Source: Kiritimatiellia bacterium (GTDB lineage Bacteria > Verrucomicrobiota > Kiritimatiellia > RFP12 > JAAYLN01). From it: 41,380 nt of DNA. The stretch is from the NCBI GenBank assembly GCA_017458965.1, contig JAFSZJ010000098.1:1-41380 (forward strand), read 5' to 3'. This document shows positions 1-41,380 of this stretch, one piece after another. Made by a program: the position numbers and the translations under genes. How positions within the stretch are numbered: the stretch's first letter is position 1; each line of letters begins with the position of its first letter. The notes below the pieces were generated by a model. That model did not search any database. It was not told where the DNA came from and saw nothing but the letters and a program-made list of their open reading frames with translations.

Positions 1-414
1 CGTGATGCCCGCGCGTCCACCGAGCAGATCCAGTGCGGCAAGGGTCCAGTCACCTGAGGTGCAGACCTTCGTCCATGGCTCGGAACGGTACTTGTATGGG
101 GCCGTCATCGTAAGAAGATGTCGCAGCGTCACTTCTGCGGCCGTCTTCTCTCCGCGCTTAGGCTTGAAGTCAGGGAAGAAGTCCAGAACCTTGCAGCCTT
201 CGTCGGAGATGTGGCCCTTGTCTATAGCGATCCCGACTAGAAGCGCCATGATGCTCTTCGTCACGGACATAACATGGGCGGCGTCGCCTAAGCCGAACCC
301 CAGCCAGCAGTCCTCGTATATGGTCTGGCCGTCGCGCATCATGCAGATCTGGCAGATGTTGCCTTCGTTGCCGATGCTGTCCGCGACTAGATTGTGCAGT
401 TCCTGAGCGGTCAT
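1..414 (-). CDS. Serine hydrolase, beta-lactamase/class C-like (SxxK) family; 3'-truncated by window edge
   Basis: Not in the ORF track. Manual translation from ATG 414 gives MTAQELHNLVADSIGNEGNICQICMMRDGQTIYEDCW...HVMSVTKSIMALLVGIAIDKGHI...VTLRHLLTMTAPY. It has the SxxK (SVTK) and LRHLLTMT motifs. The ATG overlaps the GH39 stop (ATGA). Confidence 0.85.
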   Translation of the reverse strand, partial: MTAQELHNLVADSIGNEGNICQICMMRDGQTIYEDCWLGFGLGDAAHVMSVTKSIMALLVGIAIDKGHISDEGCKVLDFFPDFKPKRGEKTAAEVTLRHLLTMTAPYKYRSEPWTKVCTSGDWTLAALDLLGGRAGIT

Positions 415-1634
415 GATGGAGAACCGCTGTTGACGACCATCAACGCGCAGTCCGCGCCGTCCGTCGCCGCCGCCGCGCAAAGTCGGGCGCAATCCCCCTC
501 CACGGAAGTGAACACCTCCTGCCCGCGGCGGTACAGCTCGCCGAAGTAGAAGAGCGCCCAATAGGCCCCGTCGGGTCTGGCGGTCATTGGGTTGAAGAGC
601 GGGGCGTATGCGTTGCGTACGGCGCAGCGGGCATCGTAGAGCATAAGCATGTCGAGCGGCGAATGCTGCCCCCTGACTATGACGGAGGCTATCTCCGCGT
701 TCTGCTGTTCGGTATGGACTCGCTCAAGGCAGGCATCTGGAAGCCACTCGTCCAGGATGAGTTCGACATCATTCAGCCCCCGGCGCTCCAATTCGAGGGC
801 AATGCTTTCGGTCTGCTGGAAAAGGAGGTCTGGCGAGGAGTATGAATGGAAGGAGAAGAAATCCATCGGGCTCGCGGTGTCGCGGACATGGTCCAGGAAC
901 TGGTGCGCGCAGTCGATGAAGTGCGTCCCGTAAGTCTTGCGCCAGTCGTCATCGGGAAGCGCGGGATTCACGCGAATTGGCTTGCCGGGTTCTGCGGCGT
1001 AGAAGCCACATGACGCGGGACCGCCTACCTTGATCGACGGGAACCTCTCCTTCAGGAGCTTGGATGTTATCTCATAAAGGCGGCAGTATTCGGAGAACGA
1101 ACCGCACCACATGAACGATTCCTCCGGGTTGGCGCGGTCGTCCGCCTCGTTCCAGATCTCCCAGTATGTGATGCCATAGCGGAATCCGTTGGCCCATCCA
1201 TCGTTGTAGTGCGCCACGACATGCTCGCAAATGCGCGCCCACTTTTCAAAGTCCTTGGGAGGATATATCCGATACTTGCGGATGTCTGACTTGTTCTCGA
1301 TCGTGACACCAAGCCGCATGAAGGGTTCGACACCGTTTGCCGCAAGCTCCGCAAGAAGGAGGTCGGTGAAAGAGAAGTCGTAGCTGGCCGGGTCGTTCTC
1401 GTCCGCATCGAAGTCGCGGAAGAGATTAGGTATATCGACGTATATGTTCTTGCCGAACGCGCCGCCAGTGTCATGAAGCCGCGAATACGGTATGTGCGCC
1501 TCCTTGAGGAAGTGGAACATCGAGAAGTCGTTCCACCCTTGGATAGGAGGCTGCCCGACGGCGTGCATCGGCTTGATTCGCCCGATGGTCCTGCCTATGT
1601 CGAAGGAGATAGTCGCTAGCTGCTCCATTGCCAT
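411..1634 (-). CDS. Glycoside hydrolase family 39-like (clan GH-A)
   Basis: Motifs SRLHD, YWEIWNEAD (acid/base), DFFSFHSY and LILDEW (nucleophile); GGAGG upstream. Confidence 0.85.
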   Translation of the reverse strand: MAMEQLATISFDIGRTIGRIKPMHAVGQPPIQGWNDFSMFHFLKEAHIPYSRLHDTGGAFGKNIYVDIPNLFRDFDADENDPASYDFSFTDLLLAELAANGVEPFMRLGVTIENKSDIRKYRIYPPKDFEKWARICEHVVAHYNDGWANGFRYGITYWEIWNEADDRANPEESFMWCGSFSEYCRLYEITSKLLKERFPSIKVGGPASCGFYAAEPGKPIRVNPALPDDDWRKTYGTHFIDCAHQFLDHVRDTASPMDFFSFHSYSSPDLLFQQTESIALELERRGLNDVELILDEWLPDACLERVHTEQQNAEIASVIVRGQHSPLDMLMLYDARCAVRNAYAPLFNPMTARPDGAYWALFYFGELYRRGQEVFTSVEGDCARLCAAAATDGADCALMVVNSGSPS

Positions 1635-1667
1635 TTATTCCTCCTTTTGCGATTAAAACTAAACTGT

Positions 1668-3218
1668 TCAGGCATCGCGCACTTCAAAATGCTGTCGCGG
1701 CGTCGGCGGTCCGGATTCGAGATACTCGATCACGCATCCGGTCGCGCCATCGGCGTTCACGGTGCAGCCTTCGCCAAGCCATACGCGGCGGAAGATGAAG
1801 TGGCGGCATCCGGAAAGGTCGAAGTCCGTGTTCGTCCATGTCCCGCCCTCGAACATCATGCCGTCAGCGAGCTTCACGGACAGACGCCCGCCTTGCACAG
1901 GAGCGAACTTAGTGTCCTGGTCGGCCAGAAACACCTGGCCGGGCTTGAATTCGATGCCGTTGCGGCAGATGACGGGCTTTTCGCCCTCGTTCACGAAAAC
2001 GGCGTTGTGCTCGGCAAGCGACGCGGCGATCTCATCCTGCGCCGTTTCGCGCCCTTCGGGGACGATCGGATGCTCGCATCCGATGCCATAGGCGTGCTCG
2101 ACGTCGCTCAAGGCGTCGATGACCCGCATTTCACGCTCATGACTGGCCTTTGTCCCCGCATCGGCCGTGCCACGGGCAAGGGCTATGACGCGACCGAGCT
2201 GGGCGACCTGCTCTGGCGACATCGTCCCGGCGTCATGCACAAAGCCCACATCAAAGCAGACGCTTGCGCCAAGCGGCAGGACGCGCTTAAGCCAATCCGA
2301 CCAGACATTGTCCGTATGGCGGCAATCGGTCCAGCCCCACATCGCGCCCATGTAGGTGAGCGTGAACCACTGGCGGCCAAGGACCTCGCGTCCGTCGCAT
2401 GGGAGGCGCATCGGGTTCGTCGCCTCTCCGGCTGTGAAGTCGCATCCGGCCCAGACATCGTGATGCGCTTCGCCACGGCAGTTGTAGTCGGTGAAGAGCG
2501 TGTCGAGTTCACGGCCTTCCTTGCGATCCATGCCAAGGACCCAGCGGAAGCCGTGGTCGTAATCGACGACCTTCTTAGCGAAAGCGCAGACTGCCTCGGG
2601 GTTGCCGCGACGCGCGGCGGCGCGGATGGCAAGCGTTTCGTCATCCCCGCCGAAGCCGACGCCGCCGGCGCCGTCGAACCACCAGGCGTTGACGTCGCGC
2701 CCATAGCGCTCGCTCCATTCGCCAATCACCTCGCACCAATTGGCGAGGCCCTCTGGCGTGTCTGTGCAGTCTCCGGTGCCGTTCGGCGGCGGAAGATAAC
2801 CGAGCGCCTTGTAGTCGTCCGGCACGGCCGCAGGACCGCGACATGGAAGGTAGAGGCAGAACCTGATGCCAGTTCCTCGCAGTGCTTCGATGACCTCGCG
2901 CGGAATGTCGCGCCCGTTGCATGCGGCCGTCGCCTCGCCCGGCTTGTGGCCGGTTAGTCGCTCATAGGTCGCGTTTGGGGCTATGTAGGTGCCACGATTC
3001 TGCCCTAGCGTCAGGAAGAAGTAATCGACGCCAGCCGAGACGAGATCGCGTTTGAGTTGCTCCACATCGAACTTCAGGGATTCGCGTCCGGCGATCTTTG
3101 GCCAGTAGTGAAGGAAAGCTCCGACCTTCCCGGCCATCCAGTCGGTCTCTGGGGGCGGAGTCGGGCGGGTATTGGCCTTATCTGCGGCGGTTGAACTGCG
3201 GTCAATTTTGGTTGTCAT
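1668..3218 (-). CDS. GH29 alpha-L-fucosidase-like protein with extra C-terminal beta-helix-like domain
   Basis: GAFLHYW, YFFLTLGQ, RDIPREVIEAL, LYLP and EWSERYG...AWWFDG are GH29-like; the last ~135 aa do not resemble GH29. Confidence 0.65.
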   Translation of the reverse strand: MTTKIDRSSTAADKANTRPTPPPETDWMAGKVGAFLHYWPKIAGRESLKFDVEQLKRDLVSAGVDYFFLTLGQNRGTYIAPNATYERLTGHKPGEATAACNGRDIPREVIEALRGTGIRFCLYLPCRGPAAVPDDYKALGYLPPPNGTGDCTDTPEGLANWCEVIGEWSERYGRDVNAWWFDGAGGVGFGGDDETLAIRAAARRGNPEAVCAFAKKVVDYDHGFRWVLGMDRKEGRELDTLFTDYNCRGEAHHDVWAGCDFTAGEATNPMRLPCDGREVLGRQWFTLTYMGAMWGWTDCRHTDNVWSDWLKRVLPLGASVCFDVGFVHDAGTMSPEQVAQLGRVIALARGTADAGTKASHEREMRVIDALSDVEHAYGIGCEHPIVPEGRETAQDEIAASLAEHNAVFVNEGEKPVICRNGIEFKPGQVFLADQDTKFAPVQGGRLSVKLADGMMFEGGTWTNTDFDLSGCRHFIFRRVWLGEGCTVNADGATGCVIEYLESGPPTPRQHFEVRDA

Positions 3219-4173
3219 GGGAGAAAGGTTGGGGAGTCAGGGAGTTGGGGAGTTGTGGAGCGTCCTTCACAATCCTTAGCGTCAGCGTCTGCTCCGCGTC
3301 GGGACCGAGGGCCACGAACTCGAGTTCGATATAGGGTTTTGGGGCGTCCTGCCCCGTCGTGAAGACCATTGCGCGGGATGGAGCTCCGAAAGCGCCTAGG
3401 CATCGTGCTGGAGCGGTCTGCTCTATGACAAGCCACTCGCCTGAACCGTCGGTAAGCGGCGCGGCGAGGGCGTCGCCATCGAAGTCGAGCCTTGCATCCC
3501 TCCATGCGGCGGACATGTCGAGTTCAATCCAGCCACCGCCAAGGCTTCGCGGTTCCGGGAAGCATGGCTTGCCCTTCCGATCAAGCACCATGCGTCCCTC
3601 GCCCCATAGCCGTCCTACCACCTTGGATACGAGAGGTATCTGCGTCACGGACCATACGCGGCGCGGATCGTCAATGACGGCAGAGGTCATTTTCTGACAG
3701 CTCCCAAGCGTTTCGCGCAGGATTAGCCGGTCGTCGCACAGTGTGAACTCGCGCTCAAGCGACACGGTCCAGTCACCGGAAGCATGGTCGGCGCTCCGCA
3801 GCAGGATGTTCGTCGCGTCGGCGCGGACAACCTCGAGCGGCGCGGAGTCGAACCATGCGGGGGGCGGCCAGAACGACACGGCGGACTTGTCCTTGAAGCC
3901 TTTCCAGAGCGACATCGCGCCGACCCATGTCTTTTCGCCGCCGATGTTCACCCAGCGAGGTCTTCCCGCCGCGTCAACGATATTCGTCGTTGCGTCCGGG
4001 TCTCTCCAGAGGGCGTTCGCCCCGCCCGTGCGCCCGAAGCGCATCAACCGCCCTCCGCATGAGGGCATGACCTCCGCGCGGAGCGTCCCGTTATCCAGCA
4101 CGAGCGTTCCGGCGGCAAAGGCGCCGCAACGCATCGCGAGGGTTGCCGCAAGGATTATGACTTCAGGCCTCAT
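3202..4173 (-). CDS. Secreted DUF4380/galactose-mutarotase-like protein
   Basis: Signal-peptide-like N-terminus from ATG 4173, then LDNGTLRAEVMPSCGGRLMRF, NIGGEKTW, WPPP and YIELE motifs. Confidence 0.65.
   Translation of the reverse strand: MRPEVIILAATLAMRCGAFAAGTLVLDNGTLRAEVMPSCGGRLMRFGRTGGANALWRDPDATTNIVDAAGRPRWVNIGGEKTWVGAMSLWKGFKDKSAVSFWPPPAWFDSAPLEVVRADATNILLRSADHASGDWTVSLEREFTLCDDRLILRETLGSCQKMTSAVIDDPRRVWSVTQIPLVSKVVGRLWGEGRMVLDRKGKPCFPEPRSLGGGWIELDMSAAWRDARLDFDGDALAAPLTDGSGEWLVIEQTAPARCLGAFGAPSRAMVFTTGQDAPKPYIELEFVALGPDAEQTLTLRIVKDAPQLPNSLTPQPFSHDNQN
3228..3259. repeat. Degenerate octamer array (GTTGGGGA x4), C-rich on sense strand
   Basis: Units GTTGGGGA GTCAGGGA GTTGGGGA GTTGTGGA; translated as PQLPNSLTPQP at the end of the DUF4380-like ORF, just upstream of the GH29-like ATG. 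Confidence 0.65.
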
Positions 4174-6373
4174 TAGCCGCCACGAGTTCCAGGATTGCGG
4201 AGTCGTAGTCGCGATCGCCAAGGAGGATCGGAAGTCCGACCTTCATCAGCGCCTCGCCTGTCGGAAGCAGGCCATCCGCCATCTCGGCGGTGAAGTCGGT
4301 GCATTTGCCTAGGAGCGGCGAATGCGCCCTGCGCCAGCTCTCGGTGTTGAGTTCGCGGATGCGGTAGCGCTTTGCGGGGTCAAGGCCCTGAAGCATAAGC
4401 GCAGGCGGGTAGTTCTTGCGGGCATCCCGGGAAAGACCGTAGATGCATACAATGGCGCGGTCCTTGGACTCGTCCACGAACATCAGCGCCGCATAGTCGC
4501 GCTCGAAGGGCGAGACGAGCCTGAAAAGATCCCCCTGCTGCACGACCGGGCGTATGCGGTGGTACTCCTTCACGGCGTTCTTCGCGAACTCGAGTTCGCG
4601 CGGAGTCATGTGCTTGGGCTGCATCTCGAAGCCGAATCGCCCGGAGAAGGCGACATCCACGCGGTACTTGAACGGCACGACGCGACCAGTAACGGTCACA
4701 TGGCTGGCCATCGCCTGCGCCGGATAGAACATGCTCGCGCCCCACTGCATCTTCACGCGGTCTCGAGGGTCGGTGTTGTCGGAAGTCCAGAACTCGTCGC
4801 AGTAGCGGAGCGAACCGTACTCCATGTGCCCGCCACCGGACGAGCAAGCCTGGATATCGACACCGGGGTACTTGGCCCGCTGCTTCGCAAGGACTTCATA
4901 GTAGCCCATCGCATAGTCGAAGTAGAGGTTGCCCTGATGCGCCGCGTCGAGGTATGTGGACCCGACGTTGTCGATGTTGGCGTTGGCATCCCACTTGACA
5001 TAGGCGAGGTCCTTGACGGAGCCGTAGGCGGCATCAAGCTGCCGCCAGATCTCGTCGCGGACGGCCGGGTTCGTGAAGTCGAGCACGACCTGCGATCCTC
5101 CGCGCCCAAGCCGCATTGGTCGACCATTCTCCTGAAGCGCCCATTCCGGGTGCGCCGCGAGGAGGTCGCATGCCTTCCAGTTCGCCATCTCCGGCTCGAC
5201 CCAGAACCCGAATTTAAGCCCGCGCCTCTTCGCCTCCTCGGCTAGGCCTGCGAGACCATGCGGGAGCTTGGCCTCGTTCACGCACCAATCGCCAAGGCCG
5301 CGCAGATCGTCGTCACGGGCGTTGGCGCCACGCGCGAACCATCCGTCGTCCAGCACGAACATCTCCACGCCGAGTTCCTTCGCGCCATCCATGATCTCGT
5401 GGAGCAACGGCTCGTCGAAGGACATCCCGGTGCCCTCCCAGTTGTTGAGCAGAGTCGGACGCTCCTTAGCGCCGGCTGGCATCCAGTGGCGGCGCGCCCA
5501 TCGGTGGAAGTTGCGCGACACCTGCCCCTTGCCCTTGTCGCTGAAGGTAAGCGCCGCGACTGGCAGAATGATCGACTTGCCGGGATCGAGAACATAGTCG
5601 CCAGCGACATTAGCTGGTCCTCCGGTTAGCTCAAGGAGATCGACCTCGCTCCGACGGAAGGACATCTCCCACGCGCCCGTCCAGCAAAGCGCTCCGCCGA
5701 TCACGCGGCCCTCGGTTTCGGAGGAGGGACCGCCAACGGAAAGCATGAAGGTCGGATTGTCCAGCCAGGCGTCGCGCACACCAGATCGGGAGTCGAGGAT
5801 GATGCGCCGTCCGCGCTCTATGGGCGTCTCCACGACCTCCCCCTCGGAGCACCACTCGCCCGTCAGGCTCAAAAGCCGCCAGTCGTCCGCCATCAGCGGG
5901 AAGACGAACGAGAATGAGGACATCCTGGAGATGCGCACCGCGCCAGCCTCGCCATTCGCCAGCTCGACCCATGTCTCGATGACATCCGCGTCAGGGCGCG
6001 GGCTGAAGGTCTGGATAACGCGGAAATCGTGCGCCGCGTCGCGCCAGCGAATGACGACGGCACCCTCGTCGCCATTCTCGATCTTCTCCACGATGAGGTC
6101 GAGAGTCACCGTGCCGTCGTCATGCGTGACCTTGAGCCCGCCAAAGCGGTTGAGCCCGCCGCCGGACTCGCCGAAGACCGAATAGGCCAACGGCCTTTCC
6201 ACGCCGAGTGAGCTGGGCAGCCTGTCGTGCACGGTCAGCGCCAATGCACATTCGGCGTCGGCGACCTTTACGCCGTAATGGCGTAGGTAGAGACGCTCGC
6301 CCACGCCGGAGGCTTTGCGCTCGAAAAGTAGCGCGGTGTTGGCGGTCTCGATACTCAAGAGTGAAGTGTTCAT
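4163..6373 (-). CDS. Alpha-galactosidase, GH36
   Basis: Motifs LLNNWEG, FVLDDGWF, GLGDW, FGFWVEPEM, YVKWDAN, CSSGGG and WTSDNTD. Start taken at ATG 6373 (MNTSLLSIET). Confidence 0.95.
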   Translation of the reverse strand: MNTSLLSIETANTALLFERKASGVGERLYLRHYGVKVADAECALALTVHDRLPSSLGVERPLAYSVFGESGGGLNRFGGLKVTHDDGTVTLDLIVEKIENGDEGAVVIRWRDAAHDFRVIQTFSPRPDADVIETWVELANGEAGAVRISRMSSFSFVFPLMADDWRLLSLTGEWCSEGEVVETPIERGRRIILDSRSGVRDAWLDNPTFMLSVGGPSSETEGRVIGGALCWTGAWEMSFRRSEVDLLELTGGPANVAGDYVLDPGKSIILPVAALTFSDKGKGQVSRNFHRWARRHWMPAGAKERPTLLNNWEGTGMSFDEPLLHEIMDGAKELGVEMFVLDDGWFARGANARDDDLRGLGDWCVNEAKLPHGLAGLAEEAKRRGLKFGFWVEPEMANWKACDLLAAHPEWALQENGRPMRLGRGGSQVVLDFTNPAVRDEIWRQLDAAYGSVKDLAYVKWDANANIDNVGSTYLDAAHQGNLYFDYAMGYYEVLAKQRAKYPGVDIQACSSGGGHMEYGSLRYCDEFWTSDNTDPRDRVKMQWGASMFYPAQAMASHVTVTGRVVPFKYRVDVAFSGRFGFEMQPKHMTPRELEFAKNAVKEYHRIRPVVQQGDLFRLVSPFERDYAALMFVDESKDRAIVCIYGLSRDARKNYPPALMLQGLDPAKRYRIRELNTESWRRAHSPLLGKCTDFTAEMADGLLPTGEALMKVGLPILLGDRDYDSAILELVAANEA

Positions 6374-6395
6374 GGTGGAAAGTTGGGATTGGGGT

Positions 6396-6415
6396 GTCCG
6401 CGACGGGGCGCGGAC
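6396..6415. other. GC-rich hairpin (REP-like or RNA-stabilising)
   Basis: GTCCGCG-acgggg-CGCGGAC is a perfect 7-bp inverted repeat with no U-tract. Confidence 0.35.
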
Positions 6416-6440
6416 GACAGAACTCGTATGCAAAACCGGA

Positions 6441-6552
6441 TATCCATCATCCACAATCTATTATCTGTTATCTATTATCTGCTATCTGTTATCTATTATC
6501 TGCTATCTGTTATCTGTTATCTATTATCTACTATCTGCTATCTGCTATCTGC
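6441..6552. repeat. Heptamer tandem array TATCT(G/A)(C/T), ~16 units
   Basis: TATCTGT/TATCTAT/TATCTGC units in exact 7-nt register; contains the stop codon of the FAD oxidoreductase. Confidence 0.95.
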
Positions 6553-9327
6553 CATCCCGGCCTTGCGGAGCCGTTCCGCAACGAAGGCGCGCTGCCAAGG
6601 ACGGCGGGCGCGTTTAGGGCCGACACCGTCTGGCAAGGCGTCCGTGAGGTCGCATGTCCCGTCGAGCATACGCAGAATCGCACCGCGCTCCGAAGCGCAC
6701 TTCCCCGCGAGGCGGATGGCAATATCTCCAGCGCTCCAAAGCGCCGTCATGCGGACCATGGAGCCGCGCGTCTGGTCGCATGCGATGGATGACAGCGTCC
6801 GCAGCGAAGCGCGGCCTCCGCAGAACCCCAGCGCCCAGACCGCCGCAAGGGAATGCGGCGCCTTGCCGAATGGATTGGGGTGCGTACCGTCCTCGCGATC
6901 CGCCGCCATGGCGGCAAGAACGGGTTCGACGCGCTTGTCGCCGAGCGCACCAAGGAGCAATGCAGCATCACCGGACTTTTCGCTCCCCTGCCCCACGAGC
7001 GGCCAGACGCTGTCCGCGATGCGTTTCAACCCCATGCGGTATAGAAGCCAAAGCGCAAGACCGCCATGCTCCCCGCCAATAGCGGAGACAAGGCGGCTAA
7101 CGCCATCATCCTTGGATGCGGACGCGACGAGGTCGACGCCTTCGTAAGCCCTTGGAGTCACTTCGCCGAAAATGCCAGGACCTGGCGTCCATTGCTCAAG
7201 CGCCCCGCTTGCGCGAAGCGCTTTCTGGAGCCGCTCAAGCGGCACATCTCCCGAGGCGACGCCAAGTCGGGTCGCGAGGGCAGCGGCGATGCCGGCCGCC
7301 TCCCCGATGCGCTGTATGTCGCGTTGCATCCTGAATGCGTAGGTCGTCTCCGATGTGCATCCTGCGGCCCTGCAGGCCACAAAGAGGTTGTCAATGCCCT
7401 CTGCCAGGATGGCGCGATACGGGATTTCGCAGCCAGTCGGCATTTGCCAGAGGCCGCAGCACCAGTTGTAGAAGGCGAGGTCGCGTCCCTCGGCGAAGAA
7501 GTCGCATGCGTGTCCATCGACATGGCCCGCCGTAAAGCCGATAACATCGTCGAAGGCGCGGTGTTCGACGAGATCGTCCAGCGTCAGCCGGTAGCGCGTG
7601 GCGGCAAGTGGCCCTTGCCGGATGCCTATCGCCGGCGCCATGCCGGTCGTGCGGTTGAAGGTGTTGCTCGTGCGGACGCACGAGTCCGCAACGAGTTTCC
7701 TTGTGGCCTCTATGCGGGCGGTGGTCATGTCGAGGCTGTCGGACGGATCGACATGACCGCAGTCACGGTTGTCGATGAAGAGCGTCAATTCCTGATTGGC
7801 GCCAAAACCGAAGCAACCCCATATCTGTGAGAAGGGGTTCATGGATCCGTCGCCCTCGCGACCGACTGAAAGCGGAACGCCGGCGGAAGCGGAGAGGAAT
7901 GCATCGCCTGTCGAGTCGATCCAGTTTTTGGCGGCTATGCGGACAATGCCTTTTGGCGTCGCAGCGAGTATCGATACGATGCGTCCGTCCTTGACCTCGG
8001 CCGACGACGGGATAGTACGCGACTCCAGAAGCGTCGAGACGCCGGCCTTGCCCAGAGCCATCCATGTCGCAACGAGCCGCGCAAGTCCATGATAGCCCCG
8101 TCCAACCTGTTGCTGCGTGGCGAAGAGCGGTTGGAGGCGTTTGACCTCGGCGTCTAATTCGTCCTGCATTCCACCATGGCAGCCGTGGTAATACGAAGGG
8201 ATGCCCCCGATCGAAGGGATGCCGCCGACCATCGAGCGCGCTTCAAGCGCAAGCGTTCCAGCTCCGCCAGCCGATGCCGCAACCGCAGCGAAGAGTCCGC
8301 CCGTGCCGAGACCGGCGACGCACACATCCGTCTCGATCGTGAAAAGAGGCTTTGGGTCGAGAGGACGCAGGCGCGGCGGAAGCGTGCAACGCGGGGCGTT
8401 CTCCAGCGCGGCAAAAGCGCCTTCTCCCAGGGCGTAGCGATCGCCAAGCGTCGCGGACGGCGCGGAGGAAAGAGAAGGAACGGCGATGGCGAGGTTTGCG
8501 CAGGGCGATTTCGCCGAAGCGCGACGCCGTGGATAAAGCGGATATGCGCGATAGCTCCAGTGGGAGACAAAAGCGTCTGCGCAAGTCTTGCCAAGTCGCC
8601 GCCTCAAAGCCTTGAAGACCGGCTCGACGATCCCTGCCTCGCCACCATGCATGGACCGTGGGCACTCTATGCGCAGGATCTTCTCAGACGACCAGCCGGA
8701 GGACTCGAACACTACCTTTACACCGCGCATCCCTCCATCAATCGTGAAAGGGCATTCGATTGGCCAGCGCGTCCGCTGCAGGAAGAAACGCAGGACATGA
8801 CGCGATGGCTCAACGGGTTCCTCGGCAAGGCCACAGAGGCGCGCCAGAAGACCATGCTCCGTCGCGTCGATCCAATTCGCGGCCGAGATCGCGGCAAGAC
8901 GGGAGCGTAGGGCGAATGTCACGCTACGCAAAAGGCCATTGCCCGCGATGTCGGCCGCGACTGGGGTGGCGAAGTACAGGCGCGTGACGGCTGTGGCGGC
9001 AAGAAGCTCGTTAGCAACCCACTCGGCGCTGCCGGGGTCGATCCAATCCTCCGCTATACCGGTAGCGCACCCGATCGCGTACATGAATGTGCGCATGGAG
9101 TCCGGGGTCTTGCCGGCCTCCGGACAACGGGCATGCGCGCTTTCCCAAAGCAGATCGCATTCTGGATCGATAAGGATCGTCTTCAGGCCTGCCGCCGTTG
9201 CGGCCGTAGCCGCCGCGTATCCGGCATATCCGGCTCCGACAACGGCGACATCCCAGCGCGTTGCCGAAAGAGCTTCAAGGGTTTTGCATTGATCGACCTT
9301 GGCGAGATTGGTTGTTCTGCTTTTCAT
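6538..9327 (-). CDS. FAD-dependent oxidoreductase (FAD_oxidored-like), two FAD-binding modules plus C-terminal HEAT-like repeats
   Basis: DVAVVGAGYAG...IDATEHG, then a second DVCVAGLGTGG...IDSTGDA, EIPYRAIL and IGEAAGIAAALA. C-terminal AALLLGALGDKR and AAVWALG are HEAT-like. Confidence 0.85.
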   Translation of the reverse strand: MKSRTTNLAKVDQCKTLEALSATRWDVAVVGAGYAGYAAATAATAAGLKTILIDPECDLLWESAHARCPEAGKTPDSMRTFMYAIGCATGIAEDWIDPGSAEWVANELLAATAVTRLYFATPVAADIAGNGLLRSVTFALRSRLAAISAANWIDATEHGLLARLCGLAEEPVEPSRHVLRFFLQRTRWPIECPFTIDGGMRGVKVVFESSGWSSEKILRIECPRSMHGGEAGIVEPVFKALRRRLGKTCADAFVSHWSYRAYPLYPRRRASAKSPCANLAIAVPSLSSAPSATLGDRYALGEGAFAALENAPRCTLPPRLRPLDPKPLFTIETDVCVAGLGTGGLFAAVAASAGGAGTLALEARSMVGGIPSIGGIPSYYHGCHGGMQDELDAEVKRLQPLFATQQQVGRGYHGLARLVATWMALGKAGVSTLLESRTIPSSAEVKDGRIVSILAATPKGIVRIAAKNWIDSTGDAFLSASAGVPLSVGREGDGSMNPFSQIWGCFGFGANQELTLFIDNRDCGHVDPSDSLDMTTARIEATRKLVADSCVRTSNTFNRTTGMAPAIGIRQGPLAATRYRLTLDDLVEHRAFDDVIGFTAGHVDGHACDFFAEGRDLAFYNWCCGLWQMPTGCEIPYRAILAEGIDNLFVACRAAGCTSETTYAFRMQRDIQRIGEAAGIAAALATRLGVASGDVPLERLQKALRASGALEQWTPGPGIFGEVTPRAYEGVDLVASASKDDGVSRLVSAIGGEHGGLALWLLYRMGLKRIADSVWPLVGQGSEKSGDAALLLGALGDKRVEPVLAAMAADREDGTHPNPFGKAPHSLAAVWALGFCGGRASLRTLSSIACDQTRGSMVRMTALWSAGDIAIRLAGKCASERGAILRMLDGTCDLTDALPDGVGPKRARRPWQRAFVAERLRKAGMADSR

Positions 9328-9363
9328 GATCGGCGTAGATAGGTTCTCGGATCACACAGAAAG

Positions 9364-9372
9364 ATGATAGCA
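9364..9372 (-). promoter_or_regulatory. Putative extended -10 (TGCTATCAT) for the glycan operon
   Basis: TGn-TAnnnT in the divergent intergenic region. Confidence 0.45.
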
Positions 9373-9416
9373 CGGCCGTCAGCATGAAGTGAATGCTACG
9401 CCCCATGGCGAAGTTG

Positions 9417-9422
9417 TATAAT
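9417..9422 (+). promoter_or_regulatory. Putative -10 (TATAAT) 7 nt before ATG 9430
   Basis: TATAAT-gattcct-ATG with no Shine-Dalgarno. Confidence 0.6.
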
Positions 9423-9429
9423 GATTCCT

Positions 9430-11298
9430 ATGGAAAAGAGACTCCCCCAGCTCCTCCCGCTTATGGTACCGGCGCTCCTCGCGTTGTCCGCCATTGCAGC
9501 CCCGGAAAACGGCACCACCAACGCAACTGGCCGCCTCGAAACCGCCTACAACGAGGACCAGGTCCGAATTACAAACACGGCCACCAATTCGGCGATGGGT
9601 GGCGTCTTCGAGGACCGCTCGGACCCGATAGCCAGCCAAGACGCCGTGCCAGGTGGACGCATCGTCTATGCGGGACCCTCGGAACCGAAAAGCCTGAACG
9701 CATACCTCGACAACAATGTTTTCTCTTACCAGGTCTTCGGATCACTCTACGAGACGCTTCTCGGCTCCGATCCCCTGACCGCCGACCACGCCCCCGGTCT
9801 CGCGGACAGATGGGAGGTGTCGGAGGACAAACTCTCGTTCACGTTCCACATTGATGAAAAGGCGCGATGGAGCGACGGGAAGCCGATTACGGCAGAAGAC
9901 GTCGTCTGGACTTTCAATGCCGTGATGGATCCCCAAAGCCAGACAGGTCCCGTGAAGGTGGCCCTTCGCACGTTCATGGCCACACCACCCGAGATAGTCG
10001 ATAGAAACACCGTACGCTTCACGGCGGACGAGGTTCATTGGCGAAACCTTGGCGCGGCAGGCGGCTTCGAGATATTGCCGAAGCACATCTTCGAGGGCAA
10101 GGACTTCAACAAGATCAACGACGATTTCCCGGTCGTGTCAGGTCCCTACAGGATCAAGGAGCGCAAGGAGGGCGTTTCGCTCACACTGTCGCGCAGAAAC
10201 GACTGGTGGGCGCGCTACCGCAAGTCCACCAAGGGGACGTTCAACTTCGGCACGGTCGTCTATCGCTTCTTCGCGGAGCAGGACAACGCCTTCACGGCTT
10301 TCATGGCCGGAGAGGTCGATGTCTTTCCCGTATATCGCGCCGCTATATGGACGGAGAAGACAAAGGGGCGGCGATTCGACTCGAACTGGATCGTGAAGCG
10401 CCGCATCCGCAACCGACACCCGGTCGGCTTCCAGGGGTTCGCGATGAACATGCGCCGCGAACCATTCAGCGACATACGCGTGCGCAAGGCACTCGCCCAT
10501 CTCCTTGACCGCAACCGCATGAACGAGACGCTCATGTCGGGGCAATACTTCCTACAGCGCTCGTACTACGACGGCATATATGATGCCGACAACCCCTGCG
10601 GGAACGTCCTGATCGAGTTCGATCCCGTCGAGGCCGGACATCTCCTGGATGAAGCCGGTTGGGTGGTCGATCCCGCGACCGGTTCACGCATGAAGGACGG
10701 CAAGCGCCTTTCCTTCACGTTCCTTACGCGTGACGAGAGCTCCGACAAGTTCCTGGCTCTCTACGGGGAGGATCTGCGGAAGGCCGGCATCGAGATGAAG
10801 ATCGAACGCAAGGACTGGGCGGCCTGGGCGCGGGACATGGACGATTTCCAATTCGACATGACATGGGCGGCATGGTCCGGCGGGCTTTACCCAGACCCTG
10901 AGGGCATGTGGTCCTCAAAGGAGGCCGACAAGACCGGCGGCAACAACATCACCGGCTTCAAGGATCCGATGGTCGATCAGCTGATCGACACGCAGCGCTC
11001 CATCTTCGACCTCTCCGAACGCAACGGCATCTGCCGGCGCATCGATGGAATACTGGCCGACAGGGTCCCGTACATCCTCCTTTGGAACATCGACAGCGTG
11101 AGGCTCCTCTACTGGGACAAGTTCGGCACCCCGCCCACTGTCCTCTCGAAGTTCGGCGACGAGCGTAGCCTGCTGGTGTACTGGTGGTACGACGCGGACA
11201 ACGACGCCGACCTGAAGGACGCCATACGCTCCGGCGAGAGTCTGCCGCCACGCCCCGACGTCATCGACTTCGACGAGGTCTTCACCACGGCAGACTAG
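9430..11298 (+). CDS. ABC transporter solute-binding protein family 5 (YejA-like)
   Basis: Signal peptide; motifs LYETLL, PGLADRWEVSED, ARWSDGKPITAEDV, PVVSGPY and FSDIRVRKAL. Confidence 0.9.
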   Translation: MEKRLPQLLPLMVPALLALSAIAAPENGTTNATGRLETAYNEDQVRITNTATNSAMGGVFEDRSDPIASQDAVPGGRIVYAGPSEPKSLNAYLDNNVFSYQVFGSLYETLLGSDPLTADHAPGLADRWEVSEDKLSFTFHIDEKARWSDGKPITAEDVVWTFNAVMDPQSQTGPVKVALRTFMATPPEIVDRNTVRFTADEVHWRNLGAAGGFEILPKHIFEGKDFNKINDDFPVVSGPYRIKERKEGVSLTLSRRNDWWARYRKSTKGTFNFGTVVYRFFAEQDNAFTAFMAGEVDVFPVYRAAIWTEKTKGRRFDSNWIVKRRIRNRHPVGFQGFAMNMRREPFSDIRVRKALAHLLDRNRMNETLMSGQYFLQRSYYDGIYDADNPCGNVLIEFDPVEAGHLLDEAGWVVDPATGSRMKDGKRLSFTFLTRDESSDKFLALYGEDLRKAGIEMKIERKDWAAWARDMDDFQFDMTWAAWSGGLYPDPEGMWSSKEADKTGGNNITGFKDPMVDQLIDTQRSIFDLSERNGICRRIDGILADRVPYILLWNIDSVRLLYWDKFGTPPTVLSKFGDERSLLVYWWYDADNDADLKDAIRSGESLPPRPDVIDFDEVFTTAD

Positions 11299-11301
11299 CG
11301 G

Positions 11302-12348
11302 ATGTCGCGGACGGCATACATCCTGCGGCGGCTCCTTCTCGCCATACCGACCTTCCTAGGCATCACTCTCGTTTGCTTCGCGCTCACAAGGGTTCTCCCA
11401 GGCGGTCCCGTGGAGATGAGGCTCGCCCGACTACGGGGAATGGGCGCCGGGCCAGGCGGCGCCTCGGCTACGGCGGTCGCGACCGTGACGGAGGCTCAAC
11501 GCGCCGAACTGACAAGGCAGTTCGGGTTCGACAGGCCATTCGCCGTGCAGTACGCAAAATGGCTTTTCAAGGACGCCATGGGTCTGAAAATGGCCTCGTA
11601 CGACTATCCAGACAGGACGGCAGGAGAGCTGATCGTCTCACGCTTCCCTGTTTCACTTGTATTCGGATTGACCGGCTTCATCCTGGCCTACGCCATCTGC
11701 ATACCGCTCGGCATGGCCAAGGCGCTTCGTAACGGATCGCATTTCGACGCCGCGACATCGGTCCTCGTCTTCATAGGCTACGCCTTGCCGGCTTTCGCGC
11801 TCGGGATGCTTCTCAAGATGGGGTTCTGCGGCACCGTCGACGGCATGCCCGCGCTCTTCCCGCTGGGTGGCTTCGAATCGCAGGACGCCGAGGTGCTTGA
11901 CTTCTGGCATCGCACAGCCGACAGGGCATGGCACATGGTGCTGCCAGTGGTGTGCTATGTCGCCGGGTCCTTCGCCATGCTCACGCTGATGATGAAGAAC
12001 TCCCTCCTTGAGCAGATTTCGGCGGACTATGTGCGAACAGTCATGGCAAAGGGGGCATCGCCGTCACGCGCCCTCTGGCACCATGCGCTCCGCAACGCGC
12101 TCATACCAATCGCCACCGGCTTCGGCTCCATACTTTCCCTCCTTTTCGCCGGGTCGGTGATCATCGAACGCATCTTCGAGATACCCGGCATGGGCCGTCT
12201 GAGCCTCGACGCCATAACCGGGCGCGACTACGCCGTCTTCATGGCCATACTGGCGCTAACTTCAACGCTCCAGCTGCTTGGCAACCTCCTCTCGGACATC
12301 TGCTACATGCTGATAGACCCGAGGATCACGTTCTCATCGGGAAGGTAG
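11302..12348 (+). CDS. Peptide ABC transporter permease (YejB/OppB-like)
   Basis: YILRRLLLAIPT, PGGPVE, DYVRTVMAKG...HALRNAL and IDPRI. Confidence 0.92.
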   Translation: MSRTAYILRRLLLAIPTFLGITLVCFALTRVLPGGPVEMRLARLRGMGAGPGGASATAVATVTEAQRAELTRQFGFDRPFAVQYAKWLFKDAMGLKMASYDYPDRTAGELIVSRFPVSLVFGLTGFILAYAICIPLGMAKALRNGSHFDAATSVLVFIGYALPAFALGMLLKMGFCGTVDGMPALFPLGGFESQDAEVLDFWHRTADRAWHMVLPVVCYVAGSFAMLTLMMKNSLLEQISADYVRTVMAKGASPSRALWHHALRNALIPIATGFGSILSLLFAGSVIIERIFEIPGMGRLSLDAITGRDYAVFMAILALTSTLQLLGNLLSDICYMLIDPRITFSSGR

Positions 12349-12352
12349 GCCG

Positions 12353-13909
12353 ATGGCTGGAAGGAACACAAAAGGTGCGCGAAGGTCCGGACTGGGCAGG
12401 CTGGCAACGGTCTCGCTCGTCCTTCTCTGCGCACTCTACGCCGCCAGCCTCGTCTCCGAACTCATCTGTAACTCCAAGCCGCTGATCGTCCGAGCCAACG
12501 GACATGTGGCAATGCCGTTCCTGGCGCATGTCACCGAAGACGACTTGTTCGGAAACGGCGTCCCGAGGGAACCCGACTGGTCTGAAGTCGCCGCAACCGG
12601 ATCCGTCCACGCCATCTTCGCCCCATTACGCCATGGCCCATCGGACATCATCGACGCCGCATCGCTGGCAGGCTTCCGCCGCATACGCGCTACCATACGA
12701 CCAAAGGTCGCCTCTGGCAGGATCGATGTCCGTCCCGACATGACGGTTTCACGTTGTGAGGGTGTCGAAGCCTTCTTCCAGCGCGTTCCTGACGCAGACG
12801 AACGGATTGACGCCCTTTTCGATCATCCTGTTGGTCTTGCGGATGCCATCTCATCGCGTTTCTCCGACAGTCCGTCTGCTGCAGCGACGTTCAGGATCGG
12901 GACGCCTGGAGTGCCCGATGCTGAGATATCCCTGGCCGAATACGAGCCTAGAGGCGCCACGCCGCGTACCGTGCGGCTGCGACTCCGCTCAGGCGAAGGC
13001 GCAGCACGGACGGCCTCGATAGTCTTCGATGTCAAGGACGGAGTCCCCTACCCCATCCGCTCCTCCCGCTCCGCATTCGAACACCTTGACGAGGAGACGC
13101 GCAACACCATCCTCGCCGCCCTCTCCTCCACTCCTCCACTTTCCACTCTCCACTCTCCACTTTCCACTCCCAACTCCTCCACTCTCGAACTTTCATACGA
13201 AAGCGTGACTTGGCCATTCCGTCCGGTCCCAGGTCACCCGATGGGGATAGACGCCGCCGGACGCGATGTCTTTGCAAGGCTTCTGCACGGCACACGGACG
13301 GCGCTGACCTTCGGTATGCTCCTTGTCGCATGGGCCGTGCTGATAGGCGTGATAGCCGGCGCGATGCAAGGCTACTTCGGGGGATGGGTCGATCTCGCCG
13401 GACAGCGTTTCATCGAGATCTGGAGCGCCTTGCCGTTCCTCTATGTGATGATCCTCGTCGGTTCGGTGCTGGGGCGCAGCTTCCTGCTGCTCCTCCTTTG
13501 CTATGGCCTCTTCAACTGGATCGGCGTCTCCTACTACGCCCGGGCCGAGTTCCTTCGGCTTCGCGGACGGCCATTCGTCGATGCCGCCAGATGCCAAGGG
13601 CTTTCCACATGGCGGATCATAATGCGCCACATACTGCCGAACGCTCTGACACCTGTCATCACGCTTCTACCGTTCAACCTCGTCGGGGCGATAGCATCGA
13701 TTTCGGCGCTCGATTTCCTTGGCTTCGGTCTTCCGCCGCTGACGCCAAGCTGGGGCGAGCTGCTCCAGCAGGCGCAGCAGGACACCTCAGCCTGGTGGCT
13801 GATCCTCTACCCGTCGCTATTCCTCTTCATGACGATGCTGTTGTCGGTCTTCGTGGGCGAAGGACTCCGTGATGCCCTCGACCCGCGCCCTGACAGCCGC
13901 TATGAATGA
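12353..13909 (+). CDS. Peptide ABC transporter permease (YejE/OppC-like) with large extracytoplasmic insertion
   Basis: HPMGIDAAGRDVFARLLHG, EAA-like FVDAARCQG, RHILPNAL, PSWGELL and GEGLRDALDPR. Confidence 0.9.
   Translation: MAGRNTKGARRSGLGRLATVSLVLLCALYAASLVSELICNSKPLIVRANGHVAMPFLAHVTEDDLFGNGVPREPDWSEVAATGSVHAIFAPLRHGPSDIIDAASLAGFRRIRATIRPKVASGRIDVRPDMTVSRCEGVEAFFQRVPDADERIDALFDHPVGLADAISSRFSDSPSAAATFRIGTPGVPDAEISLAEYEPRGATPRTVRLRLRSGEGAARTASIVFDVKDGVPYPIRSSRSAFEHLDEETRNTILAALSSTPPLSTLHSPLSTPNSSTLELSYESVTWPFRPVPGHPMGIDAAGRDVFARLLHGTRTALTFGMLLVAWAVLIGVIAGAMQGYFGGWVDLAGQRFIEIWSALPFLYVMILVGSVLGRSFLLLLLCYGLFNWIGVSYYARAEFLRLRGRPFVDAARCQGLSTWRIIMRHILPNALTPVITLLPFNLVGAIASISALDFLGFGLPPLTPSWGELLQQAQQDTSAWWLILYPSLFLFMTMLLSVFVGEGLRDALDPRPDSRYE
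13121..13190. repeat. Heptamer array (CTCTCCA/CTTTCCA) in-frame inside the permease
   Basis: Encodes [22 protein letters not shown]. Confidence 0.85.
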
Positions 13910-13919
13910 GGGATATCCC

Positions 13920-15014
13920 TTAGACGTACCGTGAGCCACCTTCGCCAGAGGCTATCTGCCTGACGAGGCGCTTCAGGTCCTGCGCCTTGGATTTTGGGCA
14001 GACGAGAGTCGCGTACGGCGTCTGGACAACCACCATGTCCTCGCATCCGAGGAGTGCCAGCATGCGACCTTCGGCCGTGTTCACGACGATGCTTTCACGC
14101 GAGTCCATGGCCGCGACCTCACCAAGCGTCACGTTGCCGTCTCCGTCCGCCGGCATGTGCGCGACGATGGATGGCCACGAGCCGACATCGTCCCACCCGA
14201 ACTCGCCTTCGGCCATGATGATGTTCCGGCACTTCTCCATGACTGCGTAGTCGAGCGATATCCGCTCAAGACCCGGATAGATGGCGGCAAGTCTTGCGGC
14301 CAGGTCGTCAGTCGAAGACGCGGAGGAGGCGGATTCGATGAGTGGAAGCAACTGCGGAGCGTGTGCGGCGAAAGCCTTCCCCATCGTCGCGACGCTCCAG
14401 ATGAACATCCCGGCGTTCCAGCGGAAGCGCCCTGACTCTACATACGAGCGTGCAGTTGCCTCGTCCGGCTTCTCAACGAACCTCAGCGCCTTGCGCATGC
14501 TTGTCGAGAGCCCGAAGCCGCAATCCTCAGCGCCTTCGATATAACCGAATCCGGTCGCAGGATAGCTCGGGACAACACCGATGGTGACGATCGCGTCGGC
14601 TCTTGCCGCGACGGTGAACGAATCCGCCAGGATGCGGCGGAAGGCGGCGACATCGGCCATCAGCTGGTCGGCCGTCAGTATGGCGGCCACGCCATCAGGG
14701 TCGCGCGCCTTGACGAGACCCAGCGCGAGCGCGCAAGCCGCTGCTGTGTCACGACGCATCGGCTCCCCGATGATGTTTTCCGGCGGGACGGACGGACACG
14801 CCTCGCGCGATGGGGCGACTAGCGCATCGGCCGTGATGATCAGGATGCGATCCGGATCGACAAGACCGTCAAGCCTGTCAACCGCATGACGGATAAGCGG
14901 CTTGCCTCCGAAGATCGAGACGAACTGCTTGGGACGGCTAGATGTGCTCAATGGCCAGAAGCGTTCGCCGCTTCCCCCGGCCATGATTACTGCGAAATTA
15001 TGTGAAGTGGACAT
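13920..15014 (-). CDS. manC: Mannose-1-phosphate guanylyltransferase (ManC-type, no PMI domain)
   Basis: VIMAGGSGERFWPLS, PKQF, EPMRRDTA, RFVEKPD, WNAGMF, ISLDYAVME and WDDVGSW. Start at ATG 15014; the longer ORF is repeat-derived. Confidence 0.9.
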   Translation of the reverse strand: MSTSHNFAVIMAGGSGERFWPLSTSSRPKQFVSIFGGKPLIRHAVDRLDGLVDPDRILIITADALVAPSREACPSVPPENIIGEPMRRDTAAACALALGLVKARDPDGVAAILTADQLMADVAAFRRILADSFTVAARADAIVTIGVVPSYPATGFGYIEGAEDCGFGLSTSMRKALRFVEKPDEATARSYVESGRFRWNAGMFIWSVATMGKAFAAHAPQLLPLIESASSASSTDDLAARLAAIYPGLERISLDYAVMEKCRNIIMAEGEFGWDDVGSWPSIVAHMPADGDGNVTLGEVAAMDSRESIVVNTAEGRMLALLGCEDMVVVQTPYATLVCPKSKAQDLKRLVRQIASGEGGSRYV

Positions 15015-15115
15015 TGGAAGTTGAAAGATGAAAGATGAGAGATGAAAGATGAGAGTGGAGAGTGGAAAGTGGAGAGTGGAAAATGGAAAGTGTGAAGATG
15101 AGAGTGGAGAGAAGT
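15015..15115. repeat. Heptamer array GA(A/G)AGAT then GA(A/G)AGTG (~14 units)
   Basis: Abuts the manC ATG. The sense strand reads CTCTCCA/CTTTCCA units, then CTCTCAT/CTTTCAT units. Confidence 0.9.
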
Positions 15116-15222
15116 TGACCTTGCAGACTTTCAATACATTCTAGACATTCCTAGACTTTTGGACCTTCTAGACATTCCTAGACCTTCTTAGACTTTCTAG
15201 ACCGTCCTGGACCTTCCTAGAC
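15116..15222. repeat. 9-10 nt periodic array, core (CT)AGAC
   Basis: ctagacattc ctagacttt tggaccttc tagacattc ctagaccttc ttagactttc tagaccgtc ctggaccttc ctagac; contains the phosphoesterase stop. Confidence 0.85.
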
Positions 15223-16317
15223 TAGCGGCATTTCATCATCAGGGGCGAAAAAGCCACCGTCGCTATCGGCGTAGCGTACGCGGACAGCGTCCTTTGAGAG
15301 CGTTATCGCACCTGACACATGGTACTGGTCCCTAACATATGATGAGCAGACAGCTACGCCAGGCTGGAGACCGTAGGAGTCATGCGCCCCACCTGGCGCC
15401 TCGGTGTAGCATTCATGAAGGTGCCCGGAGAGCATAAGCGTGGGCTTCATCCTGCCGACGAGACGGCACCAGCGCTTGTAGCGCTTGATCTCTATCTGGA
15501 ACTGCTTGTCAGGGATGAGGTAGTTGAAGGGCATGTGGCTGACGACAAGCCGCACCGGATATCTTTTGTACGCCTTCCTCGAGACCACCCGACGGATGAA
15601 AGCCTCCTCCTCCTCGCGGAACACCTCGCAGCATACGGTATGGCCGTACTCGTTGCATTCATCCACCTTGTCCTCGCCACAGTCTATGACGATGCCCCAG
15701 ACCGGACCGAGATGGAATGTGAAGTAGCTCTCACCGGCCCGCGTCGTGGGCGTGTAGTCGGCCAGCATGTCGGCGCCCACGCCGCGCAGATCATGGTTAC
15801 CGCGCGAGAACACGCATGGGATACGTCCCTTTGTGATAGGCCCGCTTATGAGGTATATGGCCTTGAACATGTCCACGGACTCGCTGCACTCGGGGACATC
15901 GCCGTTCATGATGAGGAAGTCGAGGTCGTCGCCGAAGAACGAACCGCTCCGCGCCGCCGCCTCGTGGCGGCTGTGGGAGTCGGCAAGGTTCACGAATTTG
16001 TATTCGGCCTTCTCGGCGACGGGTCTGAATTCAAACACCCTCTCCTCGATCCCCCCGCATTCCGAGAAGTATGCCTTGCGCTCGATTATCCTGCGCAGGC
16101 AGACCTTGTAGGAACGCGCCTCATCCAGCGCCACCATAGGTACGCGGGCGATGTGCAAGTACTTCGCGGAACGGAGGATGCCGTTCGAATGATCGAAGTA
16201 GGACTTGCCTCCGACCTCCACCCACATGGTGCATTCCGCATCGACCGGAACGCAAACCAGATACTCGTCCTCCACCGCGTACACGGATGGATATGTCATC
16301 ATCAGGCTGTCTTCCAT
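15217..16317 (-). CDS. Metallophosphoesterase (calcineurin-like/purple acid phosphatase-like)
   Basis: Motifs LADSH, MNGD, RGNHD, VSHMP and SGHLH. Start is ATG 16317 (7 nt after TGCTAGAAT) or ATG 16302. Confidence 0.85.
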   Translation of the reverse strand: MEDSLMMTYPSVYAVEDEYLVCVPVDAECTMWVEVGGKSYFDHSNGILRSAKYLHIARVPMVALDEARSYKVCLRRIIERKAYFSECGGIEERVFEFRPVAEKAEYKFVNLADSHSRHEAAARSGSFFGDDLDFLIMNGDVPECSESVDMFKAIYLISGPITKGRIPCVFSRGNHDLRGVGADMLADYTPTTRAGESYFTFHLGPVWGIVIDCGEDKVDECNEYGHTVCCEVFREEEEAFIRRVVSRKAYKRYPVRLVVSHMPFNYLIPDKQFQIEIKRYKRWCRLVGRMKPTLMLSGHLHECYTEAPGGAHDSYGLQPGVAVCSSYVRDQYHVSGAITLSKDAVRVRYADSDGGFFAPDDEMPLV

Positions 16318-18053
16318 GCGGAGGATTCTAGCACAGCGAAGGCGATAAGCAGGATTGCGCAAGGTATGCCGAGAAGCCAGTCGCCAAACCGTGTGTAGAT
16401 GGTGCGGCGCGGAACAATGGCCAGATCCCCGACGGCAAAGCCGGCGCCGGATCCGTCGCCACCGATCCGGCGGACGATTCTGCCATGGCCATCGATCAAA
16501 GCCGACACGCCACGGTTCGTTGCACGCATCATCGGCCTCCCATTCTCCACGCACCTCAACACGGCCTGCGCGAGATGCTGCTCCCCTTCTGCCGAGCCTG
16601 CGAACCAGGCGTCGTTGGCCAGCAATGCGAGAACATCCGCCCCGTTGCGGACGGAGTCGCGCGCAAGCGACGGGAAGGCGTCCTCGAAGCATATGAGCGA
16701 GCCGATCCTGAACTCGCCCCTGGGCGTGTGGATGGTGCAGACCGCCGCCGCGTCGCCGGGCTCGCAGCTGAAACCGGCAGGCGCAAGCCGCTTGAGGAAC
16801 CGGAGTTTCGATTCCAGCGGAATGAACTCCCCGAATGGGACAAGATGCCTCTTGCGGTAGGTGGCCATGATCCCCTTTGGACCGAAGAGGAACGCGGAAT
16901 TGTAGATCAGGTGCGGGTTCGGGACATCGTCATCCGGCGCGCCTCCATATTTAAGTTCAACACCGCCAGCCAGAAGCGCGGCACCGTCGAGGGCCGAAAC
17001 TGCGCCACGGACGAGGTCCGCGGCATCACGGTCATAGGGAATATATCCAGGGAGGATCGTTTCAGGCCAAACGCAGATGTCTGGCGACGCCATGGCGGCG
17101 AGTTCGGCGTGCGACAAAAGAGTCTCCGAAGTCGTATCCAACGCCTCCTCATCCTTCTCGAAGATGCTTGGCATGTCTGCGCAGACAACGGCCGCCCGCA
17201 AACGGGGGGATTCGATTTCAACGCGGCGCGACTCGCCGATCGCATCCAGTCCACGCATCCAGCAGGCCACAGTCACGCAAAGTGCGATGAATAGCTCAAG
17301 AGAGCGGACAGGCCATTTGAAGATGCGGGGAACGGGGAGGCGGGGAGATGAAAGATGAAAGTGGAAAGTGGAAAGTGGAGAGTGAAAAGTGGGAAGTGGA
17401 GAGTGGGGAGTGGAAAGTGGAGAGTGGAGGGTGGAGAGGAGACGGGAGATAGTTGAGGCGATGGAGGAGTTTATCGCTACGAGAAGTAAGGAGACCGCAC
17501 CGGCGCCAACCCAGGATGCAGGGTGGAGGAATGCGGGATTGCCGTATTGCGTCGCGGCGAGAGGGTTCCATGGGAAGCCGGTGAGAACGACGCCCCGCAG
17601 GTATTCAGATCCCACCCAGAATACTGGTTCGGCAATGAGGACCAGAAGGATGGGGATGATGGTCCAGGGGCGCTTCATGGCAAGCCGCCATGAAGCCGCA
17701 ACCGCGAATGCGAAAAGAGCCTGGAAAAGCGAGAGGAAAAGGGAAAGCGCCACATGGCCGAGGCCGACAAGCGCCACTGGTCCGCCATTGTCTTTGAGGC
17801 TCCATAGCCACGACAGGTCGATCAGCCAGAAGACGCATCCGAAAACGAACCCCAGAAACGCTGCCCTGCGCGGCGGCGCGGCGCGCACCGCAAGCAGCAT
17901 CGGCACGATGGCCACGAACGCCAGATCGCCATGCCCGAATGGCGGGAACGCCATAGCGAGCAAAACTGCCGACAAGACGGATAGGATGACGGACAGCACC
18001 TGGTTTCGCCCTATGCGTTGCGGAGGGCGTCGGCGCGGTCGGTTCGCTCCCAT
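16302..18053 (-). CDS. lnt: Apolipoprotein N-acyltransferase
   Basis: TM N-terminus and GFPWNPL; catalytic triad motifs [15 protein letters not shown] and ICFED; ANDAWF and RATNRG. Confidence 0.95.
16325..16333 (-). promoter_or_regulatory. Putative internal extended -10 (TGCTAGAAT) within lnt 3' end
   Basis: TGCTAGAAT-cctccgc-ATG, in frame with the phosphoesterase. Confidence 0.5.
17345..17437. repeat. Heptamer array (~13 units) in-frame inside lnt
   Basis: Encodes [31 protein letters not shown] between hydrophobic segments. Confidence 0.92.
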
Positions 18054-19189
18054 GGGAAACCGTCGCGGCCGAAATGACCATAAGTGGCCGTCTCGCGGTA
18101 GGACCAGCCCTGCGGCCTCATAAGACCTAGGTCACGCACGAGCATGCCTGGGCGGAAGTCGAATATGCGGCCGGACATGAGAATGTCCGCAAGGCGGTCC
18201 TCGGGGATGGAACCGGTGCCTAATGTCTGCACAGTGACGTTTATGCTCGTTGGTTCGGAGATTCCGATCGCGTAGGAGACCTGTATCTGGCACTTGTCAG
18301 CGAGACCAGCCGCCACGATGTTCTTGGCCGCGTAGCGGGCGTAGTAGGCGGCGGACCTATCGACCTTTGACGGGTCCTTGCCGGAGAACGCACCTCCACC
18401 ATGGGCAGCCATGCCGCCGTAGGTATCGACAATGATCTTGCGTCCGGTGACACCGGCATCGCCGTTCGGACCGCCGATGACGAACTTGCCGGTGGGGTTG
18501 ATGAGAAAGCGCGTGTCATCCGTGACAAGGCCCGTGGACGCCAGTTCCCCCCTGGCCACCTCTTCAAGGTCCTGCCTGATGCGCACGATATCGATGTCTT
18601 CGGTCTGATGGGAAAGGACGACTGTGGTTATTGCCGCCGGACGGCCACCATCGTACCGGATGCTCACCTGCGCCTTGGCATCAGGCCGCAGATACGGAAT
18701 CTCGCCGTTATGCCGGAGGGTGGCGCAGCGCCGCATCAGGCGGTGCGAAAAGACCAGGGCCGCAGGCATCATCTCAGGCGTCTCGTTCGTCGCGTATCCG
18801 AACATCATGCCCTGATCACCTGCCCCCTGTTCCTCCGGGCATCCGCGTTCAACTCCCATGTTGATGTCCGGTGACTGGCCATGCAGTGCGTTGATGTAGC
18901 GGAAGTCGTCGCTGGAGAACTCCTCGCCGGGGCGATCATAGCCTATGTCGCGGACAACACCTCTGGCTATCGCCTCCGTATCCACGCCATCCCACCCGGA
19001 GCAGGTGACCTCGCCTATGTTGACAACGAGATTAGGGCCAACAGCGGTCTCACACGCGACATGCGCATTCGGATCCTTGGCGATGCAGGCGTCGAGAATG
19101 GCGTCCGAAATCTGGTCGGCAACCTTGTCGGGATGGCCCTCGGACACTGATTCAGATGTGAAGATGTAGCGCGATGGGAAAGTGTTCAT
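18011..19189 (-). CDS. metK: S-adenosylmethionine synthetase
   Basis: [30 protein letters not shown] and [16 protein letters not shown]. Confidence 0.98.
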
Positions 19190-19343
19190 GGGAGATGAGA
19201 GATGAGAGATGAAAGATTAGAGATGAGAGAGAAAAGATGAGAGATGAAAGTGGAGAGTGGAAAGTGGAGAGTGGAAAGTGGAAAGTGGAGAATGGAGAGT
19301 GGAGGAGTTGGGAGTGGAGGAGTGGAAAGTGAGGAGTTGAGAG
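19190..19343. repeat. Heptamer/octamer array filling the entire trmH-metK intergenic region (~21 units)
   Basis: 154 nt from TAA to ATG made of GAGAGAT/GAAAGAT, GAAAGTG/GAGAGTG and GAGGAGTG-type units. Confidence 0.95.
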
Positions 19344-20204
19344 TTAGGCGCCGTGGTGTTCAGGAAGTGGTGGAGGTGGCGTGGCTATGCCCGCCTCGAC
19401 ACGCTGTCGGACGGCCTCGAACAGCAGGATGGTCGTGGCAGCGGACACGTTCAGGGAATCCGCTACGCCAAGCATGGGGATGCGCACTCGCATGTCCGCC
19501 TCATTCATCCATTTGTCCGTGAGCCCGAACTGCTCGTTGCCAACCACCAGGGCCACATCACGAGTGAGATCAAGCTGGAAATGGAGTGCGTCGGCATGAG
19601 GTGTTGCGGCAAGGATACCGAAGCCCCTTGCCTTGAGGAAGTCCAGGCATTCGTCCGTGGAGCATTCAACAACGGGCATTGAGAAGATCACGCCTGTCGA
19701 GGCGCGCACGACGTTGGGGTTGTAGATGTCGGTGCACTTGTCGCAGACGATGACCGCAGCGGCGCCGGCGGCGTCCGCAGAACGGAGAATCGTCCCGAGG
19801 TTGCCTGGCTTCTCGATGGTCTCGGCGACAATCAAGAGCGAGCGTGGCGGGAGATCTAGATCATCCAGAGATCGTTTCGGCTGCGGTCCTACGGCAAGAA
19901 GCCCTTCCGGTCTTTCGCGGTAAGCGATCTTCAGGAACACAGGCGCAGAGCAGGATATTATTTCAGCCCCACGTTCCTTGGCTCTTTCGATGAGCGTAGG
20001 CTCGTTGACGCCTTTGAGGAAGAGCTCCTCGCAGAAGAAGAGACGGACCGGCGACCAGCCATGGTCGAGTCCGCGCTTTATCTCGCGGTAGCCCTCCGCG
20101 ATCATCAGCCCTTCGTCATCGCGATGGGAGCGCTGACGCAACCTCACCACATCCTTGATCTTGGGATTGGCGAGACTCGTGATATCCAGGTCGGAGGCGA
20201 TCAT
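19344..20204 (-). CDS. TrmH/SpoU family RNA 2'-O-methyltransferase
   Basis: ITSLANPKIK, EKPGNLGTILRSADA, VGNEQFG and IPMLGVADSLNVS. Confidence 0.93.
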   Translation of the reverse strand: MIASDLDITSLANPKIKDVVRLRQRSHRDDEGLMIAEGYREIKRGLDHGWSPVRLFFCEELFLKGVNEPTLIERAKERGAEIISCSAPVFLKIAYRERPEGLLAVGPQPKRSLDDLDLPPRSLLIVAETIEKPGNLGTILRSADAAGAAAVIVCDKCTDIYNPNVVRASTGVIFSMPVVECSTDECLDFLKARGFGILAATPHADALHFQLDLTRDVALVVGNEQFGLTDKWMNEADMRVRIPMLGVADSLNVSAATTILLFEAVRQRVEAGIATPPPPLPEHHGA

Positions 20205-20225
20205 CTGGCTTGCGCCCTTTGGTGT

Positions 20226-20462
20226 CTACGCCATCGGAGGCAGTTCCTCGGTGGCCTTCGCGGAGCCACCCGCCTCGCGGCGGATGACCTCGATGCGGCG
20301 CTCGACCTCTCCAAGCCGTTCGTTGCAGGACTTGACGAGCTTCTGGCCGCGCTCAAAGGCCGCGACCATCTCGTCGAGTCCCATCTCGCCGCCCTCCATG
20401 GCCTCGACGAGCTTTTCCAACTCGCCTATGGCTTCCTCGAAAGACTGCTTTTTCTTCTCCAT
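20226..20462 (-). CDS. xseB: Exodeoxyribonuclease VII small subunit
   Basis: SFEEAIGELEKLVEAMEGGEMGLDEMVAAFERGQKL...VERRI; GGAG upstream of ATG 20462. Confidence 0.92.
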   Translation of the reverse strand: MEKKKQSFEEAIGELEKLVEAMEGGEMGLDEMVAAFERGQKLVKSCNERLGEVERRIEVIRREAGGSAKATEELPPMA

Positions 20463-20482
20463 GTTCTGCTCCAAGCGGAACA

Positions 20483-20488
20483 ATTCTA
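20483..20488 (-). promoter_or_regulatory. Possible -10 (TAGAAT) overlapping the GT4 stop, upstream of xseB
   Basis: TGTGTAGAAT about 20 nt before the xseB ATG. Confidence 0.35.
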
Positions 20489-21520
20489 CACAAAACCGGC
20501 GTCATCCTGCATCACGGGATCGAAATCGCGCCGCAGAAGCCTTTCCACACGATCGGCCCAGGCCTTCGCCGAATATCGCTCCGCCTGTTCCTGCGCCTTC
20601 ATCGAGACATGCCGTCTCTCATCCGGCGTCATGCGATGAACACGGATCATCGCATCGCGAAGGGCGCTGATATTGTCGCTCGGGAAGACGATCGCAGGGG
20701 CGGCGTCGTCCACGAAGCCGCAGGCGTCGGAGGCGATGACGGCAAGACCTGCGCTCATCGCCTCAAGGGCGCAGATGCCCCAGGTCTCCCTCCTGCTCGG
20801 AAGGATCAGCGAGGCATGGGCGCCGATCAAGGCCGGCATCCTCGAAGGTGGCGCGAAACCAAGGCGACGCACCCCTGCGGCATTCGGGACCTCGACATCC
20901 CCGGCGCCTACTATGTCAAGATCCCATGGATCATTGACCGCCTCGCGATACTGCGCGTAGGCCGCAAACAACACATCGAGCGCCTTCTCCTCGGATAGCC
21001 GCCCGGAGAAGACAAAGCCCTTCTCCGCGACGCCGGCATCCTTGAAACGTTCCCAGCCGCTTGGATTGCACCCTGTGGCTATCCGGCCCTTGAAGCCCAA
21101 CCACTCCGCATATCTCAACGTCCTTTTTCCGGGTATGAAGACGGCGTCATATCGCCGTAGGCGAGGCCACAATGCCCAGCGGGCAATGAACTTCCTTAAA
21201 GTCCTTTCCCAGGGCATCTCGAAAGTGAGGATCCTGCGGCAGCGGAAATCGGCGGTAGCGGCGCGTCTGGCGAGAGGCGTGCTCCACCCTCCCACAATCA
21301 CGGCGTCAGGCCGGAAGGAGCGTATCGACTCTATGGCCTGATCGAAGCCATCCGCCTCAATGCGTCGCCAGTCAAGGCCATCAAGCTCGCTGCCGTCGAA
21401 CCGGTGCTCAAGCGGGGCGGGTTCAATGAAGATGCGCAGTTCGCACCGACCGGCAAGTTCCCGCCAGCAGGCGTCCATGTAACCCGTGAAACCTGGCCAG
21501 ACTATCGCAATGCGCTTCAT
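20486..21520 (-). CDS. Glycosyltransferase family 4
   Basis: FSGRLSEEKA and LILPSRRETWGICALEAMSAGLAVIAS (E-x7-E). Confidence 0.92.
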   Translation of the reverse strand: MKRIAIVWPGFTGYMDACWRELAGRCELRIFIEPAPLEHRFDGSELDGLDWRRIEADGFDQAIESIRSFRPDAVIVGGWSTPLARRAATADFRCRRILTFEMPWERTLRKFIARWALWPRLRRYDAVFIPGKRTLRYAEWLGFKGRIATGCNPSGWERFKDAGVAEKGFVFSGRLSEEKALDVLFAAYAQYREAVNDPWDLDIVGAGDVEVPNAAGVRRLGFAPPSRMPALIGAHASLILPSRRETWGICALEAMSAGLAVIASDACGFVDDAAPAIVFPSDNISALRDAMIRVHRMTPDERRHVSMKAQEQAERYSAKAWADRVERLLRRDFDPVMQDDAGFV

Positions 21521-22482
21521 TTGGCCTGACCTAGCTCCGCAAGGGCGTCCGTCACCTCGCCAAGGAGATCATCGCGCCCGGTTTCGCGAAGTATCTGGGC
21601 GAGCCGTTCAAGGGTGAGGGACGAGACCGGGACGTCGGACGGGTCCTCGCGGCATGTCTCAAGGCAAAACGCCACAAGCCCGTGCGAGATGCCGGGGCTC
21701 GGCGCAGTCGAGAAGACGCCTTTCGACACATCTCCGGTGAACTCCCCGGCAAGGGCGAGCGAAAGGGCGTTCTGCCGCACCATCCTTCGCGCCGCGTCAC
21801 GCTCGAAGCCCGGTTTGGCGACCGCGATCGCGCGCCAAGCCCAATAAATCGCATGCGATGGCGCGAGACGCCAGTCAAGGGGTCCGAAAAAGCCTTCTAT
21901 CTCAGCGACCGTCGCTGCGTCGAGCTTGAATCCCGGACCTTCGCCGATCACCTTCTCGCGTGACGCGAACTCGGCCGCCAGATTCAGACGGTACACCAAA
22001 GCCGCGGGATCGCCGTCGGATCCGATCTTGTTCTGATATAACCACCCCAGCTCGCGGCAAAGGCGCGGCGAGGAGGGGTTGGCAGGAATCGCCTTGTGCT
22101 CAAGCAGGTCGATGCCGGCCTTGACCCATTGTAGGCGCGTCCTGCCGTCCTGTATCATGGCCGTCACGTTGTAGGCGAGGTTCCAGGCGTTGAAGACCCA
22201 GGCGTCGATTGCCTTGGGGTCAAGCGCGGTGATCCAGTCGGAAAGCTGCACCAGCTCAAAATAGCGGCCCTCCTCCTGAAGCTCCCCTGCGCGGATCCAC
22301 AGGATCTCCGAAAGCACCCCGCGGAACCCGCCGAACGCCACCATGACGTACCTGACCCATGCGGTCTCGGTCCCCTCCCCCGGCGTCTTGGCTCGCATTT
22401 CGCGAAGCGCCCTGGAAGTCGGAACGGCGGCGGCAAGGCCGGCCACGATCAGTACGGCAGGAATGACTCCGCGCCATTTCAT
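21517..22482 (-). CDS. Membrane-anchored helical/TPR-like protein (IRE/XapA-like) of ABC-2 module
   Basis: N-terminal TM; FGGFRG..ILW, WITALDP, WVFNAWNLAYNV and ELGWLYQNKIG. ATGA-coupled to both neighbours. Confidence 0.65.
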   Translation of the reverse strand: MKWRGVIPAVLIVAGLAAAVPTSRALREMRAKTPGEGTETAWVRYVMVAFGGFRGVLSEILWIRAGELQEEGRYFELVQLSDWITALDPKAIDAWVFNAWNLAYNVTAMIQDGRTRLQWVKAGIDLLEHKAIPANPSSPRLCRELGWLYQNKIGSDGDPAALVYRLNLAAEFASREKVIGEGPGFKLDAATVAEIEGFFGPLDWRLAPSHAIYWAWRAIAVAKPGFERDAARRMVRQNALSLALAGEFTGDVSKGVFSTAPSPGISHGLVAFCLETCREDPSDVPVSSLTLERLAQILRETGRDDLLGEVTDALAELGQAK

Positions 22483-23807
22483 TCGGGAAGCTCCCTTCGC
22501 GAAAGGATCAGGGAGAACACGGCGAAAAGCACGGCCGGTATGGCCACGCAGTTTGAGAGCAACGCCTTGGCCAAGTCGCGAGACGGTATCCACTCCGATG
22601 CCGAAAGGCGCGAAAGCGGATCTGCGTCGAGGGCGTTCCGCGAGACGAACGCGATGGCGCTCGTCACCGCAAGGGAGGCATGGTACTCCACGCGATGGAC
22701 CGGTCCATGTATCTCGCCCGGCTCCACATCGAAGACGTATCCGTCCCTTACGACCCAATCGCTGCTGACGGCCGAGATCACAGCGCATATCGCGGCAAAC
22801 ACCGCGACCGGCAGCGAGAACACCGCGCCAAGCGCGACGCCGAACGCCGAAAGTAGGGCGAGGACCGACAAAAGCACAAGGTACGCGCGCACCATGTTGG
22901 CGGGCAGCGACCCAGCCGCGAGGAGAAGGACTATTCCCCGCCTTGGCTGGAGGACTATCGCCGGGGCGTCTTTGGGGGATGTATTGGAAATGTCGAGCCG
23001 CAACTCTCCGTCCAACAGCGGTGCCGAGTCAAAGCGGAGCGGCGCGTCCACGCCCTGAGGCGGAAAATCATCGACCACGAACGCAAGGCTTTCCTCGCCG
23101 GAACCATTCGCGGCGGGACGCGAGAGGGAACATGACGCCGACGACGGCGCATCGGATATGAGCTTCGCACGGAGCCAGAATCTTTCGCCGGCGGCGGGAA
23201 GGCGTCGCGGACGGAATGCGAAGGTCGTCGAACCATGCAGCGTTATGGCCGCATTCGGGGCGCGGCGCAGAAGCGTCGCCCGCAGACGGCGGCGACCGGC
23301 CGGGTCAAGGTTCTCCGACACCTCAGCCGATGCCAGGATCCGTTCCACCTGCTCCTCGACGGGCGGAAGGTCCGGACCAACAAGCTCCTTGGCCACGCCA
23401 ATTGCGGAATCCTTGTCCATGCCGCGCAAGGCTATGTGCGCCCACGATATGACAAAGGCCACTGCGAGGAGCGATCCAAGAAGGAGCATCACTCCTAGCC
23501 ACTTCCCAAGCAGAAGCTGCCACATTCGTATGGGTTTGACGCGGGCGAGCTGAAGCGTGCGGCGTCTCACGCCACCTGCCACCGCGGCCGAGGCGATCCA
23601 TGGGGAAGCGAAAGCAAGGATGCCGAAAGTGGCGGCAAGGGGGTATAGCAGTATCATCCGCGCCACGCCAGGCTCCGAGCCGTCCCCGACAAGGGCGAGC
23701 GGGAGGAAGGCCGCGACGGAGGCAACTATCAGGAAGAGGGAAAGCGCGACCTTCGATCGCACATTCTCCCTGAAGGAGAGCACCGCCATTGACAGAACCT
23801 TGATCAT
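22479..23807 (-). CDS. ABC-2 type transporter permease with extracytoplasmic domain
   Basis: AVLSFRENVRSK, RRRTLQLARVKPIRMWQLLLGKWLG, C-terminal LSRRELP and multiple TMs. Confidence 0.8.
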   Translation of the reverse strand: MIKVLSMAVLSFRENVRSKVALSLFLIVASVAAFLPLALVGDGSEPGVARMILLYPLAATFGILAFASPWIASAAVAGGVRRRTLQLARVKPIRMWQLLLGKWLGVMLLLGSLLAVAFVISWAHIALRGMDKDSAIGVAKELVGPDLPPVEEQVERILASAEVSENLDPAGRRRLRATLLRRAPNAAITLHGSTTFAFRPRRLPAAGERFWLRAKLISDAPSSASCSLSRPAANGSGEESLAFVVDDFPPQGVDAPLRFDSAPLLDGELRLDISNTSPKDAPAIVLQPRRGIVLLLAAGSLPANMVRAYLVLLSVLALLSAFGVALGAVFSLPVAVFAAICAVISAVSSDWVVRDGYVFDVEPGEIHGPVHRVEYHASLAVTSAIAFVSRNALDADPLSRLSASEWIPSRDLAKALLSNCVAIPAVLFAVFSLILSRRELPE

Positions 23808-23854
23808 CCCAGTCCTATGCCCTTATAGCATTCGGAATCTCGGTGGCCGGACCT

Positions 23855-24778
23855 TCATTTCCCCAGGAACGGCGCCAGAGAGGCGGTCCGCACCCGTCCG
23901 CCGCCCTCCTCGGCGTCCGACTCCCGCACAACATCGAGGAAGAACGTTTCGAGGTCGATGCGCGGGCTATCGACCGACACAGCTTTGCCCGTGGCCTTTT
24001 CAAGAGCCGCCTTCGCCGGAGTCTCGTCGCCGCGACGAAGGCCGGGGACCGTGAATCGTATCGCGTCGGGACGCGACAGCAGTTCGTCTATGCGCCCCTC
24101 GGCTCTGAGGAGTCCGTCGGATATTATGGCGACGCGGTCGCAGACATCCTCGACGTCCGCGAGGAGATGCGACGTCATGAAGACCGTCTTGCCGGCGGAT
24201 GAAAGCGCACGGATCCAGTCCTTGACGTCACGCGAAGCGATCGGATCAAGACCGGACGTCGGCTCGTCCAGTATCAGAAGCTCGGGGTCGTTTATCAGCG
24301 CCTGCGCGAAGCCGACGCGCCTCGCCATGCCCTTGGAGAACTGGGAGATCTCCATATCCGCGACTTTGGAGAGTCCGACCATCTCCAGAAGCTGGGCCGA
24401 GCGCTCACGGGTCGTGGCACCGTCAAGGCCGAACAGACCCGCGTAGTAGCGAAGAGTTTCACGCGGAGTCAGGAACCGATGCAAGTTCGAGACTTCCGGC
24501 AGATAGCCGATCCTTCTCTTGACGGCGACATCGTCAGGGGAGTGGGAGAGTACACGGACGCTGCCGGAAGTCGGGCGGACAAGCCCGAGGACGATCTTGA
24601 TGGTGGTGCTCTTCCCTGATCCATTCGGACCAAGAAGCCCGAAGACCTCCCCACGCGATACGGATAGATCCAAACCGCGAAGCGCCTGCGTCCTCGGCCT
24701 TCTCCAAAAGTCAAGGTAGGTCTTCGCAAGGCCTCGGATGCTTATTGCCGCATCCTTGCCGATGTCATCTTGCCCCAT
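23855..24778 (-). CDS. ABC transporter ATP-binding protein (PilH/XapD-like)
   Basis: Walker A GPNGSGKST, signature FSKGM, Walker B LILDEP and H-loop; GGAG before ATG 24778. Confidence 0.92.
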   Translation of the reverse strand: MGQDDIGKDAAISIRGLAKTYLDFWRRPRTQALRGLDLSVSRGEVFGLLGPNGSGKSTTIKIVLGLVRPTSGSVRVLSHSPDDVAVKRRIGYLPEVSNLHRFLTPRETLRYYAGLFGLDGATTRERSAQLLEMVGLSKVADMEISQFSKGMARRVGFAQALINDPELLILDEPTSGLDPIASRDVKDWIRALSSAGKTVFMTSHLLADVEDVCDRVAIISDGLLRAEGRIDELLSRPDAIRFTVPGLRRGDETPAKAALEKATGKAVSVDSPRIDLETFFLDVVRESDAEEGGGRVRTASLAPFLGK

Positions 24779-24815
24779 TGGAACTCCAAACCCGGACTCA
24801 TCCGGCAACATGCGA

Positions 24816-24868
24816 ATCGTACCACAGATCATTCGCCATTCGCCAAAGGAGAACGCATATGGTAGTAT
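24816..24868. promoter_or_regulatory. Divergent extended -10 candidates (TGGTACGAT minus; TGGTAGTAT plus)
   Basis: Two TGG-TAnnnT motifs pointing outward in the divergent intergenic region. Confidence 0.45.
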
Positions 24869-24914
24869 CTGGACATGCGCTTTAGTGCGCATGCAATTCA
24901 AGGAGGTTGAGGAT

Positions 24915-25439
24915 ATGTTCAAGTGCAGGACAATCATTGCGGCGGCCATGGCGGTCCTCTTCGCAGGTGCGGCGATGGCGCTGGACGCATACTATGTCGT
25001 GGCTATCACGAGCATGACCGGGGAGAAAACCTACGAGGTCATGGACAAGGAGCGGTTGGCGGCGTTCAAGAAGCAGATAGCCCTTGAAGCGCGCTTCTTC
25101 ATGAAGGCTGTATCCAACGTGCAGAAGGAGTGGATGTCTCCGGAGCGCAAGGACTCGCACCAGTACCGTTGGCAGGGCCAGAAGCTGAAGCCGCGCGCCG
25201 CGAGGGAGTCGCAGCCGTACACGAGCCAGGAGAAGGCGACCGAAAAGGCCGACAAGATGATGGACAAGGCGCTCGGCCTAGACGACCCGAAGAAGAAGAA
25301 ACGGACAAAGCTCTCCGAGAAGGAGGAGGAGAAACTCTACAAGGAGAGGATGCGCAAGCAGGAGCTCGACGAGCTTGCGGCCGAAGTCCAGAAGGAGATC
25401 GACTCCCTAATCGCCGCCGCAGCAGCCGCGACCAAGTAA
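24915..25439 (+). CDS. Hypothetical secreted Lys/Glu-rich protein
   Basis: AGGAGG upstream, signal peptide MFKCRTIIAAAMAVLFAGAAMA and charged helical body. Confidence 0.75.
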   Translation: MFKCRTIIAAAMAVLFAGAAMALDAYYVVAITSMTGEKTYEVMDKERLAAFKKQIALEARFFMKAVSNVQKEWMSPERKDSHQYRWQGQKLKPRAARESQPYTSQEKATEKADKMMDKALGLDDPKKKKRTKLSEKEEEKLYKERMRKQELDELAAEVQKEIDSLIAAAAAATK

Positions 25440-25449
25440 TGGACATGCG

Positions 25450-26130
25450 ATGAAGATCGCCGATCTACCATCCGTCGTCCGCCGGCTCAAGGACGACTAC
25501 AATTCGCACCGCGCTCCCATCATGGAGCTTGTGGCGGAGCAGACGAACGACCCTTTCCGCGTACTAGTCGGAACAATACTCAGCGCCCGCACGAAGGACG
25601 CATGCACGGCGGGCGCATGCCGTAGGCTCTTCGCGAAGGCCACTACCCCGGAGGAGCTGGACGCCCTGTCCGAGGAAGAGGTGAAGTCGCTGATATACCC
25701 GGTGGGATTCTCCGCCACGAAGGCGCGGATGCTGAAGAGGCTGCCGTCAGTTCTGCGCGAGCGCTTCGGCGGCGTGCTGCCGGACGATGTCGAGAGCCTC
25801 TGCGAGCTGCCAGGCGTCGGCCGCAAGACGGCGAACCTCGTCGTGGCGCTTGGCTTCAACAAGCCGGCGATATGCGTGGACGTCCATGTCCATCGCATAT
25901 CGAACCGCTTCGGCCTCATCAGCACACAGACGCCGCTCGAGACGGAGATGACCCTGCGGCGCATCCTGCCAGTCCGCTACTGGCAGACGTGGAACAGCTA
26001 CCTAGTCGCCTTCGGACAGACACGGTGCTCGCCGCGCAACCCGAAATGCCAGGGCTGCCCCATCGTGCGCTGGTGCGACTACGGCGCTACTCGAGTTCAA
26101 CAAGCGCCAGCGAAGGGCCGTCGGGCGTAG
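25450..26130 (+). CDS. nth: Endonuclease III (HhH-GPD, 4Fe-4S)
   Basis: PFRVLVGTILSA, LPGVGRKTAN, VDVHVHRI and C-x6-C-x2-C-x5-C. Confidence 0.95.
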   Translation: MKIADLPSVVRRLKDDYNSHRAPIMELVAEQTNDPFRVLVGTILSARTKDACTAGACRRLFAKATTPEELDALSEEEVKSLIYPVGFSATKARMLKRLPSVLRERFGGVLPDDVESLCELPGVGRKTANLVVALGFNKPAICVDVHVHRISNRFGLISTQTPLETEMTLRRILPVRYWQTWNSYLVAFGQTRCSPRNPKCQGCPIVRWCDYGATRVQQAPAKGRRA

Positions 26131-28144
26131 AGATCTCGCGGGCCCCGTAATTCACATGGACCGTCTCGGCTGGTTTTCCGCCGTACACGGGTTTGACGAT
26201 CTTTTCGCCAGAGGCGTTGAAGGCGACAGGCTCCTCTCCGTCGCGGACGCGCGTCCAGCCAGAGACGCGCCCAGACTTGTCGTACGCGTAGATGTCGCGC
26301 CAGTCCTTTGGCAGCGATATCTCGGGATCGACGTACCGTGACCTCCCGGAGGCGTAATCCACCCCGAGGATTTGATGGTCCTGCGAATATGTCCTGTTCT
26401 CGTTGGCGAGGAAGAAGCAGGAGAAGAAAGCCGCGGGCGAGTAATGGGTGCCGTCATCGGCTATCAGCGCGATCTCCACGCGGGATGACGGCATTCCGAA
26501 CGGGGTGTCGAACGGGGCCTCATGGTAGTCGATCTCGACATCGACGACCCTGCGGGTGTCATCGTGCGGCTTTATGCGTATCTTGTCGTTGTCGCCCTGG
26601 ATGATGACCCAGTGATACGCGAGCTTCGTGTCGGCGCGGGGGTTGACGGGCATGGCCTCAAGCGTGTACTTGCGCGTGTATGCCATGCCGCGGAAGACGC
26701 GGCAGATCGCGAACGGCGTCTCGGCAAGTGCTTCGCCGCGCGCCAGATCGAAGTAATCCACGCCCGGCGTCTTGTCGGCACCCTCCTCGCCTATCATGCG
26801 GAGGGCCACCATCGGGGGCAACGAGTTTGTGGTGAGGGAGTGCGCCGCCTCGACCAGGCGGACGAGGTCGATCCTGTCGCCGTTCATGACGATGGGATGC
26901 GACGATGGCACAAGGTAGTCGGTACGGCGGAAGATGTCCTTCTGCGAAGAGTAGATCAGGTAGCGCAGGACGGGAGCGACCAGATGGGCGCGCACCAGGC
27001 GCTCCTTCGTCTCAGGCCTCAACGCCGCGAGCGCGGCGGCGAGGGCGTTCATGATCGGTCTGTCGGTCCAGGATGATCCATGCGATATGTAGATGTACGG
27101 CGTGCGGGAGGGGAATACATCACCGGCAATTGTCGGGAGGTAGTCATGGTGCTGCGGGTACACGTACATCTCGTTGTTGAGGTACTGCTGGACGAGATAT
27201 CGCATGTTCTGGCCAAGCGCGTTGCGGGCCGTGCTGCGCCATGCAGGGCCCTGCGTCAACGCCGTCGAGCTGTTTCCGATCACGGTCTGGCCCGCGAAGG
27301 TTATCAGCGTCGCGCCCATGTTGTCGATGCCGTTCGACACGGCCTCCTGCCCGTATCTGATCGGCGTAAGGCCGGGGAACATCCTGCGGTCTATGGTTGA
27401 GTGGCCCCTGTCGAGGTTGTCGTAGAGGTCGCCCCAGTTGCCGGCCGCAGTCCCCTCCTCCTGCCAGGCGAGAAGCTTCTCGCCTGCCTTGCCGGGAAGG
27501 CGCGCGTAGAGGTTCGTCGGCATCTCGTCAGGGCGCAGCTGGATGGCGAATAGGGATATGAAGCCTCCGTTCTCCATGTCCCATGTCGTGTTGGAGGAAT
27601 CGACCCTGGCGACCTTGGGGACATCGACTTTGAACGGCCGTGTGACGCGCCTCCGCTTATCAGGATGGAGGGCAAGGTCATGAGCTTCGGCGAGGATATC
27701 CGCAAAGGTCTTCTCGCGGCGAAGGACGGCCAGGTCGGGATCCGCGGCAATGGCGTTCGAGTCCGTGAAACCGAGGCGCACGGCCTCCGCGAGAATGGCT
27801 AACGCCTCGCGTGGCTTGCCTACCCGTGTGCGGGCGCAGGCGAGGTTGTAGCGCCAGGTGGCGTCCTCGGGGAATATCCGCACGGCGTATGTCGCGATCT
27901 CATCCATCGCCCGGTAGTCGTTCTTTTCGATGGCTTTCTTCAACTGCCCTACGAGCTGCCGGTGGAGGGCATGAAGCCTCGGCATCGCGAAAACGCTGTC
28001 AGCCGGCGCGACCACTGCCGGTCCTGTCTGAGCGACCTGCGCTTGCGTCGGCGACGCAAGCATGGTCGCCGTCAAAGCCAATGAAAGCCCCGCAATGCGT
28101 ACGCCTGCGGGTATATCGAGGGAAAAGACTCTCTTCCGTTCCAT
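26087..28144 (-). CDS. Secreted hypothetical protein with N-terminal TPR-like segment
   Basis: Signal peptide; WRYNLACA...ALAILAEAVRLGF...DPDLAVLR TPR-end motif; the remainder is unrecognised. Confidence 0.7.
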   Translation of the reverse strand: MERKRVFSLDIPAGVRIAGLSLALTATMLASPTQAQVAQTGPAVVAPADSVFAMPRLHALHRQLVGQLKKAIEKNDYRAMDEIATYAVRIFPEDATWRYNLACARTRVGKPREALAILAEAVRLGFTDSNAIAADPDLAVLRREKTFADILAEAHDLALHPDKRRRVTRPFKVDVPKVARVDSSNTTWDMENGGFISLFAIQLRPDEMPTNLYARLPGKAGEKLLAWQEEGTAAGNWGDLYDNLDRGHSTIDRRMFPGLTPIRYGQEAVSNGIDNMGATLITFAGQTVIGNSSTALTQGPAWRSTARNALGQNMRYLVQQYLNNEMYVYPQHHDYLPTIAGDVFPSRTPYIYISHGSSWTDRPIMNALAAALAALRPETKERLVRAHLVAPVLRYLIYSSQKDIFRRTDYLVPSSHPIVMNGDRIDLVRLVEAAHSLTTNSLPPMVALRMIGEEGADKTPGVDYFDLARGEALAETPFAICRVFRGMAYTRKYTLEAMPVNPRADTKLAYHWVIIQGDNDKIRIKPHDDTRRVVDVEIDYHEAPFDTPFGMPSSRVEIALIADDGTHYSPAAFFSCFFLANENRTYSQDHQILGVDYASGRSRYVDPEISLPKDWRDIYAYDKSGRVSGWTRVRDGEEPVAFNASGEKIVKPVYGGKPAETVHVNYGAREISTPDGPSLALVELE

Positions 28145-28150
28145 GCGTCG

Positions 28151-28159
28151 ATTATACCA
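28151..28159 (-). promoter_or_regulatory. Extended -10 TGGTATAAT 6 nt before ATG 28144
   Basis: TGGTATAAT-cgacgc-ATG. Confidence 0.65.
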
Positions 28160-28263
28160 CCGGACTATACATTCCCATTATGATTTGGCTTGAAATCGAT
28201 CAGGGATGATGAAAAGATTGTCATGAAAACGCCGGCCACTCCGGTGGAAAGGAACGCATCAAC

Positions 28264-31200
28264 ATGAACACAGGCTCCATACGCTCCGCGCTTCGCCCGC
28301 TTATGCTCGCGGCATTCGTATCCGTAGCAATCGCGCTTCCGGCCGTCGCCGACGGACGCGCAGATCTGCCGCTCGACCTGAAGCCTCTCGCGCTCGAGAC
28401 ATACGGACTTCGCGGCGCGGTAGCCGTGAACTCCAATGTCGTCGTCGCCGTTCTCGGCGCATCGACCACAGGTGAACGCCTGAAGACCGTCTCATGGAGG
28501 GTGCGAAGCGAGGAGGATCCGGACTACGCATACCCGCTCTTCATCAAGCCGAAGGCCGTCGCCAAGGTCATCGACGAGGTCGAGTTCCCGCTTCCCGAAA
28601 ACTTCAAGGCTCCGGATCCGGCCAAGAACAAGATGCAGCGGTATCTTGTCGCCCTGACGCTCCCGCGCCCGCTCAGGCAAGGTGTCCGCTACGGCCTCGT
28701 GCTTCACGGCGACGGCGGACTGGCCACCGGTGGCAAGTCCGGATGCCAATTCACTTGGGACGGCTCCGTATTAGACGACCCGGAGAAGGTCCGTGTGCCG
28801 GCGGACGATATCGCGGCGCGGATGGTCGGACTCCGCCGCGTGTCGCCGCTTGGCGATGGCAAGATCGCCTTGGAGTTCGGCGCCACCTTCTCGACATCCG
28901 GGGGATGCGACCTGCGGAACTATGAAGTCACGGTCAACGGCGAACGCATGACTTTCGACGCATTCGGGCGACGTTCGAAGATCGACGTCTACCTGCCCAT
29001 TGGCTGGCCCTTCAAGACCATCCTACAGCACGAAATCTTCCTGGACCTAGGTCGCGACCTCAAACCCGGCGACCGTGTTGAGGTGAAGGTCGGGCCTGCG
29101 GTCTGCTCCGGCGAGCGGGAGGCCTCGTTCGTCTTCGATCCATCTACCACGATCTCAAGGTCCATCCAAGCCAACCAGATCGGCTATCTCCCCGACGCGC
29201 CCAAGGTGGCGTATCTCGGCTTCTGGCTAGGCTCCTTCCCGGAGAAGCCGAAGTCGGTGGACAAGTTCGACTACTCCACACCCCCTACCCCGGAGGCCGC
29301 GTACTTCGTCCAGCCACCGGCGGAGGAGACGGCGGTCGCAGAAGATCCAGCCGCGGAGACGGACCCGAATTCGAGCCGCTACGAGGACCTGGCGCCATAC
29401 GCCCTGCGCTTCCGCGAGGCGCCGGCCTTCGAGCTGGTCCGCGAGAAGGACGGCAAAGTCGCCTATTCGGGCATAGCCCGCTTCGTGCACAACGGGCTCC
29501 TTAACGACGGCCGCGTCAACCACTCTGCCGAAAACGTCTATGTGCTGGACTTCACGGACTTCGCCACGTCTGGACGCTACTACCTCCGCGTTTCTGGCGT
29601 CGGGCGCTCCATCGCCTTCGACATCTCGGCAGACGTGTACGCCCGCCCGTTCAAAGTTCAGTCCACCGGCGTCTTCGCCCAGCGCTGCGGAATCGAACTG
29701 ACGCCGGACCGCGCACCCCACTGGCATCGCATCGCGTGCCACACGAACGGCGTCCAGCTGACCACCGTTGCGAAGTGGAAGCATCCCAGCTTCGGCCCGT
29801 TCCGCGAGAACCCGGTCCCCTCGCCCAACCCGGACTACCCGCGCCTGGCCGCGATACACGAGGCGCTCCTTGCCGACAAGACGCTCGTCGCGCGCTTCCC
29901 GCTAGAAGGCGACATGTCGAACACAGTCGCGGGGGCGTCCGTGGCGCTCTCGCGGACAGGCGAAGGCTGCACATTCGTCGATGACGCCACTATCGGAGCG
30001 AAGGTGCTTCGCACTGGGCGCAAAGGCAACGGCTTCACTGGCGAGTTCCCCATCGACCCGGCCGTCGGCGCTACCGCCACATTCTGGATGCTCCGCGAGG
30101 ACGTGGACGGCAACAACTACAGCGGCGACCTGATCCGTTTCGGCGGAAGCAAGGGGTCTAGCCTGGTCTTTACAGCGAGCTGGGGCATCCTGAAGCTAGG
30201 CGGCGCCACATGGCGACGCGTCGGCGACAGGAAATGGCGCCATTACGCGATCCGCATCTCGCCAGTCGGCGACGACGGGAAGATGGAGGCCGTGCTCACC
30301 GTGGATGGCGAAAAGGCCGCTCAGCAGAGGATCAAGCCGCCGGAGACGGATGAGTTCACCTTCGCAGGCGCGACCGGCGATGGCGCCGCAGGAAGCCACT
30401 TCAGCGATCTGCGGCTATACGGACGCGTGTTGTCCGGAACTGATCTCACGAACCTGGCCACGCGGGCGTCGAAGACGATTCCCGCCGTCATCCCCCTTGT
30501 CGGCGGGCATCACGACGCCGGCGACTACAACCCGCGCTGCCACATCGAGGTGGCGCAGACTCTTCTTGCAGCATACGAGCACGCGCCGCGCAAGTTCTTC
30601 GACGGGCAGCTCGACATACCGGAGGCCGGCAACGGGCTTCCCGACATCGTTGACGAGGCTCTCTGGGCGCTTAAGCCCTGGACCTACCTCCAGGATGTCG
30701 ACGGCGGCGTCCGGGCCGGAACGGAATCGGCTGGCGACCCCAACTTCCACCAGACGGTGGAGCTGGACGACAAGGGCGACTTCGCCTACGACAAGGACAG
30801 CAAGGCGTCGTTCATCTTCGCCGGCGCGTTCGCGCAGGCGTCGCGCATCCTTGCCTCATGCGGCCGCGCCAAAGAGGCGGCGGACTTCCTCTCCCGCGCC
30901 CGCCGCGCTTACGCATGGGCAGTTGAAAACGTCCCCGAAGGCCTCTCGTCGCAGGGGCAGTTCACGGAGTACCGTCTGTCATCCCGCGCCTACGCCGCCG
31001 CCGAGCTTCTCCACACCACCGGCGAGGAGGCGTTCCTGCGCGACTTCCGCGAATGCTCGCCGTGGGGTTCGTACAAGGATGCGGATATCCGAGTCCACGG
31101 CAAGTACGAGGCAGCCGAAGCCGCTTATGCCTTCGTGCGCGACCCTGCCGCGAAGAACCGCGACCCGGCCTTGTATGAAAGCGTCCGCGCCGCAATCCTC

Positions 31201-31695
31201 CGCGAGGCGGACTGGTACATCAAGGGTTCCGACGCCATGGCGTACAAGTTCGTCCGCCACCCCGACGCGCCAATCAACTGGGGTACCGGTGCGTATGGCA
31301 ACCACATCCCACCGGTCCTGGCCGCATGGTTCCTTACAGGCGACGGGAAGTATCGCGACTGGATCGTTCGCACATGCGACGTCATGCTGGGGGCCAATCC
31401 GCTTGGCCTCTCATGGATAACGGGTCTTGGCGAACGCGGGATCAGGGCGCCTCTCCACAACAGCCGCTACCGTCCCGAGGGGCTTGTCGTGGACGGCTTG
31501 CAGGGCGAGGGCCCGGTCGGGAGCGGACGGGCATACAACTACAAGGAGACCGTCCATCCGGCCCACGACCCCAAATTCGCGGTCATGCACTCCTTCGTGG
31601 ACTGCCACTTCGCGATAGGCATGGACGAGGGTGTGGTGGTACACCAGGCACTCGACATGGCGATCTTCGGGCTGCTGCTGCCCGATGCGCGGTAA
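28264..31695 (+). CDS. Secreted GH9 glycoside hydrolase with Ig-like domain and inserted LamG/ConA-like domain
   Basis: NQIGYLPDAPK, DFTDFATSGRYYL, QRCG, GGHHDAGDY, GNGLPDIVDE, LGANPLGLSWITGLG and FVD...DE. Confidence 0.88.
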   Translation: MNTGSIRSALRPLMLAAFVSVAIALPAVADGRADLPLDLKPLALETYGLRGAVAVNSNVVVAVLGASTTGERLKTVSWRVRSEEDPDYAYPLFIKPKAVAKVIDEVEFPLPENFKAPDPAKNKMQRYLVALTLPRPLRQGVRYGLVLHGDGGLATGGKSGCQFTWDGSVLDDPEKVRVPADDIAARMVGLRRVSPLGDGKIALEFGATFSTSGGCDLRNYEVTVNGERMTFDAFGRRSKIDVYLPIGWPFKTILQHEIFLDLGRDLKPGDRVEVKVGPAVCSGEREASFVFDPSTTISRSIQANQIGYLPDAPKVAYLGFWLGSFPEKPKSVDKFDYSTPPTPEAAYFVQPPAEETAVAEDPAAETDPNSSRYEDLAPYALRFREAPAFELVREKDGKVAYSGIARFVHNGLLNDGRVNHSAENVYVLDFTDFATSGRYYLRVSGVGRSIAFDISADVYARPFKVQSTGVFAQRCGIELTPDRAPHWHRIACHTNGVQLTTVAKWKHPSFGPFRENPVPSPNPDYPRLAAIHEALLADKTLVARFPLEGDMSNTVAGASVALSRTGEGCTFVDDATIGAKVLRTGRKGNGFTGEFPIDPAVGATATFWMLREDVDGNNYSGDLIRFGGSKGSSLVFTASWGILKLGGATWRRVGDRKWRHYAIRISPVGDDGKMEAVLTVDGEKAAQQRIKPPETDEFTFAGATGDGAAGSHFSDLRLYGRVLSGTDLTNLATRASKTIPAVIPLVGGHHDAGDYNPRCHIEVAQTLLAAYEHAPRKFFDGQLDIPEAGNGLPDIVDEALWALKPWTYLQDVDGGVRAGTESAGDPNFHQTVELDDKGDFAYDKDSKASFIFAGAFAQASRILASCGRAKEAADFLSRARRAYAWAVENVPEGLSSQGQFTEYRLSSRAYAAAELLHTTGEEAFLRDFRECSPWGSYKDADIRVHGKYEAAEAAYAFVRDPAAKNRDPALYESVRAAILREADWYIKGSDAMAYKFVRHPDAPINWGTGAYGNHIPPVLAAWFLTGDGKYRDWIVRTCDVMLGANPLGLSWITGLGERGIRAPLHNSRYRPEGLVVDGLQGEGPVGSGRAYNYKETVHPAHDPKFAVMHSFVDCHFAIGMDEGVVVHQALDMAIFGLLLPDAR

Positions 31696-31712
31696 AGCGC
31701 CGCGCCGATCGC

Positions 31713-32489
31713 TCACGCCTTTGCAGGAGACAGAAGCGCGTCCGATCCAAGAACCTCGGACAGAGGGTCGAAGCCGCCATCGCAGAAGCCGAGGCGGTTG
31801 TGGCGGGACCATCCTTCGGCGAAGCGGCATGCGCCGCCGGACATGGCGCCCATCTCGGCGCACAGCGAATGCATCGTCTCGAGGTAGGCATCCATGCCCT
31901 GGGAATCGTCCAGCCAGTCGCGCTGGCTCCGGTGCTCGGCGAGGGCCGCCGTCTTGGCGTCCATGACGTCATCGACGGCGACCAGGAACTCTGGGCGGCG
32001 GAAGGCGCCCATGGAGTCGCGGTGGCCGTGAGGCTGCGCGTGATAGACCATTACGGGGTTCTCCGCGATGGGGCGCGGCGGATCGCACGGCGCGTTCGGC
32101 ATACCGCGGCAGAAGCCGGCCATGACAGCCAGGCGCGCCGTGAAAACATGGTCCTCCATGTAGTCGAAGAGCGACGGCACGAGAAGGATGTCAGGCGCCA
32201 CCTCGCGGACGGCGGAGATGGCCTTGGCCAGACAGGGCTTGTCGTAGAAGACTTCGAGATCATGCGCGAAAGGCGGATGATATGCGGCTCCAAGCAAGCG
32301 GGCCGCGGAGGCCGCCTCCGCTCCGCGAATGCGGGCGGTGTCGGCGGCGTTCGTGACGTTCGACCCGCAGCACCCGTCGCAGAAGGTCATGTAGTGAAGC
32401 TCGCACCCGGCCTGGGCAAGGCGCAGCATGGTCCCAGCCATGCCGAACTCGATGTCGTCGGGGTGCGCCCCGATTGCCATGACTTTCAT
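31713..32489 (-). CDS. PIG-L/LmbE family deacetylase
   Basis: AHPDDIE, IRGAEA, DYMEDH, HRSQ and AEG motifs. Confidence 0.92.
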   Translation of the reverse strand: MKVMAIGAHPDDIEFGMAGTMLRLAQAGCELHYMTFCDGCCGSNVTNAADTARIRGAEAASAARLLGAAYHPPFAHDLEVFYDKPCLAKAISAVREVAPDILLVPSLFDYMEDHVFTARLAVMAGFCRGMPNAPCDPPRPIAENPVMVYHAQPHGHRDSMGAFRRPEFLVAVDDVMDAKTAALAEHRSQRDWLDDSQGMDAYLETMHSLCAEMGAMSGGACRFAEGWSRHNRLGFCDGGFDPLSEVLGSDALLSPAKA

Positions 32490-32500
32490 ATCACGTCCTT

Positions 32501-32551
32501 GTTGAGGAGTTGAGAAGTTGAGAAGTTGGGAAGTTGAGGAGTTGAGAGTTG
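32501..32551. repeat. Octamer array GTTGAG(A/G)A (~6 units)
   Basis: GTTGAGGA GTTGAGAA GTTGAGAA GTTGGGAA GTTGAGGA GTTGAGA. Confidence 0.88.
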
Positions 32552-32563
32552 GTGGTTTTCCTA

Positions 32564-32604
32564 CACTAGCCACTAGAACTAGCCACTAGAACTAGTGACT
32601 AGTG
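32564..32604. repeat. 6-7 nt ACTAG array (6 units)
   Basis: cACTAGc cACTAGa ACTAGc cACTAGa ACTAGtg ACTAGtg; contains the stop of the NagB-like gene. Confidence 0.8.
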
Positions 32605-33525
32605 CATTTCGACATCGCATGTGCCGATGCCGGGGCGGTAGAAGTTGAAGCGCACGTCCGGATGGTCGGCGAGAAGCGACATCGGGACGGCGGCGTCGGG
32701 GATGCGCTTGGAGATCATGTAGGCGCTCAGGCGCATGCCGAAGGGGTTGTCATGGTGGCCGGGATGCCAGATCGACACTGTCTCGGCCTTCCATGTCTCG
32801 TACGGGCCGACTGTCATCGCCTGGGAAGGAACGGACTGCACCACGCCGCCACCGGACGTGCGGGCGTTCTGGATGAGGGTCATCGGGTGGAGGTCCACGC
32901 AGCGGGTGTGGAGCTGCCGCTGCACCTCCGGCGGCGGAGGAGCGTCGACGTACGCCCCCTCGCGCTTGGGCGGGTCGTTGAAGGCCCAGTGCTTCGTCTC
33001 GCCCTGTCCGCCCTGCATGATGACGCAGCGGAAATCCTCCCAGGACTTGCGGTAGGCGGTCGTGTCGGTGTCCGGGAAATGGAGGTTCTCGTCGGGCATG
33101 CGCAGTTCGGGGCGTATGCGGTCGAAGCAAAGCTCGCGGTCGGCCTTCTGGAAGCCAAGCGGGAAGTCGCGTCCTGCCGCCTTGCCGTCAACGACCCATT
33201 CGTCCATTCCCCAGAAGTGGCAGTTGCGGAGATCGAGTCCGATCGCGTTGACTATCTGCGCCACGATCGGAAGCTGCTCGGTCGGGCCTATCGGGCCGCA
33301 GATCCCGGCAGGGCGTTCCGGCGTCGCCTTCATCCAGGCCTCGATGTATTCGAGGGCCTCGGCGGCGTAGAACTCCTGGAATGTCTCGTACAAGCGGACT
33401 GTGAACCCCGGTCGCGAGAGGGCGAGGATGTCCTTTTCCGTCAGACGCGCCGCGGCGTCGAGTATTTCACGGTCGAGAGTGGTGTAGTCCCACCAGCCTG
33501 GGGCGACTTTGCTTTGGTTGCGCAT
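32599..33525 (-). CDS. Glucosamine-6-phosphate deaminase/isomerase-like (NagB fold)
   Basis: [35 protein letters not shown] and PMSLLADHP; AGGAG upstream. Confidence 0.8.
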
Positions 33526-33548
33526 GATTGCTGTCTCCTTGTGCCAAG

Positions 33549-33597
33549 ATTATACCAGCAAAGGTCGAAGTCCGAAGGGTGAGATGGTTGGTATAAT
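33549..33597. promoter_or_regulatory. Back-to-back identical extended -10 boxes TGGTATAAT
   Basis: Minus 33549-33557 and plus 33589-33597. Confidence 0.7.
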
Positions 33598-33604
33598 GTC
33601 AGCG

Positions 33605-34426
33605 ATGATAATCACCCGTGAACCGCTGATAAGACCGCCGACGGAGGGACGCACCCAGTCCATCGGGCGCTACACGCTTGACCTCCTGCGCGAGATCGGA
33701 ATCGGCACAGGGCTCTTCCTGGCGTCGATATCGTCGATGCGCCATCTCCTCGTATCCCGACGCATGAGACGCGAGACCGTGGCGCAGATCTTCGCCGCCG
33801 GCATCAAGAGCCTTCCCGTCATAACGGTCGTCGCGATCTTCACGGGCATGATCCTCTCGCTACAGATCGGCCTTTTGCTCAAGGACTTCAGCCAGGAGAT
33901 CTACATCGGCACGACGGTGATGGTCACGATGCTCCGCGAGATGGGCCCGTTCATGACGGGGCTGATTCTGGCCGCGTGCGTCGGCTCGGCTATGGCCGCG
34001 CAGATAGGCACCATGTCCGTGAACGACGAGATCGCCGCACTTGAGATCATGTCGATCGACCCGGTCCGCTTCCTGATGACGCCCCGCATTGCGGCAATGC
34101 TCCTCGTCACTCCGCTGCTGTCGTTCTACACCTGCATGATGGGCGTGCTTGGCGGCGGCATCGTCGGCATGACGCAGCTCAACATACGCTGGAGCCAGTA
34201 CATCCAGAACGCCTTGGAGTTCGCGGCCGTGAAGGACCTGTTCGTCGGTCTCTTCAAGGCGATGGTCTTCGGCGCCATCATCTCGACGGTCGCCTGCTAC
34301 GAGGGCTTCGCCACGACGCAGGGAGCCGTCGGCGTCGGCCGTGCGACAAGGAGCAGCGTGATCACGTCGTTCCTGCTGATCCTGATCGTCGGCTACTTCA
34401 TAACGAGCCTGTTCTACAACACCTAG
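33605..34426 (+). CDS. mlaE: MlaE family ABC permease
   Basis: REMGPFMTGLILA, GSAMAAQIGTM, EIAALEIMSIDP and GAVGVGRAT. Start at ATG 33605, 7 nt after the -10. Confidence 0.88.
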   Translation: MIITREPLIRPPTEGRTQSIGRYTLDLLREIGIGTGLFLASISSMRHLLVSRRMRRETVAQIFAAGIKSLPVITVVAIFTGMILSLQIGLLLKDFSQEIYIGTTVMVTMLREMGPFMTGLILAACVGSAMAAQIGTMSVNDEIAALEIMSIDPVRFLMTPRIAAMLLVTPLLSFYTCMMGVLGGGIVGMTQLNIRWSQYIQNALEFAAVKDLFVGLFKAMVFGAIISTVACYEGFATTQGAVGVGRATRSSVITSFLLILIVGYFITSLFYNT

Positions 34427-34427
34427 G

Positions 34428-34743
34428 GCGGCGTCCCGCCGCGCTCTTGGAACATGTGAAATAAGCCAACTCCAACAACGACGGACAACATTTACATGCG
34501 GACCAACTCGCCCGCATGCGCCGCGCATGTTGGCGCGGCCCAAGCCAAGGTTGTCCCAAGTTGTTCATGTTGTCTTATGCCATTTTGGAGGTGCGGCGTC
34601 CCGCCGCGCACTCGGTGCATGTGTAGTAAGACAACTCCAACAACGACGGACAACATTTACATGCAAACCAACTCGTCCGCATGCGCCGCGCATGTTGGCG
34701 CGGCCCAAGTCCAAGGTTGTCCCAAGTTGTTCATGTTGTCTTA
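34428..34743. repeat. Two tandem ~150-bp copies of a REP-like palindrome plus inverted-repeat (MITE/BIME-like) element
   Basis: Copies at 34428-34577 and 34593-34743. Each starts with GCGGCGTCCCGCCGC and contains TAAG(A/C)CAAC...GTTGTCTTA. Confidence 0.9.
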
Positions 34744-34819
34744 GTCTTCATGACTTGGCGACGAACCCGGCTTTGCGCGTCGGCGTCAGCCAACCACCGC
34801 CCCATAACACCTTTTCGGC

Positions 34820-36493
34820 TTAGGAGTCCGCGCAGTTTTTGAGCATTTCGCGGGCGTGGCGCAGAGTGACGGAGGTGAGGTCGCTGCCACCAAGCATGCG
34901 CGCGATTTCCTTCGCCCTAGCCTCGCCGGAGAGCGGAGCGATGGTCGCGGTCGTCCTGTCGCCTGCGACGGATTTAGAGACGGCGAAGTGCGCCTCGCCG
35001 TATGCGGCGACCTGCGGAAGATGCGTGATCGAGATGATCTGGTGGCTTCGGGATAGAGCTCGGAGCTTTAGACCTACCGCACGTCCGACCTCGCCGCCGA
35101 CGTTGGAGTCTATCTCGTCGAAGACCAGGAGCGGGATCATGTCATGTTCCGCGAGGACGGATTTGACGGCCAGCATGACGCGGGCGATCTCGCCGCTCGA
35201 CGCTATGGCGCGGAGCGGCATGGTCCCCTCCCCCGGGTTCGGCGCGAAGGCGAACGTCACGGAGTCGCAGCCAGTCCTTACCGGCTCGCATGGCGCCACG
35301 CCCACGCTGAAAAGCGACTGCGCGAAGCCCAGGGGCGACAGTTCCCCGGTGATCGCCTTGCCAAGGCGCGAAGCCGCCGAGGAGCGGACCTTCGTAAGCT
35401 TAGCACCCATGTCACGGACCACGCGGAGCGACTTGGCGATTTCTGCGTCAAGTCCGGCAAGCCGCTCTTCGCGGGAAAGAAGCGCCTCGAGTCTTTCCTT
35501 CCGGGCGTCGCGTGTCTTAAGCACGTCCTCCAGCGTAGGCCCGTATTTTCGCCTGAGCCTCTGGACGAGGGCCAGACGGGCCTCGAGTTCCTCCAGCATC
35601 CCCGGATCGGCATCCACTCGTGAGAGGCGGTCCGATATGGTCCGCGAAAGCTCCTGCACGGCCACGGCATGTTCCGCTATCTCGTCGCGCCATTCGCCGG
35701 CCTCCGGCAGTATCCGCGACAGTTCCTGAAGGCGCTGCTGCACGGTCGCCATCATGTCGAAGACCGAGCCTTCGCCGTCCGTCAGCCCATCCACGACGGC
35801 GCCGCCGACGCCCGCGATCTCCCCGGCGTTCGCCGCCTCGGAATGACGGGCTATGAGCGCGTCGCCGTCTTCCGCCGAAAGAGCGGCTTCGTCGATCTCC
35901 GTAACGGCGTATCGCAGGAGGTCTATCTCCTCCTCGATCGATCCGCTGGCCACCGACTCAAGCTCCGCCTTTTCCCGAAGAAGCGACTGCCAAGCCTCAT
36001 ACGCCTCGGCGTAGGCCCCGCGCTCCGCCTCGTCATGTGCGTACGAGTCGAGGATGGCGAGCTGGAAGTCGGGGGAGAGCAACGACTGGTGGTCGTATGG
36101 CCCATGTATGTCAATCAGGTGCTCGCCGAGGCGGCGGAGAGTGGCCAGCGTGGCTGACGAGTCGTTTATCCAGACGCGACCAGATCCTGACGCGGAGACA
36201 GTCCTGCGAACGATAAGGCGTCCGTCCTCGCATGGCGGAAGGCCGGCGTCGGCGAGGACTATATCTACGGCCTTGGAACCGTCGGCGGAAAAGACGGCCT
36301 CCACGGACAGTTCCTTTGCGCCGGAGCGTATCGCGCCGTGATCGGCGCGTTCACCAAGTACAAGTCCGAGCGCCCCTATGAGGACGGATTTTCCCGAACC
36401 GGTCTCGCCCGTGACGATGTTCAGACCGGGAGCGAAGCGCACCTCGGCGTTCTCGACCACGGCGAGGTTGCGGACTTTCAGATTCTCAAGCAT
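34820..36493 (-). CDS. recN: DNA repair protein RecN
   Basis: TGETGSGKS, IDIHGP, ASSGEIARVMLA, VFDEID and ITHLPQVAA. Alternative GTG start at 36508 overlaps the ptsI stop. Confidence 0.97.
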   Translation of the reverse strand: MLENLKVRNLAVVENAEVRFAPGLNIVTGETGSGKSVLIGALGLVLGERADHGAIRSGAKELSVEAVFSADGSKAVDIVLADAGLPPCEDGRLIVRRTVSASGSGRVWINDSSATLATLRRLGEHLIDIHGPYDHQSLLSPDFQLAILDSYAHDEAERGAYAEAYEAWQSLLREKAELESVASGSIEEEIDLLRYAVTEIDEAALSAEDGDALIARHSEAANAGEIAGVGGAVVDGLTDGEGSVFDMMATVQQRLQELSRILPEAGEWRDEIAEHAVAVQELSRTISDRLSRVDADPGMLEELEARLALVQRLRRKYGPTLEDVLKTRDARKERLEALLSREERLAGLDAEIAKSLRVVRDMGAKLTKVRSSAASRLGKAITGELSPLGFAQSLFSVGVAPCEPVRTGCDSVTFAFAPNPGEGTMPLRAIASSGEIARVMLAVKSVLAEHDMIPLLVFDEIDSNVGGEVGRAVGLKLRALSRSHQIISITHLPQVAAYGEAHFAVSKSVAGDRTTATIAPLSGEARAKEIARMLGGSDLTSVTLRHAREMLKNCADS

Positions 36494-36504
36494 GGGCCGG
36501 GTCC

Positions 36505-38283
36505 TCACAGGGACAGCAGATCGGGGACGTGCCGCGCGAGGAAATCACGCGAAAGCTCCAGCACAGTCGCGGCGCTGCCGGACGAAAGCGCGGCATCGGC
36601 GAGCGCCTTGGCGGCCGAGAACGGCACGGCGCGGATCAACGCCTTGATCGCTGGGATGGATGTCGGGGCCATGCTCAGCGAATCGAAGCCCATGCCTACG
36701 AGTATGGCGGCTAGGCCAGGCACGGACGCCATCTCGCCGCACAGTCCCAGCGGGATCGACGCGGACTTCGCCGCGTCGGCGGCCATCTTGACGAGCCGCA
36801 GCACGGACGGATGGGCCGGCTGGTATAGATGGGCCACTAGTTCGTTCGTGCGGTCGGCGGCCATGGTGTACTGCGTCAGGTCGTTGGAGCCCACGGAGAA
36901 GAAATCGGCGCGCTTGGCCAGGAACTGTGCCGTGAGCGCGGCGGACGGCACCTCCACCATGATGCCAAGTCGCGGCGTCTTGCATTCGACGCCGTTCTCC
37001 GCGAGGTCGTTCAGGCATTCCTCCATGATCTCGCGTGTCCGGACGAGTTCGGAGATGTCCGCGACCATGGGGAGGAGGATGTTGGCCGGGGCGCCTCCTG
37101 CGCTTGCGCGCATGATGGCGCGGAGCTGCATGCGGAGGACATCCTCGTCGTGCAGCAGGTAGCGGAGGGAGCGGAGGCCAAGGAACGGGTTCTCCTCGGA
37201 CTCGCAAAGACCAGTTTCGCCGGCGAACTTGTCGCCGCCGAGATCGAACGCCCTGATGATCACAGGCCTGTCGCCCATGGCGTCGAATGCGGCGCGGTAC
37301 GCGGCGACCTGCTCATCCTCCGGCACGGGCTTGCCGGATGCCATCCAAAGATACTCCGTGCGGAAAAGTCCGATGCCTTCGGCGCCATCGTCCACAAGCG
37401 AGGATACGCCTGCGGCGCTCTCCACGTTGGCCATGACGCGGACGCGGACGCCGTCCGGCGTGACCGCCTCCCCGCCCCGCCGTTCGCGGAGGGACTCGAC
37501 GATGCTCTCGCGCATGCGGGCGAGTCCAAGCAGATGGGAGAGTTCCCTACGGCCAGGGTTGAGGACCACCACGCCGTTGCCGCCATCGACGGCGATCTGC
37601 TGTCCGGAGACCGCCTCCTGCGAGACGGTCCCGAGACCGACGACGGCGGGAATGCCGATGGCGCGCATGAGCAACGCGGCATGCGAAGTGAGGCTGCCGC
37701 GGTCGAGGACCACGGCTTTAACGACGCTCCTCGGAAGGGCTAGCGTCTCCGACGGGGTGAGGTTCTCTGCGACTACGACGCACGGGCGGTCCCAGGCACC
37801 TGGCAGCTCCTCCTTCACCCCCATCAGGTTGCGAAGAAGGCGGCGGGCCACGTCGGAGAGATCGTCGGCGCGCTCGCGGAAGAGGGCGTCGCCCGACTCC
37901 TGGAACTGGGCGATGTACTTGTTCGCCACCTCGCGGACGGCCCATTCAGCGTTGTGATGGAGGTCGAAGATCTCATGATGGAGGTCGGCGGTGATGATCT
38001 CGTCGTCGAGGACCATCATATGGCCGTCTATGATGCCGGCCTCTCCGGACGAGGCGATCTCGTCGACGCGCTCGCGTATGACCTTGAGCTGTCGGCGCGT
38101 GACCTCGCTGGCCACCGCAAGGCGCCGCCATTCATGCTCGATGGCGGAAGGGGCTATCTCGACGGCGGGGGCGTTGTAGACGCGGGAGCGATAGAGGACG
38201 GCCGTCGCCACGGCGATGCCAGGCGAGACGCCAATGCCCTGAAGGGTGCGGGATGTGGCAGTTTGTCCGTAGCTATTGCTCAT
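36505..38283 (-). CDS. ptsI: Phosphoenolpyruvate-protein phosphotransferase (PTS enzyme I)
   Basis: GIGVSPG, TSHAAL (phospho-His), GIGLFRTE, EENPFLGLR, MVEVP, SVGSNDL and LCGE. Confidence 0.96.
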   Translation of the reverse strand: MSNSYGQTATSRTLQGIGVSPGIAVATAVLYRSRVYNAPAVEIAPSAIEHEWRRLAVASEVTRRQLKVIRERVDEIASSGEAGIIDGHMMVLDDEIITADLHHEIFDLHHNAEWAVREVANKYIAQFQESGDALFRERADDLSDVARRLLRNLMGVKEELPGAWDRPCVVVAENLTPSETLALPRSVVKAVVLDRGSLTSHAALLMRAIGIPAVVGLGTVSQEAVSGQQIAVDGGNGVVVLNPGRRELSHLLGLARMRESIVESLRERRGGEAVTPDGVRVRVMANVESAAGVSSLVDDGAEGIGLFRTEYLWMASGKPVPEDEQVAAYRAAFDAMGDRPVIIRAFDLGGDKFAGETGLCESEENPFLGLRSLRYLLHDEDVLRMQLRAIMRASAGGAPANILLPMVADISELVRTREIMEECLNDLAENGVECKTPRLGIMVEVPSAALTAQFLAKRADFFSVGSNDLTQYTMAADRTNELVAHLYQPAHPSVLRLVKMAADAAKSASIPLGLCGEMASVPGLAAILVGMGFDSLSMAPTSIPAIKALIRAVPFSAAKALADAALSSGSAATVLELSRDFLARHVPDLLSL

Positions 38284-38569
38284 CTGGGATGTCGAACTTG
38301 CGCTTGACGAGGGCTTCCAATTCATCAAGGACCGCCGCCGCCTCCGGACCTGAGGCGCGGACCGTAAGCGTCGATCCGCACACTGCCTCAAGCGTCATGA
38401 GAGCCATGATGCTCTTGCCGGAGACGATGTTGCCATCGCCGTCCTTCTCGACGGTCACGTCAGCCTTGAAGCGCGACGACGTCTTGGCGAAAAGACCTGC
38501 CGGACGCACATGCATGCCGTACCTGTTGAGCAGGACCATGTCGCGTGAAATAGTCTCTGAAGTCGCCAT
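38273..38569 (-). CDS. ptsH: Phosphocarrier protein HPr
   Basis: GMHVRPA (His15) and GKSIM (Ser46). Confidence 0.95.
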   Translation of the reverse strand: MATSETISRDMVLLNRYGMHVRPAGLFAKTSSRFKADVTVEKDGDGNIVSGKSIMALMTLEAVCGSTLTVRASGPEAAAVLDELEALVKRKFDIPDEQ

Positions 38570-38700
38570 TTTGAGTTCCTGGTTGGGAAGTTGGGGGTTG
38601 CTAAGTTCCTGTTTCTGGTAACTAAGTTCCAATGTCCCGCGTTGCGAAGTTTCGAGTTCCTGATTGCGAAGTTACGGGTTCCTGGTTCAGAGTTGGCAGT
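38570..38700. repeat. Highly degenerate 7-8 nt periodic array (sense AAC-N4/5), filling the hprK-ptsH junction
   Basis: Sense: ACTGCCA ACTCTGA ACCAGGA ACCCGTA ACTTCGCA ATCAGGA ACTCGAA ACTTCGCA ... ACCCCCA ACTTCCCA ACCAGGA ACTCAAA ATG. Confidence 0.7.
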
Positions 38701-39693
38701 TCATTGGGATGCGCCGCCAAGGCGCTTGAGCTGGGCATCGAGGTCTTTGTAGGCCACATGGCCCGCGAAACGAAGCTTGTACTCCTGGGCAACGGTCTCC
38801 ACGACGTTCACGAGGTCACGCCCAGGGGCGACGGGCAGCATCACCTGCGGGACATCCACGCCGAGGAAAGTTCTGTGGAGATCGTTCGCGCCGGTTCTGT
38901 CGAGGTCCGCGCCATCGGTCTCGTCCTGCTGCCGCATGAGCGTGACGACGAGATCGACCTGCTTGGCGCCGCGCACCGCGGAGACGCCGAAGATCGACGG
39001 GACATGGATTATGCCGAGGCCGCGTATCTCCATGTAGTGCCGCGTGGAGCCGACGGCGGAGCCCATGATGAAACCCGAACTGTCGCGGACAAGCTGTGTG
39101 CAGTCGTCCGCGACAAGCGCGTGGCCGTGCTTGATAAGGCCAAGCGCCGTCTCGCTTTTGCCTATGCCAGGCGGCCCCTCGATCAGCACGCCCATGCCGG
39201 ACACCTCGAGCATCGTGCCATGAACCTTGATGCGCGGGGCGGAGAGGTCCTCCATGAGGATCGTCGCCGCGTTGGAGAACTGGCCCGTGATCATCTGCGT
39301 GCGCAGAAGAGGGGTCTGGTACTTCTCGGCGAGTTCCTTGACCTTGTCGCTGGGCTTCCTGTTGCGGGAATAGATGACGCAGGGCACATGGCGCGCGAAG
39401 ACGCCCTCCATGCGCACGACGCGTTCCTCCTCCGGCAGGGTCTGGAGATACGAGTACTCCGCGTAGCCTATGAGCTGGATGCGCTTGTCTGGGAAATAGC
39501 GGAAGAAACCGACGAGACCAAGGCCGGGACGGTTTATCGCCGGCTCGCGAATCGGCTTGTCGAGACCGCTTCCGCCCGCGACGAGTTGCAGGAGGAGGCG
39601 CTTTGAGCCTTCCTCCAGGAACCTGCGGACGGGGATGCCCGTTTCCTGCGATTTACCCTGCATGGCTTGCTTGCTGCGGCGTGATGCGGCCAA
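38701..39693 (-). CDS. hprK: HPr(Ser) kinase/phosphorylase
   Basis: NRPGL, RIQLIG, GPPGIGKSETAL, LVADD, MEIRGLGII and PVAPGRDL. Start may be 39663. Confidence 0.96.
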   Translation of the reverse strand: MAASRRSKQAMQGKSQETGIPVRRFLEEGSKRLLLQLVAGGSGLDKPIREPAINRPGLGLVGFFRYFPDKRIQLIGYAEYSYLQTLPEEERVVRMEGVFARHVPCVIYSRNRKPSDKVKELAEKYQTPLLRTQMITGQFSNAATILMEDLSAPRIKVHGTMLEVSGMGVLIEGPPGIGKSETALGLIKHGHALVADDCTQLVRDSSGFIMGSAVGSTRHYMEIRGLGIIHVPSIFGVSAVRGAKQVDLVVTLMRQQDETDGADLDRTGANDLHRTFLGVDVPQVMLPVAPGRDLVNVVETVAQEYKLRFAGHVAYKDLDAQLKRLGGASQ

Positions 39694-39705
39694 CGCCGCC
39701 TCGCG

Positions 39706-40002
39706 CTACTTTCGGTTGTCGCCGATCTTGTCCAGCTGCTTGCGGATCTGGCGGTCGGTCTTGTCGGCGGCCTCGTCTATGGCCTTGGCGAGGTTGTCGG
39801 AGTCCGAGGCCTCGGCGTCGAACTGGAAGCCATCGACAGTTGCGGTGAAATGAGCGCCGTAGAGGTGGCGGTCGAGGTCGAGCACGACCTTGACGGAAGA
39901 GGTCTTCGGGTATTCCTTCTCTATGGCCGCGGCCTTGCCGCGCGCGTAGTCCTGCATGCTGGCCGGTATGTCCTTGTTCCTGGATGTGATCTCGATCGCC
40001 AT
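39706..40002 (-). CDS. hpf: Ribosome hibernation promoting factor (short HPF/RaiA)
   Basis: IEITSRN...MQDYARGK...NLAKAIDEAADKTDRQIRKQ; AAGGA upstream. Confidence 0.85.
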   Translation of the reverse strand: MAIEITSRNKDIPASMQDYARGKAAAIEKEYPKTSSVKVVLDLDRHLYGAHFTATVDGFQFDAEASDSDNLAKAIDEAADKTDRQIRKQLDKIGDNRK

Positions 40003-40066
40003 GGCGTAGTCCTTTCCTTGAGTTGTGGTTGATGTTCGTGGGCCGTGCCCGGATGCGGGGTTTCCC

Positions 40067-40888
40067 CTACATGCGGAAGTCGGCCCCCAGATAGATCTTG
40101 CGCGCCTCGGGGTCGTTGACGAGGAAGTCGCTCGACCCCTCGCATAGGACCTTGCCCTCCGATATGAGGTAGGCGCGGTTCACGACCGCGAGGGTCTCGC
40201 GGACGTTGTGGTCGGTTATGATGATGCCAAGCCCCTGGTCGCGCAGCCCGATGACGATCTGCTGGATGTCGTGCACGGCCAGCGGATCGACGCCGCTGAA
40301 CGGCTCGTCGAGCATGAGGATCGACGGACGGCGCACCAGCGCGCGGGCTATCTCGAGCTTGCGGCGTTCGCCGCCGGAGAGCGTGTAGGCCTTCTGCTTG
40401 GCGACATGGGATAGCCGGAGACTGTCAAGAAGCTCCTCGCACCGGGCCTTGCGTCCGGCGCGGTTGAGCGGAAGCGATTCGAGTATCGCCAGCAGGTTCT
40501 CTTCGACGCTGAGCTTGCGGAATACCGACGCCTCCTGGGCCAGATATCCGAGCCCCCTGCGGGCGCGCATATAGACGGGGAGCTTCGTGACGTCCTCGCC
40601 ACGGAAAAGTATCGTGCCTTCATTCGGGCGCACGAGGCCGACGATCATGTAGAAGGAAGTCGTCTTCCCGGCGCCGTTGGGGCCGAGGATACCGACGATT
40701 TCGCCGCAGGAGGCCGAAATCGAAACGCCATTGACCACGGTCCTGCCCTTGTAGCGCTTTACCAGGCCGCTCGCCTCCAGATCCGGCTTGCGCCCGACGA
40801 CCGAACCCGAATCCGGCATGTCCTGTGGCGGCAAAGGCGCCGTCACGCCGTCTGCGGTTTTGTCCCTGATATCGTCCATTCCGTCCAT
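40067..40888 (-). CDS. lptB: LPS export ABC ATP-binding protein
   Basis: GPNGAGKTTSFYMIVG, GYLAQEASVFRKL, LSGGERR, ITDHNVRETL and YLGADF. Confidence 0.96.
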   Translation of the reverse strand: MDGMDDIRDKTADGVTAPLPPQDMPDSGSVVGRKPDLEASGLVKRYKGRTVVNGVSISASCGEIVGILGPNGAGKTTSFYMIVGLVRPNEGTILFRGEDVTKLPVYMRARRGLGYLAQEASVFRKLSVEENLLAILESLPLNRAGRKARCEELLDSLRLSHVAKQKAYTLSGGERRKLEIARALVRRPSILMLDEPFSGVDPLAVHDIQQIVIGLRDQGLGIIITDHNVRETLAVVNRAYLISEGKVLCEGSSDFLVNDPEARKIYLGADFRM

Positions 40889-40899
40889 CGCGACGCCGT

Positions 40900-41380
40900 T
40901 TACGGAAGCATCCGCTTATCCTCGCCGTTCTTGTCCTTGCCCTTTGGCTTCGCCGGGTTCGAATCCACAAGCCTGATGCGCGACGGGACGCATTCCATCC
41001 GCTGGTCGTTGAGCCATATCGTGATCTTGCGCCCCCATATCTTGTCATCCTTGCTCGATAGCTGGACGGAGTTGTCCGAGGGGCCGGACATGACGATCTG
41101 TTCGGTCGCCTTGGTGTAGACGGCCTCAGGGCAACGGGCCGTACGGTCGCCGTTGATGAGCACCACATGGCCCAGAGCGCGGATCTGGCGCACGTCGTTT
41201 GTGCCTTCCAGCATCACGAGCACACGATCCGCCGTAAGCGTGTATTCGGCGTCCTCGACGCGGACGTTCTCCTCGAAGAGTATGGCGCTCTCCGCGTAGT
41301 CGTACTCCATGCGGGAGGAGGTGATGTTGGTCTCGGATCTCGGTGCCGCGAAGGCGACGCCACATGCGAAAGCCGCCGCC
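40900..41380 (-). CDS. lptA: LptA/OstA-like LPS transport protein, 5'-truncated by window edge
   Basis: Frame is open to the window end (AAAFACGVAFAAPRSETNITSSRMEYDY...). FEENVRVED..LTADRV, IRALGHVVL and AVYT; immediately upstream of lptB. Confidence 0.8.
   Translation of the reverse strand, partial: AAAFACGVAFAAPRSETNITSSRMEYDYAESAILFEENVRVEDAEYTLTADRVLVMLEGTNDVRQIRALGHVVLINGDRTARCPEAVYTKATEQIVMSGPSDNSVQLSSKDDKIWGRKITIWLNDQRMECVPSRIRLVDSNPAKPKGKDKNGEDKRMLP

Follow-up and report, generated by a model that had tools for sequence, protein, structure and literature searches.

Short tandem arrays occupy many gene junctions in one contig of an uncultured Kiritimatiellae gut MAG (63% complete), which raises the question of what generates them and why they favor one strand. 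A first-pass annotation of this contig (the window, 41,380 nucleotides) had listed eleven such arrays, most of them between co-directional genes, and had attributed them to an active, polarity-aware process or to a cassette-type mobile system. That interpretation is partly supported by our analysis. The arrays belong to a genome-wide system with a clear orientation rule, and their most probable origin, in our judgment, is slippage followed by selection on mRNA signals.

Tandem arrays in the window and in the genome

TRF called nine of the eleven listed arrays (Table 1), and the two others are weaker: one escaped TRF, and the second holds just one called repeat amid degenerate sequence. A genome-wide TRF scan detected 338 arrays, which account for 1.1% of all assembled sequence and for 6.7% of the non-coding part. 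With periods of 6-11 and at least 3 copies, 389 TRF rows were obtained from the real genome versus 5 from a shuffled genome in which local composition was preserved. The arrays are therefore real and form the non-random, genome-wide system that had been suspected.

Period 7 dominates (182 arrays), followed by 8 (91), 9 (53), 10 (8), 6 (3), and 11 (1). The suggestion that several unit families have a common period thus holds genome-wide, at 7-8 nt. The 338 arrays reduce to 133 canonical units, dozens of which coexist with up to about 30 copies per array, and AACAGAT, AATAGAT, and AGATAGC jointly occur at 49 loci. Array GC content is 0.31-0.59 versus 0.62 for the window. In the window, some arrays also show longer periods (14, 21, and 28-29), which fits block duplication, and in composite arrays CCA-type units precede CAT-type units by 7:1.

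Some junctions consist of array throughout, from the stop codon to the next ATG. Genome-wide, 48 arrays lie in 141 convergent and 29 in 145 divergent junctions. The earlier statement that arrays are confined to co-directional junctions and ORFs and avoid divergent regions is thus correct for the window, which has four short divergent junctions, but not for the genome; the absence from divergent junctions in the window is a small-sample effect. Proximity to starts is modest, with 73/225 arrays within 20 nt in comparison to 151/619 random intergenic points, and start codons are approximate here because the gene calls came from a home-made Markov caller.

Table 1. Arrays and hairpins of the window with their calls and gene context.
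Position	Strand	Feature	Call	Context
3228-3260	-	Octamer array, sense strand G-poor	TRF period 8, 4.1 copies	9 nt upstream of ATG 3218 (ORF 1668-3218; from sequence); last codons of ORF 3202-4221 (DUF4380, Pfam) read through it, ending ...APQLPNSLTPQPFSHDNQN before the stop
6374-6395	-	Short G-poor leader stretch, 22 nt	Sequence; not called by TRF	Adjoins ATG 6373 of GH36 alpha-galactosidase gene 4163-6373 (Pfam Melibiase/GH36)
6395-6418	-	Box hairpin GTCCGCG...CGCGGAC		Between AGATARY array and G-poor leader
6441-6552	-	Heptamer array, AGATARY on sense	TRF 6456-6551, period 7, 13.7 copies	Stop codons in 3/3 sense frames; FAD-oxidoreductase ORF 6538-9327 stops within the first units (C-terminus ...KAGMADSR)
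6563-6581	-	GC hairpin TTGCGGA-loop-TCCGCAA		About 10 nt upstream (sense) of array 6441-6552
13121-13190	+	Heptamer array, CTCCACT type	TRF 13126-13186, period 7	In frame in YejE/OppC-type ABC permease ORF 12353-13909 (Pfam BPD_transp_1); encodes 21 residues, a non-conserved segment of similar length in an alignment with 11 orthologs
15015-15115	-	Composite G-poor heptamer leader array, (CTYTCCA)n then (CTYTCAT)n	TRF 15018-15111, periods 7/14/21	Adjoins ATG 15014 of mannose-1-P guanylyltransferase-like gene 13920-15014 (Pfam)
15116-15222	-	Trailer array, 9-10-nt GTCTAGRAAG type	TRF 15125-15223, periods 9/10/29	TAG per unit; begins at stop of ORF 15217-16692 (Metallophos)
17345-17437	-	In-frame heptamer array	TRF 17357-17438, periods 7/14/21	Within Lnt (ORF 16302-18053, Pfam); encodes 26 residues, a ~22 aa insertion in the LNT_N/CN_hydrolase linker relative to 11/11 orthologs; matches to relatives break at residues ~208/246
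19190-19343	-	Heptamer array	TRF 19188-19344, periods 7/21	Entire junction from SpoU-methylase stop (19344-19346) to MetK ATG 19189 (Pfam); 0% G in -45..-1, no SD motif
32501-32551	-	Octamer G-poor leader array, CAACTYCT type	TRF period 8, 6.5 copies	11 nt upstream of ATG 32489 of PIG-L deacetylase gene (Pfam), with AAGGA in between
32564-32604	-	CTAG-rich 6-7-nt trailer array	TRF 32565-32595, period 13 (6+7), 2.4 copies	Begins at TAG stop of ORF 32599-33525
38570-38700	-	Degenerate G-poor GGAAC/GAAAC-type stretch	TRF only 22-nt x2 at 38642-38684	Whole junction from hprK stop (38701) to ptsH ATG 38569 (Pfam Hpr_kinase, PTS-HPr)

Array orientation at gene ends

The G-rich strand of the arrays points away from the nearest CDS end, by 60:17 in co-directional, 15:1 in convergent, and 8:3 in divergent junctions, and the convergent junctions obey this rule even though they had been left out of its derivation. 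The rule is geometric, with the nearest CDS end as its reference (Fisher test of position by strand, p=8.1e-7). On the leader side, the C/T-rich, G-poor strand is sense in 40 of 49 arrays; on the trailer side, the G-rich strand is sense in 43 of 55. Within ORFs, the G-poor strand is sense in 27/28 arrays, and stop-type arrays occurred 16 times in antisense and never in sense orientation. Array families switch strand between leader and trailer positions, and the per-family majority sum of 173/205 exceeds the null of 155.2 +/- 3.9. Polarity as such had been recognized correctly. That the pyrimidine strand is always sense applies to the window, to leaders, and to ORFs, but is reversed in trailers. 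A comparison of transcription with contig direction (5 versus 6 and 7 versus 4) was underpowered and gave no evidence that transcription drives the rule.

Because the G-rich strand points away from the nearest CDS end, array leaders are G-poor and mostly lack a Shine-Dalgarno (SD) motif. SD-like motifs occur in 9/41 array leaders as compared with 186/391 others (p=0.0016), start codons per 100 nt amount to 2.6 on the sense versus 7.5 on the antisense strand, and the MFE per nt is -0.068 versus -0.251 in array-free leaders. Trailers are G-rich or stop-rich on the sense strand. Stop-richness, however, does not separate trailer arrays (36/43) from the antisense strand of leader arrays (28/40; p=0.19).

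Variation among strains and lineages

For strain comparison, we used assembled Logan contigs of X2, X9, and X10, which come from three DNA studies independent of each other. In X2, the composite leader array at 15015-15115 is shorter by 56 nt, which equals 8 units of 7; the adjoining trailer array is shorter by 27 nt in X2 and X10; and X9 shows a 14-nt gap in the array upstream of metK. Array length thus differs between strains by whole units, as had been anticipated for length. That low-complexity reads were mis-assembled or mis-binned is very hard to believe in view of these contigs, which bridge or enter the same arrays between the same genes. Arrays do break assemblies, as 19/244 contig ends lie inside them and most Logan contigs end at them, but the arrays are degenerate rather than perfect, and long ORFs are kept open by in-frame arrays.

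The units are lineage-specific. The AGATARY pattern has 238 matches in the MAG under study (G000; other G labels denote related genomes), recurs in 2 of the order's 150 other genomes, and has no match in 13 genomes of the same family. G030 and G009 carry other units, again with period 7-8; in G009, G-poor arrays adjoin ATGs, and G030 contains mosaics of hairpin-(CCGTTCT)n-hairpin. The metK leaders of 19 relatives are non-repetitive.

Hairpins and the order of the junction module

The starting point of AGATARY arrays is the 3' foot of a GC hairpin, and these hairpins are unrelated to each other. A perfect stem of at least 7 bp adjoins these arrays on the 5' side in 16/51 cases and on the 3' side in 0/51, in comparison to 27/2000 controls. 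The box hairpin has 11 matches at up to 4 substitutions in the genome, and 10 of these lie in the same order, namely stop, hairpin, (AGATARY)n, box hairpin, G-poor array, and ATG. This order also recurs in many of the 45 junctions listed out of the 51 that met the filter. Elsewhere in the order (150 genomes), the box hairpin was found once, with one mismatch (G136), against 10 matches in G000. It folds as a stable stem in the module RNA, which is unstructured outside the hairpins (z=+1.87). Canonical hairpins with T-tract are scarce as terminators (3/148), and hairpins followed by an AGATARY array are found in 11/148 cases. Rfam gave no match.

Such a recurrent grammar would also be expected if the arrays were adaptive expression modules rather than tolerated junk, a reading that we consider possible but rather doubtful. 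G-less, unstructured leaders could then offer standby or S1-type landing pads where initiation proceeds without an SD motif, the GC hairpin with the AT-rich, stop-rich AGATARY array could terminate or insulate the upstream gene, the box hairpin could mark a promoter or a 5' end or processing site, and copy number could tune expression. In line with this, the leader of the essential metK is pure array, array leaders stand apart as a class in a genome whose other genes use SD motifs, and in G009 different units again form G-poor arrays next to ATGs. A function in translation has been suggested for TAACTGA repeats (PMC4679880), and one has been speculated on for Nostoc heptamers (bioRxiv 10.1101/2022.06.06.494920), but the published roles are, in the sections concerned, speculative. 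Moreover, the match to a promoter does not go beyond consensus level, the one metatranscriptome yielded just short within-gene contigs, and neither Rfam nor the modest start proximity speaks for such modules. As the units are lineage-specific and arrays are absent from orthologous junctions in other genera, a conserved function is not required.

Search for a depositing machinery

The suggested cassette-type mobile system found no support. Genome-wide, 17 genes have arrays in both flanking junctions versus 20.0 expected (p=0.51), and in only 2/1242 genes do both ends have an array within 60 nt. Array flanks are locus-specific, and neither conserved flanks nor target duplications were seen around the 49 arrays listed. 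No reverse transcriptase (RVT_1) was found in the genome, which is 63% complete, and Y1/HUH transposase copy number is unrelated to array richness in the genomes compared: the array-rich G030 has no Y1 match, and G003 has 33 with zero arrays in the 37 kb sampled.

These results also weigh against a dedicated direction-aware DNA process that deposits or extends arrays, which is close to the earlier reading and which we regard as improbable. Candidates would be synthesis by a polymerase or during repair that is primed at stalled forks or hairpin feet, 3'-end extension at breaks, or a nuclease or transposase acting in trans, and the inward-pointing G-rich strands would be the footprint of the process, not a product of selection. 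A geometric rule that is as strong at the 5' as at the 3' end of genes and valid in convergent junctions would suit such a process, as would AGATARY arrays that never start on the other side of the hairpin, the G030 mosaics, the families and composite order common to many loci, and the period of 7-8 in separate lineages with different units. However, MutS and MutL are intact, strain differences are simple gains or losses of units, and the two arrays of bipartite junctions (45 listed, judged by eye) mostly belong to different families, while two-sided end extension would predict one unit inverted.

Slippage and selection as the probable origin

On balance, we think it likely that these are long simple-sequence repeat (LSSR; STRR-like) arrays, grown by slippage and strand-sorted by selection on mRNA signals. 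In intergenic DNA, tandem arrays with 7-, 8-, and 9-nt units would emerge and change length via replication slippage or unequal recombination, and would be young and lineage-specific. Their strand would not be fixed at deposition but sorted later by what the mRNA tolerates at each gene end. Where an array borders a start codon, the G-poor strand alone would persist as sense, since it lacks AUG/GUG/UUG and SD-like GGAG and is almost structureless; beside a stop codon, it would be the C-poor, stop-codon-rich strand. Within ORFs, only the stop-free G-poor strand could last, coding for S/T/L/P-rich linkers. The period spectrum, which is that reported for LSSR-rich bacteria in the cited parts of PMC4679880 and PMC4692102, supports this origin. 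We infer slippage as the generator and selection as the sorter, together with some inter-locus exchange, which would account for shared families.

In-situ slippage alone does not explain why families recur at dozens of loci, why composite arrays keep their order, or why AGATARY arrays start at the hairpin 3' foot. Furthermore, a plausible selective reason comes easily for leaders but is weak in the case of trailers, although the two biases are equally strong. A mechanism acting symmetrically would be the more economical account.

Comparison with known repeat systems

LSSR (Mrazek et al., 2007, as described in PMC4679880 and PMC4692102) have 5-11-nt units with heptanucleotides commonest, occur sporadically in prokaryotes, favor high-GC genomes, and are lineage-specific and mainly intergenic; polymerase slippage was proposed as their origin. 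The arrays described here agree in their short head-to-tail units, predominance of heptamers, lineage specificity, and mostly intergenic location. They differ from the LSSR of these accounts in their PVC-group gut host, the coexistence of many families in fixed order within junctions, the junctions filled wholly by array, and the in-frame period-7/8 arrays in ORFs.

The Xanthomonas and Nostoc heptamers GGGAATC and GGGGA(C/T)T (Rehm et al., 2015, PMC4692102) are a further known system. As summarized there, they are over-represented in non-coding DNA, accompany genes of all functional classes, vary in length and sequence among close relatives, and carry the G-rich strand as antisense immediately before ORFs and as sense directly behind stop codons. 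Our arrays have the same bias, non-coding excess, variation, and range of genes. In contrast to that description, divergent junctions are not depleted here (29 arrays/145 junctions versus 145/834), and the rule spans many families that flip with position. The units here seldom hold GGG tracts, and G-quadruplexes therefore appear to be no obvious driver, judging from the sequence. None of the published Xanthomonas/Nostoc units occurs in tandem in this genome.

TAACTGA direct repeats of marine Beggiatoaceae, some Cyanobacteria, and Bacteroidetes (MacGregor, 2015, PMC4679880) are described as one unit with 2-6 copies per set, rare SD motifs, downstream genes of all classes, some copies in ORFs, and a proposed role in translation. 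Rare SD motifs, the range of genes, and in-ORF repeats recur here, whereas the dozens of units with far more copies, the distinct stop-side class, and the hairpin-associated arrays set our genome apart from that account; TAACTGA itself is not in tandem here. Borg tandem repeats of an archaeal extrachromosomal element (Schoelmerich et al., 2023, PMC9879509) are likewise pervasive, fast-evolving, and recent, and lie between genes and in ORFs, where they add low-complexity peptide repeats. They are reported there as perfect amino-acid repeats under strong selection, whereas our arrays are degenerate with in-ORF units of 7-8 nt, so that the peptide period is 7-8 aa per three units.

STRR (short tandemly repeated repetitive) sequences are heptamers of heterocystous cyanobacteria, with three heptanucleotides in Calothrix PCC 7601 (as cited in PMC4692102). 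The three STRR units have zero tandem copies in our genome, and the host is not cyanobacterial. The likeness drawn in the first-pass annotation is nonetheless apt, as several tandem heptanucleotide families are dispersed intergenically in one genome in both cases. Arrays of this kind and their orientation bias have already been published for Xanthomonas, Nostoc, and Beggiatoaceae.

Arrays of 7- to 9-nt period occur throughout the genome

The window is the entire 41.4-kb contig C52 of a metagenome-assembled genome (here G000) of 1.75 Mb in 122 contigs, with 63% completeness and 1.2% contamination. As judged from the best matches of its MetK, which are MAGs named 'Kiritimatiellae bacterium' (67% for named records, at most 72% for the relatives compared), the host is a member of the Kiritimatiellae. 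G000 is the sole member of its genus among the genomes compared, and near-identical sequence is present in animal-gut metagenomes from at least ten studies. The gene content of the window is ordinary, with housekeeping and glycan-use functions (GH36, GH9, GH39, ABC transporters, Lnt, MetK, SpoU, HprK-HPr-PtsI). Genes were called with a 3-periodic Markov model trained on long ORFs; the resulting 1242 genes account for 86.8% of the assembled sequence, with reliable stops and strands and approximate start codons.

The first-pass annotation had described eleven short-period arrays in the window, and this observation stands, as nine of them were recovered in place by TRF. One short G-poor stretch has no TRF call and another array is largely degenerate (Table). 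The window arrays are AT-richer than the window itself (62% GC). In the whole genome, TRF reported 1032 rows, with period 7 in 218, period 8 in 96 and period 9 in 98, versus only 5 rows of period 6 and 20 of period 10. At periods of 6–11 and at least three copies there were 389 rows, compared with 5 after a shuffle that preserved local composition. Merging resulted in 338 arrays (period 7 in 182, 8 in 91, 9 in 53) with a median length of 44 nt, 38 of which reach at least 100 nt; together they comprise 19.3 kb, equal to 1.1% of all assembled sequence and to 6.7% of its non-coding part. At least one array is found in 158 of 1120 gene junctions. As 19 of the 244 contig ends fall within arrays, the true number is probably above this count. 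Mismatch-repair loss as a cause of the arrays was ruled out, since MutS_I and MutL_C were found in long open frames of G000.

By context, 145 arrays lie in the 834 co-directional junctions, 48 in the 141 convergent and 29 in the 145 divergent ones, whilst contig edges hold another 56 and 60 are located within called ORFs. The earlier statement that divergent regions are free of arrays thus applies to the four short divergent junctions of the window and does not extend to the genome. At some junctions, of which the Table lists four examples, the array spans the entire distance from stop codon to ATG. A general rule that arrays abut start codons was rejected as only modestly true (73 of 225 within 20 nt, compared with 151 of 619). 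In the window, the junction between hprK and ptsH, in the gene row hprK-ptsH-ptsI (HPr kinase, HPr, enzyme I), is repeat-like over its full length.

The 338 arrays split into 133 canonical units, and the largest groups are listed in the Table. The units that we inspected seldom contain GGG. Seven units known from other bacteria (TAACTGA, GGGAATC, GGGGACT, GGGGATT and three STRR units) were searched in G000, and none occurs in tandem, not even twice.

Features and array families (positions refer to the window unless a contig of G000 is named)
Feature	Position	Unit or remark
Composite module, window copy	6374-6552	
Short G-poor stretch	6374-6395	no TRF call
Largely degenerate array	38570-38700	
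Junction-spanning array, spoU to metK	19190-19343	
Other junction-spanning arrays	C45:5969, C90:22435, C6:1083	
ORF with DUF4380	3202-4221	stop-free octamer array in 3202-3260
Gene row hprK-ptsH-ptsI	38273-39693 and 36505-38391	
Tandem duplication, 165 nt	34428-34743	1.9 copies, 92% matches
REP-like palindrome in this duplication	copy at 34587-34611	GGAGGTGCGGCGTCCCGCCGCGCA
Y1/HUH transposase matches (PF01797)	C42:7033-7224, C13:25976-26254	open frames of 325 and 347 aa
AGATARY family		AACAGAT (28), AATAGAT (16) and others; among the largest groups
Octamer family		CAACCYTT / AACCCTTC; among the largest groups
AATGCAC family		among the largest groups
CTYTCCA / CTYTCAT group		among the largest groups

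Array length varies between strains, and array units vary between lineages

Strain variation in array length, which the first-pass annotation had proposed to check, is present. In contigs of three independent DNA metagenome studies (X2, X9 and X10), arrays occur at the same loci between flanking genes that are approximately 98–99% identical, and the differences comprise whole units: 56 nt (eight heptamers) are absent at 15037-15094 in X2, 27 nt are absent at 15135 in X2 and X10, and an X9 contig has 14 gaps across 19190-19255. This comparison rests on contigs rather than reads. Most contigs break at arrays, and missing cover there is no evidence either way. The contigs of an RNA run (X20) are short, lie inside genes and do not cross any array, and are therefore uninformative on array transcription. 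In all three DNA metagenomes, the summed contig depth rose 5- to 35-fold over arrays (bins 6402-6968 and 18876-19442); in these samples, many contigs from other loci, and perhaps from other organisms, have the units in common.

In G000, the AGATARY pattern is matched 238 times, and of 150 other genomes of the order only two contain it, G028 with 19 matches and G074 with one. None was found in 13 genomes of the same family as G000. G028, which belongs to a different family, shares the AGATAAC heptamer with G000; this sharing could be convergence or transfer. In samples of 18–80 kb per relative, we found 14 arrays in 56 kb of G030, with units of its own, four in G028, two in G009 and one each in G018 and G007, and none in the sampled sequence of G019, G022, G025 and G003. 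In G009, a member of the same family, G-poor octamers (CACACTYY)n end 2–5 nt before ATGs (contig C110, L155, at 3860 and 15560), which is the leader anatomy of G000 with a different unit. G030, from another family, has a dispersed mosaic of GC hairpin, (CCGTTCT)n and GC hairpin (contigs C2 and C3, L143-L145). G030 also has a repeated element, (TCCAAGCT/TCCAAACT)n, the flanks of which are conserved. Across these samples, a period of 7–8 and the anatomy thus return in other lineages, with different sequences.

Slippage or unequal exchange would generate and resize such arrays, a reading that is compatible with the whole-unit indels and higher-order periods and with arrays that are young and lineage-specific.

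The arrays bracket genes no more often than expected by chance

It had been suggested that the arrays are scars of a cassette-type mobile system acting in trans. Genes with arrays in both flanking junctions were not in excess (17 versus 20.0 expected, p=0.51), arrays within 60 nt of both gene ends occurred with only 2 of 1242 genes, and the paired arrays were unrelated; the cassette or cargo reading was rejected. No conserved flanks or target-site duplications were seen around the 49 AGATARY arrays inspected, the flanks being locus-specific apart from an optional box module described below. We looked for two trans-acting enzyme families: a reverse transcriptase (RVT_1) was not found in the 63% complete G000, and Y1_Tnp had two matches, with a copy number that does not track array richness in nine relatives. 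The mobile-system proposal thus found no support.

The Y1/HUH transposase family PF01797 has 33 matches in G003, 22 in G028 and 15 in G009, and the two ORFs in G000 might be related to REP-like palindromes. One such palindrome is held by the tandem duplication in the convergent junction after mlaE (Table); it has at least 33 intergenic copies in G000, sometimes in tandem (C61:7716), and is separate from the arrays rather than a part of them.

The strand of an array follows the gene end that it abuts

When orientation relative to the flanking genes was scored per family, the majority sum was 173 of 205, compared with 155.2 ± 3.9 under the null, and none of 5000 simulations reached 173. A crude comparison of purine or pyrimidine strand with gene strand revealed no bias (24 R and 25 Y for co-directional plus-strand genes), and polarity is visible only per family or by position. 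In co-directional junctions, arrays with a strong G/C skew adjoin the stop codon when they are G-rich on the sense strand (28/34, median distance 6 nt) and the start codon when they are G-poor on it (32/43, median 12 nt; Fisher p=8.1e-7 for position by strand). Sorted by gene end, the sense strand is G-rich in 43 of 55 arrays on the trailer side, after the stop codon, and G-poor in 40 of 49 on the leader side, before the start codon. Read 5'->3', the G-rich strand leads away from the closest CDS end, with a ratio for and against of 60:17 for co-directional junctions, 15:1 for convergent and 8:3 for divergent ones. Even a single family flips its strand by position, with CAACCYTT ahead of starts and AAGGGTTG after stops. 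In G000, the strand bias is a general geometric rule across many unit families, in which the strand follows the gene end that the array abuts. The first-pass annotation was right that orientation is non-random; its rule that the pyrimidine strand is always sense is incomplete, as the trailer side shows.

A rule set by transcription and a rule set by CDS boundaries make identical predictions for these arrays. Comparing transcription with the contig-majority direction as a proxy for replication gave 5 versus 6 and 7 versus 4, numbers that are too small for adequate power.

Array leaders are poor in G and in Shine-Dalgarno motifs

G000 uses Shine-Dalgarno (SD) sequences, as an SD-like 4-mer precedes 186 of the 391 genes that have a unique ATG and no array, compared with 55 at control positions. 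In array leaders, G remains at 13–15% throughout -60..-1, and just 9 of 41 have an SD-like motif (p=0.0016 versus array-free genes). Start-proximal arrays are nearly unstructured (-0.068 kcal/mol per nt versus -0.251 in array-free leaders), and their density of start codons per 100 nt is 2.6 on the sense strand versus 7.5 on the antisense strand. The extreme case is metK, the leader of which is a pure array with 0% G in -45..-1 and without an SD motif. The metK leaders of 19 orthologs in relatives are non-repetitive, with 9–38% G and an SD-like motif in seven. Essential genes such as metK are served by pure G-less array leaders without SD.

If arrays arise by slippage or unequal exchange, selection could sort their strand afterwards. 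Such sorting explains the leaders well, because a G-rich array before a start codon would be full of GGAG plus GUG/AUG.

Arrays within ORFs avoid stop codons

Selection also accounts well for the arrays inside ORFs. Across the genome, called ORFs contain 31 low-GC arrays, 26 being internal, and these arrays encode S/T/L/P/N/Q-rich repeats. The sense strand is G-poor in 27 of 28, because a strand without G allows only TAA as a stop codon. Two window arrays are in frame, and the ortholog check covers these two cases: the array in Lnt adds approximately 22 aa to a variable linker when compared with all 11 orthologs, and that in the YejE/OppC-type permease takes up a non-conserved stretch of similar length. 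Some array-bearing ORFs may be fusions made by the gene caller across stop-free arrays. As stop-free arrays extend or fuse ORFs, they mislead gene callers, and arrays also fragment short-read MAGs.

The ORF with DUF4380 stays open through a stop-free octamer array and overlaps the next gene by 17 nt; its last approximately 20 residues are either array-encoded or a calling artefact. It shows how G-poor arrays extend ORFs.

Trailer arrays adjoin hairpins and take part in a composite module

AGATARY arrays are located after gene 3' ends, and 16 of 51 directly adjoin, on their 5' side, a perfect GC-rich stem of at least 7 bp. Such a stem adjoins the 3' side in none of 51 and is found at 27 of 2000 random intergenic points; the stems differ between loci. 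At 1158 gene 3' ends scanned, there were 148 GC-rich perfect hairpins near stops, 3 followed by a T-tract and 11 by an AGATARY array. Canonical terminators of hairpin and T-tract are rare in G000, most hairpins having no tract behind them, and Rho is encoded. One family is tied to the hairpin 3' foot in a genome nearly without T-tract terminators.

At ten loci, trailer and leader elements are joined in a fixed order: (AGATARY)n, GATATGAGTTTT, the box hairpin GTCCGCG..CGCGGAC, a G-poor array and ATG. The box hairpin is specific to G000, with 10 matches there and a single one-mismatch match (in G136) among the 150 other genomes. The predicted RNA fold of the module comprises the hairpins only, the rest being less structured than shuffles (z=+1.87). 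Rfam at the gathering threshold gave no matches in the window, and no T-tract terminator was found in 6300-6650. A sigma-70 scan of this region gave two matches inside the array, which are at consensus level only and were not counted as promoter evidence.

Stop codons in all three frames occur on the sense strand of 43 of 82 stop-proximal arrays and on the antisense strand of 20; stop-richness as a selected trailer feature did not discriminate. Sorting by selection accounts less well for trailers than for leaders and ORFs, and this is its main weakness.

Origin of the strand rule

Pure slippage fails to explain the shared families, the conserved composite order (7:1) and the placement at hairpin feet, which require either some exchange among loci or a directed process. 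The strand rule could in principle have been left by a direction-aware DNA process instead of by selection, though we regard this as very improbable. Synthesis would then start at CDS boundaries or hairpin feet and proceed outward, with the G-rich strand growing 5'->3' into intergenic space in a telomere-like polarity, by a hypothetical enzyme common to the array-rich lineages. G-less leaders and trailers of hairpin plus array would in that case have been co-opted as signals for SD-independent initiation and for termination.

The case overturns nothing established. G000 is, however, a dense and population-sampled case that could decide between mechanism and selection as the cause in heptamer arrays. 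As the organism is present in many public gut metagenomes, the birth, growth and orientation of arrays could be traced in natural populations, which would bear directly on the choice between these two as the source of the polarity.

Comparison with known systems

Knowledge of heptamer repeat arrays in bacteria goes back to the work on STRR sequences. The G000 arrays are of this heptamer long-SSR kind, with units and a host group that are new among the published cases found; a limited literature search yielded no report of tandem repeats in Kiritimatiellae. According to the descriptions in PMC4679880 and PMC4692102, heptamers are the commonest class of long SSRs, and slippage has been proposed as their origin (Mrazek, 2007). 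G000 shares the features of long SSRs with 5–11-nt units, namely head-to-tail excess over composition, predominance of heptamers and copy-number variation between strains. As with cyanobacterial STRR, there are several families of intergenic tandem heptanucleotides; unlike in STRR, the host is not a cyanobacterium, and the three STRR units searched have no tandem copies. Mobile cassettes, MITEs and REP-BIME elements are set apart by conserved ends or target duplications and by cargo bracketing above chance, which were not seen at 49 AGATARY arrays and in the count of flanked genes, respectively.

In Xanthomonas and Nostoc, one class of G-rich heptamers has been reported to show this orientation bias (PMC4692102). 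As described there, these repeats are G-rich on antisense within approximately 50 nt before ORFs and on sense within approximately 50 nt after stops, and G000 is alike, with median distances of 12 nt (leader) and 6 nt (trailer). In contrast to G000 (29 arrays in 145 divergent junctions, versus 145 in 834 and 48 in 141), they are under-represented between divergent ORFs, and they have GGG tracts that form G-quadruplexes, with four units preferred, whereas G000 units seldom contain GGG. In the TAACTGA system, as portrayed in PMC4679880, forward repeats stand directly before starts and SD sequences are rare. Array leaders of G000 are alike (SD in 9/41 versus 186/391), although TAACTGA itself has no twofold or threefold tandem copies. 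As far as these two sources describe their repeats, G000 shares the SD-replacing position with the TAACTGA repeats and the orientation bias with those of Xanthomonas and Nostoc, and differs in the absence of divergent depletion, the number of families, the fixed junction order and the link to hairpins. A bias known for one G-rich unit extends in G000 to many families that flip by gene end.

Follow-up and report, generated by a model that had tools for sequence, protein, structure and literature searches.

An ordered succession of heptamer unit types in leader and in-gene arrays of a Kiritimatiellia genome most likely reflects copying between arrays

Pyrimidine-rich tandem arrays built from two heptamers, unit A (CTYTCCA) and unit B (CTYTCAT), recur across the genome of an uncultured animal-gut bacterium and share a succession of A before B when read on the C/T-rich strand. 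The arrays most likely share this order as copies of each other and not as products of independent slippage. The order had been noticed in three arrays of the window (the whole stretch of 41,380 nucleotides that was analysed), and unit parsing on the minus strand (sense for the genes concerned) confirmed their common succession of A, B and then CTCCC or CTTCC. When unit tokens were shuffled within arrays, the observed order was reached in 0 of 5000 shuffles. Rows with periods of 7/14/21 in TRF output confirmed tandem 7-base direct repeats at all four window sites. The relevant features are given below, with gene positions taken from a crude custom ORF caller.

19190 to 19343, minus strand: metK leader array (sequence, unit parse, ORFs and Pfam).
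18011 to 19189, minus strand: metK, S-adenosylmethionine synthetase, with all three S-AdoMet synthetase domains, behind the 19190-19343 leader.
17345 to 17438, minus strand: A-then-B array in frame inside lnt (continuous 583-residue ORF, two Pfam domains).
16302 to 18053, minus strand: lnt, encoding apolipoprotein N-acyltransferase and carrying the in-frame array.
15015 to 15118, minus strand: manC-like leader array (unit parse; in the ORF from 15014, NTP_transferase begins at residue 8).
13920 to 15014, minus strand: manC-like (mannose-1-phosphate guanylyltransferase-type) nucleotidyltransferase gene with an NTP_transferase domain, behind the 15015-15118 leader.
13126 to 13194, plus strand: fourth array of the A/B family, in frame inside a yejE-like gene (continuous 518-residue ORF).
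12353 to 13909, plus strand: yejE-like ABC permease gene, host of the fourth array.

The metK leader array occupies the entire 154-base gap between the stop codon of a SpoU/TrmH-like gene and the metK ATG, these limits being supported by Pfam matches to S-AdoMet_synt_N from residue 8 of metK and to SpoU_methylase in the upstream ORF. Read from 19343 to 19190, degenerate units are followed by an A block, a B block and CTCCC-ATG. Seven exact CTYTCCA units are interspersed with the variants CTCCTCCA, CTCCCAA and TTCTCCA, and the B part consists of six exact CTYTCAT units and two variants (CTTTTCT and CTCTAAT); the final 150 bases of the leader are devoid of G. The metK orthologues of 11 family relatives have ordinary leaders with no array, and a degenerate pattern for the metK N-terminus, used to search for orthologous metK leaders, gave no match in metagenome contigs. 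The manC-like leader, read from 15118 to 15015, contains five A and five B units, of which four B units lie at the 3′ end and one is out of order at position 2; the array closes with CTTTCAA and CTTCCA-ATG, the ATG being at 15014.

The initial annotation implied that all three arrays sit upstream of genes. This proved incorrect for the array at 17345-17437, which is in frame within the lnt ORF and is translated, between the LNT_N and CN_hydrolase domains. From 17438 to 17345 it comprises seven exact A units and four one-base variants, two B units and then CTCCCC. The true lnt start may be 17954, judging from the position at which the homologue P0003 begins. This homologue (96-97% identical) carries 7 extra residues, equal to 21 bases of additional B-type units, and the homologue P0004 (78-80% identical) has no repeat at the array position. 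The fourth array contains A units together with CTCCTCCA and CTCCCAA variants in a variable loop of the yejE-like permease; the near-identical homologue P0123 is longer by 5 residues at the array, and in homologues at 78-80% identity the variable loop there is an unrelated one. A promoter function for the arrays was rejected, given that a consensus scan revealed no sigma-70-like site in any array and a single match inside the lnt coding sequence.

Genome-wide, both unit types occur together in 14 arrays, of which 12 have A ahead of B (U>0.5), one is reversed (C118) and one is tied (C16), with nine strictly ordered (two-sided sign-flip p 0.0012). A permutation test had been proposed in the initial annotation, with random unit order in other genomic arrays as the outcome that would speak against a shared polarity. 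The polarity withstood this test: with the three discovery arrays removed, nine of the remaining 11 were A-first, one was reversed and one tied (sign-flip p 0.0078). Order is mixed or reversed in C16, C65 and C118. Block lengths vary freely (2-16 A units and 1-8 B units), many arrays are A-only or B-only, and junction sequences differ between loci. A further step, from B to CTRTTAT, was observed in 7 of 9 arrays (p 0.07).

The initial annotation described the family as clustered within 13.1-19.3 kb, a description that does not hold, as 30 arrays with at least three A/B units are spread over many contigs. The A/B family is itself part of a wider collection of 7-8-base arrays, which gives 116 G-poor runs. 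Local clustering is modest, with 9 array pairs within 10 kb compared with 3.3 expected, a value that random placement attained in 50 of 5000 trials. Matches to the A-B junction pattern number 7 in this genome and 0 across 60 relatives, and 0 of 143 A arrays from other genomes have at least two B units within 70 bases, for which reason a universal A-then-B rule was rejected. These data are consistent with the A/B arrays being pyrimidine-rich heptamer microsatellites of one family, specific to this lineage and spread genome-wide; as one part of the overall explanation, we rate this as about evenly balanced.

The genome is a short-read metagenome-assembled genome that is 63% complete and in which contigs frequently end within arrays, and so copy numbers may be wrong and long arrays may be missing. 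It is scarcely credible that the order, or the joins, were created by short-read assembly of repeats common to ∼30 loci. Such an artefact would be in keeping with contigs C59, C60 and C116, which begin or end inside arrays, and with the contigs of public runs, which break at each window array. Against it, lnt and the yejE-like gene read through their arrays into correct conserved downstream sequence, P0003, independently assembled from another data set, shows the A-then-B order translated in lnt, and unique junction words fix the order of blocks even where copy number is uncertain. The four public runs (Logan contigs) provide no independent information on copy number, all being broken at each window array. 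Analysis of copy-number variation and expression from public runs was discontinued, since depth peaks at the arrays merely reflect shared repeats; RNA-run pieces on the arrays carry loose ends on both sides and likely derive from other loci, and no conclusion was drawn from them.

Features internal to the arrays point to a common origin. Among adjacent units, 66% of the A pairs and 58% of the B pairs alternate between CTC and CTT, and pure runs are accordingly scarce (4 of 25 for A and 0 of 17 for B). In other genomes (121 loci), by contrast, pure A runs number 109 of 143 and alternation is limited to 16% of adjacent pairs. Six variant units with double substitutions, for example CTYTTCT, CTTTACT and CTCTTAA, recur at 2-3 of the 27 loci that were left after removal of identical or duplicate copies. 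This degree of recurrence was reached in 16 of 20000 random throws under an assumption of uniform mutation, and biased mutation could inflate it. Copy-number differences between strains or contigs were observed for the in-frame copies in lnt and the yejE-like gene and for the miaA site, which is present in two versions on two contigs that differ by two 21-base super-units. The length differences between copies keep the reading frame, amounting to 15 bases in the yejE-like gene, 21 in lnt and 42 in miaA.

Given these data, one of the two explanations offered initially, local copying of one composite element, fits: it agrees with the common CTC/CTT alternation, the double-substitution variants, the mild clustering and the A-then-B order inside lnt. 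The other, directional synthesis from a shared template, gained no positive support. We consider the chances roughly even that the composite arrays are related by copying or gene conversion followed by slippage and selection. The arrays would then be non-independent, descending from, or being repeatedly converted by, one composite A-B array, and the A-then-B order would be common to them because of this non-independence. Such an array could spread to new sites through recombination or template switching between arrays, probably more often nearby; given that no copying event and no empty donor or target site was observed at the DNA level, we infer this mechanism of spread. Each block would grow and shrink in steps of 7/14/21 bases, for which length differences are seen and slipped-strand mispairing is the presumed cause. 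Selection, as the distribution of the arrays suggests, would filter copies by orientation and frame. Surviving copies would either present the G-poor strand as mRNA sense immediately ahead of a start codon, giving a G-free unstructured leader that lacks a Shine-Dalgarno site, or keep the frame inside flexible protein loops or linkers. Unit order would thus be an inherited structure, neither a signal nor a trace of directional synthesis.

The positions of the arrays support this filter on orientation and frame. Where G-poor runs face a same-strand start, 26 of 47 end within 5 bases of it, compared with 4 of 44 in the antisense arrangement, and runs inside genes are in sense orientation in 16 of 16 cases. 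Inside genes, arrays are found between protein domains in lnt, mutL and lacZ; the one in yejE occupies a variable loop, and a further one is internal to miaA. When TRF arrays were pooled, no clear orientation bias was apparent (102 versus 113 intergenic), the pool having combined weak rows from coding regions with several array families of opposite habits; the bias became clear only after the families were split. Among intergenic arrays of type A or AB, most are directed towards a start on their own strand. This last observation, and the fact that the B end of leader arrays faces the start codon, would be expected if the order had evolved in parallel in situ under positional selection. Start-proximal units would become the AT-richer CTYTCAT and be amplified by slippage, and the final AT of CTYTCAT can serve as the AT of ATG, so that B ends beside the gene. 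The last unit is indeed often in phase with the start (CTTTCAT-G in C17 and C37; CTCCCAT-G in the metK leader and C45), and the intermediate unit CTTTCCT lies exactly at the A/B boundary in C16 and C116. We nonetheless regard parallel evolution in situ as unlikely. In the lnt array the order is unchanged despite the lack of a nearby start codon that could select for it, and its B block is expanded in another strain. There are also B blocks well away from start codons, linked to CTRTTAT arrays in antisense orientation, and A-type units directly adjoin the ATG in C65 and C67. The common CTC/CTT alternation and the recurring complex variants would, moreover, be hard to obtain independently.

Directional templated synthesis, in which a polymerase or reverse transcriptase copies a two-unit template and adds repeats one way at many loci, is highly improbable. 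It could account for the same polarity across many loci, for the tendency of the 3′ ends of the G-poor strand to adjoin gene boundaries and for the 7 of 9 arrays in which CTRTTAT follows B (p 0.07), which are readable as successive “layers”. Free block sizes, the many arrays of a single type, the departures from order in C16, C65 and C118, the last of which reverses it, and strain differences that consist of in-frame length changes within a block, as given by slippage, all argue against it. A search for the reverse transcriptase family RVT_1 (PF00078) gave no match in the 63%-complete genome. The search for a master locus proposed in the initial annotation revealed none among the arrays and G-poor runs listed: the listed loci that carry both unit types are all ordinary leaders or in-gene arrays, with the proviso that a template could be concealed at contig ends or in parts of the genome that are missing. 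A broader reading of the fixed succession (A to B and, elsewhere, B to CTRTTAT), as the historical record of an unknown trans-acting process, is also quite improbable. Heptamer arrays, both at gene boundaries and within genes, would be initiated and lengthened unidirectionally by such a process, from a template or preference that changed over time. If true, it could explain why identical heptamers are patchily distributed across many unrelated phyla.

Short tandemly repeated repetitive (STRR) heptamers of filamentous cyanobacteria form several families with many copies per genome and are mainly intergenic. The A/B arrays resemble them as tandem heptamers in several families and many copies, and differ in their units and in the phylum that carries them; we know of no ordered succession of unit types in STRR sequences. 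TAACTGA heptamer direct repeats are described as intergenic in marine Beggiatoaceae, some Cyanobacteria and Bacteroidetes, mostly forward and just upstream of start codons, over the position expected for a ribosome-binding site, and also as occurring in ORFs, with no functional theme downstream and a patchy phylogenetic distribution (MacGregor 2015, PMC4679880). The A/B arrays are likewise tandem 7-base direct repeats in forward orientation that end near start codons and also occur in ORFs, and share the patchy distribution and the lack of a downstream functional theme. The units (CTYTCCA/CTYTCAT) differ, and the A/B arrays are longer, composite and G-free, with two to three unit types in fixed order. 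The A/B arrays work like the TAACTGA-type class and are another repeat family.

The phase-variable repeat (ATCTTTC)n of Haemophilus influenzae hmw1A/hmw2A lies in a transcribed 5′ UTR and changes length by slippage; it forms a long hairpin, cut by RNase III, by pairing with a G-rich stretch further downstream, requires at least 11 copies and controls an adhesin (PMC12721329). ATCTTTC is CTTTCAT in another register. Unlike the hmw repeat, the A/B leaders lack a G-rich partner and are predicted to be almost devoid of structure (median minimum free energy of −0.05 kcal/mol for 24 G-poor leaders), their B blocks comprise 1-8 units, they precede housekeeping genes, and the metK array directly adjoins the ATG. 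Borg tandem repeats are fast-evolving and genome-specific, intergenic and in ORFs, with a strand compositional bias; those in ORFs are perfect, have unit lengths divisible by three and encode repetitive, probably disordered linkers (PMC9879509). The A/B arrays share with them the fast evolution, the intergenic and ORF locations, the repetitive, probably disordered linkers made by copies in ORFs, the strand bias and the genome specificity. They differ from Borg repeats in being imperfect and of mixed units, with a 7-base unit that is not divisible by three, a peptide period of 7 residues and a frame kept by total length only (strain differences of 21 and 15 bases).

Heptamer repeats before start codons are a published general class, and the shared unit order is a new detail; the open-access full texts searched yielded no paper in which the unit types of bacterial heptamer arrays follow a set order. 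Such arrays are widespread in uncultured bacteria, and this genome gives a handle on their origin. The internal markers (ordered unit types, CTC/CTT alternation and rare variants) relate arrays across loci, including the translated copies in lnt, mutL, lacZ, miaA and yejE, which argues for spread by copying over de novo slippage at each site and makes the mechanism of spread testable with long reads.

The leaders themselves have unusual properties. Those at 19190-19343 and 15015-15115 are G-free, are predicted to be free of structure and reach the metK and manC-like ATGs. For the 24 G-poor leaders mentioned above, the median folding energy refers to positions −60 to +15, for which the corresponding value is −18.2 kcal/mol for 1085 others. 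Genome-wide, a Shine-Dalgarno-like 4-mer is present at −18 to −5 of 451 of 1109 starts, compared with 172 of 1109 in a control window. Being G-free, the array leaders contain no canonical Shine-Dalgarno site, although the organism uses such sites elsewhere. These natural leaders of 100-150 bases before essential genes such as metK may offer a helpful example of how translation starts where a Shine-Dalgarno site is absent. Pfam analysis revealed no functional theme among the genes downstream of arrays, which include those for an amino-acid kinase, an acetate-kinase-like protein, a PolB-exo-like protein, Vut_1, an acyltransferase, a T2SS pseudopilin, an ABC-2 permease, ornithine carbamoyltransferase, an AraC-type regulator and a PfkB kinase, together with two genes that have no Pfam match.

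The window arrays were read on the minus strand, which is the sense strand of a co-directional gene run, and are described in terms of A units (CTYTCCA), B units (CTYTCAT) and C units (CTRYTAT), as written on the G-poor strand. The arrays of the A/B family are as follows.

19190-19343, minus strand: metK leader array, filling all 154 bases from the stop of a SpoU/TrmH-like gene (19344) to the metK ATG (19189)
17345-17438, minus strand: in-frame array of lnt, between the LNT_N and CN_hydrolase domains
15015-15118, minus strand: leader array of a manC-like gene, with the 3' end CTTTCAA CTTCCA-ATG at the gene start
13126-13194, plus strand: fourth array of the same family, in frame within a yejE-like permease gene

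The metK leader consists of 7-8-base units throughout: a few degenerate units, a CTYTCCA block, a CTYTCAT block (two variants) and CTCCC-ATG. The manC-like open reading frame, taken from the ATG adjoining the array, has its Pfam domain from residue 8 onwards. The array at 17345-17438 is no upstream element but is in frame within the continuous lnt reading frame.

The metagenome-assembled genome (MAG) containing the window, as its contig C52, comprises 1.75 Mb in 122 contigs (63% GC; completeness 63%, contamination 1.2%). It is a short-read assembly, and the copy numbers of its long arrays are uncertain. Gene limits were obtained with our own crude caller, which placed 1353 genes on 91% of the genome. 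Tandem Repeats Finder (TRF) returned 167 period-7 and 60 period-8 rows genome-wide (score of at least 50), representing several unit families, and 116 G-poor runs of at least 45 bases were observed. Public runs containing the window stretch are animal gut metagenomes, sheep and goat among them.

The exact-unit strings of the metK, lnt and manC-like arrays are A...A.AAAAABB.B.BBB, A.AA.A..AAABB and AB.A.AAABBBB, respectively. Genome-wide, 83 clusters held at least three A, B or C units, and both A and B were present in 14. A preceded B in 12 of these 14 (strictly in nine), with one reversed (contig C118) and one tied (contig C16); the two-sided sign-flip p value was 0.0012, and none of 5000 unit shuffles within arrays matched the observed polarity. 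The order originally noticed in three arrays is therefore real. Nor was unit order random elsewhere: with those three arrays dropped, 9 of 11 held-out arrays ran A-then-B, one was reversed and one tied (p = 0.0078). A further step, B before CTRYTAT, was seen in seven of the nine arrays with both (p = 0.07). On contig C63, two identical B-then-C arrays with identical 5' flanks, inverted and ∼1.5 kb apart (6155-6273, minus strand; 7776-7894, plus strand), resemble inverted repeats on either side of a segment.

Four observations speak for a relationship among this genome's arrays and against their independent growth. First, they share a CTC/CTT "dialect": adjacent units alternate in 66% of A pairs and 58% of B pairs, and pure runs are scarce (4 of 25 for A, 0 of 17 for B), whereas in other genomes A runs were pure in 109 of 143 among the matches listed, with 16% of pairs alternating. 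Second, six variant units with double substitutions are each shared by 2-3 of 27 loci, a result matched in 16 of 20,000 uniform random throws; the test would be weakened by mutation bias. Third, local clustering is mild (9 pairs against 3.3 expected; matched by 50 of 5000 random placements). Fourth, the lnt array keeps the A-then-B order at an in-gene site, beyond the reach of start-codon selection. On these grounds, the favoured reading is that a composite array was copied, or spread by gene conversion, to other loci, after which slippage would alter array length and selection would act on orientation and frame. In leaders, positional selection for B units beside the ATG may also contribute, given that the final unit frequently runs in phase into the start, as CAT-G, and that an intermediate unit, CTTTCCT, occurs at two A/B boundaries. 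The initial annotation had offered local copying of a composite or directional synthesis from a template. The former is the one favoured here; templated synthesis lacks support, since block sizes are free, the order has exceptions and no RVT_1 gene was found in the 63% complete MAG. A dispersed ∼250-base element starting GGCTTATCCCCCATAATTTGTCC is present in four copies (contigs C41, C61, C93 and C94), one directly preceded by an A-only array, another by a B-only array, and two without an array.

Arrays also lie inside genes, placed by Pfam and, for yejE, also by homologue comparison.

lnt: between domains
mutL: between DNA_mis_repair and MutL_C
lacZ: between domain 4 and the small-chain domain
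miaA: inside the gene
yejE: in a variable loop

An lnt homologue at 96-97% identity has seven additional residues, all of B-unit type (HLSSFIF), so the A-then-B order is kept with a longer B block; a homologue at 78-80% identity is without the repeat at this position. Likewise, a near-identical yejE homologue has five additional residues, and in homologues at 78-80% identity the loop is unrelated. The miaA array site occurs on two contigs (C71 and C80) that differ by two 21-base super-units. On this evidence, the in-gene arrays are translated, resize in frame-keeping steps and are young. The closest named homologues of the window's yejE-like protein are ∼50% identical and labelled Kiritimatiellae, which, going by this label in other records, is the likely class of the organism. 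Within the mutL array (contig C68, 6305-6503, minus strand), A-type and CTCCTCCA/CTCCCAA units form a G-poor mosaic of 199 bases.

In all 16 in-gene G-poor runs the sense strand is the G-poor strand. Of the 47 runs that face the start of a gene on the same strand, 26 end within 5 bases of it, compared with only 4 of 44 in the opposite orientation. Shine-Dalgarno sites are in use in this organism: of 1109 starts, 451 have an SD-like 4-mer, compared with 172 when a control window is scanned. The array leaders cannot contain such a site. The array leaders are predicted to be essentially without structure (median energy of -0.05 kcal/mol in 24 G-poor leaders versus -18.2 in 1085 others). Scanning the arrays revealed no promoter-like site within them, and no shared functional theme was found among the downstream genes.

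Sorted genome-wide by family, arrays of the A and A-B types occupy leaders. Most CTRYTAT arrays adjoin or run into the stop codon of a gene on the other strand. The CTRYTAT family (ATCTGTT/ATCTATT) is the most abundant, with about 50 loci, including 6456-6551 (plus strand) in the window. Its 3' ends typically abut the opposite-strand stop codon or overlap it by 4, 11 or 18 bases, so that the mRNA would have (AGAUAAY)n directly after the stop. On the reverse strand the unit contains stop codons in all three frames.

The A-B junction pattern matched seven times in this genome and in none of 60 relatives drawn from its family and order. A-type triplets (84 matches in this genome) and CTRTTAT triplets (70 matches in this genome) were each present in one of the 60; the sole relative with CTRTTAT triplets belongs to a different family and has its arrays in sense-strand leaders. 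In a genome of the same order and another family (G028), three loci carry short (CTGTTAT)3-4 arrays in sense leaders just before an SD-like site and ATG. No CTGTTAT-type array was found in the family of the window (13 genomes), and the distribution of this heptamer is thus patchy. In 11 family relatives (MetK 63-72% identical) metK has an ordinary leader that carries SD-like sites and lacks arrays. CTYTCCA arrays occur in many phyla, at no fewer than 121 loci. Among 143 A arrays of other genomes in the matches listed, none had more than one B unit within 70 bases; at least one B unit lay beside the array on the 3' side in four cases and on the 5' side in one. In other phyla, in an Acidobacteria MAG among others, (CTCTCCA)n arrays often form mirror-image pairs in which (TGGAGAG)n precedes (CTCTCCA)n by a few tens of bases; such pairs would be consistent with two divergent genes, each behind a sense-strand array.

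Cyanobacterial STRR resemble this class of heptamer arrays. Arrays before start codons are already described for TAACTGA repeats (PMC4679880). The B unit is the Haemophilus influenzae hmw 5'-UTR heptamer in another register, but the hairpin mechanism described for it (PMC12721329) is not possible in the arrays of this genome. Borg tandem repeats also enter open reading frames but have units divisible by three (PMC9879509). Planctomycetota MAGs have structural variants at intergenic tandem repeats (PMC9426551). A fixed order of unit types in heptamer arrays was not found described in the open-access literature searched.

The window contains further repeats. A separate 9-10-base array (CTAGACCTTC-type, 15125-15222) directly follows the stop of a metallophosphoesterase gene and precedes the manC-like leader array, nearly all of this 232-base gap being two unrelated arrays. 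Octamer arrays, too, occur in leaders of minus-strand genes, at 32501-32595 and 3228-3260 (sense CTTCTCAA and TCCCCAAC), and a perfect 13-base repeat (ACTAGCCACTAGA) occupies 32565-32595 after the upstream stop. Two convergent genes flank a repeat at 34428-34743 whose 165-base unit is present 1.9 times (92% match); this repeat includes GC-rich palindromic stretches and is unrelated to the heptamer arrays.
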